A DNA stretch of 64,000 nucleotides. It comes from an uncultured Bacilli bacterium. Its GTDB lineage: Bacteria; Bacillota_I; Bacilli_A; RF39; UBA660. Shown here piece by piece: positions 1 through 64,000 of this stretch; the stretch's first letter is position 1; each line of letters starts with the position of its first letter. The stretch spans positions 1,303-65,302 of the forward strand of contig CANRCV010000003.1 in assembly GCA_947629205.1 (NCBI GenBank), in the 5' to 3' direction. The position numbers and the translations under genes are program-made. The notes under the pieces are model-generated. The model searched no databases. It saw only the letters and a program-made list of their open reading frames with translations, and was not told the origin of the DNA.

Positions 1-1
1 A

Positions 2-409
2 AGTGACTTAGAACAAGTCTATGCTCTTGGAAATTTATTAACACCTAATTTTTCAAAAACCAATTCTTTGCATGATTTAGAAAATAATCCTTTTACAAAA
101 GTATTGGTTTATGAAAAAGAGGGTACGATTATCGGTTTTTTAATGTATACAGAACTTGATGAAACTGTAGATATTTTGCATTTATTTGTAAAAGAAGAAT
201 ATCGAAGACAAAAAATTGCCAGTAATCTTTTAGATACTTTAATTAGTAATTTAAAAGAAAGTGTTTGTTATTTAACTTTAGAGGTAAGAAGGGGAAATGA
301 AAGTGCTATAGCTCTTTATCAAAAATTTGGTTTAGAAATTATTCATATACGAAAAAATTATTATGAAAATGAAGATGCTTATTTAATGGGAAGGAGGTTT
401 TCCAATTGA
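2..409 (+). CDS. rimI: GNAT ribosomal-protein-alanine N-acetyltransferase (RimI-like); 5' end lies outside the window
   Basis: ORF 68-409 stays open in the same frame back to the window edge. GNAT-type motifs are present. There is a 4-nt overlap with the downstream tsaD, as in tsaB-rimI-tsaD operons. Confidence 0.7.
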   Translation, partial: SDLEQVYALGNLLTPNFSKTNSLHDLENNPFTKVLVYEKEGTIIGFLMYTELDETVDILHLFVKEEYRRQKIASNLLDTLISNLKESVCYLTLEVRRGNESAIALYQKFGLEIIHIRKNYYENEDAYLMGRRFSN

Positions 410-1425
410 AAGATGTTTATCTATTAGCAATAGAATCTTCTTGTGATGAAACAAGTATGGCGATTGTGAAAAATGGAAGAACGATTGAATCTTTTACCGT
501 TTTAACCCAAATGGATACACATGCTAATTTTGGAGGAGTCGTTCCAGAAATTGCTTCTCGAATGCATACGGAAAATATTACTATGGTTTTTGAAGAAACT
601 TTAAAGAAAAGTAATATAAAAATGGAAGATGTAGATGCGATTGCTGTAACGTATGCTCCTGGTTTACTTGGTAGTTTACTTGTAGGGGTTGAATTTGCGA
701 AAACACTTTGTCTTGTATATAAAAAACCTTTAATTGCTGTTAATCATACCATAGGGCATATTTATGCAAATGCTATAGAGCATACGTTAGAATTTCCTTT
801 ACTTGCTTTAGTAGTTAGTGGAGGACATACCGATCTTATTTTAATGAAAAAGGACTATGATTTTGAAATACTTGGAAGTACTTTAGATGATGCTGTTGGG
901 GAATGCTATGATAAAGTCGCAAGAGTGCTTGGTTTAAAGTATCCTGGAGGACCAAATGTGGATAAATTAGCAATGGATGGAAACGATACTTATCCTTTAC
1001 CGAAACCCGTTAATGATCAATCCTATAACTTTAGTTTTAGTGGTTTAAAAAGCTATATTATTAATTTGGTTCATAATGAAACACAAAGAGGAAATGAGAT
1101 TCGAAAAAATGATTTAGCAAAAAGTTTTCAGGTTACTGTTGTAGATGAATTAATTCGTAAAGTAGAACTGGCCTTACAACATAATGATGTAAAAGAACTG
1201 ATTATTGCAGGTGGAGTATCTGCTAATCGTCATTTACGAGAAGAAATTAAAAAAGTAGCAGACAAGTATCAAGTACATTTAAGTATTCCTAAAATAGAAT
1301 ATTGTACTGATAATGCTGCTATGATTGGTGCTGCTGCTTATCCATTATATAAACAAAAAAAGTTTGCAGATTTTACGTTAAATGCAAGTAGTAGTGGATC
1401 CATTGTCCAAAAAAAAGACAACTAA
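406..1425 (+). CDS. tsaD: tRNA N6-adenosine threonylcarbamoyltransferase TsaD (Kae1/YgjD family)
   Basis: 339 aa with N-terminal SCDETS and metal-binding HxxGH motifs. Overlaps the rimI stop. Confidence 0.9.
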   Translation: MKDVYLLAIESSCDETSMAIVKNGRTIESFTVLTQMDTHANFGGVVPEIASRMHTENITMVFEETLKKSNIKMEDVDAIAVTYAPGLLGSLLVGVEFAKTLCLVYKKPLIAVNHTIGHIYANAIEHTLEFPLLALVVSGGHTDLILMKKDYDFEILGSTLDDAVGECYDKVARVLGLKYPGGPNVDKLAMDGNDTYPLPKPVNDQSYNFSFSGLKSYIINLVHNETQRGNEIRKNDLAKSFQVTVVDELIRKVELALQHNDVKELIIAGGVSANRHLREEIKKVADKYQVHLSIPKIEYCTDNAAMIGAAAYPLYKQKKFADFTLNASSSGSIVQKKDN

Positions 1426-1451
1426 AAAAAGATGAGCATCTCATCTTTTTT
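1424..1451. terminator. bidirectional rho-independent terminator between convergent tsaD and the symporter gene
   Basis: A-run, then 7-bp stem agatgag / ctcatct with loop cat, then T-run (aaaaaaagatgagcatctcatctttttt). Confidence 0.7.
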
Positions 1452-2673
1452 CGTTTAAGAAATTTTTACCATCTGTTAAACGTCCCACAAGTAGACTGGC
1501 TGTAGAATCTCCTACGACATTTAATACAGTGGCTGGTGCATCAATAACAGTAGCAATCACCGTTAGAATTGGTAAAGCTGCAGCAGGGAATCCCATTAAA
1601 CTTAAAATAAACATTTCGCTAATGGTTCCTCCTCCTACTGGAACAGCTGTTATAAGAAGGGTGGCCAGTATAGATACACCAATAATTGTCCATATATCCG
1701 TACTTGTATTAAATAAATAAACTAAAAACATAACTTTAAAAACACTACCAATTACGGATCCATCTTTATGAAAACTAGTTCCCATTGGAATAGTGGTTTC
1801 AGCAATATCTTTTGATACACCCATATTGGTTGTTGAGGTTACATTTACGGGAATACAAGCAGCAGAAGAACAAGTTGCTAAAGCTGTAAGAGTAGGTGTT
1901 AGAATATGTTTCCAATAGTTTTTTAATCCTTTTTTGCCAGCAGCTATAAAAGCATAAAAAGAGTATACTATAAAATAAACAAAGAGACTAACAAGTGTAT
2001 ATAAAATAAAAGTTTTAAAAAATCCTAGGGCAATAGTACTACCATAAGTTCCAATTAAACTAGCAAAATAGCATCCTAATCCAAAAGGAGCATAGTACAT
2101 AATGAGTTTAACTATATTTAAAACAATGTCATTTAAACTTAAAATAAATTCACTTACTTTTTTGCCTTTTTCTTGACTCATACGCGTTGCTAAACCAAAT
2201 AGAATAGAGAATAAAAGTAGAGCAATAATATTATCTTTACTTAGTAAAAGAGAAAAATCACTGACGGTTAATAAACTAGCAGTTCTTTGTAATACGTTTA
2301 CTTTGGTATCAATTGTTGAATTTTGATCTAATAGTTCTAAAATAGAATTGGTATCACTTGGATTTACTAGTTTAAATAGTTTCGTAGAAACAATTCCTAT
2401 TAGGGCTGCTATAACAGACATGATGATAAAAACAATAAGTATTCTGCTCATAATCTTTCCTAATCGTTTAGGACTTTTCATTTTAATAATTGCAGAAGAG
2501 ATAGTTAAGAAAATAAGGGGAACAATGACGACAAACATTAAGTTAATGAAAATATCTCCAAAAGGAGTTAAGACTTGGGCTTTTTCTTTAAAAAGTAAAC
2601 CGACAAGTGCTCCTAGTAAAATTCCTCCTAAAAGAAGCATAGTGCTTCGATAATTTTTCCATATTTTTTTCAT
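1441..2673 (-). CDS. dicarboxylate/amino acid:cation symporter family transporter (SstT/GltP-like)
   Basis: 410-aa polytopic membrane protein with the typical DAACS re-entrant loop sequence pattern. Confidence 0.75.
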   Translation of the reverse strand: MKKIWKNYRSTMLLLGGILLGALVGLLFKEKAQVLTPFGDIFINLMFVVIVPLIFLTISSAIIKMKSPKRLGKIMSRILIVFIIMSVIAALIGIVSTKLFKLVNPSDTNSILELLDQNSTIDTKVNVLQRTASLLTVSDFSLLLSKDNIIALLLFSILFGLATRMSQEKGKKVSEFILSLNDIVLNIVKLIMYYAPFGLGCYFASLIGTYGSTIALGFFKTFILYTLVSLFVYFIVYSFYAFIAAGKKGLKNYWKHILTPTLTALATCSSAACIPVNVTSTTNMGVSKDIAETTIPMGTSFHKDGSVIGSVFKVMFLVYLFNTSTDIWTIIGVSILATLLITAVPVGGGTISEMFILSLMGFPAAALPILTVIATVIDAPATVLNVVGDSTASLLVGRLTDGKNFLNEKR

Positions 2674-2713
2674 TTGAAACCTCCCATTACATTATATTAT
2701 CAAATTGCTTTTT

Positions 2714-3241
2714 TTAGTTTTCTTTTTCTTTATAAAACTTTTCCCATAATTCTTCATTAGAAAGGCATTCATTTTCTTCTTCTCTTTTTTTAATGTATTC
2801 ATCAAATGTACCAATCACTTTAGCAGGTACTCCTGCTACTACACTATTTTCTGGAACATCTTTGGTTACAACGGATCCTGCTGCTACTATGGCATTTGGT
2901 CCAATTCGTACATTTTTTAAAATAGTTGAATTACAACCAATAAAGACATTATCCATAATTTCAATACAACCAGCTTGATAAGAAAAATTTTTTCCTTTTA
3001 AATAGTTTAAACCTAAATGAAAAACATCATGGGTTACAAAAGTAACATTGCTGGTTATAATATCGTTGTTATGAAATTTGATTAGTTTTGGATCTGATGG
3101 TATGACTCTAGGTTGAAAAAAGAAATTTTCTCCTACACTTTTAAATATTTGATGTTTTAGAATATATTGATTTCTTTTATCACTATTGATCATTAAAGCT
3201 ATGCGTAATCTTCTTAATTGATTTTTTGTATATTCTTTCAT
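2714..3241 (-). CDS. hexapeptide-repeat (left-handed beta-helix) sugar O-acetyltransferase
   Basis: 175 aa. Hexapeptide repeats [LIV]GxxxxI in IGCNSTILKNVRIGPNAIVAAGSVV (LacA/WcaF-like family). Confidence 0.7.
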   Translation of the reverse strand: MKEYTKNQLRRLRIALMINSDKRNQYILKHQIFKSVGENFFFQPRVIPSDPKLIKFHNNDIITSNVTFVTHDVFHLGLNYLKGKNFSYQAGCIEIMDNVFIGCNSTILKNVRIGPNAIVAAGSVVTKDVPENSVVAGVPAKVIGTFDEYIKKREEENECLSNEELWEKFYKEKEN

Positions 3242-3301
3242 ATTATCCCTCTTTATTATCTTATCAAATTCTCTTTCTTTTTACAAATAATAACAAGAAG
3301 A

Positions 3302-5389
3302 CTAGTTTTCGTCTTCTTGTTTTTCTTCTTGTTCGTCTCCTATATCAAGACCTGGTATTTCAGGAACAGTAGGATTGGTTTCTTGGTTTTCCTCTTCCTT
3401 GTTTTCCTCTTTATTTTCTTCTTCTGTTGGAGCACCAGGAATCGTTTCTGTTTCATTTGGAGTTTCTTCGTTTTGATTGTCGTTGTTATTTTCTTCTTGA
3501 TTTTCTGTAGTATTACATACTTGATTGACAAAAATGGTAATACTTGAAACACTTCGAGCAGAGGTTCCAGCAAGTATGCTTTGACTACCAATTAATCCTG
3601 GAATTCCATCACTACAAGTAAATGTGGTATTAATCGTGATATTATTATTTCTTCCCCAATCTTCGGCATAGGATACGGTACTACCAACAAAATTAGGAAC
3701 AGTGGTTTCTTTTCCACCCCCTGTAATTCCTTTTCCTATTACAGGAGATGTATATTCTTCATTATAATCATAAGAGAAAGTTTTAATCATTTCTTCTTCT
3801 TTAATTCCTAAATTCACTTGTAAGGCATCTTCAATCGCTTTTAAACTATTATCATAGTATCCTAAAGCAGAAAGAGTAAGTCCACTTATGGAAACAGGTA
3901 AGTTATAAACCTCTAAATACGTTTTTTGAATATTAACAAAATCATTACCATGTAAACTTTGAACCAACATATTTTTTAATGTATCATAAAAAGAAAGAAT
4001 TTGATTGGTAGATAAGTTCGTTGCAATATTTTTACCAATAACATTTAATAAATTTTCAAAATTATTAAAACTACTTACAGTGAGTATTTTTTTAGCTAAT
4101 GCTTCTACTATTTGTTGTTGATGACGATTTCTAGCTAAATCACTTTCTAAAAAACCATGACGATTTCTTGCATAAGCAAGTGTTTGTTCTCCATTTAAAT
4201 GTTGCATACCTGTATCCATACAAACAAGATTATGAGTGCTTCTTAAAGAGTTACTTTCACATAATTTTCCTTCTCCATACTCTCTTACATAAGCTTTATA
4301 ATCAGGTTGTTCTACCTCTACATCAATTCCCCCTAAAGCATTTACTAAATCAATAACACCATTAAAATTAATTTTTGCATAATAATCTATTTCGACATCT
4401 ACTAAGTTTTGAATGGTATTAATAACACATTCTGTTCCATAAGCAGCAGAGGAATTAATTTTATGATAACGATTATTATTACAAGCAATAGGAACATATA
4501 GATCTCTTGGGAAACTAACCATAGTGGCATTAAGCGTTTGTGGATTAAAAGTAATTAACATGAGAGTATCTCCATTAAATGCAGCATTGGCATTTAAACC
4601 ATCTTTTTCGGAGTCTACTCCCATTAATAGAACTGTAAAAGGTTCTGTTAGTTTTTTATTCGTATTCAAATTACTTTTGGTTTTCATTTGTTCACTATAT
4701 TCATATAAAATTTTCGTTTCTTCTCCAATATTTTGATATGTTTCTTCACTACCAAATAAAATAACATAATTACTCGAAACAAAAATAGCATCAACCTCTT
4801 TTGTATAAAGAGCATTTAACATAGAATAATAATCATCATAATAAACAATTTTTTGAGTTAAACCTTCTTTATTTCGTAGGGTATTGGCTAAGCTGTAGCC
4901 TTCTATATCTTCATTATTAGCAATCATTCCAATTTGACTATCTAAAGTAAGTTCTGTATCTTTTAAAGCAATTAAATTGGTTGTATATAAAGTATATTCT
5001 TGATTTGTAAATAATCCAATTTTATTATAAAAATGATGAATAGTAATTGATGCAAAAGTCATGATACCTAGTAATAGAAATTGAATAAAGGTAAAAAGTA
5101 AAAATTTTTTAATTTGATTCGTCACTAAGTTTGATAATCCAAATAAAAAATAAATAAAAAACCAAATTAAAAATAATAGAAAAATAATAATTCTTAAAAT
5201 TGTTTCAATTCCTTCTAATTTAAATAGGAAGATAGAAAAAAAGATAAATCCTATTAAATAGAAAAGAAGGGATAATATATAAATCGTTAAAGCAATTTTA
5301 TTAGAACGTTTAATTTTTTTAAATAGTATTTTCATTTTCTTATCCTTTCTCATTTTATTATTATATAATAAAAGAATAGGGTTATACAA
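3302..5389 (-). CDS. LCP (LytR-CpsA-Psr) family glycopolymer-to-peptidoglycan ligase with long acidic C-terminal low-complexity tail
   Basis: N-terminal TM segments. LCP core sequence TVLLMGVDSE...NGDTLMLITFNP...VSFPRDLYV. The last ~100 aa are E/N/K-rich. Confidence 0.8.
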   Translation of the reverse strand: MYNPILLLYNNKMRKDKKMKILFKKIKRSNKIALTIYILSLLFYLIGFIFFSIFLFKLEGIETILRIIIFLLFLIWFFIYFLFGLSNLVTNQIKKFLLFTFIQFLLLGIMTFASITIHHFYNKIGLFTNQEYTLYTTNLIALKDTELTLDSQIGMIANNEDIEGYSLANTLRNKEGLTQKIVYYDDYYSMLNALYTKEVDAIFVSSNYVILFGSEETYQNIGEETKILYEYSEQMKTKSNLNTNKKLTEPFTVLLMGVDSEKDGLNANAAFNGDTLMLITFNPQTLNATMVSFPRDLYVPIACNNNRYHKINSSAAYGTECVINTIQNLVDVEIDYYAKINFNGVIDLVNALGGIDVEVEQPDYKAYVREYGEGKLCESNSLRSTHNLVCMDTGMQHLNGEQTLAYARNRHGFLESDLARNRHQQQIVEALAKKILTVSSFNNFENLLNVIGKNIATNLSTNQILSFYDTLKNMLVQSLHGNDFVNIQKTYLEVYNLPVSISGLTLSALGYYDNSLKAIEDALQVNLGIKEEEMIKTFSYDYNEEYTSPVIGKGITGGGKETTVPNFVGSTVSYAEDWGRNNNITINTTFTCSDGIPGLIGSQSILAGTSARSVSSITIFVNQVCNTTENQEENNNDNQNEETPNETETIPGAPTEEENKEENKEEENQETNPTVPEIPGLDIGDEQEEKQEDEN

Positions 5390-5490
5390 GTAAGCACTTA
5401 CTTGACAATTATCTTACAAAAAAGAGTGTAGTTTTCTTTCTTGGTCTTTCATATAATGGTATAATAAAGAGGAAAAAGGAGGGAATTTTA

Positions 5491-7242
5491 ATGAAAAAAA
5501 GAGTAAAATTGTTTTTGAAAAAATCTTTTTCTATTCTTTTCATTTGTTTGATAACTTTCTCTTCTATATTTCCTTTTTCTAAAGTTTTAGCAGAACAAAC
5601 TTATATAGGAAAAGTAAATGGTAATGACGTACGTTTACGTTCAAAACCAACAACTGCAAAAGAAAATAATGTTAGTAATATTTTAATGGAATTAGATATA
5701 GGAGATGTTGTAACTGTCCTTTCTATGACTCGTGAAAGTGGAAGTGGTTGTAGTAATGGTTGGTACCATGTTAGTTATCAAAATATTACTGGATATATTT
5801 GTTCTTCTTATATTAGTATTGATGGATATGATGTTTATGATAGACCTTGGACAAGTCCAAAAAAAGCTATTATTGGTGGAGCAAAGTTTATAAGTGGTTC
5901 TTATATTTCTCGTGGTCAATTTACTAGTTATTTAAAAAAATATAATGTAAATCCTAATGGATATTATGATGTTTATAATCACTTGTATATGTCTAATATT
6001 GCTGCTCCTTCTAGTGAAGCCAAAACAAGTTATACAGCTTATTCTAAAAATGGATTATTAAATTTACCTTTATCTTTTAATATCCCTATTTATGAAAATA
6101 TGCAAGAGGTTTATAATCGACCTGGAAGTAATTTAGTTACCGTTGAAAAACAAACGAATGTAACCGATCAAAATTTTGAAAATGCCTTAAATGCCCAAGG
6201 TTTTCCAGAACCTTATAAACAAGCTTTAAGAGCTGTACACACAAAACATCCAAATTGGACATTTACTGCTATGAAAACAGGACTTGATTTTACGGAAGCT
6301 GCTCAAACATTTAAAAATATTGGAGCCATGCAAGGGGGAGACAAATATTATGATTTGAGTAGTGGTTCTAAAGTACAAGCTGGAAATGATTCTGGATGGT
6401 ATATTCCTAATTTAGCTACTACCGAATATTATTTAGATCCAAGAAACTTTTTAGTTGATCAATACATATTACAATTTGAAAGTTTAGAAAATTCTTCTAA
6501 TTATACAGAAAGTACTGTTCAAAGTATATTAGATAATACCTTTATGAGTGGACTATCCATTTTAGATAATCAATCTTATGCATCAATTTTTATTGAAGCT
6601 GGAAAAGTTGCTAATGTTAGTAGTGTTTATCTTGCTTCTTTAGCAAGACAAGAATCTGGTACGAATGGTGGATTTACGACAAATGGTTCTCAATTTGAAT
6701 ATAATGGTGTTATTTATTCTGGTCTTTATAATTTCTATAATATTGGAGCTTCTAGTGGAGCAAGTAATCCTGCTAAAGCTGGTTTAGTGTATGCTAGTGG
6801 TGGTATTTGTACGACTTGTACACTTTCATCTACTGGAGGATCTAGTTTAAATCTTGCTAATTCTTTAGTAGGAAATGGATATAAATTTTCTGGTAATTAC
6901 TTTACTGGATTTAAAGAAGGAGAAAGTGCTAGTACTTTAAAAAATCAATTACAAAATTATGGAATCAATGCAACGATTAGTAGTGATACCATAGGAACAG
7001 GAACAACGATAAAATATAATAATGAGACTTATACAGTCGTTGTTTATGGAGATTTAACTGGAGATGGAAAAATCAATTCAGCGGATTTATTAAAAATGCG
7101 TCAACATTTACAAGGAACGATTTCTTTATCAGGTGCTTATAAAACAGCAGCAGCCGTTGCTAATGGTTCAACCATTAATTCAGCAGACCTATTAAAAATT
7201 AGACAACATTTATTAGGTACAAGTATAATTTCACAAGGATAG
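5491..7242 (+). CDS. secreted SH3b-domain plus GH73-like (glucosaminidase-type) cell-wall hydrolase with C-terminal type I dockerin-like repeat pair
   Basis: Signal peptide, SH3b-like segment, and LARQESG region resembling the GH73 catalytic Glu context. C-terminal DLTGDGKINSADLLKMRQHL and TINSADLLKIRQHL are EF-hand-like dockerin repeats. Good SD sequence AAGGAGGG upstream. Confidence 0.6.
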   Translation: MKKRVKLFLKKSFSILFICLITFSSIFPFSKVLAEQTYIGKVNGNDVRLRSKPTTAKENNVSNILMELDIGDVVTVLSMTRESGSGCSNGWYHVSYQNITGYICSSYISIDGYDVYDRPWTSPKKAIIGGAKFISGSYISRGQFTSYLKKYNVNPNGYYDVYNHLYMSNIAAPSSEAKTSYTAYSKNGLLNLPLSFNIPIYENMQEVYNRPGSNLVTVEKQTNVTDQNFENALNAQGFPEPYKQALRAVHTKHPNWTFTAMKTGLDFTEAAQTFKNIGAMQGGDKYYDLSSGSKVQAGNDSGWYIPNLATTEYYLDPRNFLVDQYILQFESLENSSNYTESTVQSILDNTFMSGLSILDNQSYASIFIEAGKVANVSSVYLASLARQESGTNGGFTTNGSQFEYNGVIYSGLYNFYNIGASSGASNPAKAGLVYASGGICTTCTLSSTGGSSLNLANSLVGNGYKFSGNYFTGFKEGESASTLKNQLQNYGINATISSDTIGTGTTIKYNNETYTVVVYGDLTGDGKINSADLLKMRQHLQGTISLSGAYKTAAAVANGSTINSADLLKIRQHLLGTSIISQG

Positions 7243-7251
7243 GGGATATAG

Positions 7252-8577
7252 ATGAAAAAAAGTTTTTTAGTAAGTATAACTTTGTTACTTTTACTACCCT
7301 TACATGTTTTTGCAGCAGGAAAAGCTAGTATTAGTGGGGCTTCTAGTGTAGAGGTTGGTAGTAGTGTTACCGTAACGGTTACTTTAACCAATACAGCATC
7401 TTGGAATATTAAAATTAATTCTTCTGGTTCGACGAGCGGTTGTTCTCAAAGTTTTGCAGATGCTTCTAGTAATGGAAAAAATACAACCAAAAAATTAAGT
7501 GTAACTTGTAAAGCAACAAGTATTGGAACCATTGGATTTACCGTTTCTGGTGATATTACCAGTGCAGATGGTGCTAATAGTAATGTTTCTTTAAGTAAAA
7601 GAGTAACGGTTACTCCTGTTCGTGAAAAATCAAAAGATGCTAACTTAGCTTCTATAACGCTTGAGGGATATACATTGAGTCCTGAATTTAATAAAGAAAC
7701 TTTAGAGTATGAAACGACTATTCCATCTACTGTGAATACTGTTATACTTTCTGCAAAAGCAAATGAATCTCATGCAAGTGTAGCAGGAGTTGGAGAATTT
7801 GAGGTCACAGAAGGAATAAATACATTTGAAATCGTCGTTACTGCTGAAAATGGGAATCAAAAAACCTATAAAGTACATGTGAATGTAGAAGATACTAATC
7901 CAATTCATGTTAAAATAGGAAATGATGAATATACAGTGATTAAAAATGCTAAAAGTTTAACCAAACCAGAAACTTATGAAGAAAAAACCGTAACGATTAA
8001 TGACTTTACTATACCAGCTTTTTATAGTGATATTACGAAATTTACTTTGGTAGGATTAAAAAGTCAAGAGGGGAAAATTTACTTAGCTATTTATGAGGAA
8101 GAAACAAATACGTATGTTTTATATAATGAAATTACAGCGGGTTCTCTAAATTTATATTTAGTTGATTTTCCAAAAGAATTTCCAGAATATACAAAAAGTA
8201 CTTTAGAAATTAATAATGTTGTTGTTCCTATCTATAAATTTAGTAATAGTCGTTTTGTTTTAGTCTATGGAATGAATATTGAAACAGGAGAGTACGATTA
8301 TTATACATATGATACAAAAGAAGCAACATTTCAAAGTTGGAATCATGAGGAGATTGATGCTTTAAATAAAGAGGTAAAAACGTATCAACTTATTTGCTTT
8401 GCTTTTGGAATTGGTTTATTCTTTGCTTTTATACTTATTCTTTGTTTACTTAAAAAAAGAAAGAAAAAAAATAAGAAGAAAGACCAAAAAGAAGAAAAAA
8501 AGAAAGAAGTAAAAGAACAAACCCAAGAAGAAAAATTAAAACAATTTGATCAATTTGAAGAGAAGAAGAAAAAGTAG
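7252..8577 (+). CDS. cell-surface protein with signal peptide, cadherin-like beta-sandwich domain, C-terminal TM helix and Lys/Glu-rich cytoplasmic tail
   Basis: ANLASITLEGYTLSPEFNKETLEYETTIPSTV...TYKVHV matches the cadherin-like beta-sandwich pattern. TM helix CFAFGIGLFFAFILILCLL is followed by a KKRKKKNKKK tail. Confidence 0.55.
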   Translation: MKKSFLVSITLLLLLPLHVFAAGKASISGASSVEVGSSVTVTVTLTNTASWNIKINSSGSTSGCSQSFADASSNGKNTTKKLSVTCKATSIGTIGFTVSGDITSADGANSNVSLSKRVTVTPVREKSKDANLASITLEGYTLSPEFNKETLEYETTIPSTVNTVILSAKANESHASVAGVGEFEVTEGINTFEIVVTAENGNQKTYKVHVNVEDTNPIHVKIGNDEYTVIKNAKSLTKPETYEEKTVTINDFTIPAFYSDITKFTLVGLKSQEGKIYLAIYEEETNTYVLYNEITAGSLNLYLVDFPKEFPEYTKSTLEINNVVVPIYKFSNSRFVLVYGMNIETGEYDYYTYDTKEATFQSWNHEEIDALNKEVKTYQLICFAFGIGLFFAFILILCLLKKRKKKNKKKDQKEEKKKEVKEQTQEEKLKQFDQFEEKKKK

Positions 8578-8624
8578 AAATCTATTTTTTCTTCATTTTT
8601 TTTCTGGTTTACGTTATAATAAAA

Positions 8625-9701
8625 ATGGAAGTGAATAATATGTATGTAAATGGTCATGATGTTTTTATTATCGTCTTTATAACCTTTTTATGTAGTTTAA
8701 TTGTAACTCCAATTGTTGAACGTATTGCTTATCATGTTCATGCTATGGATTATCCTAATGAAAGAAGATTAAATAAAGTTCCAATGCCTACTTTAGGAGG
8801 ACTTGCTATTTTCTTTGCTTTTTTACTTGGTTATATGTTATATGCCAGAAGTAATGTCCAAATGCTTTCTATTTTAATGGGTAGTTTTTTACTTATCTTA
8901 ATGGGTATGATTGATGATATAAATCCTTTAAAAACACGTTATCAATTACTTGTTCAACTACTAGCTGCAGGAATTGTTACCTTTTATGGAGGTATTACTT
9001 TAAATTATATTAGTGTTTTTGGTCTTTCTTTTATTATTCCTGCTCCATGGAGTTATTTATTAACCATTATTTTAATTGTAGCGATTATTAATGCTATTAA
9101 TTTATCGGATGGATTAGATGGTTTATGTTCAGGTATTAGTTCCATTTACTTTTTAACGATTTCTATTATTGCTTTTATTATGAATTCTCAACAAGGACTA
9201 GATACAACTCTTGCCCTTATTATGCTAGGAGGTACTCTAGGATTTTTAGTTTATAACTTTCCACCTGCTCGTATTTATTTAGGAGATACGGGAAGTAATT
9301 TTATTGGTTTTATTATTGCAGTAACCACACTACTTGGTTATAAAACAGCAACCTTTACCTCCTTAATTATTCCTCTTATTATTTTAGCAACTCCTATTAT
9401 AGATGTCGCTTTATCCATTGCCAGAAGAATTTTAAAAAGACAGAATCCATTTAGTACTCCTGATAAACAACATTTTCATCATCAACTTTTAAAAATGAAA
9501 TTTTCCACGAGAGCTTCTTTACTGATTATTTATGCTATTGATCTTATTTTTGCTGGTTTATCTATTTTATATGCTTTAGGAATTACGTATTATGTTATGT
9601 TGATTTATATTGGATTAATGATTATCTTTTTATTCGTTGTATTAAAAACGGATATTTTATTTAAACATCAAAAAAAAGAAAAGAAAAGTAAAAGAGGGTA
9701 A
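8625..9701 (+). CDS. tagO: GT4/MraY-family undecaprenyl-phosphate N-acetylhexosamine-1-phosphate transferase (TagO/WecA-like priming enzyme)
   Basis: Polytopic protein with conserved DDxxP (MIDDINPL), NAINLSDGLDGL and LGDTGS motifs of the MraY/WecA family. Confidence 0.8.
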   Translation: MEVNNMYVNGHDVFIIVFITFLCSLIVTPIVERIAYHVHAMDYPNERRLNKVPMPTLGGLAIFFAFLLGYMLYARSNVQMLSILMGSFLLILMGMIDDINPLKTRYQLLVQLLAAGIVTFYGGITLNYISVFGLSFIIPAPWSYLLTIILIVAIINAINLSDGLDGLCSGISSIYFLTISIIAFIMNSQQGLDTTLALIMLGGTLGFLVYNFPPARIYLGDTGSNFIGFIIAVTTLLGYKTATFTSLIIPLIILATPIIDVALSIARRILKRQNPFSTPDKQHFHHQLLKMKFSTRASLLIIYAIDLIFAGLSILYALGITYYVMLIYIGLMIIFLFVVLKTDILFKHQKKEKKSKRG

Positions 9702-9703
9702 TT

Positions 9704-11845
9704 ATGAAAGTAAAACAAGAAAATTTTATTTATATTTCTATCTTATTATGGCCAGTGTTGGATTTTATCTCTTTTTTAAATCCTATTGGTAATAGTATTT
9801 CTTTAATCGCTAAAGGTATTTTTCTAGGGTTTGTTCTTTTCTATTTGATTAAGAAAACCGAACATAAAAAAATATTTCTCTTTTTAGGTATTTATTTTTT
9901 TATCTTTCTTTATTTTACCTTTACCAATCATTCTACTATATTCTTAGAAATACAAAATCTTTTGACCATTTTTTCTTTTCCTATCTTTTTATTGTTCTTT
10001 TCTTCGATTGAAAATAAAAAAATTAATTATAGTTTAATGCCTATTCTTTATTTTATATCGACAAGCTTCTTTCTTATTTTATCTGTAAGTTCTATTTCTA
10101 TACCGTCTTCTTTCTTATTTGTCTTTTTAATTTTATTTGCTCTTAGTATTACTTATGTTTTAGAAAGCCATAGTTATATTTTAAAAGGAGTCTTTGTTTT
10201 TGCTACCTTTTTCCTATCCTTATACTTATCTTCTAAAATCTTTACTTTTGGTGTTCTTCTTATTACTCTTTTGGTGTTGCTGTTTCATTTTAAACAATGT
10301 ATTGGATATATAAAGAAAAATCAATTTCCTAGTTTTTGTCTTATTTGCATTATTCTACTTTGTGGCTCTTTATCTTATCAAGCCATAAACTTTGCATCTA
10401 TAAAAAATAAAACTGTTTATACAACTAGAATAGAGAATCAAAAAGAAACCGCACTTTCTTATAAAAATGCTGAAGGTTTATTTAAAGTTCTAGGTTTAAA
10501 ACAAGAAGAGGTTAAAATAGAAGCTGATGTTTTAACGCTTTATTACAGTATTGGTTTTGTTGGTTGTTTCTTTTATTTACTATTTCTTTTATATGCTTTT
10601 AGAAAAAGTACATTAAAAAGAAAAGAAGGTTTTTGGTGTATACTTTTCTTCTGTCTTTCTTTTTTAGGAAATGTTTATACAAATTTTTATGTTATTTTTT
10701 ATATCTCTTTAGTATGTATTCTTTCAAAAACGGATAGCAAAAAACTCACAAAAGATATTTTAATGGTTAGTAATATGTATCCAAGTTTAGAGTATCCACA
10801 TTATGGTATATTTACTAAAAACGCTTATGAATTACTTTGTAATCAAGGGTATAAGATTGATTTAGTGGTTATGAAAAAAACGGAAGGAAAGTTAAAAAAA
10901 TTCATAGCTTATGTTAAAATGTGTGGAACCTCTTTATTAAAAGCAATATTTTATAATTATGACTTTTTCTATGTTCATTTTGCTTCTCATACTCCAGCTG
11001 GAGTGTTTATTCCTTATCTTTTTTCTAGAGATACAAAATACGTTTTAAATGTACATGGAAATGATATTGTTGCTGATACCAAAGTAGATCAAAACTATTT
11101 ACTATTAAGTCGTCTTTTTCTTAAATGGACAAATATCGTTATTGCTCCTTCTACTTATTTTAAAAATATTTTAATAAAAGACTATAAAATACCAAGTACG
11201 AAAATCGTTGTCTATCCATCTGGAGGAGTTGATTGTGAGAAATTTAAGAAAATAAATAAAAAAACAGCCCTTAAGAATAGTAACTTAGATCCTCAATATA
11301 AATATTTTGGTTTTGTTGCACGTCTTGAAAAAGATAAAGGATATGATACGTATTTAAAAGCTATATATGAAATGGAAAAAACAAGAAAGTATAAAGATAT
11401 TCGTTATTTATTAGTTGGTCAAGGAAAAGAAGAAGAAAACGTTGCTTCCTTGATAAAAAAATATCGTTTAGGTAAGAAAGTCATTCGTCTTCCTTTCCAA
11501 ACCCAAGAAGAACTAGTCAATATTTATAATAGCTTAGAAGCCTTTATTTATCCTACTCGAATGAAAAGTGAAAGTTTAGGACTTACTGGTTTAGAAGCTA
11601 TGGCTTGTGAATGTTTGGTAATTGGTAGTAATAAATATGGTCCAAGTGATTATTTAATCCATAAAGAAAATAGTTATACTTTTAATCCTATTGATGCGAA
11701 ATTACTAGAAGAATATATGATTGAGGTCTTATCGATGGATAAGAAAGAAAAAAGTAAAATTGTAAAAAATGCCCGAAAGAAAAGTATGGAATATAGTTTA
11801 GAAAATACAAAAGAAATTCTTTTGAACGTTTTTGAAAAGGAATAA
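9704..11845 (+). CDS. membrane protein with N-terminal polytopic domain (O-antigen ligase/polymerase-like?) fused to C-terminal GT4 (GT1-fold) glycosyltransferase
   Basis: 713 aa, about 10 predicted TM segments in the first 340 aa. The C-terminal part carries the GT4 EX7E-type motif ESLGLTGLEAMACECLVIGS. Confidence 0.65.
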   Translation: MKVKQENFIYISILLWPVLDFISFLNPIGNSISLIAKGIFLGFVLFYLIKKTEHKKIFLFLGIYFFIFLYFTFTNHSTIFLEIQNLLTIFSFPIFLLFFSSIENKKINYSLMPILYFISTSFFLILSVSSISIPSSFLFVFLILFALSITYVLESHSYILKGVFVFATFFLSLYLSSKIFTFGVLLITLLVLLFHFKQCIGYIKKNQFPSFCLICIILLCGSLSYQAINFASIKNKTVYTTRIENQKETALSYKNAEGLFKVLGLKQEEVKIEADVLTLYYSIGFVGCFFYLLFLLYAFRKSTLKRKEGFWCILFFCLSFLGNVYTNFYVIFYISLVCILSKTDSKKLTKDILMVSNMYPSLEYPHYGIFTKNAYELLCNQGYKIDLVVMKKTEGKLKKFIAYVKMCGTSLLKAIFYNYDFFYVHFASHTPAGVFIPYLFSRDTKYVLNVHGNDIVADTKVDQNYLLLSRLFLKWTNIVIAPSTYFKNILIKDYKIPSTKIVVYPSGGVDCEKFKKINKKTALKNSNLDPQYKYFGFVARLEKDKGYDTYLKAIYEMEKTRKYKDIRYLLVGQGKEEENVASLIKKYRLGKKVIRLPFQTQEELVNIYNSLEAFIYPTRMKSESLGLTGLEAMACECLVIGSNKYGPSDYLIHKENSYTFNPIDAKLLEEYMIEVLSMDKKEKSKIVKNARKKSMEYSLENTKEILLNVFEKE

Positions 11846-12056
11846 AAAAGATAGTTATCGACCACTTTTGCACTTATATACTCAAAAATTGGTCAATAAC
11901 TTGACTTTTTCCTTCTTTTTTTTTATAAAAGCTATTATTAACCAGTTTGTATTATTGTTAGAATATTCAAGTGCTATTACTTACTTTGAGTTGTTATATC
12001 CATTTTTTAAATTGCATAACCCTATTAAAAATGGTAAAATACAAATTAGGTGACAT

Positions 12057-12503
12057 ATGAATAGTTTAAAAATAATATTAAAAATTATTTTAATCGGTTT
12101 TTTTATTTTCGTAATTACTCGATTTTATCAAATTGGTATTGTTTTTGGTCATTCTATGGAACCAACTTTAAAACCATATCATTTGCTTGTAATTCAAAAA
12201 TTTCATTTTAATATTGAAGCAAATGATATTGTGATTATCAAAAAAAAGAATCAGTATATGATTAAAAGAGTTATTGGATTACCAAATGATGAGGTGCAAA
12301 TAAAAGAGTATCCTTATATTAATGGGAACCAATTTGATAATGTATGGATAGAAAATCCAGGTGAAATAACAGAGGTTTTGTTAAAAGAAAACGAATACTT
12401 TGTTTTAGGAGACAATCGACAAAATAGTATTGATAGTCGTTTTTCACAAATTGGAATTATTGAAAGAAAAGAGATTATTGGTAAAGTATTAGGAAGGAAG
12501 TAA
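12057..12503 (+). CDS. lepB: signal peptidase I (S26 family)
   Basis: 148 aa with an N-terminal TM segment. Catalytic Ser box GHSMEPT, Lys box IKRVIGLPND, and GDNRQNSIDSR. Confidence 0.85.
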   Translation: MNSLKIILKIILIGFFIFVITRFYQIGIVFGHSMEPTLKPYHLLVIQKFHFNIEANDIVIIKKKNQYMIKRVIGLPNDEVQIKEYPYINGNQFDNVWIENPGEITEVLLKENEYFVLGDNRQNSIDSRFSQIGIIERKEIIGKVLGRK

Positions 12504-12507
12504 AAAT

Positions 12508-14337
12508 ATGCAAGCAATTATGTTAGCAGCTGGAATGGGGAAAAGACTAGGAAAATATACAAAAGATAATACAAAATGTATGTTAGAAATTAATGGCAAA
12601 ACATTAATTGAAAGAGCAATTGAAGCTCTAATTGACTCCGGGGGGGGGGTTACAAAGTTAATAATTGTTACTGGATATAAAGGAGAAAATTTAAAAAAAT
12701 TTTTATTAGAAGAATGTAAAAATGAAAAAATAAAACAACTACCTTTGGAATTTATTGATAATCCAGAATATAATAAAACTAATAATATATATTCTTTGTA
12801 TTTAGCAAAAGAAGCATTAGAAAAAGATGATACAATTCTTTTAGAATCTGATTTAATCTATGATGGAAAACTTATTAAAAAGTTAATAGAATCTCCTGAG
12901 AAAAATTTGGTTTCTGTTGCTAAATATAAACAATGGATGGATGGAACCGTTATTAAAGTTGATGATCAACAAAATGTAATTGAATTTATTGAAAAGAAAA
13001 ATTTTAATTATGAAGAAATAGAAAATTATTATAAAACGGTTAATATTTATAAATTAAGTAAAGAATTTTCCCATCAAGTTTTTATTCCTTTTTTAAAAAG
13101 TTATATTCAAGCCTATGGTAATAATGAGTACTATGAATTAGTATTAAAAATTATTGCCCATTTATCCCGTAGTCAATTAAAAGCATTGGATGTATCAAAC
13201 ATTCTTTGGTATGAGATAGATGATGCACAAGATTATGATATTGCTACTTGTATGTTTTCAAGCGGTAAAGAAAAACTAGAAAATTTTCAAAAACGATATG
13301 GTGGTTACTGGAGATTTGAAAATATATTAGATTATTGCTATTTAGTAAATCCTTATTATCCACCAAAACAATTAATGGAGAAAATAAATTATTTTTCCAA
13401 CAATTTAATTACACAATATCCTTCTGGTCAAAAAATTGAATGTATTAATGCAAGTCGTTTATTTAATGTAGATGAAAATTATTTATGTGTTGGGAATGGA
13501 GCTGCTGAATTAATTAATATTTTAGGAAATATTTTAAAAGGAAAAATGTATGTTCCAAAAACAGCATTTAATGAATATATTCGTTGTTTTAAAAATAATG
13601 AATTTACTTTATTTGATATGGAAAAAAATAATTTTCAATATGATTTACAAGATATTAAGAAAAATATCTCTTTGAATGAGATTATTTGTTTAGTAAATCC
13701 TGATAATCCTTCCGGAACATTTTTATCTTTTGAAGAAATAATTTCTATTTTAGAACAATGTAAAAAAGAAAATAAAATAGTTATTTTTGATGAATCATTT
13801 ATTGATTTTGTTAATCCAAATAAAAGATATACTTTATTACAAAATGAAATTTTAGAAAAATATCAAAATTTAATTGTAATTAAAAGTATTAGTAAATCTT
13901 ATGGCATTCCTGGTTTAAGATTAGGTATTTTGGCAACAAGCAATCTATCATTAATGGAAGAAATAAAAAGAAATATTTCGATATGGAATATTAATTCTTA
14001 TGGAGAATATTTCTTACAAATTGCTAATCTTTATAGCAAAGAATATATAAAATCTTGTGATAAAATTGCTATAGAAAGAGATCGCTTTATGGAAGAGTTA
14101 TCTAAAATTAATGGTGTAATTGTTTATCCATCTGAAGCAAATTATGTTTTGTGTAAATTAAAAAATTATAACTCAACAAAATTAGCCATTCAATTGTTAG
14201 ATCAAAATATTTTTATTAAAGATTTAAGAACAAAAAATGCATTTAATGATAAAGATTACATTCGACTTGCCATTAGAACAAAAGAAGAAAATGATGTTTT
14301 GGTTCGTGAAATCAAAAAATCTTTAAAGGGTGAGTAG
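12508..14337 (+). CDS. bifunctional LicC-like nucleotidyltransferase (N-term) / class I-II PLP-dependent aminotransferase or decarboxylase (HisC/CobD-like, C-term); contains an in-frame G10 tract
   Basis: N-terminal MQAIMLAAGMGKRLG matches the NTP-transferase G-rich loop. The C-terminal half has the PLP-lysine context SKSYGIPGLRLGIL. The tract at 12640-12649 encodes GGG. Confidence 0.7.
   Translation: MQAIMLAAGMGKRLGKYTKDNTKCMLEINGKTLIERAIEALIDSGGGVTKLIIVTGYKGENLKKFLLEECKNEKIKQLPLEFIDNPEYNKTNNIYSLYLAKEALEKDDTILLESDLIYDGKLIKKLIESPEKNLVSVAKYKQWMDGTVIKVDDQQNVIEFIEKKNFNYEEIENYYKTVNIYKLSKEFSHQVFIPFLKSYIQAYGNNEYYELVLKIIAHLSRSQLKALDVSNILWYEIDDAQDYDIATCMFSSGKEKLENFQKRYGGYWRFENILDYCYLVNPYYPPKQLMEKINYFSNNLITQYPSGQKIECINASRLFNVDENYLCVGNGAAELINILGNILKGKMYVPKTAFNEYIRCFKNNEFTLFDMEKNNFQYDLQDIKKNISLNEIICLVNPDNPSGTFLSFEEIISILEQCKKENKIVIFDESFIDFVNPNKRYTLLQNEILEKYQNLIVIKSISKSYGIPGLRLGILATSNLSLMEEIKRNISIWNINSYGEYFLQIANLYSKEYIKSCDKIAIERDRFMEELSKINGVIVYPSEANYVLCKLKNYNSTKLAIQLLDQNIFIKDLRTKNAFNDKDYIRLAIRTKEENDVLVREIKKSLKGE
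12640..12649 (+). repeat. homopolymeric G10 tract (simple sequence repeat) inside the nucleotidyltransferase domain coding region
   Basis: Counted directly: ...gactccGGGGGGGGGGttacaaag, translated DSGGGVTK, in frame. Confidence 0.9.
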
Positions 14338-15952
14338 TATGAAAAAATTAATTTATTCTTATATAATTACTTTTGCATTATGTTTTATGTTATTTTTATA
14401 TGAACCAATCATGATGTATGCTAATAATATTAATGATTTTTGGTTTGATTTAGGCATTGCCTTTTTTCCTTTCTTAAAATTATTTTTAGGTATTTTCATC
14501 ATAGGGGTCTTGTTATTAACTTTGCTTTATTTTTTGAATTCTAAATTATTAAAAAATAAAAATATTTTTTCTGTTTTAATTATTATTGAATTTATTTGCT
14601 TTTTAGCAACTTATATTCAAGGAAATTATTTAATTAAAGATTTACCCATTTTAGATGGTAGTGCAATTGCATGGTCTTCTTTTACTAAGGAAAATATTAT
14701 TACGCTTTTTGTTTGGCTTTTCATTATAATTCTTACAATTTTTTGTATTAAAAAAGTAAAATTAGAAAATACCTTAAAATATGCATCCTTTCTTTCTTTA
14801 GCGGTTTTTGCCATGCTTACAACCTCATTGATTTCTACTCTTATGACTACTGATGCATTAAAAAGTAAGGATGGCATTAATATTACTAATGAAAATTTAG
14901 ATACTATTTCTAACAATGATAATTTTTTAATCTTTTTAGTGGATGCAATAGATTCACAAACTTTTAATCAAATATTACAAGATAATGAGGATTATAAAAA
15001 GGTATTTGCAGATTTTACTTATTTTCCTGATACATTATCTGCATATCCATTTACAAGAGATTCTATTCCTTATATTTTATCTGGAATATGGAATAAAAAT
15101 GAACAAGAATTTAGTGACTATTCAAGTAATGCATTAAATAATTCACCATTTTTTGCAGAATTAACAAATAGAAACTATCAAATAAATTTATATGATGATG
15201 AACTAATTTGGAATGGTAAAGGTCATGATATATTGCAAAATATATCGTCAATAAAAAATTCAAATATTGATTTAACTAGCTTTTATAAACAAGAATTAAA
15301 ATATATTTTGTTTAAGTATTTACCATATAACTTAAAAAAATATTCAAGGATTGAATATATGAATTTTAATATGAGCATAGAAAAATTTAGATGGAATAAT
15401 GATTTAATTTATGAAAATTTAAAAGATAATCAAACTCTTCGTAAAGTGAATAAAAATCAATTTCAATTTGTGCATGCTGAAGGAGGACATGTACCATTTG
15501 ATTATGACAAAGATTTAAATAAGATTGAAAATGGTACATATGGTCAAAAAGTAGAAGCTTCTATTACCTTAATTAAAACTTATTTGGAACGTTTAAAAGA
15601 TAATAATAGTTATGATAATTCTAATATTATTATTATGGCTGACCATGGTTTTGCATTTGATTTGATCGATCCACGTTTCAATCCAATATTACTAATTAAA
15701 GGAAAAAATGAGCATCATGATTTAGAAATTTCAAATCTTCCTATTTCCTATGAAGATTTGCAATCTGCTTACATTGATTTATTAGATAATAAAAAAAGTG
15801 ATGAATTATTTGCAAATATTCCAGAAAAAAGAACTAGAAAACTGATATGGTATATATATGGAAGAGAAAACCATATGGTAGAATTTGAAACAAATGACAA
15901 AGCTTACGAATCGAATAAATATAAAGCAACAGGGAATATATATGATAGGTAG
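14330..15952 (+). CDS. LtaS/sulfatase (alkaline-phosphatase superfamily) membrane enzyme, phospho-headgroup transferase-like
   Basis: 5 N-terminal TM segments followed by an extracellular domain with LIFLVDAIDSQTF, HAEGGHVPFDYD and IIIMADHGFAF motifs. 8-nt overlap with the upstream gene. Confidence 0.65.
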   Translation: MSSMKKLIYSYIITFALCFMLFLYEPIMMYANNINDFWFDLGIAFFPFLKLFLGIFIIGVLLLTLLYFLNSKLLKNKNIFSVLIIIEFICFLATYIQGNYLIKDLPILDGSAIAWSSFTKENIITLFVWLFIIILTIFCIKKVKLENTLKYASFLSLAVFAMLTTSLISTLMTTDALKSKDGINITNENLDTISNNDNFLIFLVDAIDSQTFNQILQDNEDYKKVFADFTYFPDTLSAYPFTRDSIPYILSGIWNKNEQEFSDYSSNALNNSPFFAELTNRNYQINLYDDELIWNGKGHDILQNISSIKNSNIDLTSFYKQELKYILFKYLPYNLKKYSRIEYMNFNMSIEKFRWNNDLIYENLKDNQTLRKVNKNQFQFVHAEGGHVPFDYDKDLNKIENGTYGQKVEASITLIKTYLERLKDNNSYDNSNIIIMADHGFAFDLIDPRFNPILLIKGKNEHHDLEISNLPISYEDLQSAYIDLLDNKKSDELFANIPEKRTRKLIWYIYGRENHMVEFETNDKAYESNKYKATGNIYDR

Positions 15953-15960
15953 GTGCGAAT

Positions 15961-18024
15961 ATGTTTATAGTTGATATTTTAGGAAACTTAATGCGTATTT
16001 TTTATAATTTGTTTCATAATTATGGACTAGCCATTTTACTATTTACTTTGTTTAGTAAAATTATTTTGCTTCCTATATCTGTATGGGTACAAAAAAATTC
16101 TATAAAAATGGTAAAAATGCAACCCAGTATAAATCGAATTAAGATAAATTATTTTGGTGATAAAGATAAAATAGCAGAGGAAGAATCGATTTTATATCAT
16201 AAAGAAAAATATAATGCCTTTGCATCATTAATACCATTAATCATTCAAATTGGATTATTATTATGTTTAGTAGAAGTAATTAATCATCCTTTAACTTATC
16301 TTTTAAATACTCCAAAAGAAACAACTCAACAATTAACCAATATTATGGTTGAACAAAGAGGCTCAAATCCTGAATCTTCCTCTTTAGAAATTGAGGTTGT
16401 CAAAGAGATAAAAAAAGAGAATCAACAAAATATTTTTTCTACTGTTGAAAATCATGAAGCAATAGAAGAACAAGTCAAAAATTTAAACTTTAATTTTTTA
16501 GGATTTGATTTAACTTGGATTGCCGTTGTGGAACAACATTTATCTATTTGGGTACCAATACTTGCTGGATTAAGTGCTTTATTTATGTGCTTTGCTCAAA
16601 ATAAAATCAATGTTTTGCAACAAGAACAATCTAATTGGAATAAATATGGAATGCTTATTTTTTCTGTTGGATTATCTTTATATTTAGGTGCTTTTGTTCC
16701 AGCAGGTGTTGCTCTTTACTGGATTTATAGTAATTTATTTGCTGTTTTACAACAATGGCTTTTAAATTTATGGATTAACCCGAAAAAATATATAGATTAT
16801 AAAGAATTAGAAACAACAAATGAAGAATTAAAGGCATTAAAAGAAATTAAAAATAAAAATAAATTAACAAAAGAAGAAAGAAAAAAAGCAAAAAACGATT
16901 ATAAAAGATTTTTTAAAGTCGTTAATAAGCATTTGGTTTTCTATTCAGAAAGTAATGGCTTTTATAAATATTATAAGGGGATAATTGAATATTTATTAAA
17001 AAATACAAATATAGTTATTCATTATATTACAAGTGATTATCATGATCAAATATTTGATTTAGAAAAAGAAAACCACCAAATCAAAGCTTATTTTATTGAT
17101 GAAAAAAGATTAATTACTTTGATGATGAAAATAGATGCTGACGTAGTAGTAATGACTATGCCAGATTTACAAACCTATCATATTAAAAGAAGCTATTTGA
17201 GAAAAGATATTGAATATATTTATATTCCTCATGGAATGGATAGTTTAAATATGACTATGCGAACGGGTTCAATGAATTATTTCGATACTATTTATACTAC
17301 AGGACCTCATCAATATGATGAAGCTATCAAAACAAATGAATACTATCATTTGAATCGCAAAATTATTAAATGGGGCTATAGTTTACTTGATGATATGCTT
17401 AGTGAATATAAAAAAGAAAATAAGAATAAAACGAAGCAAATATTAATTGCTCCTTCTTGGCAAAAAGATAATATTATAGATTTATGTTTATCTAAAATTT
17501 TAGAGAAATTAAAAGATAAAAACTATGATTGTTATATTAGACCTCATCCACAAGAAATAAGAAGGAAAAAAGATAAATTTTTGCAAATGCAAGAAGAATA
17601 TAAAAAATATCCTAATATTCATTTTGAATTAGATTTTTCAAAAAATAGTACGGTATTTAATGCAGATTTACTTATTACAGATTGGTCTGGAATTGCTTTT
17701 GAATATGCTTTTACAACGAAAAAACCGGTTGTATTTATTGATACTCCAATGAAAGTAATGAATCCAGAATATAAAAATATTAAAGTAGAGCCTTTTAATA
17801 TATGGGCAAGAAAAGAATTAGGAGAGATTGTTAAAGTAGAAGAAATAAATACTATTGACCAAAAAATAGATTATATTATAAATCATTATAAAGAATATCA
17901 AGCAAAAATTAATAAATTAACAAAAGAATCTACTTATAATTTAGGTATAAGTGGTAAAGTTGGTGCAGAATATATTATTGAAACTATACAAAAGAAAATA
18001 GAAGAAAGAAGGAATGAAAAATGA
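15961..18024 (+). CDS. fusion protein: YidC/Oxa1-like membrane insertase domain (N-term, ~280 aa) + CDP-glycerol glycerophosphotransferase (TagF/TagB family) domain (C-term)
   Basis: NYGLAILLFTLFSKIILLPI...KMQP...YHKEKYNAFASLIPLIIQ...LYWIYSNLF parallels SpoIIIJ/YidC. The C-terminal part has the TagF-family IAPSWQKDN and ITDWSGIAFEYAF...KPVVFIDTP motifs. Confidence 0.65.
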   Translation: MFIVDILGNLMRIFYNLFHNYGLAILLFTLFSKIILLPISVWVQKNSIKMVKMQPSINRIKINYFGDKDKIAEEESILYHKEKYNAFASLIPLIIQIGLLLCLVEVINHPLTYLLNTPKETTQQLTNIMVEQRGSNPESSSLEIEVVKEIKKENQQNIFSTVENHEAIEEQVKNLNFNFLGFDLTWIAVVEQHLSIWVPILAGLSALFMCFAQNKINVLQQEQSNWNKYGMLIFSVGLSLYLGAFVPAGVALYWIYSNLFAVLQQWLLNLWINPKKYIDYKELETTNEELKALKEIKNKNKLTKEERKKAKNDYKRFFKVVNKHLVFYSESNGFYKYYKGIIEYLLKNTNIVIHYITSDYHDQIFDLEKENHQIKAYFIDEKRLITLMMKIDADVVVMTMPDLQTYHIKRSYLRKDIEYIYIPHGMDSLNMTMRTGSMNYFDTIYTTGPHQYDEAIKTNEYYHLNRKIIKWGYSLLDDMLSEYKKENKNKTKQILIAPSWQKDNIIDLCLSKILEKLKDKNYDCYIRPHPQEIRRKKDKFLQMQEEYKKYPNIHFELDFSKNSTVFNADLLITDWSGIAFEYAFTTKKPVVFIDTPMKVMNPEYKNIKVEPFNIWARKELGEIVKVEEINTIDQKIDYIINHYKEYQAKINKLTKESTYNLGISGKVGAEYIIETIQKKIEERRNEK

Positions 18025-18293
18025 AAAAAATGGTAAAAGAAATTTTATTTGTAGTAGTGTTTGGAGTAAGTTTTGCATTTTTATTTAGTTTAAATGTAAA
18101 TGCTTATATTGATCCATCGGTTATGACTTATGCTATTCAAGCAGTAGCTGGTATTGTGATTGCAGTTGGAGCAGTAATAGGTATTTACTTTCGTAAAGCA
18201 AAAAAGAAGATTAGTAAGAAATTAGGAATTGATGAAAATAAAAATAAAGAAATAGAAACTGATGAAATTGTTGTAAAAAATGACAAAAAATAA
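18021..18293 (+). CDS. small membrane protein (one TM, Lys-rich tail)
   Basis: 90-aa ORF overlapping the upstream stop by 4 nt. Hydrophobic core followed by a charged tail. Confidence 0.4.
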   Translation: MKKMVKEILFVVVFGVSFAFLFSLNVNAYIDPSVMTYAIQAVAGIVIAVGAVIGIYFRKAKKKISKKLGIDENKNKEIETDEIVVKNDKK

Positions 18294-18300
18294 TATAGAA

Positions 18301-18327
18301 AAAGGATGTTCTTATGCATCTTTTTTT
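18301..18327. terminator. putative rho-independent terminator after the small membrane-protein gene
   Basis: aaaaaggatgttcttatgcatcttttttt: short gatg/catc stem flanked by an A-run and a T7 run. The stem is weak. Confidence 0.4.
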
Positions 18328-18378
18328 CATTAGTATATACAATGGGAATTTCGAACAAATAATTCAATAGATTAAATG

Positions 18379-18407
18379 CTTGATTTTCACCATTTTTTAC
18401 TTTATAA
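18379..18407 (+). promoter_or_regulatory. sigma70-type promoter of the AbiE operon (TTGATT - 17 bp - TATAAT), followed by SD AAGAGGTG
   Basis: ttgattttcaccattttttactttataat read directly. The SD sits 6-7 nt before the ATG at about 18428. Coordinates are +/-1. Confidence 0.55.
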
Positions 18408-18427
18408 TGGTAAAAAGAGGTGAAAAT

Positions 18428-19018
18428 ATGATAATTACCAATACAATTTTTAAAAATAATAATCAACAATATAGGAATCAAAATAATAAATTAACAAGGG
18501 AAGTAAAAGCAAATAAGTTGTATAAAATTATAAATGGGTTATATGAAACAGATCCAAATACACCAGGCTATTTACTTGCTGGAAGTATTTATGGTCCATC
18601 TTATATTTCTTTTGAATATGCTCTTTCCTTTTATGGTCTAATTCCAGAAAGAGTAACTGTGATTACAAATGCTACTTTTGATAAGAAAAAGAAAAAAGAG
18701 TATCATACCTCATTTGGTGTTTTTACCTATAGGGATGTTCCTAAAGAGGTTTATGCCCAAGAAATTCTTTTAAAAGTAGAAAAAAATTATTCTTATCAAA
18801 TTGCAACTCCAGAAAAAGCCTTATGTGATAAGTTATATACTTTATCTCCGCTTCATAATTATAAGAATTTAGAAATAATGCTTTTTCAAGATTTACGTAT
18901 TGATGAAGAAGAATTTAATAAACTAGATGGAAATAAAATAAAAACACTAAGCCATTTCTATCATTCAACAAATATAAATTTATTAGCAAACTATATGAGG
19001 AGAAATAAACATGAATAA
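18428..19018 (+). CDS. AbiEi-family antitoxin-like transcriptional regulator (type IV TA / abortive infection)
   Basis: The track ORF begins at an upstream TTG. The ATG with a strong SD is the likely start. The C-terminal region (GYLLAGSIYGPSYISFEYALSFYGLIPE...ATPEKALCDKLY) resembles AbiEi/COG5340. 8-nt overlap with the AbiEii gene. Confidence 0.55.
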   Translation: MIITNTIFKNNNQQYRNQNNKLTREVKANKLYKIINGLYETDPNTPGYLLAGSIYGPSYISFEYALSFYGLIPERVTVITNATFDKKKKKEYHTSFGVFTYRDVPKEVYAQEILLKVEKNYSYQIATPEKALCDKLYTLSPLHNYKNLEIMLFQDLRIDEEEFNKLDGNKIKTLSHFYHSTNINLLANYMRRNKHE

Positions 19019-19871
19019 TATTATTGAACAAATGTTAGAAAAATATGAAATCAAAAATAGTAATGATGAATTAAATGCCTTAAAAGAAATCATTCAAGAA
19101 ATTGTATTGTCAGGCTTGTCACGAAGTGGTTTTTTTGATGAGGCTGCCTTTTATGGTGGAACAGCATTAAGAATTTTTTATAATTTAAATCGTTTTTCTG
19201 AAGATTTAGATTTTGCTTTACTATCACCAAATACAAATTTTGATTTAAGTAAATATTTTATTTCTATCGAGAAAGAATTAAAAGCGTATGGTTTAAATTT
19301 AGAAATTCATCCAAAAATAAAAAATAAAGATTCTAATATTACCTCTGCTTTTCTAAAAGGGGATACTTTAGAACATATTTTAAAATTTTTCCCTAAGGAA
19401 GAAACAAGACAATTTGATCACTTACTTAAAGATATCAAAATTAAATTTGAGGTGGACATAAACCCTCCACAGGGAGCAAATTATAAGATAGAATATAAGT
19501 TATTGCCAAGTCCACATCAAATTCGTCTTTATGATAAGGAATCTTTGTTTGCTGGTAAAATCCACGCTATTTTATGTCGAAATTGGATTTCTAGAACAAA
19601 AGGTAGAGATTTATATGATTATGTATTCTTTATGGCAACAAATACAAAAGTAAATTTAGAATTATTAAAAAATAAATTAATTGAATCTAGCTATATAAAA
19701 GAAAACGAAGAGTTTGATATTGAAAAATTGAAAGGACTATTGACTAAAAAATTTCAAGAAATTAATTATAATGATGCTAAAAATGATGTATTTCCATTTA
19801 TTAAAGATGTGGATAGTCTTAAAGTATGGAATAGTGAATTTTTTATTCATATTACAGAAAAATTACAATAA
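19011..19871 (+). CDS. AbiEii/AbiGii-family nucleotidyltransferase toxin (DUF1814)
   Basis: FYGGTALRIFYNLNRFSEDLDF is the hallmark N-terminal motif of the AbiEii NTase family. 286 aa. Confidence 0.7.
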   Translation: MNNIIEQMLEKYEIKNSNDELNALKEIIQEIVLSGLSRSGFFDEAAFYGGTALRIFYNLNRFSEDLDFALLSPNTNFDLSKYFISIEKELKAYGLNLEIHPKIKNKDSNITSAFLKGDTLEHILKFFPKEETRQFDHLLKDIKIKFEVDINPPQGANYKIEYKLLPSPHQIRLYDKESLFAGKIHAILCRNWISRTKGRDLYDYVFFMATNTKVNLELLKNKLIESSYIKENEEFDIEKLKGLLTKKFQEINYNDAKNDVFPFIKDVDSLKVWNSEFFIHITEKLQ

Positions 19872-19890
19872 TATTGCATCTGCTTGTTGA

Positions 19891-19925
19891 CAAAATGCTA
19901 TATTCAAAAAGAATATAGCATTTTG
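19891..19925. promoter_or_regulatory. perfect 15-bp inverted repeat (caaaatgctatattc-aaaaa-gaatatagcattttg) downstream of the AbiE operon, overlapping a TTGACA box; terminator or operator
   Basis: Read directly. TTGACA at 19887-19892. An extended -10 TGtTATAAT at 19943-19951 lies ahead of the GT2 gene. Confidence 0.5.
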
Positions 19926-19989
19926 CTTCCTTTTCTATTAAGTGTTATAATAGCAAGTAAGAGTAATAAAAAAGATAAGTGGGTGTCAT

Positions 19990-20841
19990 ATGAAAAATGC
20001 CATTATTATTTTAAATTACAATGATTGGGAAAATACCAAATTATTAGTGCAAGATATTAAGGGGTATAAAACATTAAATTATATAGTGATTGTTGATAAT
20101 AAAAGTACAGATGATTCTCTAGAAAAATTAAAGGTATTAGAAAATGATAAAATTATTTTACTAGAAGCCAAAGAAAATAAAGGCTATGCAGCAGGAAATA
20201 ATATTGGCATTCAATATGCCATAGAAAAATTAAAAGTGGAGAATATTATTATTAGTAATCCTGATATTATTGTAAGAGAAAAAGATTTAGAGGTTTTACT
20301 TAGTGATTTAGAAAAGGAAAATGTTTCTGTTATTGCTCCTGTTGTAGTAGAACCAATGGGAATTTCTCGTGGTTGGCATCTTCCTACATTTTTATCAGAA
20401 CTTTTTGCTAACATTCCTTTTATAAAAAGATTTGAATTTTCAATTCTTGCTTATCCCAAAGACAATTATAAAACAGATTTAACAAAAGTAGATGTTGTAA
20501 AAGGATGTTTTTTTATAATAAAAAAAGAAGCTTTAGAAGCAGTTGGTTATTTTGATGAACATACTTTTTTATATTATGAAGAAATTATTTTAGCTAAAAA
20601 ATTAAAAGATTTAGGGTATACTACTTATGTAGATAATCGCGTGAGTGTAAAACATGCTTTAGATCAAAGTATTTCAAAAAGTGTAAGAAGAATAGATAAA
20701 TTTAAATTATTAAAAGAAAGTCAACTTTATTATGAAAAAGAAATAGTAAAAAGAAATGTTTTTGCCATTCTTATATTAAGAATATGTGCTTATTTTTATC
20801 TATTTGGATTGCAAATAGAAAACATTTTTAGAAAGAATTAA
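19990..20841 (+). CDS. GT2-family glycosyltransferase
   Basis: ILNYNDWENT...VDNKSTDDS...DIIVRE with a DxD region. 283 aa. Confidence 0.75.
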   Translation: MKNAIIILNYNDWENTKLLVQDIKGYKTLNYIVIVDNKSTDDSLEKLKVLENDKIILLEAKENKGYAAGNNIGIQYAIEKLKVENIIISNPDIIVREKDLEVLLSDLEKENVSVIAPVVVEPMGISRGWHLPTFLSELFANIPFIKRFEFSILAYPKDNYKTDLTKVDVVKGCFFIIKKEALEAVGYFDEHTFLYYEEIILAKKLKDLGYTTYVDNRVSVKHALDQSISKSVRRIDKFKLLKESQLYYEKEIVKRNVFAILILRICAYFYLFGLQIENIFRKN

Positions 20842-20853
20842 TGCTCAAAAATA

Positions 20854-20945
20854 AAAAAGTGGGTGCAAAAAGGTGTAAATTTCATCAAAAAGTGGGTGCA
20901 AAAAGGTGTAAATTTCATCAAAAAGTGGGTGCAAAAAGGTGTAAA
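20854..20945. repeat. 2.8 tandem copies of a 33-bp direct repeat (aaaaagtgggtgcaaaaaggtgtaaatttcatc)
   Basis: Copies at 20854-20886, 20887-20919 and a partial copy from 20920. They are contiguous, with no spacers. Confidence 0.85.
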
Positions 20946-20997
20946 AATTGCAATAATTGTTGCAATTTTGTCACAAATAATATATACTATTTGTGAC
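20945..20997. promoter_or_regulatory. two palindromes upstream of AAA-ATPase gene 1: aaattgcaa-taattg-ttgcaattt and gtcacaaata-atatatac-tatttgtgac (10-bp arms); operator-like sites around a TATACT -10-like element
   Basis: Base-by-base check of 20945-20968 and 20970-20997. Confidence 0.55.
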
Positions 20998-21050
20998 GAA
21001 GATAATACAATATTGTGCTTAATTAGCTTATTTTAGGAGAAAAAGAAAAA

Positions 21051-22361
21051 ATGAAAAGAAAAATATATGAAGATTTAATGAATTGGAAGGAAGATAATAG
21101 TTTTAAACCCTTAATTGTTTTAGGAGTAAGACAATGTGGAAAAACCTATATAATTGATGAATTTTGTAAAAATGAATTTAAAAGTTACAAAAAAATTAAT
21201 TTATTATATGATACAGATGTTATTAAATTATACACATCAAATGATCCATCAGAAAAAAAATATAATGCTTTAAAAATGTTAATTGATTTTGATTTTGACC
21301 AAGAAAATAGTGTATTATTTATTGATGAAATTCAAGAATGTGAAGAATTAATCTCTGAATTAAAATTTTTTAATGAAAAACATAGTAATGTGCGTATTAT
21401 ATGTGCAGGCTCTTTGCTTGGTGTAAAATTAGCCAGGTTTAAGAAATCGTTTCCAGTAGGAAAAATAAATATATTAAATATGTATCCTATGGATTTTGAG
21501 GAATTTATGATTGCTTTTAATCAACAACCTCTTTTAGATAAAATAAGAGAATGCTTTCAAAAAGATGAGCCAATGGGAGTTCTTCACAAAATAGCCATAG
21601 ATTATTATAAAAAATATTTATTATCAGGTGGAATGCCAGAAAGTATAAAAGCATTAATCGATTGTCAAGAAGATTATTATAATTATGATTTATCAAAGTT
21701 AGATAATATTATTGAAGGCTATAAAAATGATATGAGTCATCATGTTACTAATTCAAACGAAACTTTAAAAATTAGAAATATTTATAGTTCTTTACCTTCA
21801 CAACTTCAAAATGTATCTAAAAAATTCCAATATTCTGTTATTAATACAGAAGCCAAATCAAGAGAGTATGCTTTACCTTTACATTGGTTAGTAGAAAGTG
21901 AAATGGTTCAAATTTGTAAATGTGTTAAATTACCAGAAATACCTTTATTAGGTTTTGTAGATAACGAGGTTTTTAAAGTTTACTATTCAGATGTTGGCGT
22001 TTTTAATCGATTAGTCAATAATAATGCAAAAACAATTCTTCTTGATGATATGAAAATATATAAAGGCATTATTACTGAAAATTATGTTGCAAATCAGTTA
22101 GCTGCTAAGGAAATTGATTTATTGTATTGGAAAGGCAAAAGAGATGCTGAGGTTGATTTCTTAATTACAACTGCAAATGATGGAGTTATTCCTATTGAGG
22201 TGAAAGCAGAAGAGCATACACAATCCAAAAGTTTAAAAATATATGATGAATTATACCATCCAAACTATATGATTAGAATTAGTTCTAAAGATTTTGGTTT
22301 TGCTAATAATATTAAATCAGTTCCATTATATGCTGTTTTTTGTATTGATTCAATACTATAA
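21051..22361 (+). CDS. AAA+ ATPase of the AAA_14/DUF4143 family (ATP-binding protein, function unknown)
   Basis: Walker A GVRQCGKTY, Walker B VLFIDEIQ, and a C-terminal DUF4143-like region. SD AGGAGA upstream. Confidence 0.7.
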   Translation: MKRKIYEDLMNWKEDNSFKPLIVLGVRQCGKTYIIDEFCKNEFKSYKKINLLYDTDVIKLYTSNDPSEKKYNALKMLIDFDFDQENSVLFIDEIQECEELISELKFFNEKHSNVRIICAGSLLGVKLARFKKSFPVGKINILNMYPMDFEEFMIAFNQQPLLDKIRECFQKDEPMGVLHKIAIDYYKKYLLSGGMPESIKALIDCQEDYYNYDLSKLDNIIEGYKNDMSHHVTNSNETLKIRNIYSSLPSQLQNVSKKFQYSVINTEAKSREYALPLHWLVESEMVQICKCVKLPEIPLLGFVDNEVFKVYYSDVGVFNRLVNNNAKTILLDDMKIYKGIITENYVANQLAAKEIDLLYWKGKRDAEVDFLITTANDGVIPIEVKAEEHTQSKSLKIYDELYHPNYMIRISSKDFGFANNIKSVPLYAVFCIDSIL

Positions 22362-22373
22362 GGAGATATAAAA

Positions 22374-23528
22374 ATGAAAAATATAATCATTATTGGTGCA
22401 AGAGGGTATCAATTTAATTATGGTGGATGGGAAACTTTTGTTACAAATTTAATTCAAAATTATAATGATAAATCGGTTCAATTTCATATACCAGAACTTA
22501 ATCACAATAAAAAAGAAAATAAAAGTATTCTTAATAAAGATGGTGTTTCCTGTTTGCAAATTTATGTTCCAAAAATAGGATTTGTCACTATGTTTCTCTA
22601 TGCTATAAAAGCCTTAAAATATTTAAAAGAATATATAAAGAAGAATCAATTAGAAAATGTAGTTGTCTATGTTTTAGGATGTCGTGTAGGGCCTTTTTAT
22701 CCTTTTTTAATACATTCTTTAAAAAAACAAGGAATACCCATTTATTTAAATCCTGATGGCTTAGAATGGATGCGAGATAAATGGGCATGGTGGATTAAAG
22801 AATGTTTTAAAATTAGTGAATCGTGTATGGTTAAACATAGTGATTATATTGTTTGTGATAGCAAAGCTATCCAAAATTATATTGATAACAAATATAAAAA
22901 ATATAAGAAAAAAACCTATTTTATTCCCTATGGTGCTTATTTAAATGAAAAAGAAGAAAAAACAGAACTTGTTAAAAATATTCTAAAACAATATAACATA
23001 AAAGAAAATAATTACTATTTAATGGTTGGAAGATTTGTACCTGAAAATAATTACGAACTTGTGATTCGTGAATTTATGTCTTCCAATACAGAAAAAGATT
23101 TAGTAATTATTTCAAATGTAAAAGAAAATAAATTTTATAAACAATTAGAACAAAAAACAAACTTTTTAGGAGATAAAAGAATTAAGTTTATTGGTCCAGT
23201 TTATGATCATCCGTCTTTACTTTATTTTCGAAAAAATGCTTATGCATATATTCATGGTCATAGTGCTGGAGGTACAAATCCTAGTTTATTAGAAAGCCTG
23301 GCAACAACAAAAGTAAATCTTTTATATCATGCGGTTTATAATGTTGAGGTAGGAATGATGTCTTCTCTTTATTTTAGTAAAAGAAAAAATGATTTAAAAA
23401 GTATGATTGAAAAGTGTGACACTTTTGATGCTTCTACCATAAAAAAGTATGAAAAACTCGCTAAAGATCGCATCAAAAGCACTTACACTTGGCAATTAGT
23501 TGTGGAAGAATATAAAAAAATTTGGTAG
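22374..23528 (+). CDS. DUF1972 + GT1-fold (GT4) glycosyltransferase, RgpA/WchF-like (rhamnosyltransferase-type)
   Basis: N-terminal IIIIGARGYQFNYGGWETFV is typical of DUF1972 as found in RgpA/WchF. C-terminal GT4 domain. Confidence 0.7.
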   Translation: MKNIIIIGARGYQFNYGGWETFVTNLIQNYNDKSVQFHIPELNHNKKENKSILNKDGVSCLQIYVPKIGFVTMFLYAIKALKYLKEYIKKNQLENVVVYVLGCRVGPFYPFLIHSLKKQGIPIYLNPDGLEWMRDKWAWWIKECFKISESCMVKHSDYIVCDSKAIQNYIDNKYKKYKKKTYFIPYGAYLNEKEEKTELVKNILKQYNIKENNYYLMVGRFVPENNYELVIREFMSSNTEKDLVIISNVKENKFYKQLEQKTNFLGDKRIKFIGPVYDHPSLLYFRKNAYAYIHGHSAGGTNPSLLESLATTKVNLLYHAVYNVEVGMMSSLYFSKRKNDLKSMIEKCDTFDASTIKKYEKLAKDRIKSTYTWQLVVEEYKKIW

Positions 23529-23533
23529 TTTTT

Positions 23534-23660
23534 AAAAAGTCCTTCAATTTTCGTGAAGGTAAGCACAAAAAGTCCTTTGATTTTCGTGAAGGTAAGTACA
23601 AAAAGTCCTTCGATTTTCGTGAAGATAAGTGCAAAAAGTCCTTCAATTTTCGTGAAGAAA
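23534..23660. repeat. 3.8 tandem copies of a second 33-bp direct repeat (aaaaagtccttcaattttcgtgaaggtaagcac), each with an internal 6-bp inverted repeat ccttca/tgaagg
   Basis: Copies at 23534-66, 23567-99, 23600-32 and a partial copy 23633-~60, with point variants (c/t, a/g). Confidence 0.85.
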
Positions 23661-23692
23661 AGATGAAAATAGCTTTATTTTTTGGGCAATTA

Positions 23693-23701
23693 TGGTATAA
23701 T
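23693..23701 (+). promoter_or_regulatory. extended -10 promoter element TGGTATAAT ahead of AAA-ATPase gene 2, followed by SD AGGTGA
   Basis: tatggtataat read directly. taggtga lies 7 nt before the ATG at 23719. Confidence 0.5.
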
Positions 23702-23718
23702 AATAATAGGTGATTTCA

Positions 23719-25041
23719 ATGAAAAGAAAAATATATCAAGAATTATTGAATTGGAAAGAAGGAAAAATAGAGAATAAACCTTTGATGCTTTTAGGAGTAA
23801 GGCAATGTGGTAAAACTTATATTATTGAAGAATTTTGTAAAAATGAATTTAAATATGCTAAGACGATCAATTTGTTAAGTGATACAAATGTTATAGAATT
23901 ATATCGAAGTAATCTTACATCTGATGAAAAATATGTTCAATTGAAATTAATCATTAATTTTGATTTGGATAAAGAAGATTCTGTTCTTTTTATTGATGAA
24001 ATTCAAGAATGCGAAGAATTAATTGCTGAATTAAAATATTTTTGTGAAAAGCATAATAATGTTCACATTATTTGTGCTGGTTCTTTACTAGGAGTGAAAT
24101 TAAATCGCCTGAAATCATCTTTTCCCGTTGGAAAAGTGTGGATACAATATTTATATCCAATGGATTTCGAAGAATTTTTAATGGCATATAAACAAGAAAA
24201 TTTAATTGATTATATTAAAGAATGTTTTAATAAAAATAAGGCATTAAGTGAACCTTTACATCAAAAACTAATAATGCTTTATAGAACCTATTTAATTACT
24301 GGAGGAATGCCAGAGAGCATTAAAAATATGATAATCAATGAAGATGATTATATAAAATATAATAAAAATATTTTACAAAGTATTTTAATTGCTTATATAA
24401 ATGATATGCAAAAACATGTTTTAAATGAACAAGAATCTTTTAAAATAGAAGCTATTTATAAGTCACTTCCTTCTCAATTAATGAATATTTCAAAAAAATT
24501 TCAATATTCAAATGTTTCAAAAAATGCAAGAGCAAGAGATTATGAAACAGCTATTCATTGGTTAGAAAATAGTAATTTAGTTATTAAATGTAGAAATATA
24601 CGATTACCTGAAATTCCTTTGGAAGGCTTTGCTGAAGAAGATGTATTTAAACTCTATTTAAGTGATGTAGGGGTTCTTAATAAATTATTGATAATCAAAA
24701 TGGAAGATATTTTAACGAATAAAAATTTTATATACAAAGGAATTATTGCGGAAAACTTTGTTGCCAATCAATTAGTTGCTAATAATATTCCACTATATTA
24801 TTGGAAAAATGGGGATGGTACTGCAGAGGTAGATTTTTTAATTGATACAAAAGATGGTATAATTCCCATTGAGGTAAAAGCTTCCAATAATACGCAATCC
24901 AAAAGTTTAAAAGTATATATGGATAAATACAAACCAAAATATGCAATAAGAATAAGTAGCAAAAATTTTGGTTATAATGAAAAAACCAATGTTAAATCTA
25001 TTCCACTTTATGCTACATTTTTAATTAAAGAAATTGTATAG
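23719..25041 (+). CDS. AAA+ ATPase of the AAA_14/DUF4143 family, paralog of 21051-22361
   Basis: Track ORF starts at GTG 23710. The ATG at 23719 aligns with the paralog start MKRKIY. Same Walker A/B motifs. About 55% identity to the first copy by eye. Confidence 0.7.
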   Translation: MKRKIYQELLNWKEGKIENKPLMLLGVRQCGKTYIIEEFCKNEFKYAKTINLLSDTNVIELYRSNLTSDEKYVQLKLIINFDLDKEDSVLFIDEIQECEELIAELKYFCEKHNNVHIICAGSLLGVKLNRLKSSFPVGKVWIQYLYPMDFEEFLMAYKQENLIDYIKECFNKNKALSEPLHQKLIMLYRTYLITGGMPESIKNMIINEDDYIKYNKNILQSILIAYINDMQKHVLNEQESFKIEAIYKSLPSQLMNISKKFQYSNVSKNARARDYETAIHWLENSNLVIKCRNIRLPEIPLEGFAEEDVFKLYLSDVGVLNKLLIIKMEDILTNKNFIYKGIIAENFVANQLVANNIPLYYWKNGDGTAEVDFLIDTKDGIIPIEVKASNNTQSKSLKVYMDKYKPKYAIRISSKNFGYNEKTNVKSIPLYATFLIKEIV

Positions 25042-25105
25042 AAAATAGACATTAATAAAACAATTTGGTAGAATAAATAAAGAAACAGGTTTAGGAGGAA
25101 TCGTC

Positions 25106-25834
25106 ATGGATGAATTAGCAATTGAGGTCAAAAATGTAACAAAAAATTTTAAGTTATATTATGATAAACCAAGTACTCTAAAAGAAAGACTTGTTTTTTG
25201 GAATAAGAAAAAAGCAGATGTTCATGTTGTTTTAGAAAATGTATCTTTAAATATAAAAAAAGGAGAGAGTGTTGCTTTAATTGGGGTAAATGGTAGTGGG
25301 AAATCAACTTTATTAAAATTAATGACTAAAATTATTTATCCCAATGCTGGTAAAATTGTTACACATGGAAAACTTACCTCTTTACTAGAATTAGGAGCAG
25401 GTTTTCATCCTGATTTTACGGGACGTGAAAATATTTATTTTAATGCTGCTATTTTTGGTTTAACAAAAGCTGAAATTGATAAACGTTTAGAGGAAATTAT
25501 TGCTTTTTCTGAACTTGGAGAGTTTATCGATAGTCCTGTTCGAACTTATTCATCTGGTATGTATATGCGACTTGCTTTTTCTGTTGCTATAAACGTTGAT
25601 GCTGAAATTCTTTTAATTGATGAAATCTTGGCTGTTGGAGATCAACATTTTCAAGATAAATGTTTTCAAAAACTAAAAGATTTAAAAGAGAGTGGTAAAA
25701 CAATTGTTATTGTTAGTCATAGTTTAGATGCTGTTCGTAAACTTTGTAATCGTGCTATATGGATTCATGAAGGTAAAATAAAAATGGATGGAGATACATC
25801 TGTATTTGATGAATATATAAAGGTGTGTGGTTAA
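25106..25834 (+). CDS. ABC transporter ATP-binding protein, polysaccharide/teichoic-acid export type (TagH/Wzt/RgpD-like)
   Basis: Walker A GVNGSGKST, signature YSSGMYMRLAF, Walker B ILLIDE. Confidence 0.85.
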   Translation: MDELAIEVKNVTKNFKLYYDKPSTLKERLVFWNKKKADVHVVLENVSLNIKKGESVALIGVNGSGKSTLLKLMTKIIYPNAGKIVTHGKLTSLLELGAGFHPDFTGRENIYFNAAIFGLTKAEIDKRLEEIIAFSELGEFIDSPVRTYSSGMYMRLAFSVAINVDAEILLIDEILAVGDQHFQDKCFQKLKDLKESGKTIVIVSHSLDAVRKLCNRAIWIHEGKIKMDGDTSVFDEYIKVCG

Positions 25835-26606
25835 AATGTTTAAAGAACTTTATAATTATCGTGAACTATTAAAAACCAATGTTAAAAAAGATATTCGAGG
25901 AAAGTATAAGGGTTCTTTTTTAGGGGTTTTATGGTCTTTTGTAAATCCTCTTTTAATGACTTTGGTTTATGCTATTGTTTTTCCAATATTAATGCGTAGT
26001 ACTGAACCTCATTATGTTACTTTTATTGTTGTAGGAATTCTTCCTTGGACTTGGTTTACGAATTGTATAGCTCTTGGTACAACAACCATTTTAGCAAATG
26101 CTGGCGTTATTAAAAAAGTATATTTTCCTCGTGAAATTTTACCTATTTCGGTAGTGACAAGTGGTATGATTAATTTTTTAATTTCTTGTTTGATTATTTT
26201 ATTATTCTTACTTTTTTCAAAAATAGGTTTTAGTATTTATATTTTATTTTTACCTCTTATTATACTAGCCCAATATTTACTTTCTTTAGGTATTATTTTG
26301 ATTACAAGTGCTATTGATATTTATATTCGAGATTTAGAATATATTATTAATTTCTTTGTTAGTATGCTATTTTATGCAACTCCTATTTTATATTCTCCAA
26401 GTATGTTTCAAAATACCCCTTTTGCTCTTTTATTTAAAATTAATCCTCTAGCTATTATTATTAGTTCTTATCGCGATATTTTTTATTATAAAACAATGCC
26501 TGATTTAGGGGTTTTAACAATTGTTATTCTTGGATGTATTCTATTTTGTTCTTTTGCTTACTATATATTTAAAAAGTTGGCAAAAGGATTTGCGGAGGAG
26601 GTGTAA
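25827..26606 (+). CDS. ABC-2 type permease (TagG/Wzm/RgpC-like)
   Basis: 6-TM ABC-2 permease pattern. 8-nt overlap with the ATPase gene. Confidence 0.8.
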   Translation: MVKMFKELYNYRELLKTNVKKDIRGKYKGSFLGVLWSFVNPLLMTLVYAIVFPILMRSTEPHYVTFIVVGILPWTWFTNCIALGTTTILANAGVIKKVYFPREILPISVVTSGMINFLISCLIILLFLLFSKIGFSIYILFLPLIILAQYLLSLGIILITSAIDIYIRDLEYIINFFVSMLFYATPILYSPSMFQNTPFALLFKINPLAIIISSYRDIFYYKTMPDLGVLTIVILGCILFCSFAYYIFKKLAKGFAEEV

Positions 26607-26608
26607 AT

Positions 26609-27451
26609 TTGATTGCATTTGTTGTACTACATTATAAGAATTTGGATGATACAATAGCTTGTGTGGAATCATTAAAAAAAATAAAAGGTAATAAAAAGAT
26701 TATCGTTGTAGATAACCATTCTTTAAATGAAGAAACACAAAAAGTATTAGAAAGCAAAGTAAATGATGTGATTGTACTTGATGAAAATATTGGTTTTGCT
26801 AAAGCTAATAATATTGGAATTCAATTTGCAAAAGAAAAATATAATCCAAAATTTGTAATGGTCTTAAATAGCGATACAGAAATTCAACAAATTGACTTTG
26901 TCGATCGCGTAAAAAAAAATGCTCAAAAGTACAAATTTGACCTTTTAGGGGGCAAAATTATTACAAAAGGGGATTCTTGTAACCCTTTTCCTGCCCTTGA
27001 TTCAAAAGAAAAAGTAATGAAGGAAATAAAACGTGCCCATAAATTAATTACGATTTATGAGCACCCTTTCTTATTTTTTCTTTTGAACATTTATATGAAA
27101 ATAAAACATATTTTTAAAAAACCAAAAAAAATGGAAAATGGAAAACGACTTTGTAAAAATGTGCCTTTACATGGTTGTGCTATTCTATTTTCTAAACAAT
27201 ATTTAGATAAATATGAAGATGCTTTTATTAATGATACCTTTTTATTTCATGAAGAAGATTTTCTTTATGAACGAATAAAAAAAGATCATTTACTGACGAT
27301 TTATGATCCAAAAATAGAAGTTATTCATAAAGAAGGTTCTTCTTTAAATAAAACATTTAAAAATGAAAGAAAAAAGAAATTATTTCGAGAAACAGAAAGG
27401 TTAAAATCACTAAAATTATTACTTGAATATATTCAGGAGGGAAAAGAATGA
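26609..27451 (+). CDS. GT2-family glycosyltransferase
   Basis: VVLHYKN...VVDNHS N-terminal GT2 signature, plus DxD. Confidence 0.7.
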   Translation: MIAFVVLHYKNLDDTIACVESLKKIKGNKKIIVVDNHSLNEETQKVLESKVNDVIVLDENIGFAKANNIGIQFAKEKYNPKFVMVLNSDTEIQQIDFVDRVKKNAQKYKFDLLGGKIITKGDSCNPFPALDSKEKVMKEIKRAHKLITIYEHPFLFFLLNIYMKIKHIFKKPKKMENGKRLCKNVPLHGCAILFSKQYLDKYEDAFINDTFLFHEEDFLYERIKKDHLLTIYDPKIEVIHKEGSSLNKTFKNERKKKLFRETERLKSLKLLLEYIQEGKE

Positions 27452-29364
27452 AGAAAAAGAAAATATCAGTTATTATTTCTGTTTATAATACAGCAAACTA
27501 TATAAAAAAATGTTTAGATTCTATTCTAAATCAAACTTACAAAAATTTAGAAATTATATTAATTGAGGATGGTTCAACTGATAATTCAGTCGAAATATTA
27601 AAAAAGTATGAAAAAAAAGATTCTAGAATTGTACTTATTATTAATGAAAAAAATATGGGATTAGCTGCATCCAGAAATAAAGGTTTAGCAAGAGCAACAG
27701 GAGATTATATTGGTTTTATTGATAGTGATGATTATATTCCACTAAATTATTATGAAACTTTAATAAAAGCAATTGAAAAAGAACATGCAGATGTAGCTAT
27801 TTGTGATATTAATCTTATTTTTGAAAATGAAAAAACAGAAATTCTTCGAAAATGTTGTGAAGGAGAATGGAACATAGTAAATATTATAGATAATGGTATG
27901 GTTGCAAGTGCTTGTAATAAATTGTTTAAAGCTGAGTTAATTAAAAAATATTCATTTGCAGTAGGAAAAATTAATGAAGATATTGCAGTTGTTATTCCAA
28001 CCCTCATTCATGCCAAAAAAATAAGTTATGCAAATTGCACTTATAATTATGTGCAAAGAAATAATTCTATACAAAATTCAGCTTTTTCGATGAAAAGATT
28101 TGATATTATTGATGCCGTAGATACCACTTTAGAAAGAATACAGGATTGTGAACATTATGAAGATATTAAAGATGCAATTATATTTAATCAAATTATTGTA
28201 TTATTATTTTATGTAATTCCTAAGGATAAAAGATTCTTTTATCGTCAAAAAGCAATAAAAAAATTTAATGAATTAACCACTAAATATGATATTAGGCAAA
28301 ATAAATGTTATTGGAAATTTGCAGATTGCAGTGGAAAGAAACATGCAATGTATTATCGATTATTATTAAAATTTGTATGTACTGGTCATTATTTTTTAGC
28401 TAACTTATTATTTATTGCTTATAAAATTTTATCAAAAATTTTAAAAGGAAAACCAGTTATTAAAAAAAATTTAACTATTAATGATTTAATTACTGTTGCT
28501 AAAAAACAACAATCTAGAAAGGAAAAAGCAATTAAAATATCAGTTGTAATTCCTAATTATAATTATGAAAAATTTTTAATTCAACGATTATATAGTATAT
28601 TATATCAAAATGTAAAAATTTATGAGTTAATTATTTTAGATGATTGTTCCAAAGATAATTCAAGAATATTAATTGATGAAATAGTTGATAAATTATCTCC
28701 TTATATTAAGATAAAAAAAGTTTACAATGAATCTAATAGTGGTTCAGCTTTTAAACAATGGCAAAAAGGATTTGATTTAGCTACAGGAGATTATGTATGG
28801 ATTGCGGAAGCAGATGATTATTGTCAACGTAAGTTACTTTATTATTTATTAAAACCAATTCAAAAAGATAAGAATGTTAAAATATGTTATTCTGATACAG
28901 CATTTATAGATGCCTTAGGCTATAAAACTATGAAATCTATAAAACCACAAATTGATATTATGAATACGAAACATTGGGATACGTCTTATATTAATAGTGG
29001 ACAGGATGAAATAAAAAATTATACTTTTTTAAACTGCACGATAGCAAATGTATCAAGTTGTATTATTAAAAAAGATAATTATAATGATTATCTATCTCAA
29101 GCAGGAAAATTTAAACAAGCAGGAGATTGGTATTTTTATGTAAATGTAATGAAGCATGGAAATATTGCCTATATTAATAAAGTTTTAAATTATTATCGAA
29201 TGCATGGTAATAATGTAAGTAATATAATGGATCATCAAAAGCATCTTGAAGAGATTCAAAAAATTTATGATATAATAAGTAAGGAATTTTCTTTAAAAGA
29301 AAAACAAAAAAAGGAAATGGAAAAAAGAATAAAAATTTTAAAAAAAGCTTGGAATATTAAATAA
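27448..29364 (+). CDS. tandem two-domain GT2 glycosyltransferase
   Basis: Two GT2 N-terminal signatures: ISVIISVYNTANYI...EDGSTDNS and ISVVIPNYNYEKFL...DDCSKDNS. Confidence 0.75.
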   Translation: MKKKKISVIISVYNTANYIKKCLDSILNQTYKNLEIILIEDGSTDNSVEILKKYEKKDSRIVLIINEKNMGLAASRNKGLARATGDYIGFIDSDDYIPLNYYETLIKAIEKEHADVAICDINLIFENEKTEILRKCCEGEWNIVNIIDNGMVASACNKLFKAELIKKYSFAVGKINEDIAVVIPTLIHAKKISYANCTYNYVQRNNSIQNSAFSMKRFDIIDAVDTTLERIQDCEHYEDIKDAIIFNQIIVLLFYVIPKDKRFFYRQKAIKKFNELTTKYDIRQNKCYWKFADCSGKKHAMYYRLLLKFVCTGHYFLANLLFIAYKILSKILKGKPVIKKNLTINDLITVAKKQQSRKEKAIKISVVIPNYNYEKFLIQRLYSILYQNVKIYELIILDDCSKDNSRILIDEIVDKLSPYIKIKKVYNESNSGSAFKQWQKGFDLATGDYVWIAEADDYCQRKLLYYLLKPIQKDKNVKICYSDTAFIDALGYKTMKSIKPQIDIMNTKHWDTSYINSGQDEIKNYTFLNCTIANVSSCIIKKDNYNDYLSQAGKFKQAGDWYFYVNVMKHGNIAYINKVLNYYRMHGNNVSNIMDHQKHLEEIQKIYDIISKEFSLKEKQKKEMEKRIKILKKAWNIK

Positions 29365-29376
29365 GGATGTGTTTTT

Positions 29377-29724
29377 ATGAATAAAAACAATTATAAAAAA
29401 TTAACTAAGTATTTAATAGATGACATTTATTCATTAAATTTATCAAAAGAAAAGGAAGAAAAATTATTAGCATCAGTTGATGCAGTTATTAATGAATTTG
29501 TTCGTTATAATAAATATATTGATTTAAATTTTGATGTTTATGAAGCTGAAAAAGAAATTTTATTAAATCATTTTATTGAAAAAGATGATGAAGTAAATAA
29601 AATTTATACCGAATCAAATCAAATGAAATTAGAACTTGCTAGATATAAAAAAACAGTATTTTATAAAGTTTATAATTTATTAAGAAAAGTTTATAGAAAA
29701 TTTTTTAAAAGAACTGGAAAATGA
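29377..29724 (+). CDS. hypothetical protein (115 aa, charged, coiled-coil-like)
   Basis: ORF only. Confidence 0.35.
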   Translation: MNKNNYKKLTKYLIDDIYSLNLSKEKEEKLLASVDAVINEFVRYNKYIDLNFDVYEAEKEILLNHFIEKDDEVNKIYTESNQMKLELARYKKTVFYKVYNLLRKVYRKFFKRTGK

Positions 29725-29735
29725 GGTAAAGATGT

Positions 29736-30770
29736 ATGGCAAAAAAGAAAATAGCATTAATGGTGGATGCAGATAATTGGGCTTTTGCAAATATTGCTAC
29801 TATTATGAAAAAATATATTAAAAAATATGAGTTTAAAATTATTCCAATATCTTATTATAATTGCAATTTAGTAAAAGCTTATATTGCTGCAAGAGATTGT
29901 GATGCAATTCATTGGTTTTTTCGAGAATATTTAATTAAATTAGATACTAAAATATTTAGGTGGTATATAAAAATATTAGGATTTAAATCTTATGAGGATT
30001 TTTGTGACAAATATATTAATAATAAAATCATTTCTACAGCAGTTTATGATCATTTATTTTTAGATTCTCAACAATACAAAACAAAAAAAATATTTAATTT
30101 ATGTCCAAATTATTATGTTTCCTCTAATATGTTGTTTGAGATTTATAATCATTTAAACATCAAATATAAACCAAAATATGTAATTACAGATGGTGTAGAT
30201 TTAAATGATTTTTATCCAATAAACTTAAAGAGATTTGAAGAAATTCAAAATCGTAAAATAGTAATTGGATGGGTAGGGAATAGTGAATGGAAACAAAAAA
30301 TTGAAGATTTTAAAGGAGTAAATACCATTTTAAAACCAGCTATAGAAGAATTGCAACAAGAGGGATATCCCATTGAAATGTTTTTTGCAGATCGAAAAGA
30401 AAGAATGATTCCTCATGATCAAATGGTGAATTATTATGCAAAAATTGATGTTCTTGTTTGTGCTTCGAAATGTGAAGGAACTCCTAATCCAGTTTTAGAA
30501 GCCATGGCTTGTGGTGTTCCTATTATTTCTACTAATGTTGGTATTGTTCCGAATGCCTTAGGAGTAAAGCAACAAAATTATATATTAAAAGAAAGAAGTA
30601 AAGAGTGTATGAAAGATACTTTGATTCAATTTATTAATAATAAAAAAAATATACAAGAATTGAGTCAAGAAAATTTAAAACAAATAAAAAATTGGGAATG
30701 GAAAAAAATATGCAAAAAATTTGAAAAATTTTTTGATGATTTGTTTGAAACAAAAATAAATCATGAATAA
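29736..30770 (+). CDS. GT4 (GT1-fold) glycosyltransferase
   Basis: EGTPNPVLEAMACGVPIISTNVG EX7E motif. Confidence 0.75.
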   Translation: MAKKKIALMVDADNWAFANIATIMKKYIKKYEFKIIPISYYNCNLVKAYIAARDCDAIHWFFREYLIKLDTKIFRWYIKILGFKSYEDFCDKYINNKIISTAVYDHLFLDSQQYKTKKIFNLCPNYYVSSNMLFEIYNHLNIKYKPKYVITDGVDLNDFYPINLKRFEEIQNRKIVIGWVGNSEWKQKIEDFKGVNTILKPAIEELQQEGYPIEMFFADRKERMIPHDQMVNYYAKIDVLVCASKCEGTPNPVLEAMACGVPIISTNVGIVPNALGVKQQNYILKERSKECMKDTLIQFINNKKNIQELSQENLKQIKNWEWKKICKKFEKFFDDLFETKINHE

Positions 30771-30811
30771 TGGTAATCAAATTAAAAATAATATAAACAA
30801 GTAGTGAGGTT

Positions 30812-31911
30812 GTGGAAACTTTGAAAAAAATAATTAATGAACAGAATAAAGATTTTTGGAATATAGTAAAAGGCGTAGGGATTTTATCAATTGTAATTGG
30901 TCATACTGGATGTCAATTAGTACCTTACGTTTATTTATATCATTTAGTTATTTTCTTTTTCATTTCAGGTTATTTATATTCTGAAGAAAAATATGGAGAC
31001 AATCCATTTTTGAATTTTCTTACAAGATTAAAAAAAATTGGAAAAAATATTTTGCTTTTTCTGCTTTTTTTATTTTTTTACATAATCTTTTTTATAACAT
31101 TGGTTTTATTATACAAAATAATTCAATGTATACTTTTCAAGATATTATTGTTCAATTAATTAATTCAATGATATTTCAATGTGTAGAATCATTTGCTGGA
31201 GCATTATGGTTTATACCTGTCTTAATATTTGCTTCATCATTATTTGGAACGTTAATTTATTTTGGAAGAAAAATTAATTATATGTTTAAAATAAATTTTG
31301 GAAAACATCTATTTTTAATTTTCATGTGTTTCTTTTTTATTTATATAGGAAGAATGTTAAATGTTGAAAATATTTATACAACTTATCATTTACAGACTGC
31401 TATATTAGTAATTCCAATATACATAATTGCTTATTATGTAAGAAATATTAAGAATTTAGATTGTTTTTTAAAATGGTATTTTTTCATTCCAGCAATTTTC
31501 TTTTTATATTTATGTGTAAATAAATTTAATTGGAATATTGAACTTTCAATTAATTTAATTTCAGGATATAAATTTTATGTTATTTCTATAGTAGGTATTT
31601 ATTGTTGTTTATATTTAGCCAAAATGTTGTTAAATACTAAATTATTAAAAAAATATTTTATTTTAATAGGAAAATTTTCTTTTGAAATAATGGCTCTTCA
31701 TTTTTTAGTTTTCAAACTTATTGATTATGTGTATGCATTGATAATTCATACAAATGCAAATATATATGGTGTATTCCCTTGTGCTTTTAATAATAATTAT
31801 ATTATTTGCACATTATATATTCTATTAGGAACAATAATTCCAGCAACAATTATTAAATTTTTTACAGCATTAAAAAGTAAATTTAATAATAATAATAATA
31901 ATAATCAATAA
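30812..31911 (+). pseudogene. acyltransferase family 3 (membrane O-acyltransferase) gene interrupted by a frameshift in the 30973-31159 overlap region
   Basis: Two ORFs (30812-31159 and 31126-31911) overlap in different frames. Both halves are hydrophobic, acyltransferase-3-like. Frame 1 stays open back to ~30973. The only repeats nearby are T7aT7 (31065-31079). Confidence 0.45.
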
Positions 31912-31977
31912 ATCTATAAATGTTTATTTACAGAGCGATTAGTTATTTGATATAATAAAAAATATGGATGTGAAATT

Positions 31978-33609
31978 ATGAAAAAAAAAATATTAACAAG
32001 AAAAAATCAAAATAATTTTTTTAAATTATGTATAGATAAATTAAAAAAATTATCATTTAAAAATTATTTAAATATTTTTTTACTTACCGTTATTTTAATT
32101 TGTGAAACTTATGTATTTTTTCAATACAAAATGATATTTTTTCCAGATGGTCAACTTTATTATTCTTTATCTAGAATTATAGTTGGTTCAACTTCATTAT
32201 CGCATTGGAGTGCAGTAAGAGGTTTTGGGTTTCCTTTAATTATTGCAATTTGGACTAAATTATTTGGAGATTCTTCTTTTGGATTAATATTAGGTTCTTT
32301 TATCTTCTATTTATTTTTAATACTAGGAATTGGATTTTTAATTCAAAAATTTATAAAAATCAATAAAGTAAAAAATAGAAGTTTATTCTTTTTTCTATAT
32401 TTATTAATAGTTGCTTTTAATCCATTAATCATTGGGTATCAACATACATTATTAACAGAAGCTGTAATGCCAAGTTTTTATTTATTAACTATAATGTTAT
32501 GTTTGAAATGGTATAAAATTAATTATAATGATAATAAAAAAACTTATATAGCAATAAATATTATTTTCGTTATACTTGCTATTTGGATTTGGTTTATAAA
32601 GCAACCTTATTCTCCGGCATTTTATATAGCCCTTTTGTTAACTGCTGTTTTAACAGCTATATATTATAAAAGTTGGAAAATATTTGCTACAAGAATGATA
32701 ACTGTTGTAATGTGTTTTTGTTTTATGATGTTATCGATTTTCATATGGGATAATACTTTAACTAAAAATAGCGCTGCATCTGCAAGTGCACTTGATGTAG
32801 CATATATGAGTAATAATATCTATGGTGGATTAAGTGTATATTATTATTATGTAAAGCCGGAAAATTTTTGCGATATTGATTATATACAAAGTTTGGACCT
32901 TTCATTAAAAGAAAAGGAAAAAATTAATTCTATTTATGAACAAGATAAAGAAAATTGGTGTTCACATATTGTAATGTATGAACTTAAAGATCGATATAAA
33001 CAACATATTGCAACTGAAGTTATTATTTCTAATGATGATAAAATTGATATGGCTGAAAATACAATCTTTTTATTGAAAAATATATGGAGACATCCTACAT
33101 TAGTTTTAAAATCCTATTTTTATAATTACTTAGCAATAGCTGATATCCAAGAACGTGATTTAAATAGAGGAGTTGTTTCATCTTTAAATTATGAACCATA
33201 TGTATGGGGAGAAAATTTAAGTAATGGAATGATGGCATTAACAATAGATAATAATACGGTAGTTTTCAATAATAAATCTTTGGCTAAATTTAATGAAAAA
33301 ACTACTCCTTCTAATATTGATCTTATGAATATTTTATTAATTCATAATAATCTTTGTTATTATTTATATAAGCTTTTAATTTTCTTAGCATTGCCTATTT
33401 TTATGTATAGTTTTATTAAATTTATTAAAAATAAAAATATAAATTATTTCTTAATATCTATTTGTAGTTTAACAACTTTTGTAGATGCATTTTTCCATGT
33501 ATTTACTGGGCATGTAATAGATAGATATGCATATCCAGTATATCCATTAATGATTTTGGTATTAATTCTATTGTTTATGGAAAAAAATAATGAAGATACA
33601 AAAAAATAA
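31978..33609 (+). CDS. polytopic membrane protein (about 14 TM), possible polymerase or GT-C-type enzyme
   Basis: 543-aa hydrophobic ORF with no recognisable catalytic motif. Confidence 0.45.
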   Translation: MKKKILTRKNQNNFFKLCIDKLKKLSFKNYLNIFLLTVILICETYVFFQYKMIFFPDGQLYYSLSRIIVGSTSLSHWSAVRGFGFPLIIAIWTKLFGDSSFGLILGSFIFYLFLILGIGFLIQKFIKINKVKNRSLFFFLYLLIVAFNPLIIGYQHTLLTEAVMPSFYLLTIMLCLKWYKINYNDNKKTYIAINIIFVILAIWIWFIKQPYSPAFYIALLLTAVLTAIYYKSWKIFATRMITVVMCFCFMMLSIFIWDNTLTKNSAASASALDVAYMSNNIYGGLSVYYYYVKPENFCDIDYIQSLDLSLKEKEKINSIYEQDKENWCSHIVMYELKDRYKQHIATEVIISNDDKIDMAENTIFLLKNIWRHPTLVLKSYFYNYLAIADIQERDLNRGVVSSLNYEPYVWGENLSNGMMALTIDNNTVVFNNKSLAKFNEKTTPSNIDLMNILLIHNNLCYYLYKLLIFLALPIFMYSFIKFIKNKNINYFLISICSLTTFVDAFFHVFTGHVIDRYAYPVYPLMILVLILLFMEKNNEDTKK

Positions 33610-33646
33610 AATTTGCGTGAAATATAAATATAAAAGGCATAATTTA

Positions 33647-33681
33647 GGTCTCGCATTTAGATAAAGAGCGAGACCTTTTTT
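33647..33681. terminator. bidirectional rho-independent terminator (ggtctcgc - 13-nt loop - gcgagacc - TTTTTT)
   Basis: Perfect 8-bp GC-rich stem followed by a T6 run, between convergent genes. Confidence 0.8.
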
Positions 33682-33686
33682 CTAAT

Positions 33687-34592
33687 TTAAATTTTATTTA
33701 ATATATTAATAGTAAGGCTTTCTGTGTATTCTTTACGACCTTGATTTGATAAATGAATTAAATCAAAAAAATTATAAGAATTTTTACTAATATTCTCATT
33801 TATATCAGTAGATAGGTAATAAGTAATATTATTTTCTTTTAAAATGTTTGTATAAATAGCCATTAATCCTTGATAATAATGATCTTCCATGATACGTCCT
33901 GATTTAGGAGTTTCAATATATGATAATGAAATATTATTTTCTTGACATATTTTTATAATATTTAAAATGGCTTCTATATTTTTATCTTTAATTGTACTTT
34001 CTTCAATAATATTTAGATTATCTAATTTATTTTTATCTATTCCATTTTTTCCAATTTTTATTCCTCCTTGATAATAAGTAGCATTTACTATAGGATAATA
34101 AATTGGCCAAGTAAGTAATTGCTCAACATTTTTACTTACAAATATTGAATAAAAATCACTAAAATCTTTATTATCTCCTAAAAGATTATACAATTCATAT
34201 TTTCCTTTTAAATTTACTTCCATTAATATTTTACTATCACTTATAGGTGATAAATCTGCTAACGAATAAGCATATAAATCAATATATAAATTTTTTATCT
34301 TAACATTATTTTTTAATAAGTAGTCAATAATCCAAGATTCTAAAATTGGATTATTTCCATTGTAAGATAAAATATAACTGTCTATTCCATTTTCTTCTAA
34401 AATTTTAGAATCTAATCCTTGGCGAAACATAGAAGAACCTATAAATAAATTTTCAACTTGTCCTTGATTAATAAGACGGGGAAGCCCATATTCAGCATGA
34501 TTTAATAATTTATTTTCATAATTATCTTTGATAATAATACAAAAAATAGAAAATAGTATAGCTGCAAAAATAGTAATAATTAATTTTTTCAT
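33687..34592 (-). CDS. secreted SGNH/DltD-like partner protein of the MBOAT (O-acyl transfer to glycopolymer)
   Basis: Signal/anchor sequence. GDS-like block FIGSSMFRQG near the N-terminus. Located immediately downstream of the MBOAT gene. Confidence 0.5.
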   Translation of the reverse strand: MKKLIITIFAAILFSIFCIIIKDNYENKLLNHAEYGLPRLINQGQVENLFIGSSMFRQGLDSKILEENGIDSYILSYNGNNPILESWIIDYLLKNNVKIKNLYIDLYAYSLADLSPISDSKILMEVNLKGKYELYNLLGDNKDFSDFYSIFVSKNVEQLLTWPIYYPIVNATYYQGGIKIGKNGIDKNKLDNLNIIEESTIKDKNIEAILNIIKICQENNISLSYIETPKSGRIMEDHYYQGLMAIYTNILKENNITYYLSTDINENISKNSYNFFDLIHLSNQGRKEYTESLTINILNKI

Positions 34593-34601
34593 TGGTTCCT
34601 C

Positions 34602-35862
34602 CTAATAATTCATGTAAATAAATTTATTTGCTGTAAAAACTCCAAATAAAATAATAAAAACGATGTATATAAAAATTCTAATACAGTATTTTTGTTTTGT
34701 ATAATCTTCTTTATTTTTTATTTCAATAATGAATTGAAATAAAATTAAAATGAATAATGTAATAGCCATAGCAATACTAGCATTATCTCCAGTAAAAGGA
34801 ATTACACAATTTACTAAGCTATTATAATTGATTACAAAATTTGATAACATATGTTTTAAATAATTAATTCCAGCACTAAAGCTCTCTAAACGAAAAAATA
34901 TCCATCCAATAGTTATTTCTATAAAAGTTAAGATTTTGTAAAAAAATGATTTTAATTTATTATGTGATGGGGGGGGGGGTTAAATTATTTAAAATTCCAT
35001 GATACAATCCCCAAAATATGTATCCACTACCATTTCCATGCCAAAATCCACTAACTAAAAAAGTAATTATAGAATTTAACCATTTTCTAAATTTTCCTTT
35101 TCGATTTCCTCCTAAAGGAATGTAAATATAATCTTTTAGCCAACTAGATAAAGAAATGTGCCAGCGTCCCCAAAATTCTTTAATGCTTTTAGAAAAATAA
35201 GGACGATTAAAATTTCTTTCAACCTCTATACCAAGAAGATTAGATATACCTATAGACATATTAGAATATCCAGAAAAATCACTATATATTTGAATGCTAT
35301 AAAGTATAGCAGCAATAAATAAAGCTAAACCTGTATAAGATGTATAATTTTGAAAAACTGTATTGACATATACAGCAGTACGATTTGCAATTACAAATTT
35401 TAAAAATAAACCAGCAATAATTAATTGTATACCTTTTAACCATTTATCTTTTTTAAAAGTAAAAGTGTTATCTAATTGTTCAATAATTGTTTTTCCTCTA
35501 GAAATTGGTCCGGAAATAATTTCAGGAAAATAAGTCACATAAATAAAATAATTTATAAAATTTTGTTTAAATGAAATTTTATGTTTATAGTTATCTATTA
35601 AATAACTTATAATTTTAAAGGAATAAAAAGATAAACCTAAGGGCAATATTTTAATAAATGATTTATAAAATATCCAAATGAAAACCGTAAAAATAGTTCC
35701 TAATAGAGTAAAAATTTTATTATTCTTTTTAGTGCATAAAAAAGTTATGCATACTAAAAGAATTAAAATTGGCAAAGATTTAAAATCAATTAAGCAGTAA
35801 AAAAGTAAATTGATTAATAAAAGAATCATTTTACGCATTTGTATGTTATTTGGTTTTGTCAT
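34602..35862 (-). CDS. MBOAT-family membrane-bound O-acyltransferase (DltB/AlgI/PatA-like), reading frame interrupted at a C11 tract (phase-OFF as sequenced)
   Basis: Conserved-His region WGRWHISLSSWLKDYIYIPLGG...VSGFWHG. ORF 34960-35862 ends ...LTPPPIT* just after the tract. Hand translation of the -1 frame is stop-free from the tract into ORF 34602-34850. Confidence 0.7.
34969..34979 (-). repeat. homopolymeric C11 tract (G11 on + strand) inside the MBOAT gene
   Basis: tgtgatGGGGGGGGGGGttaaatt counted directly. Confidence 0.9.
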
Positions 35863-35971
35863 ATGGTTTAACTCCTTTATTAGCTAATTTAATTATACAC
35901 TAAATAATTAATGATTAATATCTTTTTTTAAAATAAAAGATGAATAGTTTTTTAAATAACTTTACATAAAT

Positions 35972-36742
35972 ATGGAAATTTTGATAAAATTAAATAGAAG
36001 TTGGTGTTATATGAAAAATAAAGAAAAAATATTAATCATTATTCCTGCTTATAATGAAGAAAAAAATATTTTAAGTACATATCAAGAAATTATTAACTAT
36101 AATAAAAAAATGAAAACAAAATATGATGTTATAGTTATAAATGATGGAAGTTACGATAAAACAGAAAACATTTTAAAAGATAATAAAATTCCTCATATTT
36201 CCTTGGTGACTAATTTAGGAATAGGGGGAGCAGTCCAAACAGGATATAAATATGCCTTAGAAAATAATTATGATGTTGCTATTCAATTTGATGGAGATGG
36301 ACAACATGATGTGAATTGTATAAAGGATTTAGTAAAACCAATTCTAGATAAAAAGGCAAATATGACAATTGGTTCTAGATTTATAAAAAAGGATAGTAGT
36401 GAATTCCAATCTTCTCAATTAAGAAGAATTGGAATTAAAATGATTTCTTTAGTGATTAAATTAAAAACCAAGAAAAAAATTTATGACACAACAAGTGGAT
36501 TTAGGGCAATTGATAAGAATTTAATTAAATTATTTACAGAAATATATCCTATAGAATATCCAGAACCAATCTCAACAGTATATGTTTTAAATCATAATTA
36601 TAAAGTGGATGAAATTGGAGTCAATATGAAAGAACGAAAAGAAGGAAAATCTTCTATTCATACTTGGAAAAATTTTTATTACATGATTAATGTTATTTTA
36701 ACGATTTTATTATTGAAAAGAGGTAAGAAAAATGCAAAGTAA
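35972..36742 (+). CDS. GT2 polyprenol-phosphate glycosyltransferase (GtrB/DPM1/ArnC-like)
   Basis: ILIIIPAYNEEKNI...VINDGSYD...DGDGQHD motifs. Confidence 0.7.
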   Translation: MEILIKLNRSWCYMKNKEKILIIIPAYNEEKNILSTYQEIINYNKKMKTKYDVIVINDGSYDKTENILKDNKIPHISLVTNLGIGGAVQTGYKYALENNYDVAIQFDGDGQHDVNCIKDLVKPILDKKANMTIGSRFIKKDSSEFQSSQLRRIGIKMISLVIKLKTKKKIYDTTSGFRAIDKNLIKLFTEIYPIEYPEPISTVYVLNHNYKVDEIGVNMKERKEGKSSIHTWKNFYYMINVILTILLLKRGKKNAK

Positions 36743-37070
36743 TTTAAGAATTTTATTAGTTGTTTTATCCATAGTTTTAATAATTACAACTTTAAGTTTA
36801 ATTGCTAAAAATAAATTGCCTATCAAATATTCTTTATTTTGGCTTGTAGCTTCTATTGTGGTATTACTTGTTGGATTAGTTCCTAATGTTATTACTTTTT
36901 TTACATCATTAATTGGTTTTGAAACCTCAGTAAATTTAGTTACTGGAATTATTTTAGGATTATTATTGTTAATAACTTTATTATTAACAATAATAATTTC
37001 TGAACAAAAAAGAAAAATCATACTTCTTGTTCAAGAGGTATCAATATTAAAAGAAAAAATAAATAAATAA
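36732..37070 (+). CDS. small membrane protein (DUF2304-like), often paired with a GtrB-like GT2
   Basis: 112 aa with 3 TM segments. Overlaps the upstream gene. Confidence 0.45.
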   Translation: MQSNLRILLVVLSIVLIITTLSLIAKNKLPIKYSLFWLVASIVVLLVGLVPNVITFFTSLIGFETSVNLVTGIILGLLLLITLLLTIIISEQKRKIILLVQEVSILKEKINK

Positions 37071-37100
37071 TGTTTTTAAATAACTGAAGGAGTTTTAATT

Positions 37101-37916
37101 ATGAAAAAAAATTTATCTTTAAGAGAAATTCAATTAAAAGAATTAAATATTTTAAAAGAGGTAGTAAAAATTTTAGAAAAACATAATTTAAAATATTCAT
37201 TATGTGGTGGTACACTTATTGGTGCATTAAGACATAAGGGTTTTATTCCTTGGGACGATGATATAGATATATTTATGCCTAGACCAGATTATGATAAACT
37301 TATTCAATTATCTTCAGAAATAGATGATGTTAACCTAAAGCTATGCTGCTATGAAAATGGTACTGGGTTTTTGCCAATTTGTAAAATTAAAGATGAAACT
37401 ATAAAGATTATTGATGATGCAGCAATTTCTGAAGGTAGAGAACAAGATAATATATGGATTGATATTTTTCCTATTGATGCATTACCAGATAATTTAAAGC
37501 AACGAAAAAAATTATATAAAAAATATTCCATATATAGAAAATTATTTATCATTAGTAGAAATAAAATAAATTTTTCAAATAAAAAAATATTTTCTATAGA
37601 ATTTATAAAAGAATGCATAAGAGTTTTAGTTAAACCTATTTCTAAGTTTATTACTGCAAAACAATTAATTAAAATTGCTACTAAGTTGGATTGGAATAAT
37701 GCCAAATATGTTGGTGATATAGTTTGGGGATATGGAGAAAAAGAAATGTTAAATAAAAGTGATTTTGATGATTTAATAGATATTGATTTTGAAGGAAATA
37801 AATTTAAAGTAATTAAAAATTATGATTATTATTTAAAACGTGTTTATGGAAATTATATGGAATTGCCTCCAGAAAATGAAAGAGGAGGACATGGTATTAA
37901 AGCACTGGAAAAATAG
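37101..37916 (+). CDS. LicD/fukutin-family phospho-headgroup transferase (phosphocholine or ribitol-phosphate transferase type)
   Basis: LIGALRHKGFIPWDDDIDIFMPRPDYDKL, the LicD nucleotidyltransferase-fold signature. Confidence 0.75.
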   Translation: MKKNLSLREIQLKELNILKEVVKILEKHNLKYSLCGGTLIGALRHKGFIPWDDDIDIFMPRPDYDKLIQLSSEIDDVNLKLCCYENGTGFLPICKIKDETIKIIDDAAISEGREQDNIWIDIFPIDALPDNLKQRKKLYKKYSIYRKLFIISRNKINFSNKKIFSIEFIKECIRVLVKPISKFITAKQLIKIATKLDWNNAKYVGDIVWGYGEKEMLNKSDFDDLIDIDFEGNKFKVIKNYDYYLKRVYGNYMELPPENERGGHGIKALEK

Positions 37917-37986
37917 TTTAAATAAAAACTATAGTTTTTGTATTTATAAAATTATAGTATAATAGAAGCATTGGAGTAGATTCATT

Positions 37987-39861
37987 ATGAAAATATCAAT
38001 TATTACTGTTAGTTTTAATGCTGAAAATACAATTAAAGATACACTAGATAGTGTATTAAAACAAACTTATACGAATTATGAATATATAATTGTTGATGGT
38101 AAAAGTACTGATAATACTCTTAATATTATTAAAGAGTATATTCCTAAATTTAAAGGAAAATTACAATATATTTCCGAAAAAGATAATGGGCTTTTTGATG
38201 CCATGAATAAAGGCATTAAAATGTCTTCTGGAGATATTATAGGTATGATTAATGCTGATGATATACTGGCTCATAAAAATGTTTTTCAAAAGATTGTTAA
38301 TCATATTGGAAATTGTGATGGTGTATATTCTAACTTATTAATGTTAGATCAAGTTTTAAATAAACCCTATCGTTTATTTAAATCGAAATCGGTTTCTAAA
38401 AAGTGGGGATGGCATATGCCACATCCAACCCTTTATTTAAAAAAAGAAATATATGAAAAATATGGAAATTTTGATTTAAATTACAAAATATCTGCAGATT
38501 TGGATTTTATGTTAAGGATTATAAAAAATAATCTTTCTTTAAAATATATCAATGATTATTTTGTTTTTATGCGCGCAGGCGGTACAAGTACAAAAGGATT
38601 AAAAGGATACTATGAAAATTTTAAAGAAAGTTATAAAGTTTTAAAACATAATTATATCCAATTTCCACTTTTAACCAATGTAAAAAGAACAATAGATAAT
38701 GTTTTTTTACAAAGACTTAAAGTTAAAAATAAACATAAAATGGAAGAGATAGCTACAAACTTAGGGAACCCTATAATGATTCAAATTAATACCGTTTGTA
38801 ATGGATCAACTGGCAAAATTATGGGAGATATTCAAAGAAAAGCCAATCAAGAAGGATATAAAACTTTATCTATATATGGTAGAAGAAAAGGCTTTAAAGA
38901 TTTAAATTGTATAAAAATAGGTGGTTTTTTCTCTTTCTGGTTCCATGTATTTATTACAACTATTTTTGATAAACAAGGACATGGATCTTATTTTAAAACA
39001 AAGAAAATGGTGCGAATTTTAAAAAAAGAAAATCCAGATATTATTCATTTGCATAATATTCATGGATATTATCTAAATTACAAAGTTTTATTTAAATATT
39101 TGAAAGGAGAATATCAAGGTAAAATTTATTGGACATTTCATGATTGTTGGCCATTTACAGGACATTGTCCTTATTTTTCATTAGTAAATTGTGAAAAATG
39201 GAAAACAGAATGCCATCATTGTCCTAATAAAAAAAGATACCCAACAAGTTTATTTTTTGATTCTTCAAAAAGTAATTATTATGAAAAAAAAGAATTATTT
39301 ACGGGTCTTAACAATTTAACGATTATTACACCATCGAATTGGTTAAATCATTTAGTAAAGCAATCCTTTTTAAAAGAATATTCTGTTATTACTGTTCATA
39401 ATACCATTGATAAGAAAATATTTAGACCGATTCGAGATAATAATATTTATGAAAAATATCATTTGCCTAAAAATAAAAAGATTATTTTAGGTGTAGCAAG
39501 TGTTTGGGAAGAAAGAAAGGGCTTAAATGATTTTATAAAATTGTCACAAATGCTTGATAAAAATTTTCAAATTGTTTTAGTTGGTTTAACCAAAAAACAA
39601 ATTAAAAAATTACCAAAAGAAATTATTGGAATTACTAGAACAGAAAATCAAAATGATTTAGCAAAACTTTATAGTTGTGCTACTTATTTTGTAAATCCTA
39701 CGTATGAGGATAATTATCCTACTGTTAATTTAGAAGCAATGGCTTGTGGAACAAAAGTCATTTGTTATAATACAGGTGGATGTAGTGAGCAAATTGATTC
39801 AAATCATGGTATAATAATACCTGTAGGGGATGTTGATGGTATTTTTAAATCTTTAAAATAG
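37987..39861 (+). CDS. two-domain glycosyltransferase (GT2 N-term + GT4 C-term)
   Basis: ISIITVSFNAENTI...VDGKSTDNT (GT2). The C-terminal part ends in the EX7E-like motif NLEAMACGTKVICYNTGG. Confidence 0.7.
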   Translation: MKISIITVSFNAENTIKDTLDSVLKQTYTNYEYIIVDGKSTDNTLNIIKEYIPKFKGKLQYISEKDNGLFDAMNKGIKMSSGDIIGMINADDILAHKNVFQKIVNHIGNCDGVYSNLLMLDQVLNKPYRLFKSKSVSKKWGWHMPHPTLYLKKEIYEKYGNFDLNYKISADLDFMLRIIKNNLSLKYINDYFVFMRAGGTSTKGLKGYYENFKESYKVLKHNYIQFPLLTNVKRTIDNVFLQRLKVKNKHKMEEIATNLGNPIMIQINTVCNGSTGKIMGDIQRKANQEGYKTLSIYGRRKGFKDLNCIKIGGFFSFWFHVFITTIFDKQGHGSYFKTKKMVRILKKENPDIIHLHNIHGYYLNYKVLFKYLKGEYQGKIYWTFHDCWPFTGHCPYFSLVNCEKWKTECHHCPNKKRYPTSLFFDSSKSNYYEKKELFTGLNNLTIITPSNWLNHLVKQSFLKEYSVITVHNTIDKKIFRPIRDNNIYEKYHLPKNKKIILGVASVWEERKGLNDFIKLSQMLDKNFQIVLVGLTKKQIKKLPKEIIGITRTENQNDLAKLYSCATYFVNPTYEDNYPTVNLEAMACGTKVICYNTGGCSEQIDSNHGIIIPVGDVDGIFKSLK

Positions 39862-39882
39862 TTTGGAAGGGAAATTAATAAT

Positions 39883-40896
39883 ATGAAACAAGAAGAATCA
39901 AATAAAATAACGAATCTTAATTTTATATTAACAATACTAATTGTTTTTATGCACTCAAGCTGCTTAAGTTATAGTAGTACAATTCAAAATGAATTTGTTG
40001 GAATAATATATAATTTCATATATGGTATTCTAAATATAGCAGTTCCTACTTTTTTTGCATTATCAACAATTTTATTTTTTCGCAATTTTGATATGTCAAA
40101 ATATAGATTTAAGATAAAAAGTAGAATTAAATCATTAGTGTTGCCTTATTTATTTTGGAGTACTGTTTTTCTTGTTTATTACATAATAATTACTCATATT
40201 CCTTGGGTTAGTAGTATGGATACTACAATGGAACCAATAAAATATAATTTATTTTCTATACTATATTATATTTTATTTGCAAAATATGCGGGTGCCCTTT
40301 GGTATATTAGAGAACTTTTTATATTATTTTTAATTTCACCAATAATATATAGTCTGGTAATTAAATTAAAAAGTAAAAATTGGATTTTAATTCTTTTTGT
40401 TATTACAATGAATTTAATTTTTAAGCCATCCTATTTTACTTTTATTTATTGGCTCCCATTATACTATATGTTTGCTTATCTAGTGATTAGCAAGAAAAAA
40501 ATAAATATAAATTTAAATGTTCTTAAATTTCTATTAATTTCGGGGGGGGGGCTATTCTTAATAATACTTAATGAATATTCAGGATTTTATATGCACTTTA
40601 TATTTAGATTATATATACCATTCTTTATATTATATTTAGTTTCAAAAAGTAAATTATTAGAAAAGAATCCTAAATCTTTTATGAAAAATAATTTTATTAT
40701 ATATTGTACTCATTTTCAATTATCGGTTGTAATTAAAAGATTACTTATGATTATTTTTGGAACTAATGAATGGTTACTTTTAGTATATCAGTTGGTAACG
40801 TGTTTTATGGTAGTGTGTATAATTAATATATTTATTAAATTAGGAAAAAAGATATGCCCGAAATTTATAATGTTTATATCTGGTGGTAGAGTTTAA
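39883..40896 (+). CDS. acyltransferase family 3 membrane O-acyltransferase; contains an in-frame G10 tract
   Basis: 10-TM protein with N-terminal TILIVFMHSS pattern. The tract at 40542-40551 encodes ISGGGLF. Confidence 0.65.
   Translation: MKQEESNKITNLNFILTILIVFMHSSCLSYSSTIQNEFVGIIYNFIYGILNIAVPTFFALSTILFFRNFDMSKYRFKIKSRIKSLVLPYLFWSTVFLVYYIIITHIPWVSSMDTTMEPIKYNLFSILYYILFAKYAGALWYIRELFILFLISPIIYSLVIKLKSKNWILILFVITMNLIFKPSYFTFIYWLPLYYMFAYLVISKKKININLNVLKFLLISGGGLFLIILNEYSGFYMHFIFRLYIPFFILYLVSKSKLLEKNPKSFMKNNFIIYCTHFQLSVVIKRLLMIIFGTNEWLLLVYQLVTCFMVVCIINIFIKLGKKICPKFIMFISGGRV
40542..40551 (+). repeat. homopolymeric G10 tract in the acyltransferase-3 gene
   Basis: atttcGGGGGGGGGGctattc counted directly. 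In frame. Confidence 0.9.
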
Positions 40897-40920
40897 AAAT
40901 ATAGAGAAAGAAGTGAAAAA

Positions 40921-41940
40921 ATGAAAAAAGAAATTCCTATTATGTTTTGTTTTGATAAAAATTATGTGATTCCTGCAGCTGCTTGTTTTATATCTATAAT
41001 GGAACATGCAAATTCTAAAAATAACTATCATTTTTATGTTTTGCACTCTGATATATCAAAAGATCAACAAGATAAATTACACTTGGATATGAGAAAATTT
41101 TCAAATTGTAAATTGGAATTTATAGATATGAATAACAAATTTAAAACTGAATTTAAAAATGTTGAGAATAAAGCCCATTTTTCGAAAGAAGTATTATATA
41201 AATTAATTTGTGGTTCTATTTTTCCGAATATTAATAAACTAATTATTACAGATGTAGATGTAATCTTTTTAGATGATATTGCTAAAATTTATGATGAATT
41301 ATCAGAAAATGATTCATATTATTTTGCTGGTATTCCCCCTATTAAAACCAAACCATATATTTATAAAGATAAACCTAGTTATAAAAAATTTGATGAGACT
41401 GAATTGGCAATATTAGAAAATGGTATAGGTGGAGGTTTTTTATTAGCTAATTTAAAAAAAATTCGTGATGATAATTTTGAAGAAAAATTAGTAAATTACC
41501 TTATACAAAATGCAAATAAACTAATACAAATGGAACAAGATGTTATAAATGTCGTTGGGGGGGGGGTACATGGTATAAAACATTTACCATATTATTACAT
41601 GGTATGTAGTTATCATTATAATGATTTTAATGATTCAGAGGCATATAAAAAATTAATTTATCATGACGAAAAAGATGTTAAATATGCTTTAGAACATCCA
41701 GTACAGTTACATTATGCTACTTGTGATAAACCTTGGACTTATGTTGATTGTGCTAAAAGTGAAATATGGTTTCAGTATATCGTTAAATCAGTTTTTTTAA
41801 GAGATTTTTTAGAAGAATTACCAAGTAAAATAAAAACCGTAAATGACTTTTTACAAACCATGAGAAAGAAGCATAAAAAGTTATATAATTTTTTATTAAA
41901 AATATATCATTTAATTAAAAAGATACTTTTTATTAAATAA
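40921..41940 (+). CDS. GT8-family glycosyltransferase (LgtC/RfaJ-like retaining hexosyltransferase); contains an in-frame G10 tract
   Basis: IPIMFCFDKNYVIPAAACFISI and the DxD region LIITDVDVIFLDD. The tract at 41557-41566 encodes VVGGGVHG. Confidence 0.7.
   Translation: MKKEIPIMFCFDKNYVIPAAACFISIMEHANSKNNYHFYVLHSDISKDQQDKLHLDMRKFSNCKLEFIDMNNKFKTEFKNVENKAHFSKEVLYKLICGSIFPNINKLIITDVDVIFLDDIAKIYDELSENDSYYFAGIPPIKTKPYIYKDKPSYKKFDETELAILENGIGGGFLLANLKKIRDDNFEEKLVNYLIQNANKLIQMEQDVINVVGGGVHGIKHLPYYYMVCSYHYNDFNDSEAYKKLIYHDEKDVKYALEHPVQLHYATCDKPWTYVDCAKSEIWFQYIVKSVFLRDFLEELPSKIKTVNDFLQTMRKKHKKLYNFLLKIYHLIKKILFIK
41557..41566 (+). repeat. homopolymeric G10 tract in the GT8 gene
   Basis: gtcgttGGGGGGGGGGtacatgg counted directly. 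Confidence 0.9.
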
Positions 41941-41969
41941 AAAATAAAATACAAGAAAGGATTTACAGT

Positions 41970-43484
41970 ATGAAAAGTAGTCGATTTAAAAAAACAATTT
42001 TTAATAGTATTTCAAATGTTTTAGTACTTTTCAGTATTACTGTCTTTTCTTTTGTTTTAAGAACATATTTTATTAAAATATTAGGTGAACAATGTTTAGG
42101 TGTAGATGGGTTGTTTACAAATATTTTATCTTTGCTTTCCTTATCAGAATTGGGAATTTCTGCTGCTATAAGTTATAGTTTATATAAACCATTAGCTGAA
42201 AAAAATAAAGATAAAATAAATAAAATCATGTCTTTTTATAAAAAAGTTTATCATTTTATTGCTTTGTTTATTTTCTTTTTTAGTATTGTATTAATTCCAT
42301 TTTTACACCTAATTGTAAAGGGCTATGATGTTAATTATAATATTTATCTTATTTATAGCTTGTATGTTATTGATATTGTAATGTCTTATCTTACATCTTA
42401 TAAAATTATTTTAATTGAGGCAGATCAAAAATCTTATAAATTAACAGGAATAAAAATTATGTTTAACTTTTTGACATATGGTTTGCAATTATTGTTTTTA
42501 TTGCTAACAAGAAATTTGATTTGGTATCTGGTTATACAAGTTATAGTAAGACAAATAGAAAGATTAATTACTAATATTTATATTGGAAAGAATTATCAAG
42601 ATATAGACTTTAATTATAAAGAAAAATTAGATAAAGAAGATAGTGATAATATAAAAGAAAATGTAAAGGGTATTATTTTTCATAAAGTTGGTAATTATGC
42701 TGTTAATAGTACAGATAATATTTTAATTTCAAGCATTGTCAATATTTCAACAACAGGTATTTATTCAAATTATTTATCTATTATTTCCATTATTCGTAAT
42801 TTTATTGGAAGTATTGTATCCTCAGCTACATCTAGTTATGGTAATTTAAATGTAAATGATACTCCTCAAACTAAATTAAATATTTTTAATATTATGGATT
42901 TTACGTGTTTTTTTGTAACAGGATTATTTACTTTAGGTATTTATTTTCTAATTAATACATTTATTCATTTATGGGTTGGAACAAATTATATATTAGATAA
43001 TTTTTGTGTAATAATTATAACTATTAATTTTTATTTAAATTGTATGTTGTTACCAGTTGATACTGTAAAAAGCTCAACCGGAAAATATTATCAAGATCGA
43101 TATATACCAATAATTCAAGCGATAATTAATTTGGCGTTATCTATTATATTAGGAAAAATTATGGGACTAGTTGGTATCTTACTTGCAACTACTATTTGCT
43201 ACTTATGCACAGTAAGTTGGTCTAAAGCTTATATAATATATAAATATATTTTTCAAAAAAATGTTTTTACTTATTTAAAAAGGCAACTAAAAAATGGAAT
43301 AATGTTATTATGTACTGCTTTTGTTATCCAATATATTTTTAAATACATTCATATTAATGGTTTGTTTTTATCTTTCGTGATTAAAGGATGTATTTTAACT
43401 CTTACTTTTAGTATTATTTTTCTATTATTTTATAGAAATTCCAATGAATTTAGTTTCTTTAAAAATTTATTTTTGAAAAAATAA
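41970..43484 (+). CDS. Wzx-type polysaccharide (lipid-linked oligosaccharide) flippase, PST/MOP family
   Basis: 504 aa with about 14 TM segments. N-terminal pattern (FNSISNVLVLFSITVFSFVLRTYFIKILGEQCLGVDGLF) is typical of Wzx/polysaccharide biosynthesis proteins. Confidence 0.75.
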   Translation: MKSSRFKKTIFNSISNVLVLFSITVFSFVLRTYFIKILGEQCLGVDGLFTNILSLLSLSELGISAAISYSLYKPLAEKNKDKINKIMSFYKKVYHFIALFIFFFSIVLIPFLHLIVKGYDVNYNIYLIYSLYVIDIVMSYLTSYKIILIEADQKSYKLTGIKIMFNFLTYGLQLLFLLLTRNLIWYLVIQVIVRQIERLITNIYIGKNYQDIDFNYKEKLDKEDSDNIKENVKGIIFHKVGNYAVNSTDNILISSIVNISTTGIYSNYLSIISIIRNFIGSIVSSATSSYGNLNVNDTPQTKLNIFNIMDFTCFFVTGLFTLGIYFLINTFIHLWVGTNYILDNFCVIIITINFYLNCMLLPVDTVKSSTGKYYQDRYIPIIQAIINLALSIILGKIMGLVGILLATTICYLCTVSWSKAYIIYKYIFQKNVFTYLKRQLKNGIMLLCTAFVIQYIFKYIHINGLFLSFVIKGCILTLTFSIIFLLFYRNSNEFSFFKNLFLKK

Positions 43485-43508
43485 ATTTTAGATAAGGAGG
43501 ATTAAATA

Positions 43509-44618
43509 ATGAAAGAAAAAACAAATAGAAATTCAAATGTTGAAATATTAAGAATAATTAGTATGCTATTAATTATTGCTCATCATTATTCATACTATGG
43601 TTTTAAAGATTTGGGTATAGTTTATACTTTTAACAAGTATTTAGTAAGTTTTATTGGTTTTGGTGGAAAATTGGGAACTCTTATTTTTGTACTTATTTCT
43701 GGTTATTATATGTGCGATTCTAAATTTTCAATTAAAAAATTAATTAAATTAATTGGAGAAGTTTGGTTTTATTTAACTGGTATTGGTCTTTTATTGCTTT
43801 TTGTTTTTCCAACAAATATTCCTATAGATTTTCATACAATACTTAAAATTTTTATTCCTTTATTATATCAACAAAATTGGTTTATTACTGACTACATATT
43901 ATTAATGATAATATCTCCTTTATTGAATATAATTATTCAACAAATTAATAAAGAATTTTATAAAAAGATTTTGTTTGTTGGAGTTCTAATATGTTCAATA
44001 ATTCCAAGTCTTTTTTATGCAGATTTAAATATAAATAGTATATTATGGTTTATAGTATTGTATTTTATTTCTGGATATTTGAAAAAGCATATTCAATTGA
44101 ATCAAAATAGTAAAAAAAATTTTTTATTATCATTTCTATTTTTAATAATACTATTTACCCTTAAAGTAGGAAATGTATTTTTAGGAAATTATTTACATAT
44201 GCCTATATTAATTAATAATAGTATATATTTTAATTCTTTAATTAGTCCATTGACGTTGCTTGTAGGTTTAGAGTTATTAATTGCGTTCTTAAAATTAAAA
44301 CCTTTTTCTAACAAAATTGTAAATGAAATTGCTAGTACAACATTAGGAATTTATCTTATTCATGATCATTTTTTAATGAGAAATTTCTTATGGGGGGGGG
44401 GTATATTTAATAATAAAATATACTTTAATTCCAATTTATTAATTATCCATGCTATGATTTGCATAAGTATAGTATATATTATTTGTGCCATTATTGATTT
44501 AATACGTCAAAAAACAATAGAAAAAATTTATTTGAAAATAGTAGATAAATTTATATTATTTTATCAAAAGAAAAATTTAAATAAATTTTGGAGTTATGTT
44601 TATAAAATTATTAATTAA
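43509..44618 (+). CDS. acyltransferase family 3 membrane O-acyltransferase, paralog A; contains an in-frame G10 tract
   Basis: ILRIISMLLIIAHHY...ASTTLGIYLIHDHF...LWGGGIF. Close paralog of 47885-49006. Confidence 0.65.
   Translation: MKEKTNRNSNVEILRIISMLLIIAHHYSYYGFKDLGIVYTFNKYLVSFIGFGGKLGTLIFVLISGYYMCDSKFSIKKLIKLIGEVWFYLTGIGLLLLFVFPTNIPIDFHTILKIFIPLLYQQNWFITDYILLMIISPLLNIIIQQINKEFYKKILFVGVLICSIIPSLFYADLNINSILWFIVLYFISGYLKKHIQLNQNSKKNFLLSFLFLIILFTLKVGNVFLGNYLHMPILINNSIYFNSLISPLTLLVGLELLIAFLKLKPFSNKIVNEIASTTLGIYLIHDHFLMRNFLWGGGIFNNKIYFNSNLLIIHAMICISIVYIICAIIDLIRQKTIEKIYLKIVDKFILFYQKKNLNKFWSYVYKIIN
44392..44401 (+). repeat. homopolymeric G10 tract in acyltransferase-3 paralog A
   Basis: cttatGGGGGGGGGGtatattt counted directly, translated LWGGGI. 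Confidence 0.9.
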
Positions 44619-44646
44619 TTAAAAAGTAAATAGAGTAGGTGAAAGT

Positions 44647-45585
44647 ATGCTTAAAAAAATATTTAATAAAATATTCCAAATGATAAAAGAGTATTTTATT
44701 AATTTAAAGTATTTTGGTTTTAAAATAGCAAATTTAAATTTTTTATGTGAATTTTCAATGATTCCATTTTTACAAAATAGAATGGATTCATTACATCAAA
44801 AAAGGTATAAATATATAAATCATTATTTAGTGACTAATTTTGATTATTTGATTGATAAATATCGTCATAAAACTATGATAACTCAAAAAGGTGAAAAAAT
44901 CATTTGGTGTTTTTGGTATCAAGGCTTTGATAGTGCTCCTTTATTAGTTCAAAAATGTATAGAAAGTATTAAAAAAAATGCTGGTGAATATCAAGTTATT
45001 TTATTAACAAAAGAAAATTATCAATCTTATATAAAAATACCTCAATTTATTTTAGATAAATTAGAAAATAAAACTATTACTCTTACACATTTTTCGGATA
45101 TTTTAAGAGCGGGATTATTAAAGGAACATGGCGGTATTTGGGTTGATGCTACAATGTATTTTACTAAAAATATATTTAAAGAGTTTGACAACAAAATATT
45201 TAATAGTACTATTTTAGATGAAGAAAGCAACTTACATTGTACAGGCTTTTTTATGGGAGGTTGTCCTAATAATTTATTTGATTTTTTGTATGAGTTTTTT
45301 TTAGAATATCACAAAAAAAATAAATATCTTATTAATTATTTCTTAATTGATTATATTTTAAATATTGCTTATGATAATTTAGAAAATTGTAGAAAAATTA
45401 TGGATTTAGAAACGATTGAAAATAAAAACATGTATCTTTTAACATCAAAATTTTCTTTAGAATACAATAAATTGGAATATAAAAATATAATAAATAGCGC
45501 TCCATATTTTAAATTAAATTATAAACATCATTATAATAAAAACATAAATGGAAAAATAACGAATTATGGTTATTTTATGAAATAA
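44647..45585 (+). CDS. DXD-motif sugar-binding glycosyltransferase (GT32/capsular polysaccharide synthesis protein family)
   Basis: FSDILRAGLLKEHGGIWVDATMYF matches the Gly_transf_sug / Caps_synth consensus. Confidence 0.6.
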   Translation: MLKKIFNKIFQMIKEYFINLKYFGFKIANLNFLCEFSMIPFLQNRMDSLHQKRYKYINHYLVTNFDYLIDKYRHKTMITQKGEKIIWCFWYQGFDSAPLLVQKCIESIKKNAGEYQVILLTKENYQSYIKIPQFILDKLENKTITLTHFSDILRAGLLKEHGGIWVDATMYFTKNIFKEFDNKIFNSTILDEESNLHCTGFFMGGCPNNLFDFLYEFFLEYHKKNKYLINYFLIDYILNIAYDNLENCRKIMDLETIENKNMYLLTSKFSLEYNKLEYKNIINSAPYFKLNYKHHYNKNINGKITNYGYFMK

Positions 45586-45697
45586 AATAAAAAAAGGAAT
45601 GCCAAACAAATAGACTTTAATTCGTTTTTTTGATACAATGTTTAAAAGAATAAAGATGAAATGTTAAAATGTATTAGGAAGGAATAAGTGGATTAAA

Positions 45698-46819
45698 ATG
45701 AAAAAAAATAGCAAATTATTATTGTCCATTATTTGTCCTATTTATAATGGTGAAAAAGTTGTTGGAAATTTAATTGAATCTTTAGAAAATCAAGAATACA
45801 AAGACTATGAATTGATATTGATAAATGATGGATCAGAAGATAATACATGGGATGTCATTCAAAATTATGCCAAACAATATAGTAACATTGTTTTAATAAA
45901 TAAAAAAAATACGGGCGTTGGAGATACTAGAAACGAAGGACTAAAAATTGCCAAAGGAAAATATATTGCATTTGCTGATGCAGATGATACTTATACAATA
46001 GATTTTTTTGAAAAAATAATTCCAGAAATTAAAAAGGAAGATTTTGAAATGCTTGTTTTTAATGCAAATGTAATGAATCACGAAAAGTATTTATATGCTG
46101 AAATTTCTGAAAAATATTCTAGTGGTTCTTTTATTGAAAAACATGGAGTAGAAAAATATTTACAAGGTGAATTTTGTTATAGAATTGGAAATGTGCCTTG
46201 GAATAAAATATACTTATCTAAAATTATAAAAGAAAATAATATTTGGTTTGAAAAAGACAAAAAAACAGGAGAAGATTTGATATTTAATATTTGCTATGTA
46301 TCTAAAATTGAAAAATATAAATATTTAAATATTAAACTTTACAATTATATGCTAAATATGATTGTAAATAAAAATAGAAATTATTTTGAAAACTGTTTAG
46401 AAGAAAATTTAAAATATTATGAATTATTAGAAAAAATATGTAAAACTGAAAATATAAAAACGCAATATTTATCTTTATTTTTTCTAAGGAGATTTCCAGG
46501 TATTGTACAAAATGAAGTTAATAATAAAGATTACTATCAAGGTAAACTAAATATAAAAAAATACTTATGCAATGAAAAAATGAAAAAAGTTTTTACTAAT
46601 ATAAATTTACGAAATATAGATTTAAAATTATTTATTTGTTATCTATTTTATAAATTAAAAATTTATAATTTTTACTATTGTATAAAATGGAAAATAGCTC
46701 ATAAAATTGATCGGGGGGGGGGCTATAGACTAGATTTTAATTTCCTTAATACTGAAATAAATAATATTCAATATTTTTTTAAAAAGACTTTAATACCTAT
46801 ATACTTTTTGAAAGAATAA
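45698..46819 (+). CDS. GT2-family glycosyltransferase, paralog 1; contains an in-frame G10 tract near the C-terminus
   Basis: LSIICPIYNGEKVV...NDGSEDNT GT2 signature. The tract at 46713-46722 encodes DRGGGYRL. Confidence 0.7.
   Translation: MKKNSKLLLSIICPIYNGEKVVGNLIESLENQEYKDYELILINDGSEDNTWDVIQNYAKQYSNIVLINKKNTGVGDTRNEGLKIAKGKYIAFADADDTYTIDFFEKIIPEIKKEDFEMLVFNANVMNHEKYLYAEISEKYSSGSFIEKHGVEKYLQGEFCYRIGNVPWNKIYLSKIIKENNIWFEKDKKTGEDLIFNICYVSKIEKYKYLNIKLYNYMLNMIVNKNRNYFENCLEENLKYYELLEKICKTENIKTQYLSLFFLRRFPGIVQNEVNNKDYYQGKLNIKKYLCNEKMKKVFTNINLRNIDLKLFICYLFYKLKIYNFYYCIKWKIAHKIDRGGGYRLDFNFLNTEINNIQYFFKKTLIPIYFLKE
46713..46722 (+). repeat. homopolymeric G10 tract in GT2 paralog 1
   Basis: attgatcGGGGGGGGGGctataga counted directly. 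Confidence 0.9.
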
Positions 46820-46855
46820 GAAAAAGTATAAAAAGTAAAAGAAAGGATTTTTAAT

Positions 46856-47881
46856 ATGAAAAAAAATAGTGAAATATTATTATCCATTATTTGCCCAATT
46901 TATAATGGTGAAAAGGTAGTTGGGAATTTAATAGAGTCTTTAGAAAATCAAGAATACAAAGACTATGAATTAGTATTAGTAAATGATGGCTCAGAAGATA
47001 ATACATTAAAAGTATTGAATGAATATTCTAAAAAATATCCTAATATTATAGTTGTTGATAAACCACATACTGGATTATGTGATACTCGAAATGTAGGTGT
47101 TGAGCATTCACATGGAAAATATCTTACCATAGGAGATTGTGATGATTATTATAGTGCAGATTTTTTTGAAAAAATAATTCCAATAATCCAAGAAGGAGGA
47201 TTTGAATTATTAATCTTTAATGCGTATGTAATGAATTATGATAAATTTATGCACTATTTAATTCCAGATAAATATAAAAGTGGTTATTTTGAAGAAAAAA
47301 ATGGTGTTTATAAGTATTTAAGAGGGCAATTTGGACATCAAATTGCTAATAATACATGGAATAAAATATATCCTAGAGAAATTATAGATAAATATAAATT
47401 TAAATATTCAGTTGAAAATCATGGGGAAGATTTGTTATATCATATTCTATATACATCTAAAATAACCAAATATAGATATTTTAATGAAAAACTGTATTAT
47501 TATCAGTTAAATATGAATCCATTAACAACAAGCAGTTATCGTGAAAATGAAGTTAAGGATGTGCTTGACTATTATGAACCAATTAAAAAAATTTGTGTGA
47601 ATAGTCAACTTGAAAAGTGGGAGGAATATTTAAGTTTATTTTTCTTAAGAAGATTACCAATTATCGTTTTAAATGAAACAAATTGTAACGATTATAACAA
47701 GGGAAAAGAAAACATAGAATCATTTTTAAACAATAAAATAATTTTATCTTTGTTTAAAAAAATTAAGTTTAAGTATTTTGATTTTAAATTATTTATCAGT
47801 TTTTTATTATATAAATTAAAATTATACAAATTAGTCTATATTGTATTATGGAAGAAAAGACATAAAAAGAGGAATCATTAA
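46856..47881 (+). CDS. GT2-family glycosyltransferase, paralog 2 (5' ~150 nt nearly identical to paralog 1, 3' part divergent, no G tract)
   Basis: Same N-terminal 50 aa as 45698 with only conservative changes. The protein ends before the region that carries the tract in paralog 1. Confidence 0.7.
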   Translation: MKKNSEILLSIICPIYNGEKVVGNLIESLENQEYKDYELVLVNDGSEDNTLKVLNEYSKKYPNIIVVDKPHTGLCDTRNVGVEHSHGKYLTIGDCDDYYSADFFEKIIPIIQEGGFELLIFNAYVMNYDKFMHYLIPDKYKSGYFEEKNGVYKYLRGQFGHQIANNTWNKIYPREIIDKYKFKYSVENHGEDLLYHILYTSKITKYRYFNEKLYYYQLNMNPLTTSSYRENEVKDVLDYYEPIKKICVNSQLEKWEEYLSLFFLRRLPIIVLNETNCNDYNKGKENIESFLNNKIILSLFKKIKFKYFDFKLFISFLLYKLKLYKLVYIVLWKKRHKKRNH

Positions 47882-47884
47882 AAA

Positions 47885-49006
47885 ATGAGTACTACTGAAA
47901 AAAAGCGTAATTCAAATTTAGAATTATTAAGAATTATTAGTATAATTTTAATTATTGCTCACCACTATGCTGGGCATGGTTTTGTTATTGAAAATATGCC
48001 ATATTCGTTCAATCAATATTTAATTGGTTTTTTAGTATTAGGTGGGAAATTAGGAGTCGTTTGTTTTATTTTAATTTCTGGATTTTTTATGTGTGAAACA
48101 AAATTTTCTATTAAAAAATTAATTAAATTAATAGGTGAGGCATGGTTTTATTTACTTGTAATAGGAATATTATTTAATACAATTTTAACCCCAACTATTC
48201 CTATTGATTTTACAGTAATATTAAAATCAACCATTCCAATTATATATGATCAAAATTGGTTTATAACAGATTATATAATGCTAATGATAATTTCACCAGT
48301 ATTAAATATTATCATTAAAAATATTAGCAAAGAATCATATCAAAAAATGCTTATCATAGGATTTATTTTATATTCAGTTTTACCTATATTCATTTTTGCA
48401 AGTCTTAATAATACAAGTTTTGTTGGGTTTATTTATTTATATTTTGTAGCAGGGTATATGAGAAAATTTTTACAAGTTCAAAATTCTCCTAAAAGATATT
48501 TTTTAAAAGCTTCGATAATTAATTTTATGGTTATATTATCAAGTATTTTGTTTATATTTTTAGGTCATAAATTCAATTTAACTATTTTTATAGTTAATAA
48601 TGCCTATTTTAGTTCTTTAAATAGTCCATTTACTTTGTTAATAGGAATTGAACTATTTATATTCTTCTTAAAATTAAAACCCTTTACAAGTAAAATTATT
48701 AATAAAATTGCTAGTACAACTTTAGGAATTTATTTAATTCATGATAATTTTTTACTACGTCCATACTTGTGGGGGGGGGGTATATTAAATAATTTAAATT
48801 ATGTTAATTCTCCATTTTTATTTTTACATGCTATTATTTCAATAATAGGAGTATTTATTGTATGTGTTATTATTGATCTAATTAGACAAGAAACAGTAGA
48901 AAAGGTTTATTTGAAAATTGTAGATAAATTAATTTTATTTTATCAAAAAAAGAATTTAAATATATATAAAAAAATTTGGTATTATATTAGTAAAATAATA
49001 GATTAA
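47885..49006 (+). CDS. acyltransferase family 3 membrane O-acyltransferase, paralog B; contains an in-frame G10 tract
   Basis: Collinear with 43509-44618, including the LWGGGIL tract context and the ...IDLIRQETVEKVYLKIVDKLILFYQKKNLN tail. Confidence 0.65.
   Translation: MSTTEKKRNSNLELLRIISIILIIAHHYAGHGFVIENMPYSFNQYLIGFLVLGGKLGVVCFILISGFFMCETKFSIKKLIKLIGEAWFYLLVIGILFNTILTPTIPIDFTVILKSTIPIIYDQNWFITDYIMLMIISPVLNIIIKNISKESYQKMLIIGFILYSVLPIFIFASLNNTSFVGFIYLYFVAGYMRKFLQVQNSPKRYFLKASIINFMVILSSILFIFLGHKFNLTIFIVNNAYFSSLNSPFTLLIGIELFIFFLKLKPFTSKIINKIASTTLGIYLIHDNFLLRPYLWGGGILNNLNYVNSPFLFLHAIISIIGVFIVCVIIDLIRQETVEKVYLKIVDKLILFYQKKNLNIYKKIWYYISKIID
48771..48780 (+). repeat. homopolymeric G10 tract in acyltransferase-3 paralog B
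   Basis: acttgtGGGGGGGGGGtatatta counted directly. Confidence 0.9.
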
Positions 49007-49179
49007 ATGTTTATATTTTTGAAGGCAAATAATTTAAAATCAAATCTAAATGAAAATTAGCAAGTTTGAGTTTAAATTAATTATTTGCCTTTTATTTTAT
49101 GCAACAAAATGTTATAATTTATTATATAGTGTTTATATAGAAAAAACAAAATAATAAATTTTATATTAGGGAGGGTTAA

Positions 49180-50142
49180 ATGAAATTTGAACCTATTTTA
49201 AGCGTAATTATAATCTCATATAAACAAGAAAAATATATTCGAGAAGCCATAGAAAGCGTTTTGAGCCAAAAAACAGAATACAAATATGAATTACTTTTAG
49301 CTGATGATTGTTCGCCAGATAAAACGCTGGAAATTATGGAAGAATATGCAACAAAGTATCCCAAAATAATTAAACTTTTAAAAAGAGAAAAAAATTTAGG
49401 AGCTAATAATAATTTATTAGATGCATATTCAAAATGTAAAGGTAAATATGTTACCTTTTTAGAAGGTGATGATTATTGGTGCGATAAAAATAAAATCCAA
49501 AAACAAATTGATTTTTTAGAAAAACACACAGAATATATTGGAGTTTCGCATACTCAAGAAGGAAGAAAAAACAATGTTGTAGTAGGGTATTTTCCTAAAA
49601 AATTAAATGAAGATATGATTATTGATGGATTAGATGATTTAATTAAAAATGAAAAGACTTTTTCATTTTCATCTACTATTCATAAAAACTTATATTTAAA
49701 TGAAAAATGGAAAAAAGATATTATTTATTTACATAGCTTGGATAGTACTATTAGTGATTCTCAAATGTGCGATTACTTATGTTTTATTGGTAAAATATAT
49801 GTGATGAATGAGGGAATGATGGTATATAGAATTAGAAATAATGATGGAAATTCAAATTTTAATTCAAGTCATAAAATAAATGAAATTCAATTACGATATT
49901 TAAAAATATATTTAGAAGAAGAAAAATTTTATAATGAAAAATATAGTTTTTATAACAAAATAAAAGAACGATATACTTTAGGAATTGTTTATAATTTATT
50001 ACATGGAAATTTTAAAGAAATAAAGGACTTTAAAAGATTATGCCCTAAAAAATATCGTTTAAGAATAAATTTAGTTTTTCCAATTACTTGTTGTAAAATT
50101 TTATGGAGAAGATTTATTAAAAATCGAGGTGAAAAAAAATGA
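49180..50142 (+). CDS. GT2-family glycosyltransferase
   Basis: LSVIIISYKQEKYI...LLADDCSPDKT...EGDDYW. Confidence 0.75.
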   Translation: MKFEPILSVIIISYKQEKYIREAIESVLSQKTEYKYELLLADDCSPDKTLEIMEEYATKYPKIIKLLKREKNLGANNNLLDAYSKCKGKYVTFLEGDDYWCDKNKIQKQIDFLEKHTEYIGVSHTQEGRKNNVVVGYFPKKLNEDMIIDGLDDLIKNEKTFSFSSTIHKNLYLNEKWKKDIIYLHSLDSTISDSQMCDYLCFIGKIYVMNEGMMVYRIRNNDGNSNFNSSHKINEIQLRYLKIYLEEEKFYNEKYSFYNKIKERYTLGIVYNLLHGNFKEIKDFKRLCPKKYRLRINLVFPITCCKILWRRFIKNRGEKK

Positions 50143-50852
50143 AATTAGGAATTATGCAGCCATATTTTTTCCCATACATTGGTTATTGGCAATTAATTAA
50201 TGCAGTTGACAAATATATTATATATGATGATGTTAACTATATTAAAGGGGGATGGATTAATCGTAATCGTATTTTAGTCAATGGGAATCCAAGTTATTTT
50301 TCTTTACAATTAGATGGAGCTAGTCCAAATAAAAAAATTAATGAGATTAAATTAAATAGTAATGCAGTGTGGAAGAAAAAATTAATAAATTCTTTGCAGA
50401 TGAGTTATAGTAAAGCACCTTTTTATAATGAAGTATTTCCCATAATACAAGATATTATATTATATTCAGAAAATAATTTAGCAAAATATTTAGAAAATTC
50501 ATTAAGAAAATTATGTGCGTTTTTAGATATTAATACTGAAATTATTGTTTCTTCTACTTTACAAAAAAATAATGACTTAAAAGGCAAAGATAAAGTTATA
50601 CATATTTGTGAAATTTTAGATGCTAAAGAATACATAAATGCAATTGGTGGTCAAGATATGTATGATAGTAAAACATTTTTGGAACATGGAATAAAATTAA
50701 GTTTTATTGAAACAAATATTATTCCATATACTCAATTTAAAAATGACTTTGTACCCTATTTATCTATAATTGATTTATTAATGTTTAATGGAAAAGAAAA
50801 GGTAAAAGAATATTTAAATGATTATAAATTAATAAAAAATAGTAAGGAGTAA
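50139..50852 (+). CDS. WbqC-like family protein (O-antigen/amino-sugar pathway accessory protein)
   Basis: N-terminus MKLGIMQPYFFPYIGYWQLI matches the WbqC-like family consensus start. Confidence 0.65.
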   Translation: MKLGIMQPYFFPYIGYWQLINAVDKYIIYDDVNYIKGGWINRNRILVNGNPSYFSLQLDGASPNKKINEIKLNSNAVWKKKLINSLQMSYSKAPFYNEVFPIIQDIILYSENNLAKYLENSLRKLCAFLDINTEIIVSSTLQKNNDLKGKDKVIHICEILDAKEYINAIGGQDMYDSKTFLEHGIKLSFIETNIIPYTQFKNDFVPYLSIIDLLMFNGKEKVKEYLNDYKLIKNSKE

Positions 50853-50853
50853 A

Positions 50854-51830
50854 ATGAAAGAAATTGGTGGATTTTTAGAATTAGATCTTTATAAAGATAG
50901 AAATAAAAAATTTAAAAATAATTTATTATTATTTAATAGTTGTCGTAATGCATTGGCTTATATAATTAAAGTAAAGAATATAAAAAAAATGGCTGTGCCC
51001 TATTATTTGTGTGATTCAATTGTAAATTTATTACAAAAAAATAATATAGATATAACTTTCTATCATATTAAAATGGATTTTACTCCTGAGAATAATATTA
51101 AATTAAGAACTGGTGAATATCTTTTTGTAGTAAATTACTATGGTCAATTAACGAAAAAAATGCAAGGCAAATTAAAATCACAATATAAAAATATAATTTT
51201 AGATAATACGCAAGCTTTTTTTGATAAGCCTTTAAAAAATGTTGATACTCTTTATTCTTTTCGTAAATTTTTTGGAGTCCCCGACGGGGGGGGGTATCTA
51301 CGAATGATGCAAGTTACTATAATCAATTAAAGGTTGATAAATCTAATAATCGTATGTCAGCTTTACTTGGCAGATTTGAAGAAAATGCAGCAGCTTTTTA
51401 TACAGTTTTTCAAAATTTAGAAGAAAATTTTGAGAATATGCCTATGTTAAAAATGTCAAAGTTAACTAATAATCTTTTAAATGCAATTGATTTTTGTAAA
51501 GTAAGAACTATTAGAACTAAAAATTTTAACTTTTTATATAAAAATTTAAAGAATAAAAATATTTTGAAATTAAAAAAAGTTAAAGGTGCTTATATGTACC
51601 CATTATATTTAGAAGATGCTGTAGAATTAAAAAAATTTTTATTAGAAAATAAAATATATATTCCTATTTTATGGCCTAATGTTTTAAATATAGTTTCAAA
51701 AGATTCTATTGAATATAAATATGTGCATAATATTTTACCTTTACCTTGTGATCAAAGATATAGTAAAACAGATATGAAATACATTTGTGATAAAATAATT
51801 GAATTTGAAAAAAGGACAAGAAAGAAGTGA
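50854..51830 (+). CDS. DegT-like (fold-type I PLP enzyme-like) sugar-modifying protein, split into two ORFs at a G9 tract (phase-OFF as sequenced)
   Basis: ORFs 50854-51330 and 51354-51830. NSCRNALAYII...VPYYLCDS resembles the DegT N-terminal block. Hand translation shows the +1 frame after the tract runs stop-free into the second ORF. Confidence 0.4.
51286..51294 (+). repeat. homopolymeric G9 tract separating the two halves of the DegT-like gene
   Basis: ccccgacGGGGGGGGGtatcta counted directly. Confidence 0.9.
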
Positions 51831-52933
51831 TAATAATGTCAAAAATTTTAGTTACACAATCTTCTATGCCAAGTTATGAAGAATATTGTGAAGAAATAAA
51901 AGAATTATTTGATACAAAATGGTTAACGAACAACGGTAAAAAACATAATTTATTAGAAGAAAAATTATGTGATTATCTTGGTGTAAACAATATATCTTTA
52001 TTTTGTAATGGCCATATGGCTTTATATAGTGCTCTTAAATTTTTAAATTTAAAAGGTGAGGTTATTACAACTCCTTTTACATTTGCATCTACAACACATG
52101 CTATTGTAGAAAATGGACTTACTCCTGTTTTTTGTGATATTAATCAAGAAGATTACACAATAGATGCTAATAAAATTGAAGATTTAATTACTGATAAGAC
52201 TTGTGCTATTGTGGCAGTACATGTATATGGTAATCCATGTAATGTAGAAAAAATAGAAGACATTGCAAAAAAACATAACCTTAAAGTTATATATGATGCT
52301 GCTCATGCTTTTGGAGTTAAATATAATGGTATACCTATTGCAAATTTTGGAGATATTTCCATGTTTAGTTTTCATGCTACAAAAGTTTATAATACAATAG
52401 AAGGTGGTGCTCTTGCTTATTCTAATAAAGAGTGGTATCAAAATTTTGGAGAGTTGAAAAATTTTGGTATTGTCGATGAAGAGCATGTTTCTAACATAGG
52501 AATAAATGCTAAAATGAATGAATTTCAAGCCGCTATGGGATTATGTAATTTAAGGCATATAAATGAAGAAATAGCAAAAAGAAAAAAAGTATATGAAAAA
52601 TATATAGAGTTATTAAAAGATGCGAAAGGTATCAAATTAAATATTTTAAAAGAAAATGTTGAAAAAAATTATGCATATTTTCCAATTATTATTGAAGATG
52701 AGTATGGTTTAACAAGAGATCAATTATATGAAAAACTAGCTGAAAATGACATATTTACCAGAAAATATTTTTATCCTTTAGTTAGTGATTACGATTGCTA
52801 TAATAAACAATATGATTCTACTTTAACACCTATTGCAAAGGATATTGCTAATAGAGTTTTAACTTTACCAATGTATGCTAATTTATCTTTAGAAGATGTA
52901 GAAAAAATATGTAATATAATTAAAAAACAATAG
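51827..52933 (+). CDS. DegT/DnrJ/EryC1/StrS-family sugar aminotransferase (PLP-dependent)
   Basis: 368 aa. NGHMALYSALKFL...GEVITTPFTFASTTHAI...FSFHATKVYNTIEGG, with the Lys in HATK. Confidence 0.85.
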   Translation: MIIMSKILVTQSSMPSYEEYCEEIKELFDTKWLTNNGKKHNLLEEKLCDYLGVNNISLFCNGHMALYSALKFLNLKGEVITTPFTFASTTHAIVENGLTPVFCDINQEDYTIDANKIEDLITDKTCAIVAVHVYGNPCNVEKIEDIAKKHNLKVIYDAAHAFGVKYNGIPIANFGDISMFSFHATKVYNTIEGGALAYSNKEWYQNFGELKNFGIVDEEHVSNIGINAKMNEFQAAMGLCNLRHINEEIAKRKKVYEKYIELLKDAKGIKLNILKENVEKNYAYFPIIIEDEYGLTRDQLYEKLAENDIFTRKYFYPLVSDYDCYNKQYDSTLTPIAKDIANRVLTLPMYANLSLEDVEKICNIIKKQ

Positions 52934-52937
52934 ACAT

Positions 52938-53738
52938 TTAATCATTGAATTTTATTTCTATGATACCATGTCTATTTTCTCTTTTATCAACGGGTGGAGG
53001 AGTCATATAATCTCCATAAAAAAATTTTAAATATTTATCATATCCTTTTAAACCCATTAATGTTGTATTTTCAAATTGTAAGGGTATAAATTCGGTCATT
53101 AAACTTGCATCAATTATCATTTTATTAAAATAAACGTCAGCAAAATGGGTAATATAGAAAGTATTTTTCCCATAATATTTATATTGTATTTTGTTTATTT
53201 TTTTTATTATTTTATTAGTTGATATAAAGAACGAAAGGAATTTTAAAATTTTTAACAATATTTTTTTTATAATTGTTTGTGATTCAAGAATATATTTTTT
53301 TTTGATTAAAAGAATCATTCTTAAAATAATTACTTTTTTAATAATAATTTTGTTTAAAAAAGTATTATTACTTAATTGATCAATAGGAAATATATCAATA
53401 AAGATACCATGATGTATATCAACATTTTTTGATATTTCTTCTAAATAAAGAGTATTATTTTCTCTGATTTTTGCAAATGGGAATACAAAATTTTTATCAG
53501 TATCCCAAGTTTGAAGAAAATATTTTTTCCCTAATTCTTGTTGAGCAATTTTAATAAATTTATCATAATCTTCACGAGGCATACTAATATCAAGATCATC
53601 ATCCCAAGGAATGAATCCTTGATGACGTATGGCACCTAATAGTGTGCCACCTGCAATACTATATCGAAGGTTATACTTTTTGCATATTCGATCAACTTCT
53701 TTTGCCATATTCAATTGATGTTGTTGTATTTGATTCAT
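52938..53738 (-). CDS. LicD/fukutin-family phospho-headgroup transferase, second copy
   Basis: LGAIRHQGFIPWDDDLDISMPREDYDKF. Confidence 0.7.
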   Translation of the reverse strand: MNQIQQHQLNMAKEVDRICKKYNLRYSIAGGTLLGAIRHQGFIPWDDDLDISMPREDYDKFIKIAQQELGKKYFLQTWDTDKNFVFPFAKIRENNTLYLEEISKNVDIHHGIFIDIFPIDQLSNNTFLNKIIIKKVIILRMILLIKKKYILESQTIIKKILLKILKFLSFFISTNKIIKKINKIQYKYYGKNTFYITHFADVYFNKMIIDASLMTEFIPLQFENTTLMGLKGYDKYLKFFYGDYMTPPPVDKRENRHGIIEIKFND

Positions 53739-54080
53739 AATAATTAATCACCTAATCTTTAATTCTATTATATATTATTTTAAGTAAAAAAGGAAAGTAT
53801 AAGTTACATGATTAATTAATTAAAAAAATAGTATTTGAATATAAGATATTTATATTAATATTGAATTCTTAAATTATGTAGTAACTATTAAAAGTCAAAC
53901 TTAAATAAAAAATTAAAAAATGACAGATAATTAAATTTTGTCACATTTTAATAAATATGCTATAATTAAATTAATAAAGTTATTGTGTTTGTTACTGATA
54001 TTGATTTTATACTAAATATAGTTATAATTTAGAAATTAACAGAAGGGAATAATTAATTTTAAATTAATTATAGGTGAATT

Positions 54081-54791
54081 ATGAACATAGTTATATTAAC
54101 AGCTGCTGGAAATGGAAGCAGGACACATCAAGATATTCCTAAGCAATTTTTAACAATTAATAATAAACCTTTAATTGTTTATACAATGGAGGTATTTGAA
54201 AAACATCCAAGTATTGATGCTATTTTAGTTGTATGTTTGGATGGATGGCATGAGGTATTGAAAGCATATGCCAAACAGTATAATATTACTAAATTAAAAT
54301 GGGTGGTCTCTGGTGGAAAAACAGGTACTGAATCAATTAAAAATGGAATTATTGAGTTAGAAAAACATTGTAAAAAAGATGATGTAATCTTAATTCATGA
54401 TGGAAATAGACCACTCGTAAGTCAAGAAATTATTACAGATAGTTTAGTTATATATAAAAAATATGGATCAGCAGTTGCGGCTATTCCTTGTATTGAAGCA
54501 ATTTTTAAAAGCCAAGATGGTATTAGTTCTAATGTACACATACCAAGAGAAGAATTATATAGAACACAAACACCTCATACATATTCTTTAGATAAACTTT
54601 TGTGGGCTTATAAAGAAGCAGAAAAGAAAAATATAACTTCTACAACTGCAACTTGTACTCTTATGAATGAATTAGGAGAAACAATTTATTTTTCAAAAGG
54701 ATCTGAACGAAATATAAAAGTTACAACTGTTGAAGATATAGAATTAGTTAAATCTTTATTAGAAACAAATTTGGATTATATTAAGAGGTAA
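54081..54791 (+). CDS. tarI: IspD/TarI-family sugar-phosphate cytidylyltransferase (ribitol-5-phosphate cytidylyltransferase-like)
   Basis: ILTAAGNGSRTHQDIPKQFL...KPLIVYT, IspD/TarI fold. The context with the SDR reductase matches the split Bcs1 arrangement. Confidence 0.75.
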   Translation: MNIVILTAAGNGSRTHQDIPKQFLTINNKPLIVYTMEVFEKHPSIDAILVVCLDGWHEVLKAYAKQYNITKLKWVVSGGKTGTESIKNGIIELEKHCKKDDVILIHDGNRPLVSQEIITDSLVIYKKYGSAVAAIPCIEAIFKSQDGISSNVHIPREELYRTQTPHTYSLDKLLWAYKEAEKKNITSTTATCTLMNELGETIYFSKGSERNIKVTTVEDIELVKSLLETNLDYIKR

Positions 54792-54793
54792 TT

Positions 54794-55840
54794 ATGATTA
54801 GTAATAAATTATATTTAGAAAATTTAGGGCAAATAAGTAAACTTGATTATGATTGGAATTTTTTTCAAAATAAAACCATATTAGTCGCTGGCGCTAGGGG
54901 TTTAATAGGTAGTTATTTCATTGATGAAATAATGTATTTAAATAAAATTAAAAATTTAAATTGTACTATTATTGCAATTGGAAGAAATAAAAATAGTTTA
55001 GAAAATAGGTTTAAAGAGTATTTAAATTATTCAACATTTAAAATATACGAAATGGATATCAATAATAAAATTAAATTGAATGATACTATAGATTTTATTA
55101 TTGATGGAGCTAGCAATACACATCCACTTGCTTATAGTACTGATCCAGTTGGAACTATTATTACTAACGTAATAGGATTGTATAATTTATTGAACTTAGC
55201 AGTAGATAAAAAAATAAAAAAATTTATTTTTTTATCATCTGTAGAAATTTATGGCGAAAATTTAAATAATATAGATGCTTATAAGGAAACTGATTTAGGT
55301 TATATTGATTGTAATACTTTAAGAGCAGGATATCCCGAAAGTAAAAGATTAGGGGAAGCTTTATGTCAAGCCTATATAGAAAAGTATGATTTAGATATTA
55401 GTATAGCTAGAATATCTAGAGTTTATGGACCAACATTATTAAAAGAAGATAGTAAAGCTCTTTCACAATTTTTGAATAAAGCTATAAATGATGAAGATAT
55501 AATATTAAAAAGTGAAGGTAAACAATTTTTTTCTTATACTTACGTTGGTGATGTAGTTTCTGCAATTTTATTAATAATCTCAAAAGGAAAAAATGGAGAG
55601 GCTTATAATATTGCAGATGAACAATCCAATATTTTATTAAAAGATTTAGCACAATTAATTGCAGAAAGTGTAGGAAAAAAAGTAATATTTGAATTGCCAA
55701 ACGAAATTGAAAGGAAGGGCTATTCAACAGCAACTAAAGCAATTTTGGATGGTAGCAAGTTAAAAGAGTTAGGATTTGTTCCATTAATTCATATTGAAGA
55801 AGGAATACAAAGAACTATAAAAATTATGAAAGAAAAATAA
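54794..55840 (+). CDS. NAD(P)-dependent SDR epimerase/dehydratase-family reductase (likely ribulose-5-P reductase partner of TarI, Bcs1 C-domain-like)
   Basis: Rossmann ILVAGARGLIGSYF, and YxxxK region YPESKRLGE. Confidence 0.65.
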   Translation: MISNKLYLENLGQISKLDYDWNFFQNKTILVAGARGLIGSYFIDEIMYLNKIKNLNCTIIAIGRNKNSLENRFKEYLNYSTFKIYEMDINNKIKLNDTIDFIIDGASNTHPLAYSTDPVGTIITNVIGLYNLLNLAVDKKIKKFIFLSSVEIYGENLNNIDAYKETDLGYIDCNTLRAGYPESKRLGEALCQAYIEKYDLDISIARISRVYGPTLLKEDSKALSQFLNKAINDEDIILKSEGKQFFSYTYVGDVVSAILLIISKGKNGEAYNIADEQSNILLKDLAQLIAESVGKKVIFELPNEIERKGYSTATKAILDGSKLKELGFVPLIHIEEGIQRTIKIMKEK

Positions 55841-55849
55841 AATTGATAA

Positions 55850-56071
55850 TTGATTTTTACGACACATGCTACAAATTTATTTAATTTTGATTTATTACGA
55901 AGAGATCAAATTTGGTTTACGGAAAAAGACTATGAAACAAGTATTTCGGATTTATTTCCACTTGATTCCTTTCCTGTTCGAAAAGGAGAAAATATAGAAA
56001 AAGGTTATAGAAATGGACGCTATGGAGCTGTTCCATTTATAAAAGAAATAGAAAAATTAAAAAAGCAATGA
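55850..56071 (+). pseudogene. C-terminal fragment of an AAA_21-type ATPase (abortive-infection-like ATP-binding protein); gene remnant
   Basis: 73-aa ORF MIFTTHATNLFNFDLLRRDQIWFTEKD...GRYGAVP resembles the conserved C-terminus of AAA_21 ATPases. No ATPase N-terminus is present upstream. Confidence 0.35.
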
Positions 56072-56295
56072 TCTGCTTTTTTAATTGGTTTGTTTTTCTT
56101 TTGATTTTTCATATTCTGTATCTTCTTCACAAAGATGAAAATGGTAATATCGTTATTAAACCTGAACCAGAACCAACTCCAACACCTACACCTACACCAG
56201 ATCCAGTACCTGGAACTGGTGATTCAATAGCATTAGGTCTTGTTGGTGTACTTGCTTTAGTATCTGCATGTTATGTATTTAAGAAAAATGCTTAA
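56068..56295 (+). CDS. small ORF: Pro/Thr linker + sortase-type sorting signal-like tail (VPGTGD, hydrophobic stretch, KKNA); probable remnant of a surface-protein C-terminus
   Basis: PEPEPTPTPTPTPDPVPGTGDSIALGLVGVLALVSACYVFKKNA. Confidence 0.35.
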   Translation: MICFFNWFVFLLIFHILYLLHKDENGNIVIKPEPEPTPTPTPTPDPVPGTGDSIALGLVGVLALVSACYVFKKNA

Positions 56296-56315
56296 GAAAT
56301 AAATAATAAATAAAG

Positions 56316-56346
56316 TGAAGCAAAATAAATTTGCTTCATTTTTTTT
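56316..56346 (+). terminator. rho-independent terminator (tgaagcaaa-ataaa-tttgcttca-TTTTTTTT)
   Basis: Perfect 9-bp stem followed by a T8 run. Confidence 0.75.
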
Positions 56347-56388
56347 GCATGTTATGTTATACGTGGTATAATAAAAATATAAAGTGAT

Positions 56389-57366
56389 GTGGTAAAAGTG
56401 AAAAATAGTTTATATGTAGTTATTCCTTGCTATAATGAAGAACAAGTATTACCAGAAACATGTAAAAGATTAACAAAGAAATTAAAAAATATGATGGAAG
56501 ATGGTTTCATTACTAAAAGTAGTAAGATGTTATTTGTAAATGATGGAAGCAATGATAAAACTTGGGATATGATTAAACAATTGCATAAGGAAAATGATCT
56601 TGTTTTAGGTGTTAATTTATCAAGAAATAGAGGACATCAAAATGCTCTTTTAGCAGGACTTATGACTGCTAAGGAAAAAGCGGATATAGTCATTTCTATG
56701 GATGCAGATTTACAAGATGATATAGAGGTTATGGATGAGATGATTCAAGAATACAATAAAGGTGCTGATATTGTTTATGGTGTTCGCAATAATCGTAAGA
56801 AAGATTCTTTCTTTAAAAGAACCACTGCTCAAGGTTTTTATAAATTTATGAAATTCTTAGGAGTAGATGTTGTTTATAACCATGCGGATTATCGATTAAT
56901 GAGTAAAAGAACTATAATGGAACTAGAAAAGTATAAAGAAGTTAATTTATTTTTAAGAGGAATTATTCCTTTAATAGGATTTCAAAGTAGTAAAGTATAT
57001 TATGAACGAAAAGAAAGATTTGCTGGAGAAAGTAAATATCCATTAAAGAAAATGCTTAGTTTTGCTTTGGAAGGAATTTTATCTTTTAGTGTAAAACCTT
57101 TAAGAATTATTACCATATGTGGTTTTACTATTGCTTTTATTAGTTTTCTTTTCTTACTTTATGTTGTAATTGGTCATTTTATTACGGGAAATGTTCAAGG
57201 TTGGACCACGATTGTTTCACTGATTTCTTTCTTTGGAGGATTCCAAATCTTTTGCATTGGAATTATAGGAGAATATATTGGTAAAATTTATAGTGAAACA
57301 AAACAAAGACCAAGATATATAATAGCGGAGGTACTAGATGATGACAAAAAAAATCGAACAATTTGA
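56389..57366 (+). CDS. GtrB/CsbB-like GT2 polyprenol-phosphate glycosyltransferase
   Basis: YVVIPCYNEE...VNDGSNDKT...DADLQDD plus two C-terminal TM segments. GTG start in the track. Confidence 0.75.
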   Translation: MVKVKNSLYVVIPCYNEEQVLPETCKRLTKKLKNMMEDGFITKSSKMLFVNDGSNDKTWDMIKQLHKENDLVLGVNLSRNRGHQNALLAGLMTAKEKADIVISMDADLQDDIEVMDEMIQEYNKGADIVYGVRNNRKKDSFFKRTTAQGFYKFMKFLGVDVVYNHADYRLMSKRTIMELEKYKEVNLFLRGIIPLIGFQSSKVYYERKERFAGESKYPLKKMLSFALEGILSFSVKPLRIITICGFTIAFISFLFLLYVVIGHFITGNVQGWTTIVSLISFFGGFQIFCIGIIGEYIGKIYSETKQRPRYIIAEVLDDDKKNRTI

Positions 57367-58930
57367 AAACTTTTTACAAAAACAAAGTAAAAAAATGAAG
57401 GATAGTCTTCCTTACCTTTTCTTATTTATTATTATTTTTCTTCTTTTGTTTTTTATGCATCATTTAATTGGTTTATACTATGATGATTTTGGTAATGCTT
57501 CCTTAAGTTATGGTCAAAATTCATTGGATGTGATTGGAACAAATTATACGTTGTCTCAATTATGGTCTTGGTGTAAAATGATTTATATGACTTGGGGTGG
57601 AAGAATTTTATGGGCGGCTCTTATTTTAATTCCTTTACTTAAATTTGGAGCAGGTATTTATTTTGCATTACAAAGTGTTGTTCTTACTTTCATTTTTTAT
57701 TTTATTTTTAAAATTGTAGAACAAGTTACAAAGAAAAAAAGTATTTTTGTTCCTATAGTATTAATGATTTTATATGGTTTAATTGATATGACTTTCTTAC
57801 GTCATGGTATTTATTGGGCTTCGGCATCTATTTTATATATATGGCCATTATTACCTTTATTTCTATTTATCTATCTATATATGAAACTAACTGATAAGAT
57901 TAAGAATAAGGAAAAAGTAAATTACTTTCTTTATGTACCTATTTTATTAATTTTAAATTTCTTTGCTACTTTTTCACAAGAACAAATTAGTGTCGCTATG
58001 CTTACCTTTTTAATTTTGTATATTTTATTTTATCATGGTAAAGAATGGAAGCAATATAAAAAGTTAGATATACCCAATATTGTAGTTTGTCTTGCCAGTT
58101 TTGCTCTTTTAATGCTTGCTCCCGGAAATTATGCACGATTAGATACGAATGTAGAGTTTGCCTCTTTAAGTTTATTTGGAAAAGTATTTAAAAATTTACC
58201 ATCATTACTTTTAGTGATTTTCCGTTCGCAAATGACGATTTTTATGATGATTTTAACTATTCTTTTCTTACTTTGCTTATTTAAATATCGTAAAGAATTT
58301 AAGATAAATCCTAAAAAGACGGTTGTATCTATCCTTTTATTTATACTTTTAAGTGTTATTTGTGTTTTCTTACAAAAACAATTTAAAATTATTGGAGTTC
58401 TTTATGGAATTGTTTGGATACTTTATATGGGAATATGGATGCTCATTTATGGTTTTCATTTTAAAAAGTTAAGTATTCCTATACTAGCTATAACTGGGTG
58501 TGGTTCGATGTTTTGTTTAGTAGTATCTCCCGTTATTGGAGGAAGAACAGCTTTACCCTTTATTTTCTTTCTCTTTTTATTGATTGCTATATTTACAGTT
58601 GAACTTTTAAAAGAGGCAAGAATGATGGTCTATGTGGTTTTTATTCTTTTCCTATTTCCTTTAGGTACTCTAAGTGCTCTATCTTTTAATATTAACTACA
58701 ATGGTTATTTAAATAATTATAATATAGAAAAATTAAATCATGAAATTCTTATAAAACATTCCAATACTACAGATAAAGAAATAACGTTATATAAATCAAA
58801 AGATTCTGGTTTTGGAGTAGCAAGAGGATATGAAGAACCATCAATTACTTATTGGATGAAAGAATATTATAATATCCCTCAAGATGTCGTTTTTAATTGG
58901 GTGGATATTTATGAGGACATAAGAGAATGA
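57338..58930 (+). CDS. polytopic membrane protein, putative GT-C-fold glycosyltransferase (GtrC/YfhO-like role)
   Basis: 530 aa with about 13 TM segments. Located between the GtrB-like and GtrA-domain genes. Confidence 0.45.
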   Translation: MMTKKIEQFENFLQKQSKKMKDSLPYLFLFIIIFLLLFFMHHLIGLYYDDFGNASLSYGQNSLDVIGTNYTLSQLWSWCKMIYMTWGGRILWAALILIPLLKFGAGIYFALQSVVLTFIFYFIFKIVEQVTKKKSIFVPIVLMILYGLIDMTFLRHGIYWASASILYIWPLLPLFLFIYLYMKLTDKIKNKEKVNYFLYVPILLILNFFATFSQEQISVAMLTFLILYILFYHGKEWKQYKKLDIPNIVVCLASFALLMLAPGNYARLDTNVEFASLSLFGKVFKNLPSLLLVIFRSQMTIFMMILTILFLLCLFKYRKEFKINPKKTVVSILLFILLSVICVFLQKQFKIIGVLYGIVWILYMGIWMLIYGFHFKKLSIPILAITGCGSMFCLVVSPVIGGRTALPFIFFLFLLIAIFTVELLKEARMMVYVVFILFLFPLGTLSALSFNINYNGYLNNYNIEKLNHEILIKHSNTTDKEITLYKSKDSGFGVARGYEEPSITYWMKEYYNIPQDVVFNWVDIYEDIRE

Positions 58931-60135
58931 AAACAAAAATGAAATATATTGTTCAATTTATAAAATTTGGTATTGTTGGATGTATTAATACCTTTAGTTC
59001 TTGGTTCTTTTATTATAGCTTACTATTTTTAAAAGTACATTATTTACTTGCTACTACAATTGCTTATTTTTTAAGTTCTATTGTTGGTTTTTTATTAAAT
59101 CGATCATGGGTGTTTCAAAAGAAAATTTATAATCAACGTTTTATTTTTAAATATTATATTGTTTATGGAAGTAGTTATCTTTTAAATTTATTTTGTATGT
59201 ATTTATTTGTTGATATTTTAAATATATCTACTTTGATTGCTCCCATTTTAACCCTTTTTATTACAGTTCCTTATAATTTTCTTTTTAGTCGTCTTTGGGT
59301 ATTTAAAGAAAAAGAAAATATTTATTTAAAAAATCCTAAAAAATATCATACTTTTGCCATTTGTGCTTATAAAGAGTCTCCTTATTTAGAAGAATGTATT
59401 CACTCTATAATAAATCAAAGTATAAAAACAAATGTTATTATGGTTTCTTCTACTAAAAATAAAAAAATTGATTCTTTAGCTAAAAAATATAATCTAGAAC
59501 TCTATTATCGTGATGGAAAAAGTGATATTGAAGAAGATTGGAATTTTGGTATGCAAAAGGCTAAAACCGAATTAGTAACCATTGCTCATCAAGATGATGT
59601 GTATGATCCTTATTATGCCGAAAATATTTTAAATAATTATACGGGGAAAGAAATGATGCTATTTACGGAAAATTATTTTTTAAAACAAGGTAAAAAAATA
59701 AGTGATAAAAACTTAGTGATTAAAAGAATTTTAAAAAGTCCATTACGTATACCTGGATTTTCAAATATTAGATGGATAAGAAAATTAACATTAGCTTTTG
59801 GTAGTAGTATTTGTTGTCCTTCTGCTACTTATAATAAAAAATTAATACCCAATCCAATTTTTACAAGTGATTTAAGATTTGCTTTAGATTGGGATACTTT
59901 TTTAAAAATATTTGAGTTAAAAGGAAAAGTTCGTTATATTCCAAGAAAATTGATTTCTTTTCGTATTCATGAGGGTGCAACAACTGCGATGTGGATAAAG
60001 AATCAAACGAGACAAAAAGAGGATACTATGATGTTTCAAAAGTTTTGGCCAAAAAAGATAACGAACATGATTATGCATTATTATGTAAAATGTTATGAGG
60101 TTTATAAGGAGGATGCAAAAAATGAAAGAAAATAA
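58927..60135 (+). CDS. GtrA-like flippase domain (N-term, 4 TM) fused to GT2 glycosyltransferase domain
   Basis: N-terminal FIKFGIVGCINTFSSWFFYY GtrA pattern. C-terminal YHTFAICAYKESPYLEECIHSIINQS GT2 signature. Confidence 0.6.
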   Translation: MKTKMKYIVQFIKFGIVGCINTFSSWFFYYSLLFLKVHYLLATTIAYFLSSIVGFLLNRSWVFQKKIYNQRFIFKYYIVYGSSYLLNLFCMYLFVDILNISTLIAPILTLFITVPYNFLFSRLWVFKEKENIYLKNPKKYHTFAICAYKESPYLEECIHSIINQSIKTNVIMVSSTKNKKIDSLAKKYNLELYYRDGKSDIEEDWNFGMQKAKTELVTIAHQDDVYDPYYAENILNNYTGKEMMLFTENYFLKQGKKISDKNLVIKRILKSPLRIPGFSNIRWIRKLTLAFGSSICCPSATYNKKLIPNPIFTSDLRFALDWDTFLKIFELKGKVRYIPRKLISFRIHEGATTAMWIKNQTRQKEDTMMFQKFWPKKITNMIMHYYVKCYEVYKEDAKNERK

Positions 60136-61657
60136 AAAGAATTGGATTGCTCTTGGTATTGTAGGTTTTTTATTACTTTTTACGTTTGGTTTCTATATCA
60201 AAAACTTACATTTTCAATTTTTAATGGATGGAATTCAAGAAATAGGAAAATATAATACCTCTTTTTATATACGAGGAGGGATCACTCTTTTATTAGTAGG
60301 ACTTGCGGTATGGATTGCAAGTCATGGTAAAAAAGAAAATCTCCATAAAATTTATTTATTGGTAGGTTTGCTACTTGGAGCTTGTTATTTAATTGTGATG
60401 CCATTATTTGTCCAAAGTGATGAGGTAGCGCATTACTTGCGTGCTTATGAAATGAGTAATGGACATTTTGTTGCTTCCTATGTGGATGGACAAAGAGCTA
60501 GTTTATTTTCAAAAAGTGTTTATGATACGATTTATACGGATCTCTCTAAATTACCAGAATATAAGACATATGAGGATATGAAAAGTATTTCTACAATTGA
60601 AAATAGTGATGAAGAAGTTGTTCTATCCAATAGTGCGGGAAATTATTCTTTCATAAATTATATTCCCCATATTCTTGGTATTTGGGTATCTAAACTTTTT
60701 GGAGGTAATCCTTACGTTTGTGGAATTCTTGGACGTATTTTTAGTGTCATTTTTTGTGTTTGTTTAGCTGCTTTAGGAATAAAGTGGTTACCAGAAGGAA
60801 AATTTTTTGCTTTTACTTGCTTATTATCTCCCGTATTTTTATCTTATAGTGCCTCTTTTTCTGCTGATGCAACCACTATTGTTTATGTTTTCTTACTATT
60901 TAGTTTTATCTTAAAAAAACGAAAAGAAAAAAAAGTACTCAACAAATGGGATGTTGGAATACTTACTCTTTTAACCATGGCTACATCATTAGCAAAAATT
61001 GCTTATATGCCTTTAATTATTTTTATCTTTTTCTTACCTAAAGAGTGTTTTAAAAATAGAAAAATGGAATATTTATGTAAAGGTTTATTAGTAGTATTGG
61101 GAGCTTCCTTTAATTTTGGATGGCGAGAGTTATTAAGTCTTGCTGCAGCTCATTATAAAACAGTTTCTACAGAAACAGCAGTTGCAACAAATGCTTGGAT
61201 TTATACCCAACCAATACGTTTTATGATGGTCCTTTTAAATACTTTATTTATAAATGGTTATGATTATTTAATTAATATTTTTGGTGGAGAATTTTTATGT
61301 CATATGCAAGTCGTTCCTTTTGCTCTTATTAGTTTTCTTCTTCTTCTTATTAATGCCTTGGCTTATTTTACGGAAGAAAAAAATAAAGAAGGAACATGGT
61401 GGCAATGTCTATTTGTGTTTATGGTTTTTGCCTTTGTAAGTGTTTTAATTTTAATTGCAATGTATCTTGCAAGTACTTATGAAGGATCACCAATTGTTAT
61501 AGGAGTTCAAGGAAGATATTTTTTACCATTACTATTTACATTCTGTTTCTTAAAAATGACAAAACCAATTTCTATTTCGAAAAAGTATTTAACATATGCA
61601 AATCTAATCTGTAATTATTTTATTCTTTTGGATATGGTTTTAACCTTTCTTTATTGA
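60095..61657 (+). CDS. polytopic membrane protein, second putative GT-C-type/DUF2142-like enzyme
   Basis: 520-aa hydrophobic ORF with a 41-nt overlap with the upstream gene. Confidence 0.45.
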   Translation: MRFIRRMQKMKENKKNWIALGIVGFLLLFTFGFYIKNLHFQFLMDGIQEIGKYNTSFYIRGGITLLLVGLAVWIASHGKKENLHKIYLLVGLLLGACYLIVMPLFVQSDEVAHYLRAYEMSNGHFVASYVDGQRASLFSKSVYDTIYTDLSKLPEYKTYEDMKSISTIENSDEEVVLSNSAGNYSFINYIPHILGIWVSKLFGGNPYVCGILGRIFSVIFCVCLAALGIKWLPEGKFFAFTCLLSPVFLSYSASFSADATTIVYVFLLFSFILKKRKEKKVLNKWDVGILTLLTMATSLAKIAYMPLIIFIFFLPKECFKNRKMEYLCKGLLVVLGASFNFGWRELLSLAAAHYKTVSTETAVATNAWIYTQPIRFMMVLLNTLFINGYDYLINIFGGEFLCHMQVVPFALISFLLLLINALAYFTEEKNKEGTWWQCLFVFMVFAFVSVLILIAMYLASTYEGSPIVIGVQGRYFLPLLFTFCFLKMTKPISISKKYLTYANLICNYFILLDMVLTFLY

Positions 61658-61709
61658 GGTTAAAGATTGAAAAAAGAAACCTTATCATGATATAATACTT
61701 TTTGAAAGA

Positions 61710-62675
61710 ATGAAGGGAGTCTTAATGATGCCTAAAAAAGAAAAAAGCAAGTTTAATTCTAAAAATGTTCAAATCAAAGAGGAAGAATTATCCATTACTA
61801 AAATTGGAGAAATGAATACAGAAAATCAAAGTTCTATTGTCATGCTTATTTTATTTGTTTTTATTTTAGGTTTTATCTTTTTCTTACCAAATATTGTAAC
61901 CCTTATTAAAGGAAAACAAGAAAAACCCGATTATAGTATGATAAACAATCAAGAACAAGAAAAAGAACAAGATAGTGAAAAACAACAAGAAGAGTCTTTT
62001 TATACTTTAAGTTCCTCTTTAACCGTTCATTTAGAAGAGAAAATTGTTCTTTCTAATTTTAAGTTACAAGACAATCAATTATCATTTACTGTTCAAAATG
62101 AGCAAGATACTAGATATTATTTTGAAAAAGAAAACTATTTTTTAGAACTTTATTCTAAAGAACAAACATTACTGGAAAGAATTCGTTTAGAAGATATTGT
62201 TGTTTCTAAAGGAGAAAATGTCAATGTAGAGTATACTTTACAAGAAAGTACAAGTTCTTTAGTCAATCAATTGTATTTTGTGAAAAAAACAGAAAATGAT
62301 TATCCTTATAGAGTAATCGAAAAGGATGAAGAAGGTGTACAAAAATTAACTTGTACAAATAATCATAATACGTTAACGTATACGTTTTCTAATGATCAAT
62401 TAGTTTCTTTTGAAGAAGAAATACGTTATTCTTTAGGGGATACAAATTATGAAAACTTAAAAGTGGAATGGCAAGAAAAAAGTACTTTTTTAAATCAACA
62501 AACTGGATTAACCTCTCTTTTTGTTGACACAGAAAATCGCTTTGTTGTCAATACAACATTTGATTTACAAAAAGCAAATGTAAAGGATTTGAATAATCAT
62601 TACTATTATGAAAAAGATACTCATTCTAAAGTAGTTGCCTTTGAAATGGAAGCAAGAGGTTTTGTTTGTAAATAA
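61710..62675 (+). CDS. hypothetical membrane-anchored protein
   Basis: ORF with one N-proximal TM segment. No recognisable motif. Confidence 0.35.
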   Translation: MKGVLMMPKKEKSKFNSKNVQIKEEELSITKIGEMNTENQSSIVMLILFVFILGFIFFLPNIVTLIKGKQEKPDYSMINNQEQEKEQDSEKQQEESFYTLSSSLTVHLEEKIVLSNFKLQDNQLSFTVQNEQDTRYYFEKENYFLELYSKEQTLLERIRLEDIVVSKGENVNVEYTLQESTSSLVNQLYFVKKTENDYPYRVIEKDEEGVQKLTCTNNHNTLTYTFSNDQLVSFEEEIRYSLGDTNYENLKVEWQEKSTFLNQQTGLTSLFVDTENRFVVNTTFDLQKANVKDLNNHYYYEKDTHSKVVAFEMEARGFVCK

Positions 62676-62689
62676 AGGAGGGAATACAA

Positions 62690-63409
62690 GTGGATTACTT
62701 AATTGATATAAATGACTTTCATGGCCCACTTGATTTATTACTTCATTTGGTCAAATCAACCCAAATGGATATTTATGAAATAGATACACATGAAATAATT
62801 GAAAAATATTTAGACTATATAGAAAAAATGCAAGATTTAAATATTGATATTGCTAGTGAGTTTTTAGTCATGGCTGCTACTTTGGTTCATTTAAAAAGTA
62901 AAATGTTAGTAGGTAGCACCGAAGAAACAGAAGAAGAAAGTGAATTTGAAATCAATAGTGAAGAAGAATTAAAAAATAAAATTATAGAATATGAAAAATA
63001 TAAAAATATGACAGAAATTTTTAAAGAAATGGAAGAAAAAAGAAATGACTTTTTTACCAAAGAACCCGTTTCTTTAAAAGAATTTAGTGATCAAGCTATA
63101 AAAAATGATGGTAGTGTAACGATAGAAGATTTAATTCAAGCACTATTAAGTTTTCAAGAACGAAAAAATGAACAAAAACCCATACATACAAAAATTACAA
63201 GAAAAGAATTAAGTATTGAAGATAGTATTTTATCTATTAAAGAACGATTAAAAAAACAAAAGAAAATGAATTTTTTAGATTTATTTGAAGAGACAACAAA
63301 AGAATATATTATTGTCACTTTTTTGGCTATTTTACAAATGAATAAAGATGATGAAATTACAATCTATCAAGAAAAAAATTTTGGAGATATTTTAGTTGAG
63401 AGTAGGTGA
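62690..63409 (+). CDS. scpA: segregation and condensation protein A
   Basis: HGPLDLLLHLVKSTQMDIYEID N-terminal ScpA signature. Confidence 0.85.
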   Translation: MDYLIDINDFHGPLDLLLHLVKSTQMDIYEIDTHEIIEKYLDYIEKMQDLNIDIASEFLVMAATLVHLKSKMLVGSTEETEEESEFEINSEEELKNKIIEYEKYKNMTEIFKEMEEKRNDFFTKEPVSLKEFSDQAIKNDGSVTIEDLIQALLSFQERKNEQKPIHTKITRKELSIEDSILSIKERLKKQKKMNFLDLFEETTKEYIIVTFLAILQMNKDDEITIYQEKNFGDILVESR

Positions 63410-63996
63410 GTATAATGAACTTATTAGGTGTTTTAGAAGGTATTTTATTTGTCGTTGGAGATGAAGGAATTTCTTTAAAAAAGATTTGTGAAATTATGGA
63501 TATATCTTTAGAAGAAGCAAAATCTTTATTAAAAGAATTAAAGCAAACATATGAAAATGATGCTCGAGGTATTCGTATTAGTTATTTAGGAGATGCTTTT
63601 AAATTAACGACAAAACAAGAACATAAAGAGTATTATAAAAAGTTAGTAGAAAATCCTGAAAACCACTTATTAAGTCCTTCTGCTTTAGAGGTACTAGCAA
63701 TAGTTGCTTATAATCAACCGATTACAAGAGTGGAAATAGATGAAATGCGTGGTGTTTCTTCTAGTCATATGATAAGAAGATTAGTAGCCAAAGGACTATT
63801 AAAAGAAGCTGGAAAGAGTACTATGCCAGGAAGACCAAATTTATATAAAACAACAAGTGATTTTTTAGATTATTTTGGACTTGCTACTATAGAGGATTTA
63901 CCAAGTATTGATTTATTAGAATATCATAAGGATGAGGAAGAAGAAAAAGACTTATTTACCTCTATTTATAAAGAAGAGGAAGAAGTAGAAAAATAA
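63406..63996 (+). CDS. scpB: segregation and condensation protein B
   Basis: SPSALEVLAIVAYNQPITRVEIDEMRGVSS winged-helix ScpB signature. 4-nt overlap with scpA. Confidence 0.85.
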   Translation: MSIMNLLGVLEGILFVVGDEGISLKKICEIMDISLEEAKSLLKELKQTYENDARGIRISYLGDAFKLTTKQEHKEYYKKLVENPENHLLSPSALEVLAIVAYNQPITRVEIDEMRGVSSSHMIRRLVAKGLLKEAGKSTMPGRPNLYKTTSDFLDYFGLATIEDLPSIDLLEYHKDEEEEKDLFTSIYKEEEEVEK

Positions 63997-64000
63997 ATTT

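What the first reader, a model, noticed from the sequence alone, without database searches (positions are those of the whole stretch)
12640..51294. Eight long poly-G/C tracts (G9-G11) inside glycan-biosynthesis genes of a ~25% GC genome: a multi-gene phase-variable surface-polysaccharide locus
I counted eight homopolymeric G (or C) runs of 9-11 nt, at 12640, 34969, 40542, 41557, 44392, 46713, 48771 and 51286. All eight sit inside coding sequence of glycosyltransferase, acyltransferase, MBOAT, nucleotidyltransferase or DegT-like genes. I found no comparable tract in the flanking housekeeping genes. In DNA this AT-rich the per-base frequency of G is about 0.13, so a G10 is expected about 1e-4 times in 64 kb by chance. 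Six tracts keep the frame and encode Gly-Gly-Gly. Two interrupt their genes exactly at the tract. Such hypermutable simple sequence repeats switch genes ON and OFF by slipped-strand mispairing. This is established for LOS, capsule and flagellin-glycosylation loci of Campylobacter jejuni, Neisseria and Haemophilus. It is not a recognised feature of Gram-positive teichoic-acid or capsule-type loci. Eight independently switching genes could yield up to 2^8 surface glycoforms. That would matter for phage receptor variation and immune evasion.
Basis: partly seen in the sequence, partly recalled or inferred. Interest (0 to 1): 0.9.

Follow-up and report, generated by a model that had tools for sequence, protein, structure and literature searches.

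The report
Poly-G switches in cell-wall glycan genes
An uncultured, very AT-rich Gram-positive bacterium carries eight slippage-prone runs of 9-11 G's inside genes that decorate its cell-wall sugar polymer, a Campylobacter-style set of random ON/OFF switches that I did not find described as a multi-gene set in this phylum.

Summary
The window has eight G runs (one G9, six G10, one G11), no G6-G8 run and no C run above 5. About 0.0015-0.012 runs of G>=9 are expected by chance. All eight lie inside glycan-decoration genes of a ~50 kb wall-glycopolymer locus in a 24.7% GC Firmicute: three Acyl_transf_3 genes, an MBOAT, a GT8, a GT2, a cytidylyltransferase/PLP-decarboxylase fusion and a DegT-fold protein. 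Six are in frame. Two are broken at the tract, and G10 restores both.

Independent assemblies show different states. The MBOAT tract is C10 (intact) in one assembly and C11 (broken) in two, with identical flanks near the tract. The GT8 tract region is 4 nt shorter (broken) in another. Diverged orthologues (72-78% nucleotide identity, 75% amino-acid identity for T1) keep a tract at the same codon, sometimes in the opposite phase. More distant homologues lack it.

This is slipped-strand phase variation of the known kind, in a new host and target. I found no multi-gene poly-G set described in Firmicutes. Switching rates and glycan phenotypes are untested, and the variant contigs have only ~2-4x coverage.

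The parts
12640..12649 (+). T1: G10 tract, codons 45-47 (Gly-Gly-Gly) of gene 12508-14337; in frame (ON)
   Evidence: L098 (99.7% identical strain) also has G10. The 75%-identical orthologue in L002 has G10 at the same codon. More distant orthologues have a single Gly and are 2 residues shorter.
12508..14337 (+). T1 gene: LicC/PntC-like cytidylyltransferase fused to a Ser/Thr-phosphate-decarboxylase-like PLP domain (609 aa). Predicted to make an activated phospho-aminoalcohol for polymer decoration (inference).
   Evidence: Pfam NTP_transferase plus Aminotran_1_2. PDB relatives 1jyk, 6pd1 (N-terminal domain) and 6oux, 1lc5 (C-terminal domain). NCBIfam CobD and HisC models match below their cut-offs.
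34969..34979 (-). T2: G11 on the + strand, i.e. C11 on the coding strand (Pro-Pro-Pro); out of frame (OFF)
   Evidence: L082 has C11 and L083 has C10 (intact 401-aa product P0121), with 100% identical sequence on both sides of the tract.
34602..35862 (-). T2 gene: MBOAT (DltB/AlgI-type membrane O-acyltransferase), split into a 300-aa ORF (34960-35862) and a downstream frame (34602-34979). G10 or G13 gives 419-420 aa.
   Evidence: Repair in silico. Homologues at 66-73% identity read P-x-P or x-P-K instead of P-P-P.
40542..40551 (+). T3: G10 tract, Gly-Gly-Gly at about residues 221-223 of gene 39883-40896; ON
   Evidence: A ~97% identical strain fragment (L085) also has G10, but that contig may be chimeric.
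39883..40896 (+). T3 gene: Acyl_transf_3 membrane O-acyltransferase (337 aa)
   Evidence: Pfam PF01757, 2.2e-18.
41557..41566 (+). T4: G10 tract, codons 213-215 of gene 40921-41940; ON
   Evidence: L084 is identical over 1.9 kb except that the tract region is 4 nt shorter, giving 217-aa and 113-aa products. Orthologue L099 (78% nucleotide identity) has G10 at the same site, where the ON length is G9, so it is OFF. The 39 tract-less homologues aligned are 1-2 residues shorter at this point.
40921..41940 (+). T4 gene: family-8 glycosyltransferase (339 aa)
   Evidence: Pfam Glyco_transf_8, 5.2e-24.
44392..44401 (+). T5: G10 tract (last two bases of the Trp codon plus Gly-Gly-Gly, residues 296-298) in gene 43509-44618; ON
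   Evidence: Same structural position as T7 in the paralogue.
43509..44618 (+). T5 gene: Acyl_transf_3 O-acyltransferase (369 aa), paralogue of T7 (57% aa identity)
46713..46722 (+). T6: G10 tract, Gly-Gly-Gly at residues 340-342 of 373, 31 codons before the stop; ON. The OFF state would only replace or truncate the C-terminal tail.
   Evidence: L001 has the same G10.
45698..46819 (+). T6 gene: family-2 glycosyltransferase (373 aa). Its neighbour 46856-47881 is a tract-less paralogue (72.7% nucleotide identity over ~670 nt).
48771..48780 (+). T7: G10 tract (Trp plus Gly-Gly-Gly, residues 297-299) in gene 47885-49006; ON
   Evidence: L001 has the same G10. Homologue L095 (72% nucleotide identity) has G9 at the same site and is OFF. 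The 43 homologues that cover this site and lack the tract read LW-xx-[IL] and are one residue shorter.
47885..49006 (+). T7 gene: Acyl_transf_3 O-acyltransferase (373 aa)
   Evidence: Pfam PF01757, 3.3e-22.
51286..51294 (+). T8: G9 tract; out of frame (OFF). G10 or G7 restores a 325-326-aa frame.
   Evidence: The tract replaces the family's conserved D-G-A-Y with D-G-G-G just after a conserved Arg-Lys.
50854..51830 (+). T8 gene: DegT/DnrJ/EryC1-fold protein of an unnamed ~320-aa family, split into 158-aa ORFs 50854-51330 and 51354-51830. It lies between a WbqC-like gene and a bona fide DegT gene.
   Evidence: No Pfam, NCBIfam or PDB sequence hit. AlphaFold model of the closest homologue has pLDDT 86. 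Foldseek top hits are all sugar aminotransferases, E=3e-11, probability 1.00. Neighbours are annotated.
3302..61657 (.). Surrounding wall-glycopolymer locus. The backbone genes carry no tract: LCP ligase with PASTA (3302-5389), TagO/WecA-like GT4 (8625-9701), YidC-TagF-like fusion (15961-18024), ABC-2 exporter pair (25106-26606), two LicD (37101-37916, 52938-53738), IspD/TarI-like (54081-54791), GtrA-GT2, DUF6056 and DUF2142 membrane proteins (57338-61657).
   Evidence: Pfam scans.

Best explanation
The eight poly-G runs are hypermutable contingency repeats. During replication, slipped-strand mispairing adds or removes a G, which shifts the reading frame of the host gene. G10 gives the full-length enzyme (ON) for all eight genes in this window. 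With G9 or G11, translation stops within 0-13 codons of the tract (OFF). Each switch controls a non-essential decoration step of a Gram-positive cell-wall glycopolymer made by a TagO-initiated, ABC-exported, LCP-attached pathway. Four are O-acylation steps (three Acyl_transf_3, one MBOAT). Two are side-chain glycosylations (GT8, GT2). One supplies an activated phospho-aminoalcohol (cytidylyltransferase-decarboxylase fusion). One is a DegT-fold amino-sugar step. A clonal population therefore continuously produces cells with different surface glycoforms, on which phages, host immunity or other selection can act. Shown here: the tracts, their frame relations, their extreme excess, length differences between assemblies, conservation of tract position in diverged orthologues, and origin by expansion at Gly, Pro or Trp-Gly codons. 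Inferred: the switching rate, reversibility within a population, the chemical consequences and the selective agent.
For: (1) Excess and bimodality: 8 runs of G9-11 against 0.0015-0.012 expected, none at G6-8, and no excess of A/T runs. (2) Frame logic: six tracts are in frame, two are broken exactly at the tract, G10 restores both, and stops follow within 0-13 codons in the shifted frames. (3) Variation between assemblies: T2 is C11 in the window and L082 but C10 with an intact product in L083, with 100% identical sequence on both sides of the tract. The T4 region is 4 nt shorter and the gene split in L084, which is otherwise identical over 1.9 kb. (4) Conserved position with variable phase: the T1 orthologue in L002 (75% aa identity) has G10 at the same codon, although only 51/119 fourfold sites in conserved residues share a base and only 1 of 22 other conserved Gly codons is GGG in both. 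The T4 orthologue L099 (78% nt) has G10 where the ON length is G9. The T7 homologue L095 (72% nt) has G9 and is OFF, and a second G9 sits in its neighbouring acyltransferase gene. (5) The feature is at the DNA level, not the protein level: GGG is 6.8% of non-tract Gly codons, the three non-tract Gly-Gly-Gly tripeptides use mixed codons, and the - strand gene carries Pro-Pro-Pro. (6) The tracts are lineage-specific additions, absent from more distant homologues of T1, T2, T4, T5/T7 and T8, which are shorter there by 2 residues (T1), 1-2 (T4) and 1 (T5/T7). (7) The targets are decoration genes only, and the backbone genes have no tract. (8) The anatomy matches the Campylobacter reference: intragenic tracts, G on the coding strand in 7/8, lengths peaking at 9-10 (PMC6321876).
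Against: No read-level data are available, so heterogeneity within one population and reversibility are not shown. The variant contigs have 2.0-3.9x coverage, where homopolymer miscalls are possible. The L084 difference (loss of T plus GGG) is not a clean one-unit slip. Whether this organism has mismatch repair, which would lower the switching rate, is unknown. The T6 tract lies only 31 codons from the stop, so its OFF state may not abolish activity. Only 64 kb of the genome was seen, so genome-wide restriction of tracts to glycan genes is untested. In this window 'G10 = ON' for the two broken genes has a 25% chance of arising by coincidence.
Confidence: 0.85

Rival explanations
1. The tracts are real and once switched, or arose by drift, but they are now effectively static. 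The organism has efficient mismatch repair, so G10 changes too rarely to act as a bet-hedging switch, and the two broken genes are ordinary pseudogenes in decay.
For: Switching rates were not measured. Firmicutes generally avoid SSRs and usually have MutS/MutL (PMC3315296; the MutS/MutL point is my own knowledge). A tract-independent split acyltransferase gene at 30812-31911 shows that gene decay does occur in this locus.
Against: Both broken genes are broken exactly at the tract, by one base, and are otherwise intact. The same strain has the intact T2 allele in another assembly. Tract position and length are held in orthologues whose synonymous sites are near saturation, which drift does not explain. 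Three of the four diverged tract-bearing relatives or variant contigs are in the opposite phase to the window.
Confidence: 0.07
2. The runs are conserved because the proteins need a flexible Gly-Gly-Gly (or Pro-Pro-Pro) loop. The homopolymer is a by-product, and the frameshifts are sequencing errors.
For: Six tracts are in frame and fall where homologues have variable, loop-like residues.
Against: GGG is a rare Gly codon here (6.8%), and other Gly-Gly-Gly tripeptides use mixed codons. The run always extends beyond the three codons to 9-11 nt. The same DNA-strand feature encodes Pro-Pro-Pro in the - strand gene. Tract-less homologues function with other residues there. The frameshifts recur in independent assemblies (L082 matches the window; L095 and L099 are OFF).
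Confidence: 0.03
3. The poly-G runs are sequencing or assembly artefacts, for example the no-signal-equals-G calls of two-colour Illumina chemistry.
For: Poly-G artefacts are common in such data (my own knowledge). All source contigs are short-read metagenome assemblies.
Against: The runs are short (9-11 nt), internal, flanked on both sides by colinear coding sequence, and mostly in frame. They are reproduced at the same sites in independent ENA assemblies from six accessions (L001, L082, L083, L084, L085, L095, L098, L099) and in a MAG from an unrelated study (L002, SRP222994). Only G on one strand is affected, and only in decoration genes.
Confidence: 0.02
4. The tracts act mainly at the RNA level, through transcriptional slippage or ribosomal frameshifting. 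Each gene would then yield a fixed mixture of full-length and truncated products instead of heritable ON/OFF states.
For: Long homopolymers can provoke transcriptional slippage (my own knowledge). This could partly rescue OFF alleles.
Against: Slippage is best documented for A/T runs, which are not enriched here. DNA-level length differences between assemblies are observed directly. This would modify the DNA switch, not replace it.
Confidence: 0.03

Closest known systems
Campylobacter jejuni/coli poly-G phasome (capsule, LOS and flagellin-glycosylation loci)
   Same: Both have intragenic mononucleotide G tracts of 9-11 nt, with G on the coding strand in most cases and lengths peaking at 9-10. 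Several occur per glycan locus, in glycan-modifying genes and not in backbone genes, and ON/OFF results from a frameshift (PMC6321876).
   Different: The host here is a Gram-positive, 24.7% GC Firmicute, not a Campylobacterota species. The target is a TagO/ABC/LCP-type wall glycopolymer, not LOS, CPS or flagellin. The tract-bearing genes are not orthologous, so the resemblance is convergent. The mismatch-repair status of this host is unknown.
Streptococcus pneumoniae serotype 15B/15C switch (wciZ capsule O-acetyltransferase) and S. aureus icaC
   Same: Both are Gram-positive cases with reversible slipped-strand mispairing inside a membrane O-acyltransferase gene that decorates a surface polysaccharide (PMC4432689). 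T2, T3, T5 and T7 are O-acyltransferases too.
   Different: Those are single switches per locus and use di- or tetranucleotide repeats (from memory: TA in wciZ, TTTA in icaC). Here there are eight mononucleotide G switches within 39 kb, including glycosyltransferase and precursor-synthesis genes.
Haemophilus influenzae and Neisseria LOS contingency loci (lic1, lgtA/C/G, pgtA)
   Same: Several independently switching glycosyltransferase and decoration genes generate combinatorial surface glycoforms. Neisseria uses poly-G tracts, e.g. pgtA (PMC2193922).
   Different: They are Gram-negative pathogens that modify LOS or pilin glycans. H. influenzae mainly uses tetranucleotide repeats (PMC2651432).
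Bacteroides and Clostridioides difficile invertible-promoter phase variation of surface structures
   Same: The functional outcome is the same: gut bacteria diversifying surface polysaccharides or surface proteins stochastically (PMC11868660).
   Different: The mechanism there is site-specific DNA inversion by recombinases, not repeat slippage. No invertase or inverted-repeat switch was sought or seen in this window.
Treponema pallidum poly-G tracts (tpr genes)
   Same: Homopolymeric G tracts act as phase-variation elements outside the Proteobacteria (PMC7864442). Spirochaete relatives of the T1 gene also carry C11-C12 runs at the gene's end.
   Different: From memory, those tracts act mostly upstream of genes, at the transcriptional level, on outer-membrane proteins. 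They are not intragenic switches in glycan genes.

Membership tests
SSR-mediated (slipped-strand) phase-variable contingency locus | Repeat of a type and length known to be hypermutable (PhasomeIt cut-off poly-G/C >=7; >=8 shown experimentally to switch in C. jejuni) | tested here: met
   Eight runs of G9-G11. Criteria are from PMC6321876.
SSR-mediated (slipped-strand) phase-variable contingency locus | The repeat lies inside a reading frame (or promoter), so a one-unit change turns expression ON or OFF | tested here: met
   All eight tracts are intragenic. Shifted frames stop within 0-13 codons. Two genes are broken at the tract and are restored by G10.
SSR-mediated (slipped-strand) phase-variable contingency locus | Repeats occur more often than chance allows | tested here: met
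   8 observed against 0.0015-0.012 expected. There are no G6-8 runs and no excess of A/T runs. Related low-GC loci hold 1 run in 383 kb.
SSR-mediated (slipped-strand) phase-variable contingency locus | Tract length differs between isolates or samples of one strain while the flanking sequence is identical | tested here: met
   T2 is C10 (L083) against C11 (window, L082), with identical sequence on both sides of the tract. The T4 region is 4 nt shorter in L084. Caveat: these contigs have ~2x coverage, and the T4 change is not a clean slip.
SSR-mediated (slipped-strand) phase-variable contingency locus | High-frequency, reversible switching within a clonal population | not testable with these tools
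   This needs raw reads, amplicon sequencing or culture.
SSR-mediated (slipped-strand) phase-variable contingency locus | The switch changes a phenotype (surface glycan structure, phage or antibody sensitivity) | not testable with these tools
   The organism is uncultured. Function is inferred from domain families only.
Campylobacter-type poly-G phasome | Many intragenic poly-G tracts, G on the coding strand, modal length 9-10, clustered in surface-glycan modification loci | tested here: met
   compared with PMC6321876. 7 of 8 tracts have G on the coding strand, and the mode is G10.
Campylobacter-type poly-G phasome | Host belongs to Campylobacterota, and the tract-bearing genes are orthologous to the Campylobacter core phasome | tested here: not met
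   The flanks are Gram-positive (LCP with PASTA, TagF-like, dockerin). The nearest relatives are Clostridia or Bacilli MAGs. So it works like this family but is not a member.
Campylobacter-type poly-G phasome | Absence of MutS/MutL mismatch repair as the basis of high tract instability (my own knowledge) | not testable with these tools
   Only 64 kb of the genome is available.
Gram-positive single-gene glycan O-acyltransferase SSR switches (wciZ, icaC) | Slippage-prone repeat inside a membrane O-acyltransferase gene of a surface-polysaccharide locus in a Gram-positive | tested here: met
   T3, T5 and T7 are Acyl_transf_3 and T2 is MBOAT. The precedent is described in PMC4432689.
Gram-positive single-gene glycan O-acyltransferase SSR switches (wciZ, icaC) | One di- or tetranucleotide repeat switch per locus | tested here: not met
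   There are eight mononucleotide G tracts. No di-, tetra- or pentanucleotide array meets PV cut-offs.
ABC-transporter-dependent wall teichoic acid / secondary cell-wall polymer locus | TagO/WecA-family initiating transferase, ABC-2 exporter pair and LCP ligase | tested here: met
   PF00953 (8625-9701), PF00005 plus PF01061 (25106-26606) and PF03816 (3302-5389).
ABC-transporter-dependent wall teichoic acid / secondary cell-wall polymer locus | Polyol-phosphate machinery (TagF-like polymerase, CDP-alcohol synthesis, LicD-type transferases) | tested here: met
   PF04464 at 35.8 bits (cut-off 22.1) in 15961-18024, IspD/TarI-like 54081-54791, and two LicD genes. The actual polymer chemistry is unknown.

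The most novel reading that the evidence does not exclude
A previously unrecognised lineage of uncultured, extremely AT-rich and probably gut-associated Firmicutes has convergently evolved a Campylobacter-style multi-locus poly-G phasome devoted to decorating its wall glycopolymer. The tracts were built by expanding Gly, Pro or Trp-Gly codons in loops. In addition, the cytidylyltransferase-decarboxylase decoration gene (T1 family) has been put under poly-G/C control independently, at different positions, in several gut lineages (other Clostridia, termite-gut spirochaetes). This would be a case of multi-locus SSR phase variation outside classical pathogens, in a phylum reported to avoid SSRs.
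Probability: 0.5. Interest if true: 0.7.

Novelty: new member of a known kind. Interest (0 to 1): 0.6.

Why it matters
Multi-locus repeat-driven phase variation is regarded as a hallmark of a few host-adapted, mostly Gram-negative pathogens. [quoted passage not shown] A systematic survey found that Firmicutes consistently avoid SSRs (PMC3315296). This locus is a concrete counter-example in an uncultured Firmicute, with eight switches in one wall-glycopolymer locus. Wall teichoic-acid-type polymers are the main phage receptors and major immune ligands of Gram-positives. Stochastic O-acylation, glycosylation and phospho-aminoalcohol switching would therefore directly shape phage host range and host recognition in the community where this organism lives. 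There is also a practical point for metagenomics: frameshifted 'pseudogenes' at G9-11 runs in MAGs may be OFF-phase genes, not errors.

Tried and rejected
(1) The JGI metagenome scan with T7 returned only 30-35% identical relatives without tracts, so it was uninformative for strain variation.
(2) Naming the organism failed. Cluster look-ups returned no source names. SRP222994 is not in the literature library. Exact look-ups of TsaD, T1 and the Caps_synth protein were not on record. The closest species representative (L002) is labelled Muribaculaceae, which its 28.6% GC and Gram-positive gene content make implausible.
(3) The sigma-70 promoter and terminator scan of 34-53.9 kb matched shuffled expectation (207 against 195 promoter-like sites; 4 against 3 terminator-like), so operon structure could not be inferred.
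(4) T8 against the neighbouring DegT gene by hhalign was colinear but weak (E=0.0096, probability 4%). A profile search of PDB sequences found nothing. The question was settled by structure prediction and Foldseek.
(5) L085 was not used as evidence. It keeps G10 at T3, but its first 174 nt are unrelated (a Wzx-like ORF) and its coverage is 1.2x, so it may be chimeric.
(6) I considered that 'G10 = ON in all eight' might be significant. For the two OFF genes it has a 25% chance of arising by coincidence, and the L099 orthologue uses G9 as its ON length, so I draw no conclusion from it.
(7) I considered that the split Acyl_transf_3 gene at 30812-31911 might be a ninth switch. The frame break is not at a G run, so I rejected this.
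(8) I looked for other repeat classes (di-, tetra-, pentanucleotide) as extra switches and found none that meet PV cut-offs.
(9) One literature search ('phasome' with Firmicute genera) was too loose to be useful.

Full report
OBSERVATION. There is no C run longer than 5. The run-length histogram is sharply bimodal. G1-G5 runs number 6006, 1316, 134, 30 and 4. There are none at G6-G8, then 1, 6 and 1 at G9, G10 and G11. Expected runs of G>=9 are 0.0015 under base composition alone and at most 0.012 under a first-order Markov model. Long A or T runs are not enriched: A>=9 occurs 2 times against 7.4 expected and T>=9 occurs 2 times against 4.9. No other repeat class reaches the lengths used to call phase variation. 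In 382,726 bp of comparable low-GC loci from related species there is a single G/C>=8 run, and it is the orthologue of tract T1.

CONTEXT. Pfam scans show a cell-wall glycopolymer locus of about 50 kb, bounded by housekeeping genes (TsaD and an SDF symporter on the left, ScpA/ScpB on the right). It encodes an LCP ligase with a PASTA domain, a TagO/WecA-like initiating transferase, a YidC-TagF-like fusion, an ABC-2 exporter pair, two LicD proteins, an IspD/TarI-like cytidylyltransferase, GtrA-GT2, DUF6056 and DUF2142 membrane proteins, and many glycosyl- and acyltransferases. Together with a dockerin/SH3_3 protein, and with nearest relatives in Clostridia and Bacilli MAGs from animal guts, this identifies a Gram-positive Firmicute. 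I could not name the species. It appears only in one 65.6 kb NCBI/ENA MAG contig, a few low-coverage ENA assemblies and one Logan run.

THE EIGHT GENES. T1 (12508-14337) is a LicC/PntC-like cytidylyltransferase fused to a Ser/Thr-phosphate-decarboxylase-like PLP domain. T2 (34602-35862, - strand) is an MBOAT O-acyltransferase. T3, T5 and T7 are Acyl_transf_3 O-acyltransferases. T4 is a GT8 and T6 a GT2 glycosyltransferase. T8 (50854-51830) has no Pfam, NCBIfam or PDB sequence match. All eight are decoration or precursor genes. The backbone genes (initiation, export, ligation) carry no tract.

FRAME LOGIC. Six tracts are in frame and encode Gly-Gly-Gly. T2 (G11) and T8 (G9) are broken exactly at the tract, and G10 restores full-length proteins of 419 and 325 residues. 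In the shifted frames a stop follows within 0-13 codons. T1 switches at codon 45 of 609, so its OFF state is a null. T6 lies only 31 codons from the stop, so its OFF state may merely alter the C-terminal tail.

VARIATION BETWEEN ASSEMBLIES. The large protein database held fragments of the same strain from other ENA assemblies. L083 (ERZ27249635) covers 3.3 kb of the window. It is 100% identical on both sides of the T2 tract but carries C10 and an intact 401-aa MBOAT, whereas the window and L082 (ERZ27249148) carry C11. L083 also has a separate in-frame indel about 480 nt from the tract (see noticed items). L084 (ERZ27249360) is identical over 1.9 kb except that the T4 tract region is 4 nt shorter, which splits the GT8 gene into 217-aa and 113-aa products. 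T1, T6 and T7 have the same length in the other fragments that cover them. These contigs have about 2x coverage, and the T4 difference (loss of T plus GGG) is not a clean one-unit slip. This is suggestive evidence, not proof.

CONSERVATION OF POSITION, NOT OF PHASE. The closest T1 orthologue is L002, from an unrelated study, at 75% amino-acid and 74% nucleotide identity. It has G10 at the same codon. Between the two genes only 51 of 119 fourfold-degenerate sites in conserved residues share a base, and only 1 of 22 other conserved Gly codons is GGG in both. Yet all three tract codons are GGG in both and the run length is identical. A T4 orthologue at 78% nucleotide identity (L099, 3.9x coverage) has G10 at the homologous site, but there the in-frame length is G9, so the gene is OFF. 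A T7 homologue at 72% identity (L095) has G9 and is OFF, and a further G9 sits in the adjacent acyltransferase gene at the same L-W-G-G position. More distant homologues of T1, T2, T4, T5/T7 and T8 lack the run. Relative to the tract-bearing genes they are shorter at that point by 2 residues (T1), 1-2 (T4) and 1 (T5/T7), and in T8 the tract replaces the conserved D-G-A-Y with D-G-G-G. The tracts therefore arose in this lineage by expansion at pre-existing Gly, Pro or Trp-Gly codons and have since been kept, while their phase drifts.

DNA-LEVEL FEATURE AND ARTEFACT EXCLUSION. GGG makes up only 6.8% of non-tract Gly codons. The three other Gly-Gly-Gly tripeptides in the window use mixed codons. 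The one - strand gene carries Pro-Pro-Pro, because the G run stays on the + strand. GC skew is positive across the window, so the + strand is probably the leading strand. The runs are short, internal, mostly in frame, and reproduced in assemblies from six ENA accessions and in a MAG from another project. That excludes two-colour poly-G artefacts.

MECHANISM. The best explanation (confidence 0.85) is classical slipped-strand phase variation. Replication slippage changes the tract by one G, switching each decoration enzyme ON or OFF independently and generating a mixed population of wall-glycopolymer glycoforms. Four switches govern O-acylation, two govern side-chain sugars, one governs a phospho-aminoalcohol substituent and one governs an amino-sugar step. 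The count of 2^8 combinations is an upper bound, because precursor and transferase steps are likely epistatic. The switching rate, reversibility, chemistry and selective agent (phage or host immunity) are inferred, not shown.

COMPARISON WITH WHAT IS KNOWN. [quoted passage not shown] The host and genes are unrelated, so this locus works like that system without being a member of it. Reversible slipped-strand switching is described for pneumococcal wciZ (15B/15C) and S. aureus icaC, both O-acyltransferases (PMC4432689). SSR switching is also known in group A streptococci, Gardnerella, mycobacteria and S. aureus. My searches found no description of a multi-gene poly-G set in a Firmicute wall-glycopolymer locus. 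The phylum is reported to avoid SSRs (PMC3315296). [quoted passage not shown] I therefore rate this a new member of a known kind, of moderate-to-high interest (0.6).

LIMITS. There are no read-level data and only 64 kb of the genome. Mismatch-repair status, species name and habitat are unknown. The supporting contigs have low coverage.

Noticed in passing
L038:10736-10744 and 15384-15392; L065:9984-9994; L059:3276-3286; L060:7914-7925 and 1518-1528; L047:15474-15482; L013:21205-21218: More distant orthologues of the T1 gene family carry long G/C runs at different positions. A rabbit-gut Clostridia MAG has one at codon ~245. Another has one 6 nt upstream of the ATG. Two termite-gut spirochaete MAGs have one 11-19 nt past the end of the aligned region. 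Five of the nine runs of >=9 in 1.44 Mb of loci lie in or next to this gene, which suggests convergent recruitment of homopolymer switches to this decoration gene.
   Followed up: partly
L095:10-18: A 1.4 kb contig from a related strain has two G9 tracts, one in each of two adjacent Acyl_transf_3-like genes, both at the conserved L-W-G-G position. The Trp codon (TGG) followed by Gly codons appears to seed these runs.
   Followed up: partly
window 35454-35537 vs L083:1016-1045: In L083, 84 nt of the MBOAT gene are replaced in frame by 30 unrelated nt. This removes the family-conserved VTYFPEIISGPISR motif. It is either a real deletion allele or a low-coverage assembly artefact.
   Followed up: partly
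L085:1-174: A ~97% identical strain fragment keeps the T3 G10 tract, but the sequence from 27 nt upstream of the tract onwards is an unrelated Wzx-like ORF. This could be recombination near the tract or a chimeric contig at 1.2x coverage.
   Followed up: partly
window 30812-31911: Another Acyl_transf_3 gene is split into 115-aa and 261-aa ORFs by a frameshift near 31090-31126. The break is not at a G run and is probably an ordinary pseudogene or a T-run slip.
   Followed up: partly
window 18380-19871, 21051-22361, 23710-25041: An AbiEii-type toxin gene, with a possible upstream antitoxin, and two AAA_14/DUF4143 ATPase genes are embedded in the glycan locus.
   Followed up: no
window 20854-20945 and 23534-23657: Two intergenic 33-bp tandem arrays (2.8 copies at 100% match and 3.8 copies at 92%) lie just upstream of the two DUF4143 ATPase genes. 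Their consensus units differ but both begin AAAAAGT.
   Followed up: no
window 40000-52000 vs flanks: GC content falls to 21-22% across the tract-rich block, against 26-30% at the window ends. Gene content differs between relatives: the T3 gene is absent next to the T4 orthologue in L099, and L002 joins the homologues of 56.4-60.1 kb directly to those of 12.0-18.3 kb. This points to a variable, recombining region.
   Followed up: partly
window 45698-46361 vs 46856-47516; 43509-44618 vs 47885-49006: There are recent paralogue pairs within the locus. T6 and the neighbouring tract-less GT2 share 72.7% nucleotide identity over ~670 nt. T5 and T7 share 57% amino-acid identity and have the tract at the same position.
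   Followed up: partly
window, whole: All eight runs are G on the + strand, including the run in the one - strand gene. GC skew is positive throughout, so tract orientation may follow replication direction and not coding strand. Only one gene is informative on this point.
   Followed up: no
L002 (CAZIDI010000010.1): The closest species-representative contig is labelled 'uncultured Muribaculaceae'. It has 28.6% GC and Gram-positive wall-polymer genes 74% identical to the window, so it is probably mis-binned or mislabelled.
   Followed up: no

Follow-up and report, generated by a model that had tools for sequence, protein, structure and literature searches.

A cytidylyltransferase fused to a decarboxylase-like PLP domain: a candidate two-step route to CDP-ethanolamine in a G-tract-rich glycopolymer locus

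A cytidylyltransferase and a PLP domain on one polypeptide

A single ORF at 12508..14337 (+) of the 64-kb stretch of DNA analysed here (the window), which comes from a gut Gram-positive bacterium, encodes a 609-aa bifunctional fusion of a cytidylyltransferase and a PLP decarboxylase-like domain. Which activated head group would such a protein make, which enzyme would use it, and could its supply be switched off? The predicted ORF is present and Pfam recognised both of its domains: NTP_transf_3/NTP_transferase spans aa 3-168, and Aminotran_1_2 (E 1.4e-37) spans aa 282-602. The motifs quoted for the two halves were located at aa 7-15 (AAGMGKRLG) and aa 462-473 (SKSYGIPGLRLG). Domain, sequence, HMM and fold searches all bore out the original prediction of a LicC-like cytidylyltransferase joined to a CobD-like enzyme. 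Most likely, this protein would act in two steps, converting phosphoserine to CDP-ethanolamine for decoration of the cell envelope.

This architecture recurs in over 8000 clusters (90% identity), and 637 representatives (50% identity) matched the fusion at E ≤1e-30. Among the 150 matches listed, most were about 600 aa long and covered nearly the whole query, at identities down to 30%. Our literature search found no description of this fusion, or of the YidC-TagF fusion encoded further downstream.

The N-terminal domain (aa 1-246; 12508..13245, +) is LicC/PntC-like. Its top PDB matches were Tde-PntC (6pd1, E 1.7e-12) and LicC (1jyk, 2e-10), followed by the weaker relatives 4jd0 from Thermotoga and 2xme (inositol-phosphate). 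AAGMGKRLG carries the G-x-G-x-R P-loop, both PF12804 and PF00483 scored above their cut-offs, and residues G9, R13, E113, D115, Y208, Y209, E210, W234, E236 and D238 were invariant in 80/80 sequences. Because the closest solved relatives, PntC and LicC, are cytidylyltransferases, we infer that this half uses CTP. The motif LLESDLIYD is common to the NTase half and PntC, whereas LicC has an Asp in place of the Glu shared by PntC and the fusion family. In PntC, Glu104 of the LLESD motif contacts the primary amine of AEP (PMC6697681); the position of PntC Glu196 aligns with Tyr209 of the fusion, which has no Glu there. AEP is an isostere of ethanolamine phosphate.

The PLP half groups with phospho-amino-acid decarboxylases

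The C-terminal domain (aa 260-609; 13285..14334, +), with its Schiff-base Lys463 at 13894-13896, resembles CobD and SMUL_1544. The best PDB sequence match of the PLP half was SMUL_1544 (6oux; E 1e-39, 31% identity, 140 bits), ahead of 3ftb (120 bits), CobD (90 bits, 26% identity) and HisC (at most 83 bits). In Foldseek searches CobD, 3ftb and 6oux ranked above every HisC structure, with a TMt of 0.76 for CobD versus 0.67-0.72 for HisC. The best NCBIfam match of the fusion was the CobD model TIGR01140 (176.9 bits, under its cut-off of 290.55), and the HisC model TIGR01141 scored 15 bits lower (162.2 bits, cut-off 276.55 likewise not reached). Since both scores fall under the curated cut-offs, the PLP half forms a separate clade.

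Four positions distinguish the fusion family from HisC. Phe431, Trp493 and Glu356 are each present in 80/80 fusion homologues, where HisC has Tyr187, Tyr243 and Met, respectively, and Val280, which aligns with the Glu of the HisC NENP motif, is present in 79/80 (Thr in one). Tyr187 of HisC is the residue that ligates O3' of PLP in class I aminotransferases. This signature was defined from no more than six reference sequences, three of decarboxylase type and three HisC. CobD and 3ftb have the same state as the fusion at all four positions, while SMUL_1544 shares Phe431 and Trp493 and, at the other two, has neither the Glu nor the Met of HisC. The PLP half also keeps Lys463, Asp428, Asn400, Arg471 and Arg586, and Lys463 is invariant in 80/80 homologues. 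The PLP half groups with decarboxylases and not with HisC or the class V AEP transaminase; clustering with histidinol-phosphate or AEP aminotransferases, the outcome named beforehand as incompatible with a decarboxylase, was looked for and did not appear. By these sequence criteria, the domain is most likely a phospho-amino-acid decarboxylase closest to SMUL_1544 and CobD.

These two are also its closest characterised relatives: SMUL_1544 is an L-serine O-phosphate decarboxylase of the norcobamide pathway, and both it and CobD (1lc5) share with the fusion the Phe in DE(S/A)F, the Trp in W-N/S-I/V-N and the Lys/Asp/Asn/Arg set. They are, however, stand-alone enzymes of cobamide nucleotide-loop synthesis, whereas the PLP domain of the fusion is joined to an NTase in a cell-envelope context. 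No cobamide-biosynthesis genes were found among the window ORFs scanned, and the fusion gene lies in a glycopolymer locus.

Could the PLP domain instead be an aminotransferase that makes AEP from phosphonoacetaldehyde or serinol phosphate from DHAP, so that the NTase product would be CMP-AEP or CDP-serinol? The model for this is Tde1415, the PntC-AEPT of Treponema denticola (6pd1/6pd2; Rice et al. 2019, PMC6697681). Like the fusion, it is a single polypeptide of ~610 aa in which an N-terminal LicC-like cytidylyltransferase with the LLESDLIYD motif precedes a fold-type I PLP domain that supplies the first domain with its amine substrate, and it feeds LicD-type cell-surface tailoring. It was Foldseek's best whole-chain match (E 2e-26), its PntC is the enzyme that the NTase half most resembles, and the HisC model scored just 15 bits below that of CobD. 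Production of serinol phosphate from DHAP also has a precedent in Cj1437 (PMC11800397). Nevertheless, the PLP domain of Tde1415 belongs to class V and transaminates phosphonoacetaldehyde, whereas that of the fusion is class I/II (PF00155) and CobD-like with decarboxylase-type residues, and the sequence match to 6pd1 covers aa 2-246 only. The Tde1415 product is the phosphonate CMP-AEP; that of the fusion would be a phosphate ester, CDP-X. Ppm and Ppd genes are missing from the window, and the PEP mutase (Ppm) motif EDKxxxxxNS was absent from all 64 kb and from 78/80 loci.

The exceptions are two Spirochaete loci (L058 and L059), in which the fusion gene lies beside Ppm and Ppd: a CyTase-Ppm fusion and then Ppd follow it, with no other aminotransferase seen in the fragment. 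Beside Ppm and Ppd, an AEP-making aminotransferase would be expected. These loci fit an aminotransferase, but the L059 Ppm has its own cytidylyltransferase domain, so two distinct activated head groups may be produced from this cluster. Moreover, the HisC Tyr187 is missing in 80/80 homologues, L059 included, and three more positions carry the decarboxylase residue. We therefore consider an aminotransferase unlikely.

Sequence alone fits specificity of the decarboxylase for either Ser-P or Thr-P. A CobD-type L-threonine-O-3-phosphate decarboxylase would yield CDP-(R)-1-aminopropan-2-ol and an aminopropanol-phosphate decoration, and CobD provided both the best NCBIfam model and the top structural match. 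The F-x-E-Y motif of the fusion family is likewise common to CobD and 3ftb, versus F-S-S-Y in SMUL_1544. By sequence, on the other hand, the serine-phosphate enzyme SMUL_1544 matched best (140 vs 90 bits), and no recurrent threonine-phosphate-supplying kinase gene was seen among the annotated neighbour clusters. Phosphoserine is a universal metabolite; glycans commonly carry phosphoethanolamine, whereas we know of none substituted with aminopropanol phosphate. A threonine-phosphate substrate is thus quite improbable, and L-serine O-phosphate is the most likely substrate of the PLP half.

Decarboxylation of serine phosphate for surface glycans has a counterpart in Cj1436 of Campylobacter jejuni, which serves capsule amidation (PMC11800397). 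As described, it resembles the fusion in being a CobD/HisC-family PLP enzyme that gives ethanolamine phosphate for glycan decoration, and in lying in a poly-G phase-variable capsule locus. It differs in that it is not fused and its product goes to an ATP-dependent amide ligase, without CTP activation. In the Lic pathway (LicC/LicD) of phosphocholine decoration, a phospho-amino-alcohol is instead activated with CTP and then transferred by LicD. That pathway depends on imported choline and a kinase, whereas the head group of the fusion would arise de novo by decarboxylation. The lic genes are phase-variable in Haemophilus.

A TagF-like domain is the probable user of the CDP donor

Two genes downstream of the fusion gene, an ORF at 15961..18024 (+) encodes a YidC insertase domain (aa 21-269; PF02096, 105 bits) followed by a TagF-like CDP-alcohol phosphotransferase domain (aa 320-594; PF04464, 35.8 bits vs a gathering score of 22.1). 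We found 7080 homologues of this YidC-TagF protein at E ≤1e-20, named only 'YidC', the best 120 of which are 63-100% identical. As the TagF-like domain follows the last YidC helix, the established topology of YidC would place it in the cytoplasm. Co-occurrence and this topology are also our only guides to its role and to the acceptor, and they suggest that the TagF-like domain is probably the user of the CDP donor.

The neighbourhoods of fusion genes agree with this. LicD was the commonest neighbour (26/78 loci) and YidC-TagF adjoined the fusion gene in 14/78; the two were almost mutually exclusive, occurring together in 1 locus only, and in many other genomes LicD takes the place of YidC-TagF. 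A LicD-family enzyme has been found to accept CDP-ethanolamine (PMC11982090). The recurrence of LicD or a TagF-like enzyme beside the fusion gene supports the CDP-donor logic of the original prediction.

The remaining genes around the fusion recur with YidC-TagF. An S26 signal peptidase I (12057..12503, +; Peptidase_S26 91.6 bits, TIGR02227 106.5 bits vs a cut-off of 47) precedes the fusion gene, and a homologue adjoins it in 5 loci, all with YidC-TagF and the TM-sulfatase gene, and also in L084/L085. At the other end, a very conserved 90-aa membrane protein (18021..18293, +), with a 4-nt overlap between its start and the stop of YidC-TagF, has a signal peptide, a mature N-terminus YIDPSVMTY, one TM helix and a Lys-rich tail. 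In a six-frame motif search it was found only in loci with YidC-TagF. Together, the S26 peptidase, the fusion, the membrane enzyme described below, YidC-TagF and the 90-aa protein form a recurring, conserved and undescribed five-gene cassette.

The ORF directly after the fusion gene (14339..15952, +) encodes, as anticipated, a membrane protein; its Sulfatase-family domain matched PF00884 at 28.8 bits (cut-off 25). The 8-nt overlap of the two genes noted earlier requires a start at GTG 14330 and is probably an ORF-calling artefact. The database-called product (P0241, 537 aa) begins at ATG 14339, and because the Shine-Dalgarno-like sequence just upstream (aaaggGTGAG) takes in GTG 14330, the true spacing would be 1 nt after the TAG stop. 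An AF2 model (pLDDT 89.4) has five TM helices (2-28, 34-70, 74-96, 112-140 and 142-170) and an outward-facing alkaline-phosphatase/sulfatase-superfamily domain, an LtaS/EptA/PbgA-type architecture. Foldseek returned sulfatases, PbgA/YejM and MCR-1 at TMq 0.32-0.42, and the PbgA and MCR-1 matches were full-length. We found no sequence-level match to any solved superfamily member, and neither LtaS nor EptA itself was recognisable by sequence or closely similar in structure. D202, T239 (in PFTRDS), H379, H384 and D435-H436 were invariant in 32 sequences; by analogy, T239 is the putative nucleophile, and D202 and D435-H436 putative metal ligands. The five TM helices and the outward AP-type domain are shared with LtaS/EptA/MCR-1/PbgA, as, by analogy, may be the Thr and Asp-His pattern; the enzyme differs from these proteins in its low TM-scores and its genetic tie to the YidC-TagF fusion.

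In the original proposal, it is this enzyme that accepts the CDP-linked head group and passes it on to the polymer. Its tight coupling to the fusion gene (1-nt spacing, co-occurrence in 8 loci) and its phospho-head-group transferase-type fold with invariant Thr239 and D435-H436 speak for this role. We nevertheless consider it very improbable, because the domain faces outward in a lipid-donor architecture, characterised LtaS/EptA/MCR-1/PbgA-type members use lipid donors outside the cell, and CDP-alcohols to our knowledge stay in the cytoplasm. Moreover, all loci in which the gene adjoins the fusion gene also carry YidC-TagF (8/8), which points to dependence on YidC-TagF.

G tracts in surface-glycan modification genes

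The fusion gene contains the predicted G10 tract at 12640..12649 (+), in frame over codons 45-47 (GGG GGG GGG) and the first base of codon 48 of the NTase domain. At G9 or G12, its product would be cut to 50-51 aa. The window holds eight runs of G9-G11, where 0.0015 of at least nine would be expected (G 14.5%), and no runs of 6-8 Gs. All eight lie within surface-glycan modification genes, their flanks are unrelated to each other, and all eight genes are intact at exactly G10, the length of six of them here. Five of these are further in-frame tracts (40542..48780, +) beginning at 40542, 41557, 44392, 46713 and 48771, in genes for an acyltransferase-3, a GT8, an acyltransferase-3, a GT2 and an acyltransferase-3, respectively. 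The other two tracts are off by one base. A G11 at 34969..34979 (-; C11 on the coding strand) truncates an MBOAT gene to 300 aa, which at G10 is full length (419 aa, 34602..35861), and a G9 at 51286..51294 (+) breaks a gene up into two ORFs (50854..51330 and 51354..51830), which at G10 form a single 325-aa ORF.

In the fusion protein, the tract encodes a lineage-specific, derived two-residue loop insertion (xA--G to xSGGG). A 75%-identical orthologue (L001) has G10 at the same site, in frame, and in L081/L082 the tract is interrupted by a synonymous change (GGGGGAGGGG). Roughly 95% of homologues lack the Gly3 insertion, and sister lineages show it decayed to SEKP or SRGE; other lineages have G/C runs elsewhere in the fusion gene, at the SD site, the linker or the 3' end.

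The fusion-gene tract might encode a Gly-Gly-Gly loop without acting as a switch, and homopolymer errors in assembly could explain the two out-of-frame genes. Consistent with this, two metagenome scans recovered no length variants of the fusion-gene tract, both assemblies with the tract have it in frame at G10, and a relative encodes the same peptide by an interrupted tract. Set against this are the excess of long runs in unrelated flanks, the absence of runs of 6-8 Gs, their restriction to surface-glycan modification genes, the rarity and decay of the Gly3 insertion, and the tracts at other sites of the same gene. G runs of nine or more also slip at high rates. We thus regard a loop without a switch as unlikely; the eight tracts, two of which leave their genes out of frame by a single base, support the proposed phase switch, and we infer that the G10 tract could switch the fusion gene off.

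A proposed pathway for envelope decoration

In the pathway that we favour, the PLP domain would form ethanolamine phosphate by decarboxylating a phospho-amino acid, most likely L-serine O-phosphate, and the N-terminal domain would then couple this product with CTP to give CDP-ethanolamine, de novo and without imported ethanolamine or phosphatidylethanolamine. At the cytoplasmic face, the donor would probably be used by the TagF-like domain of YidC-TagF, or by a LicD enzyme in many other genomes, and a cell-envelope polymer or carrier would finally bear the phospho-amine. The membrane enzyme, the S26 peptidase and the 90-aa protein of the same cassette may come into play at a later stage, outside the membrane. 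If the G10 tract at codon 45 slipped, the fusion would be truncated to ~50 aa and the donor supply shut off. We judge this pathway as a whole, from decarboxylation to switching, to have a somewhat better than even chance of being right. Compared with what had originally been proposed, it retains the identity of the fusion, the decarboxylase grouping, the CDP-donor logic and the switch, and departs from the LtaS-like user, the gene overlap and the link to LicD genes in the window.

Two LicD-family genes do lie further downstream, at 37101..37916 (+; PF04991, 161 bits, with a weak match to the Mf1 model) and 52938..53738 (-; PF04991, 168.6 bits). Their link to the fusion was not supported: they are 23-40 kb away, and the second sits beside a separate, IspD/TarI-like cytidylyltransferase and a reductase (SDR) at 54081..55840. 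The LicD protein encoded at 37101..37916 is a possible alternative user of the CDP donor.

Domain architecture and gene boundaries of the fusion

The 609-aa open reading frame at 12508..14337 (+) is real and joins a nucleotidyltransferase (NTase) to a PLP domain. Pfam places NTP_transf_3/NTP_transferase at residues 3-168 and Aminotran_1_2 at residues 282-602 (E-value of 1.4e-37). Both motifs quoted in the original prediction, AAGMGKRLG and SKSYGIPGLRLG, were found, and the G10 tract lies at 12640-12649, where it encodes Gly45-Gly47. A restart at the TTG codon at 12632, which would give a 567-aa ORF at G8 or G11, was rejected as no ribosome-binding site supports it. As predicted, the product of the next gene (14339..15952, +) is a membrane protein to which Pfam assigns a Sulfatase-family domain. 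The 8-nt overlap ascribed to the two genes is probably an ORF-calling artefact and the true gap 1 nt, because the GTG at 14330 falls within a Shine-Dalgarno-like sequence (aaaggGTGAG) and the database start is the ATG at 14339 (database homologue P0241, 537 aa). A promoter and terminator scan was uninformative in this AT-rich DNA, with 58 sites against 65 expected.

The PLP half resembles decarboxylases

Sequence, profile HMMs, fold and signature residues, compared with a small reference set, point to a decarboxylase in the PLP half. Among the NCBIfam models, TIGR01140 (CobD) scored highest with 176.9 bits, followed by HisC with 162.2 bits. Both scores are well under the respective cut-offs, and the PLP half therefore constitutes a separate clade. 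The best sequence match among solved structures was SMUL_1544 (6oux, 140 bits), an L-serine O-phosphate decarboxylase that acts in norcobamide synthesis, ahead of the decarboxylase-type structure 3ftb (120 bits), CobD (1lc5, 90 bits) and the best HisC (83 bits). Since SMUL_1544 matches CobD with 79 bits, no better than CobD matches HisC, the PLP domain lies near two separate decarboxylase lineages. An AlphaFold model (pLDDT of 78.8) was most similar to CobD structures (TMt of 0.76), then to 3ftb and 6oux, with every HisC lower (0.67-0.72). One further structure, 3fkd from Porphyromonas gingivalis, is deposited as 'L-threonine-O-3-phosphate decarboxylase'; it was left out of the reference decarboxylases because it has a His at the position of the Schiff-base Lys (SFSHAYGIPGLR).

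Aligning CobD, SMUL_1544 and 3ftb with HisC of E. coli, a plant and Ralstonia, a small set, revealed four positions that tell the two sides apart (residue numbers are those of E. coli HisC). Tyr187 in the DEAY motif of HisC, the hydrogen-bond partner of PLP O3', is replaced by Phe431 in the fusion, Tyr243 in the PYP/PYN motif by Trp493, the Glu of the NENP motif by Val280, and Met112 in the YGMY motif by Glu356. At each of the four, CobD and 3ftb agree with the fusion; SMUL_1544 does so for the Phe and Trp and has Ser, not the HisC residue, at the remaining two. Across the fusion family these residues are constant in 79-80 of 80 homologues, as are Lys463, Asp428, Asn400, Arg471 and Arg586. Grouping with HisC or with 2-aminoethylphosphonate (AEP) aminotransferases, which would speak against the decarboxylase originally proposed, was not seen by sequence, HMM, fold or signature residues.

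The NTase half and the likely product

The closest solved relatives of the NTase half are Tde-PntC (6pd1, E-value of 1.7e-12) and LicC (1jyk, 2e-10), and weaker matches include several sugar-phosphate nucleotidyltransferases, the Thermotoga nucleotidyltransferase 4jd0 and 2xme, which acts on inositol phosphate as a cytidylyltransferase. The fusion and PntC have the stretch LLESDLIYD in common. In PntC, Glu104 and Glu196 touch the primary amine of AEP (Rice et al., PMC6697681), whereas LicC has the smaller Asp in both places and a roomier pocket that takes choline (PMC6697681). The equivalent of PntC Glu104 in the fusion, Glu113 (the Glu of LLESD), is invariant across the family. As AEP is isosteric with ethanolamine phosphate, the substrate of the NTase half is likely a small primary phospho-amine. 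The fusion most likely makes CDP-ethanolamine de novo, starting from phosphoserine, and would thereby feed a switchable decoration with phospho-amine. In the window, a TagF-like domain is the probable user of this CDP donor; in other genomes it is probably LicD.

If this assignment is true, a central metabolite is the source of CDP-ethanolamine in many bacteria of the gut, rumen and mouth, in a family that extends across Bacillota, Bacteroidota and Spirochaetota, and bacterial surfaces could receive a zwitterionic decoration without host ethanolamine or membrane phosphatidylethanolamine. Such decorations influence resistance to cationic peptides, the adsorption of phages and whether pentraxins and antibodies of the host recognise the cell. 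Within the searchable literature, which leaves out most subscription journals, we found no description of bacterial de novo CDP-ethanolamine synthesis, and none that covers the NTase-CobD-like fusion, the YidC-TagF family or the five-gene cassette described below.

The fusion is widespread and often neighbours genes for CDP-alcohol transferases

The fusion architecture is very common, with at least 8000 matches (clusters at 90% identity) in a word-index search. The best 120 of these are at least 65% identical and are named only 'aminotransferase class I/II'. At 50% identity the family comprises 637 representatives (E-value ≤1e-30), and the best 150 of these are mostly about 600 aa long and match nearly the whole query, at identities down to 30%. 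According to their MAG labels, carriers include Clostridia, Bacilli, Bacteroidota, Spirochaetota, Lentisphaerota and others. The nearest loci with a Bacillota-type cassette (L001, L003, L005 and L057) are labelled as Muribaculaceae or Candidatus Saccharibacteria MAGs, L001 having a GC content of 28.6%. The contigs in question have probably been placed in the wrong bins, and taxon labels among the homologues should therefore be read with caution.

We clustered the four genes on either side of the fusion gene in 78 loci. A LicD gene was found in 26 loci, usually directly upstream, and a gene joining a YidC insertase domain to a TagF-like CDP-alcohol phosphotransferase domain (YidC-TagF) in 14, at varying positions. 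The two occurred together in just one locus and were otherwise mutually exclusive. A TM-sulfatase-type enzyme was encoded near the fusion in eight loci, also at varying positions and always (8/8) together with YidC-TagF. LicD and TagF-like enzymes both take CDP-alcohol donors, which supports the fusion enzyme as the maker of such a donor. For one LicD-family enzyme, the use of CDP-ethanolamine has been demonstrated (PMC11982090).

Directly 3' of the fusion gene, 29 of the 78 loci have a gene of an imine-reducing family, either OCD/mu-crystallin (20 loci, e.g., L012 9809..10714) or an octopine-type dehydrogenase (nine loci, e.g., L043 9808..10905). Neither is present in the window. These families suggest that the organisms concerned may convert the primary amine to an N-(carboxyalkyl) derivative, like the carboxyethyl-aminoethyl phosphate reportedly found in Proteus O-antigens.

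Two Spirochaetaceae loci offer another reading of the PLP half. In L059 (6087..10803) and L058 (1430..4719), the fusion gene is followed by a cytidylyltransferase (CTP_transf_like)-Ppm fusion and by Ppd, and in L059 the PLP half could be the missing AEP transaminase of a phosphonate cluster. Carried over to the window, an AEP-type aminotransferase is improbable: Ppm occurs in just two of 80 loci, the L059 Ppm carries its own cytidylyltransferase domain, and the L059 fusion protein has all of the decarboxylase-state residues. A phosphonate pathway in the window itself was rejected, as no Ppm motif occurs in any frame, and a housekeeping HisC or CobD role was rejected on gene context and the sub-threshold HMM scores.

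A five-gene cassette around the putative decarboxylase fusion

In the window, the putative CDP-ethanolamine-forming fusion belongs to a cassette (12057..18293) that starts with the gene for an S26 signal peptidase. The fusion comes second, then the TM alkaline-phosphatase (AP)-type enzyme, which is the Sulfatase-family protein named above, then YidC-TagF (15961..18024, +) and last a 90-aa protein. All five genes recur in L001 and in L084/L085, and four of the five in each of L081 and L083; membership is constant between loci and gene order variable. In L084/L085 the cassette stands alone, not within a glycosyltransferase cluster, beside genes with EPSP_synthase (MurA-type), POTRA_1 (FtsQ-type) and LCP domains. 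The cassette is now defined and open to direct testing.

The original prediction proposed the AP-type enzyme, there described as LtaS-like, as the user of the CDP donor. Its model (pLDDT of 89.4) has five N-terminal helices followed by a catalytic domain that Foldseek matched to sulfatases, PbgA/YejM and MCR-1 at a TMq of just 0.32-0.42. Thr239, Asp202 and Asp435-His436 are invariant, and the formylglycine motif is absent from the sequences of this enzyme. Enzymes of this architecture face outward, and their characterised members use lipid donors, so the AP-type enzyme is unlikely to take the CDP donor directly. In YidC, the sequence after the last helix is cytoplasmic. The TagF-like domain comes after that helix and should therefore be cytoplasmic too, which makes it the better candidate. 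What was observed in the sequence is confirmed and the original interpretation partly supported: the evidence favours a decarboxylase fusion that would make a CDP donor, but not the proposed user of that donor. The YidC-TagF family has 7080 homologues at an E-value ≤1e-20, the best 120 of which (P0121-P0240) are 63-100% identical. Of these 120, 24 lie on contigs equal in length to contigs that carry one of the best 120 homologues of the NTase-PLP fusion. They carry only the database name 'membrane protein insertase YidC', and two large families are thereby brought out from behind this name and 'aminotransferase class I/II'.

The 90-aa protein is the most conserved cassette member, more so than the enzymes around it (18021..18293 in the window, L001 11409..11696, L081 7116..7388, L084 11043..11303 and L083 7683..7976). 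Its signal peptide is variable and ends in an AxA-type cleavage site, whereas the mature form invariably begins with YIDPSV; a single TM helix and a Lys-rich tail follow. A motif search matched only loci with YidC-TagF. The protein might serve as carrier or acceptor, or as a subunit.

We tentatively propose, while considering it unlikely, that the five genes form an undescribed relay that takes a phospho-amine across the membrane. CDP-ethanolamine would be synthesised in the cytoplasm, and the TagF-like domain would put the head group on a carrier in the membrane, which might be a lipid or else the 90-aa protein (mature N-terminus YIDPSVMTY). The YidC groove might aid the outward movement of the carrier, after which the AP-type enzyme would pass the head group to the wall polymer. 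Such a relay would follow a similar logic to Dlt D-alanylation, where the small protein is DltX. Genomes with LicD would use a simpler, wholly cytoplasmic route.

Poly-G tracts in surface-glycan genes

The window contains eight G9-G11 tracts, against 0.0015 expected from composition, and no G runs of 6-8. All have G on the + strand (starts at 12640, 34969, 40542, 41557, 44392, 46713, 48771 and 51286), and their flanks are unrelated to each other. They lie in the fusion gene, an MBOAT gene, three acyltransferase-3 genes, a GT8, a GT2 and a gene of unknown family. All eight genes are whole at exactly G10, the length of six tracts in this assembly. The MBOAT gene (34602..35861, -) carries G11 and is truncated, and G10 would restore its full length of 419 aa. 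At 50854..51831, a G9 splits the gene, which would be whole (325 aa) with G10. Both are thus out of frame by one base, and assembly error may lie behind these two. The fusion gene is in frame at G10, and at G9 or G12 its product ends after 50-51 aa.

This pattern fits contingency switching in the style of Campylobacter over eight surface-glycan genes of a low-GC Gram-positive. To that extent, the phase-switching originally proposed for the pathway agrees with the tracts; metagenome scans with exact or degenerate flanks, however, gave no length variants of the fusion tract. The fusion G10 encodes a two-residue loop insertion confined to a small clade. A 75%-identical orthologue has G10 at the same site, another relative has a tract broken by a synonymous G-to-A change, and in two more it has decayed to SEKP or SRGE. 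Other lineages have independent tracts elsewhere: G9 in the inter-domain linker (FSDGGGNY) at L037 8736, and G11 at L064 7984, where it occupies the Shine-Dalgarno position 6 nt before the start codon. In L058 and L059 the run is at the 3' end of the fusion gene, as a C11-C12 tract that in L059 lies within a read-through C-terminal extension (PPPP).

The wider locus

By its gene content, the window resembles a wall glycopolymer locus of the ABC-transporter-dependent kind, with a WecA/TagO-like initiator (8625..9701), a TagG/TagH-like exporter (25106..26606), an LCP ligase (3302..5389, -), many glycosyltransferases, a GtrA-GT2 and predicted membrane proteins with DUF6056 and DUF2142. The two LicD genes that had been predicted are present (37101..37916 and 52938..53738). 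A second cytidylyltransferase system, IspD/TarI-like with an SDR (54081..55840), lies beside one of them, so they cannot be assigned to the fusion enzyme. Directly after the cassette, the glycan genes are interrupted by a gene without a Pfam match, after which comes a toxin gene of the AbiEii family, and by two ATPase genes of the AAA_14/DUF4143 type (18380..19871, 21051..22361 and 23710..25041). These genes suggest mobile or defence-related insertions. Immediately before the glycan locus lies a gene (5491..7242) whose product combines an SH3_3 domain with a type I dockerin, which hints at a Clostridia-like host of a cellulosome-type or gut fibre-degrading kind.

What the first reader, a model, noticed from the sequence alone, without database searches (positions are those of the whole stretch)
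15961..18024. Unusual single-ORF fusion of a YidC/Oxa1-like insertase domain with a TagF-like CDP-glycerol glycerophosphotransferase domain
The first ~280 aa align by eye with SpoIIIJ/YidC. NYGLAILLFTLFSKIILLPI corresponds to NYGLSIILVTILIRLLILPL. The KMQP, HKEKYNAF...PLIIQ and LYWIYSNLF blocks also match. The remaining ~400 aa carry TagF-family motifs (ITDWSG...KPVVFIDTP). A YidC-like module used as a membrane-anchoring or scaffolding domain for a teichoic-acid polymerase-type enzyme is not an architecture I recognise. It could represent co-option of an insertase fold, or coupling of enzyme membrane insertion to catalysis.
Basis: partly seen in the sequence, partly recalled or inferred. Interest (0 to 1): 0.55.

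Follow-up and report, generated by a model that had tools for sequence, protein, structure and literature searches.

The report
YidC insertase fused to TagF-like transferase
A real gene, conserved in at least 280 bacterial species, joins a membrane-protein insertase (YidC) to a teichoic-acid-type phosphotransferase, and it always travels with a tiny membrane protein and nearly always with an outward-facing phosphotransferase, which points to an undescribed machine for decorating the cell envelope.

Summary
ORF 15961-18024 (687 aa) carries a complete YidC core (Pfam 105 bits) and a GT-B domain of the TagF family (35.8 bits; both catalytic histidines present). It is not an artefact: at least 280 species genomes encode it full-length, including cultured Waltera isolates and Saccharibacteria.

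The context is more interesting than the fusion. A 90-aa microprotein (18021-18293) with a near-invariant mature start, YIDPSV, accompanies the fusion in 77 of 77 loci with usable flanks. A 5-TM alkaline-phosphatase-type membrane protein is present in at least 66 of 80 loci. A type I signal peptidase appears only where the microprotein has a signal peptide. In other genomes these parts are fused in further combinations (peptidase-YidC-TagF; YidC-TagF-microprotein-phosphatase-type protein) or split into separate genes. Neighbouring genes make CDP/CMP-activated head groups.

Best reading, which is inferred: this is a self-contained phospho-head-group transfer machine. The YidC domain acts as the dedicated insertase and holder of the microprotein, the TagF-like domain works in the cytoplasm, and the phosphatase-type partner works outside. 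I found no paper describing it. Donor, acceptor and the membrane-crossing intermediate are unknown.

The parts
12057..12503 (+). Type I signal peptidase (148 aa), first gene of the operon. It has one N-terminal TM helix and intact catalytic boxes SMEPT, KRVIGLP and GDNRQNSIDSR.
   Evidence: Pfam Peptidase_S26 E 7e-26. NCBIfam sigpep_I_bact 106.5 bits against a cut-off of 47. Boxes and TM helix read. In the fetched loci it is present only where the microprotein has a signal peptide. It is fused to YidC-TagF in P0387.
12508..14337 (+). Fusion of a LicC/PntC-like cytidylyltransferase with a CobD-like PLP decarboxylase (609 aa). It probably makes the CDP-activated amino-alcohol-phosphate donor.
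   Evidence: Pfam NTP_transf_3/NTP_transferase plus Aminotran_1_2. TIGR01140 Thr-phosphate decarboxylase scores 176.9 bits, below its cut-off. PDB matches: 6OUX Thr-phosphate-decarboxylase-like 1e-39, CobD 1LC5 3e-24, 6PD1 1e-11, LicC 1JYK 8e-10. A homologue lies near the fusion in about 23 of 80 loci.
14339..15952 (+). Membrane protein with 5 TM helices and an extracytoplasmic alkaline-phosphatase-superfamily ('Sulfatase' Pfam) domain, 537 aa. It is the outward-facing partner.
   Evidence: Pfam Sulfatase 28.8 bits against 25. AF2 model pLDDT 91.3, five N-terminal helices plus an alpha/beta domain. Best full-length fold matches are PbgA/YejM (6V8Q, 6XLP) and MCR-1 (9NWW). Invariant D202, T239, H379, H384 and D435-H436-G437; no C/S-x-P-x-R sulfatase motif. 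Present in 66 of 80 loci. Fused to YidC-TagF in P0361, P0363, P0374, P0379 and P0389. The start at ATG 14339 matches the database protein P0121 and has an RBS.
15961..18024 (+). The finding: a single ORF of 687 aa, a YidC-TagF-like fusion protein.
   Evidence: AF2 model mean pLDDT 86.8, pTM 0.73.
15961..16776 (+). YidC/Oxa1 core (aa 1-272). It comprises an amphipathic N-terminal helix, TM1 with K33 (codon 16057-16059), the cytoplasmic C1 hairpin, and TM2 to TM5. There is no signal peptide or lipobox. Predicted topology is N-out, C-in.
   Evidence: Pfam and NCBIfam scores. PDB YidC hits at E 2e-9, or 7e-14 with the profile; E. coli R366 aligns with K33. K33 is K in 77, R in 1, and a gap in the 3 truncated sequences of 81. 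Helix pattern. Loop charges.
16294..16494 (+). Acidic insert of about 67 aa in the extracytoplasmic loop between TM2 and TM3 (aa 112-178), with the conserved motif ESSSLE. Canonical YidC lacks it.
   Evidence: The Pfam match spans 249 residues for a 163-position model. The insert is present in 58 and absent in 23 of 81 fusions. The signal-peptide form of the microprotein goes with the insert 32:1. Helical in the model.
16777..16920 (+). Lys-rich helical linker (aa 273-320; 16 K/R against 9 D/E). It resembles the basic C-terminal tails of Gram-positive YidC2/Oxa1.
   Evidence: Sequence and charge count. Helices 280-294 and 304-319. The comparison with YidC2/Oxa1 tails rests on established knowledge and was not tested here.
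16921..18024 (+). Cytoplasmic GT-B domain of the TagF (Glyphos_transf) family (aa 321-687). H424 (codon 17230-17232) corresponds to the TagF catalytic base. H529 (codon 17545-17547) corresponds to the second catalytic His. Motifs: APSWQK, RPHPQ, ITDWSGIAFEY, KKPVVF.
   Evidence: Pfam 35.8 bits. The fold search gives a TagF-like capsule multienzyme (8QOY, E 5e-10) as best match, then generic GT-B enzymes. hhalign to a canonical Glyphos_transf ORF (L023:1863-3071, Pfam 241.5 bits) gives probability 95.8% over 335 columns, with H424 on the His of WHG and H529 on the His of KFHP. H354, H424, H529, R527, W500 and D574-W575-S576 are invariant in 81 sequences.
18021..18293 (+). Microprotein of 90 aa. 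Its start overlaps the fusion's stop codon (ATGA). It consists of a signal peptide (aa 1-28, 18021-18104) ending in VNA, the mature start YIDPSVMTY, one TM helix rich in small residues, a basic stretch RKAKKK, and an acidic tail GIDENKNKEIETDEI.
   Evidence: ORF. Homologues in 70 of 80 loci by tblastn at a median 70% identity, plus 7 more found by motif; the other 3 contigs end at the fusion, giving 77 of 77. Y1, D3, P4, S5, V6, Q12, G16, I19, A20, G22, D43, E44 and K48 are invariant. The family has about 1,816 clusters, no Pfam domain, and the few source names are 'hypothetical protein'. It is fused in-frame after the TagF-like domain in P0361, P0390, P0401 and P0404.

Best explanation
The ORF is a genuine fusion protein and the hub of a five-gene operon (12057-18293). 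The operon encodes a self-contained membrane machine that adds a phospho-alcohol head group to the cell envelope.

SHOWN:
- Both halves are intact family members under strong conservation.
- The fusion always co-occurs with a procoat-like microprotein and nearly always with a 5-TM alkaline-phosphatase (AP)-superfamily protein.
- These parts, and a type I signal peptidase, are fused to each other in various orders in other genomes, and occur as separate adjacent genes in others.
- Cytidylyltransferase-type donor genes lie nearby.

INFERRED:
(1) The C-terminal GT-B domain sits in the cytoplasm. Like TagF, it uses His424 as a base to transfer a phospho-alcohol from a CDP/CMP-activated donor onto a membrane-bound hydroxyl acceptor. 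Here the donor is probably an amino-alcohol phosphate made by the upstream cytidylyltransferase/PLP-decarboxylase. The acceptor is most plausibly a lipid.
(2) The N-terminal YidC core (N-out, C-in) tethers the enzyme to the membrane. It also acts as the dedicated insertase and holder of the microprotein, in the way YidC handles M13 procoat or Pf3 coat. It would translocate the short acidic YIDPS segment, after which the operon's own signal peptidase cuts after VNA.
(3) The mature microprotein stays as an obligatory subunit. Its conserved acidic tail docks on the cytoplasmic enzyme, and its N-terminus and TM helix contact the AP-type protein.
(4) The AP-type protein (Thr239 nucleophile, metal site D202/D435/H436) takes the head group at the outer face and puts it on a wall polymer, as LtaS, GacH and EptA do with lipid head groups.
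For: Reality and conservation.

Functional residues: K33 (the E. coli R366 position) is K in 77 and R in 1 of the 78 sequences that cover the position (81 aligned). H424, H529 and DWS are invariant. H424 and H529 align with the two catalytic His residues of a canonical TagF-family protein, and their roles are given in PMC10901376 and PMC5974469.

Topology: the C1 loop and the linker are net positive, and the TM2-TM3 loop is net negative. The AF2 helix pattern agrees.

Genetic linkage:
- Microprotein in 77 of 77 usable loci, translationally coupled in the window.
- AP-type protein in 66 of 80 loci.
- Signal peptidase in 25 of 40 loci with the signal-peptide form, against 0 of 38 with the short-leader form. 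At the level of 80%-identity clusters the counts are 15 of 25 against 0 of 12.

Rosetta-stone fusions: peptidase-YidC-TagF (P0387, two independent assemblies); AP-YidC-TagF (P0363, P0379, P0389); YidC-TagF-AP (P0374); YidC-TagF-microprotein-AP (P0361), with the microprotein likewise in frame after the TagF-like domain in P0390, P0401 and P0404, which were not Pfam-scanned. All are topologically consistent.

Split version: AP protein, TagF-like enzyme, microprotein and standalone YidC as separate genes (L082).

Minimal version without YidC: microprotein + TagF-like + AP-type protein (L087, L088). This fits YidC and the peptidase being biogenesis add-ons.

Donor genes: the NTP-transferase/PLP fusion, TagD-like genes or PEP-mutase/cytidylyltransferase genes lie within 10 kb in about 40 of 80 loci and in the split systems.

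Separate lineage: ordinary clostridial YidC genes are only 25-27% identical, whereas the fusions are 50-71% identical across phyla.

Microprotein design: a short translocated segment with an invariant Asp, one TM helix and a positive cytoplasmic flank. This matches the classical YidC-only substrates (established knowledge).
Against: No activity has been shown for any part.

The TagF-like domain is remote. It scores 35.8 bits and has no PDB sequence hit even with a profile. Its acceptor-binding half has its own motifs, so donor and acceptor are guesses.

Systems without a linked YidC exist (L088). YidC is therefore not needed for the chemistry, and its role could be minor.

The standalone YidC of L082 has Asn where K33 sits.

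15 of 40 loci with the signal-peptide form show no peptidase within the fetched flanks.

The AP-type protein's best full-length fold match, PbgA, is not an enzyme. Its catalytic residues were inferred from invariance and spacing, not from an alignment to LtaS or EptA.

I could not check whether these genomes also carry an ordinary yidC.

The co-occurrence statistics are only partly corrected for shared ancestry.

No complex model could be computed.
Confidence: 0.45

Rival explanations
1. Private translocator (MprF-like). The TagF-like domain makes a head-group-phospho-lipid on the inner leaflet. The hydrophilic groove of the fused YidC core, with the microprotein packed against it, is the dedicated scramblase that delivers this lipid to the outer leaflet for the AP-type transferase. 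Protein insertion would not be the YidC domain's main job.
For: E. coli YidC and other Oxa1-family proteins scramble glycerophospholipids in vitro and in simulations (PMC11047089). A cytoplasmic and an extracytoplasmic phosphotransferase are fused into one polypeptide, which implies an intermediate that crosses the membrane. The characterised membrane-bound AP-type transferases I know of (LtaS, EptA, GacH, OpgB, BcsG) use lipid head groups (established knowledge). The same window holds a GtrA-GT2 fusion, a flippase-type domain joined to a cytoplasmic transferase. The groove charge K33 is conserved.
Against: Variants without any linked YidC exist (L087, L088). Phospholipid flip-flop in bacterial membranes needs no dedicated factor (established knowledge). 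This model does not explain the signal-peptidase co-occurrence or the peptidase-YidC fusion. No lipid product is known.
Confidence: 0.2
2. Microprotein as covalent shuttle (DltX-like). The head group is carried as a phosphodiester on the invariant Tyr (or on Ser5/Thr8) at the extracytoplasmic end of the microprotein. [quoted passage not shown]
For: Y1 and D3 are the only residues kept across the whole microprotein family, including distant split systems. In signal-peptide forms, cleavage is placed exactly before the Tyr. The microprotein, not YidC, is the universal partner of the TagF-like enzyme. There is a precedent: DltX, a microprotein with an invariant extracellular Tyr, shuttles D-Ala between DltB and DltD (PMC12148441).
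Against: The TagF active site is cytoplasmic and the Tyr is outside in the final topology. Loading before insertion would consume one protein per transfer. Short-leader forms do not expose the Tyr as the N-terminus. A Tyr-phosphodiester carrier has no precedent.
Confidence: 0.1
3. Passive anchor. The TagF-like domain simply decorates or extends the undecaprenyl-linked wall polymer in the cytoplasm before ABC export, as in ordinary wall teichoic acid synthesis. The YidC core is only a membrane tether, and the AP-type protein and microprotein act independently.
For: The window locus is an ABC-transporter-dependent glycopolymer cluster: GT4 initiator, DUF1972 GT, ABC-2 exporter, LCP. ABC-2 genes lie near the fusion in about 25 of 80 loci. 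TagF-like enzymes are normally monotopic and need membrane association (PMC10901376).
Against: A mere tether would not keep K33, the C1 hairpin and about 60 invariant positions. It does not explain the 77-of-77 microprotein linkage, the peptidase association or the multi-part fusions. The module also occurs alone among housekeeping genes (L088, L089).
Confidence: 0.15
4. Housekeeping YidC with an accessory domain. The protein is the cell's general insertase and merely carries an extra enzyme.
For: NCBI names relatives 'membrane protein insertase YidC'. All canonical YidC features are present.
Against: The gene lies in variable, horizontally exchanged envelope loci rather than in the usual rnpA-yidC-jag setting (established knowledge), which is not seen here. 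It is 50-71% identical between Firmicutes and Saccharibacteria, yet only 25-27% identical to ordinary clostridial YidC. Whether a second yidC exists in the same genome could not be tested.
Confidence: 0.07
5. Artefact: two genes joined by a sequencing or assembly error.
For: None. One relative (L081) is split by a frameshift, which shows that errors of the opposite kind occur.
Against: Full-length fusions occur in 280 species genomes from many projects, including isolate genomes of Waltera. There are hundreds of database clusters. The linker is conserved.
Confidence: 0.01

Closest known systems
YidC/Oxa1 insertases of Gram-positive bacteria (SpoIIIJ/YidC1, YqjG/YidC2; B. halodurans YidC2, PDB 3WO6/3WO7)
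   Same: Five-TM core, a positive charge in the TM1 groove, the cytoplasmic C1 hairpin, and a basic C-terminal extension. Family HMMs are passed.
   Different: No lipoprotein signal peptide. A 67-aa acidic insert sits in the TM2-TM3 loop. The groove residue is Lys rather than Arg. The tail continues into a 370-aa enzyme. The gene is linked to a single candidate client. Identity to ordinary clostridial YidC is only 25-27%.
The M13 procoat / Pf3 coat pathway (YidC-only insertion followed by leader peptidase)
   Same: A small protein with either a signal peptide, a short acidic loop and one TM helix (procoat type), or a short N-tail and one TM helix (Pf3 type). It depends on YidC plus a type I signal peptidase. 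Here all three are encoded together or fused.
   Different: The components are cellular rather than viral. The insertase and peptidase are dedicated copies. The client appears to be a permanent subunit of an enzyme complex. Insertion by this YidC was not tested.
TagF / TarL / TagB and the TagF-like capsule polymerases (Cps3D 8QOY, Bcs3 8A0M)
   Same: GT-B fold, both catalytic His residues, and the donor-side motifs (AP[ST]W/Y, HP, D[YW]S). CDP-donor genes lie nearby.
   Different: Very divergent (35.8 bits; no PDB sequence hit). The acceptor-side motifs are unique (VFYSESNGFYKYY, HYITSD, MTMPDL). It is a polytopic membrane fusion rather than a monotopic protein with amphipathic helices. It lacks the polymerase-type N-terminal domain.
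Membrane-bound alkaline-phosphatase-superfamily transferases (LtaS, GacH, EptA/MCR-1, OpgB, BcsG) and PbgA/YejM
   Same: The partner protein has five TM helices plus an outward-facing AP domain, an invariant Thr and a D/DH metal set.
   Different: There is no detectable sequence similarity to any solved member. It is genetically or physically coupled to a cytoplasmic CDP-dependent enzyme, which is not known for the characterised members.
MprF and GtrA-GT2 fusions (a cytoplasmic lipid-modifying enzyme fused to its flippase)
   Same: The architecture is the same in outline: a polytopic domain with a lipid-accessible hydrophilic path fused to a cytoplasmic transferase, followed by an extracytoplasmic step. 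A GtrA-GT2 fusion is in this very window.
   Different: The membrane domain here is an insertase fold. Translocation of a lipid product is hypothetical.
Dlt pathway (DltB-DltX-DltD)
   Same: A membrane microprotein with an invariant Tyr at its extracytoplasmic end bridges a membrane component and an extracellular transferase (PMC12148441).
   Different: The chemistry differs (acyl against phosphodiester), the protein families differ, and the Tyr is at the N-terminal rather than the C-terminal end. A covalent intermediate is untested.

Membership tests
YidC/Oxa1/Alb3 insertase family | Passes the curated family HMMs (Pfam PF02096; NCBIfam TIGR03592) | tested here: met
   105.2 bits against a cut-off of 35. 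101.7 bits against 84.3.
YidC/Oxa1/Alb3 insertase family | Five-TM core with a cytoplasmic helical hairpin between TM1 and TM2; N-out, C-in | tested here: met
   AF2 helices 21-35, 37-63/68-81, 86-108, 194-216, 225-245 and 248-271. Loop charges follow the positive-inside rule. Fusions with outward-ending partners are topologically consistent.
YidC/Oxa1/Alb3 insertase family | Conserved positive charge in the hydrophilic groove (E. coli R366, B. subtilis R73) | tested here: met
   K33 aligns with R366. It is K in 77 and R in 1 of the 78 sequences that cover the position; the other 3 of the 81 aligned are truncated. The split-system YidC of L082 has Asn there.
YidC/Oxa1/Alb3 insertase family | Insertase activity on a client protein | not testable with these tools
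   Supported only by context: the procoat-like microprotein, the dedicated signal peptidase, and the peptidase-YidC fusion.
TagF-like (Glyphos_transf) phosphotransferases | Passes Pfam PF04464 | tested here: met
   35.8 bits against 22.1, over aa 320-594. Some relatives fall below detection.
TagF-like (Glyphos_transf) phosphotransferases | GT-B fold | tested here: met
   Model pLDDT 86.8. Foldseek gives the TagF-like multienzyme 8QOY at E 5e-10, then many GT-B enzymes.
TagF-like (Glyphos_transf) phosphotransferases | The two catalytic histidines (TagF H444 as base, H584) (PMC10901376, PMC5974469) | tested here: met
   H424 aligns with the His of WHG, and H529 with the His of K-x-HP, in a canonical family member (hhalign 95.8%; the reference scores 241.5 bits in Pfam). 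Both are invariant in 81 sequences. Equating WHG and HP with TagF H444 and H584 rests on my knowledge of the family consensus.
TagF-like (Glyphos_transf) phosphotransferases | All five active-site sequence motifs | tested here: inconclusive
   Donor-side motifs align clearly. The acceptor-side region aligns with low confidence and has its own conserved motifs.
TagF-like (Glyphos_transf) phosphotransferases | Uses a CDP-polyol donor; polymerase versus single-addition enzyme | not testable with these tools
   Cytidylyltransferase genes lie nearby. There is no polymerase-type N-terminal domain.
Membrane-bound AP-superfamily phosphotransferases (LtaS/EptA type); applies to the partner gene 14339-15952 | N-terminal TM bundle plus an extracytoplasmic AP-fold domain | tested here: met
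   (PbgA, MCR-1). Pfam Sulfatase 28.8 bits against 25.
Membrane-bound AP-superfamily phosphotransferases (LtaS/EptA type); applies to the partner gene 14339-15952 | Thr nucleophile and metal ligands (Glu/Asp, Asp-His) | tested here: inconclusive
   D202, T239 and D435-H436 are invariant, with spacing like LtaS and EptA. No residue-level alignment to a characterised enzyme was obtained.
Type I signal peptidase (S26); applies to gene 12057-12503 | Family HMM plus the Ser/Lys catalytic boxes | tested here: met
   TIGR02227 106.5 bits against 47. SMEPT, KRVIGLP and GDNRQNSIDSR are present.
YidC-only substrates (procoat/Pf3 type); applies to the microprotein 18021-18293 | Small size, a short translocated segment with an acidic residue, one TM helix, and a positive cytoplasmic flank | tested here: met
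   Signal peptide, VNA|YIDPSVMTY, TM helix, RKAKKK. Actual dependence on YidC is not testable here.

The most novel reading that the evidence does not exclude
The module is a new kind of trans-membrane group-transfer relay in which an insertase fold has been co-opted to pass a phosphodiester-linked head group across the membrane. One possibility is that the head group travels as a private lipid made by the TagF-like domain, with the YidC groove plus the microprotein acting as a dedicated scramblase (MprF-like). The other is that it travels covalently on the invariant Tyr of the microprotein (a DltX-like shuttle for phospho-head groups). In either case it goes from a cytoplasmic CDP-dependent enzyme to an alkaline-phosphatase-type transferase outside the cell.
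Probability: 0.28. Interest if true: 0.9.

Novelty: new variant of a known kind. Interest (0 to 1): 0.72.

Why it matters
YidC-family proteins are known as general insertases or as paralogues with a few clients. As far as I know and could find in the library, none has been reported as a built-in part of an enzyme, or fused to a signal peptidase. This system offers a natural, genetically linked set of insertase, client and peptidase. It is conserved across at least 280 species, including common gut Lachnospiraceae that can be cultured (Waltera) and reduced-genome Saccharibacteria. That makes several questions directly testable: how YidC recognises a client, and whether its reported lipid-scrambling activity is used in cells.

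It also defines two things. One is an unannotated microprotein family of about 1,800 clusters. The other is a probable new route for putting glycerol-phosphate, amino-alcohol-phosphate or phosphonate groups on the surfaces of gut bacteria, and such groups shape charge, phage and immune recognition. Current annotation ('membrane protein insertase YidC', 'hypothetical protein', 'sulfatase') hides all of this.

Tried and rejected
- PDB sequence searches of the C-terminal domain, as a single sequence and as a profile, found nothing. The TagF link had to be made through Pfam, the fold search and a profile alignment to a canonical family member found in locus L023.
- An apparent standalone YidC carrying the loop insert (P0477) looked like a natural split. 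It is a frameshifted fusion.
- The promoter/terminator scan of the operon gave no more sites than shuffled sequence, so it is uninformative in this 24% GC DNA.
- NCBIfam has no model for the microprotein or the AP-type protein. The cluster look-up gave no names or accessions.
- The plasmid search found only ordinary yidC genes.
- Literature searches for YidC with glycerophosphotransferase or TagF, and for phosphonate clusters with these parts, found no description of the fusion or module.
- I considered that the locus peptidase might process the AP-type protein, as SpsB cleaves LtaS. I set this aside because the peptidase tracks the microprotein's signal peptide.
- I considered the microprotein's cytoplasmic tail as the TagF acceptor. 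I rejected this because the tail has no conserved hydroxyl residue.


Full report
**1. The observation**

The window holds an intact ORF at 15961-18024 (+), 687 aa. Pfam assigns aa 21-269 to 60KD_IMP (E 4e-30, 105.2 bits, cut-off 35) and aa 320-594 to Glyphos_transf (E 6e-9, 35.8 bits, cut-off 22.1). NCBIfam TIGR03592 (yidC_oxa1_cterm) is passed at 101.7 bits against 84.3. Solved YidC structures are hit by sequence (E 2e-9; 7e-14 with a family profile), and E. coli R366 aligns with K33.

**2. Not an artefact, and widespread**

- The 120 best relatives among 5.8 billion proteins are all 679-692 aa, cover the whole query at 63-100% identity, and mostly carry both Pfam domains. NCBI calls them 'membrane protein insertase YidC'.
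- A scan of one genome per GTDB species found 280 genomes with a relative. The 80 loci fetched (L001-L080) match at 50-71% identity, nearly all over essentially the full length.
- They come from Bacilli and Clostridia MAGs, Lachnospiraceae including cultured Waltera acetigignens, W. intestinalis and W. hominis, Oscillospiraceae, Solobacterium, and many Candidatus Saccharibacteria.
- An exhaustive search of 1.84 billion cluster representatives gave 536 hits at E <= 1e-30. About 45 of the top 150 are plain fusions of 625-760 aa.
- Ordinary clostridial yidC genes are only 25-27% identical to the N-terminal half. The fusion's YidC is therefore a separate lineage that has moved between phyla.

**3. 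Anatomy of the fusion**

The AlphaFold2 model built on 46 relatives is confident (mean pLDDT 86.8, pTM 0.73). It shows these elements in order:
- an N-terminal amphipathic helix;
- TM1 (aa 21-35, with K33);
- a cytoplasmic helical hairpin (37-81);
- TM2 (86-108);
- a 67-aa acidic, mostly helical insert (112-178, conserved ESSSLE) that canonical YidC lacks;
- TM3 to TM5 (194-271);
- a Lys-rich helical linker (273-320);
- a Rossmann-type two-lobed domain (321-687).

Loop charges fit N-out/C-in. There is no signal peptide or lipobox.

In an alignment of 81 fusions, K33 is K in 77, R in 1, and a gap in 3 truncated sequences. H354, H424, H529, R527, W500 and D574-W575-S576 are invariant. The insert is present in 58 and absent in 23, mainly Saccharibacteria. 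Both halves carry many invariant positions, so both appear to be under purifying selection.

**4. Is the C-terminal half really TagF-like?**

It is remote. No solved structure is found by sequence, even with a profile. The fold search puts a TagF-like capsule multienzyme first (8QOY, E 5e-10; also 8A0M), followed by generic GT-B enzymes such as UDP-GlcNAc 2-epimerases, WaaA and MurG.

I found a canonical family member in locus L023 (ORF 1863-3071, Pfam Glyphos_transf 241.5 bits) and aligned a profile of the C-domain plus its standalone relatives to it. The result was probability 95.8%, E 8e-9, over 335 columns. YIPHG aligns with WHG (H424), APSW with APTY, RPHP with KFHP (H529), and ITDWSGIAFEY with ITDYSSIVFEY.

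The family is defined by two catalytic histidines and five motifs, with H444 of TagF as the base that deprotonates the acceptor hydroxyl (PMC10901376; PMC5974469). Both histidines are present and invariant. The acceptor-side half has its own motifs. I file the domain as a divergent member of the TagF family. Whether it polymerises or adds one unit is open. It lacks the extra N-terminal domain that characterised polymerases have.

**5. The context is the real finding**

In the window the fusion is the fourth gene of a tightly packed operon, and every gene has an RBS:

| Gene | Coordinates | Spacing to next gene |
|---|---|---|
| Type I signal peptidase (all catalytic boxes intact) | 12057-12503 | 4-nt gap |
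| LicC/PntC-like cytidylyltransferase fused to a CobD-like PLP decarboxylase | 12508-14337 | 1-nt gap |
| 5-TM protein with an outward-facing alkaline-phosphatase-superfamily domain | 14339-15952 | 8-nt gap |
| YidC-TagF fusion | 15961-18024 | 4-nt overlap |
| 90-aa microprotein | 18021-18293 | end of operon |

Across the 80 loci:
- The microprotein is found in 70 by tblastn, at a median 70% identity. That is more conserved than the fusion itself (58%).
- The AP-type protein is found in 66.
- The peptidase is found in 24.
- The cytidylyltransferase/decarboxylase is found in 20 by this test (about 23 by the looser test).
- ABC-2 exporter genes are found in about 25.
- A motif search then found the microprotein in 7 of the 10 'missing' loci. 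The other three contigs end at the fusion gene. Co-occurrence is therefore 77 of 77.

**6. The microprotein**

The mature core is nearly invariant: YIDPSVMTYAIQA-AGI-IAVGA--GIYFRKAKKK--KLGIDEN-NKEVE-DDI. It comes in two forms:
- One has a classical signal peptide ending A-x-A directly before the Tyr. The window has VNA|Y.
- The other has only a 3-17-residue leader, usually ending in Gly.

The locus peptidase goes with the first form only: 25 of 40 loci against 0 of 38. Counting 80%-identity clusters once each gives 15 of 25 against 0 of 12. By my hypergeometric arithmetic on those counts, p is about 3e-4.

The family has about 1,816 clusters, no Pfam or NCBIfam model, and the few source names are 'hypothetical protein'. 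The design is a short acidic translocated segment, one TM helix and a positive inner flank, with or without a cleavable signal peptide. That is the design of the classical YidC-only substrates M13 procoat and Pf3 coat (established knowledge).

**7. Rosetta-stone fusions and split versions**

Among the cluster representatives are longer proteins:
- signal peptidase-YidC-TagF (P0387, 861 aa);
- AP-YidC-TagF (P0363, P0379; P0389 with DUF7024);
- YidC-TagF-AP (P0374);
- a four-part chain, YidC-TagF-[TM...PVQA|YIDPSVMTYAIQ... microprotein]-AP (P0361, 1,326 aa). P0390, P0401 and P0404 (1,334-1,386 aa) carry the same in-frame microprotein segment after the TagF-like domain, but their C-terminal parts were not scanned with Pfam.

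These recur in independent assemblies, and every junction is topologically consistent.

The reverse also occurs. A ~380-aa standalone relative of the C-domain (41% identical) lies in an operon with an AP-type protein, a 70-aa microprotein (ANA|YLDPN...) and a separate 224-aa YidC, together with a PEP-mutase/cytidylyltransferase, a TPP decarboxylase and an Fe-ADH. That is a phosphonate head-group pathway (L082).

Other standalone relatives keep the microprotein (AYLDPGT..Q) and, wherever enough flanking sequence is available, an AP-type protein, but show no YidC in the flanks held (L084, L086, L087, L088).

So the minimal conserved trio is microprotein + TagF-like enzyme + AP-type membrane protein. 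YidC and the peptidase are recurrent add-ons. The module can also sit alone among housekeeping genes (L088, L089).

**8. Donors**

The window's cytidylyltransferase domain is closest to the PntC-type enzyme in 6PD1 and to LicC. The PLP domain is closest to threonine-phosphate-decarboxylase-like enzymes. This suggests a CDP-activated amino-alcohol phosphate.

About half of the 80 loci have some cytidylyltransferase-type gene within 10 kb: this fusion in about 23, TagD-like genes in about 18, and PEP-mutase fusions occasionally. The head group seems to be variable while the transfer module is constant.

**9. Mechanism**

A cytoplasmic CDP-dependent phosphotransferase and an extracytoplasmic AP-type transferase that are repeatedly fused into one chain most simply catalyse consecutive steps on an intermediate that crosses the membrane. 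The characterised membrane-bound AP-type transferases use lipid head groups (established knowledge), so a lipid-linked head group made by the TagF-like domain is the most economical intermediate.

YidC and the peptidase are dispensable add-ons. The peptidase follows the microprotein's signal peptide, and peptidase and YidC can be fused. I therefore assign the YidC half the role of dedicated insertase and holder for the microprotein and of membrane core of the complex. The microprotein would be an obligatory bridging subunit. This is inference, with confidence about 0.45.

Rivals:
- The YidC groove as a private scramblase for the lipid product. YidC scrambles lipids in vitro (PMC11047089). MprF and the window's own GtrA-GT2 fusion are architectural parallels.
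- The microprotein's invariant Tyr as a covalent shuttle, like DltX (PMC12148441).
- A passive anchor.
- A housekeeping YidC.
- An artefact.

**10. Novelty**

Full-text searches found no paper that describes a YidC-TagF fusion, this microprotein, or the module. Both domain families are known, and a YidC paralogue specialised for a client has precedents. I therefore rate it a new variant of a known kind. There is a substantial chance (about 0.28) that the module is a new type of trans-membrane group-transfer relay.

**11. Limits**

- No activity was tested.
- Donor, acceptor and intermediate are unknown.
- The AP-type catalytic residues are inferred from invariance.
- The best full-length fold match for the AP-type protein, PbgA, is non-catalytic.
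- The presence of a second yidC in these genomes, and a model of the complex, could not be obtained.

Noticed in passing
window 20854-20945: A perfect 33-bp tandem repeat, 2.8 copies (AAAAAGTGGGTGCAAAAAGGTGTAAATTTCATC), lies in the gap between a GT2 gene and a DUF4143 ATPase gene. It creates spurious repetitive ORFs (KVGAKRCKFHQ x3).
   Followed up: partly
window 18380-19871, 21051-22361, 23710-25041: An AbiEi-like/AbiEii toxin-antitoxin pair sits directly after the operon. Two paralogous AAA_14+DUF4143 ATPases flank a DUF1972 glycosyltransferase. These look like selfish or defence insertions inside the glycopolymer locus, which fits a variable, exchanged region.
   Followed up: no
window 56389-61657: A classical three-component glycosylation set: a GT2, DUF6056 and DUF2142 (GT-C-like membrane proteins), and a GtrA-GT2 fusion (58927-60135). 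The last is an architectural parallel to a translocator domain fused to a cytoplasmic transferase.
   Followed up: no
window 3302-5389 (-): An LCP (LytR_cpsA_psr) ligase of 695 aa carries a PASTA domain. This is an unusual combination of a wall-polymer ligase with a peptidoglycan-sensing module.
   Followed up: no
window 5491-8577: A secreted protein with SH3_3 and a type I dockerin domain, followed by a cadherin-like protein. Dockerin suggests a cohesin-bearing scaffold somewhere in this 24% GC organism.
   Followed up: no
L035, L036, L044, L051, L055, L057-L066, L069, L071, L073: Candidatus Saccharibacteria (reduced-genome episymbionts) carry the fusion and the microprotein at 53-61% and about 75-80% identity to the Firmicutes versions. 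They always have the short-leader microprotein, no loop insert and no peptidase. This looks like horizontal transfer between Firmicutes and CPR bacteria.
   Followed up: partly
L082:2643-6080, L086:1743-6387, L054: In the split systems, and in one fusion locus, the module is linked to PEP mutase-cytidylyltransferase fusions, a TPP decarboxylase and an Fe-ADH (a 2-hydroxyethylphosphonate-type pathway). The same transfer module may therefore install phosphonates.
   Followed up: partly
fusion aa 112-178 (window 16294-16494): The extracytoplasmic loop insert with the conserved ESSSLE motif is present wherever the microprotein has a signal peptide (32:1), but is also found with 16 short-leader forms. 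Its role is unexplained; docking of the peptidase or the AP domain is possible.
   Followed up: partly
L002, L050 (record titles): Two loci with 71% and 55% identity are labelled Muribaculaceae and Odoribacter (Bacteroidota). Given their gene content, this is more likely a binning error than true occurrence in Bacteroidota.
   Followed up: no
window 33687-35862 (-), 37101-37916, 52938-53738 (-), 54081-55840: An MBOAT gene with an adjacent gene that has no Pfam domain, two LicD phosphotransferases, and an IspD-like cytidylyltransferase with an NAD-dependent epimerase/dehydratase. These are further head-group and acylation systems in the same ~55-kb envelope region.
   Followed up: no
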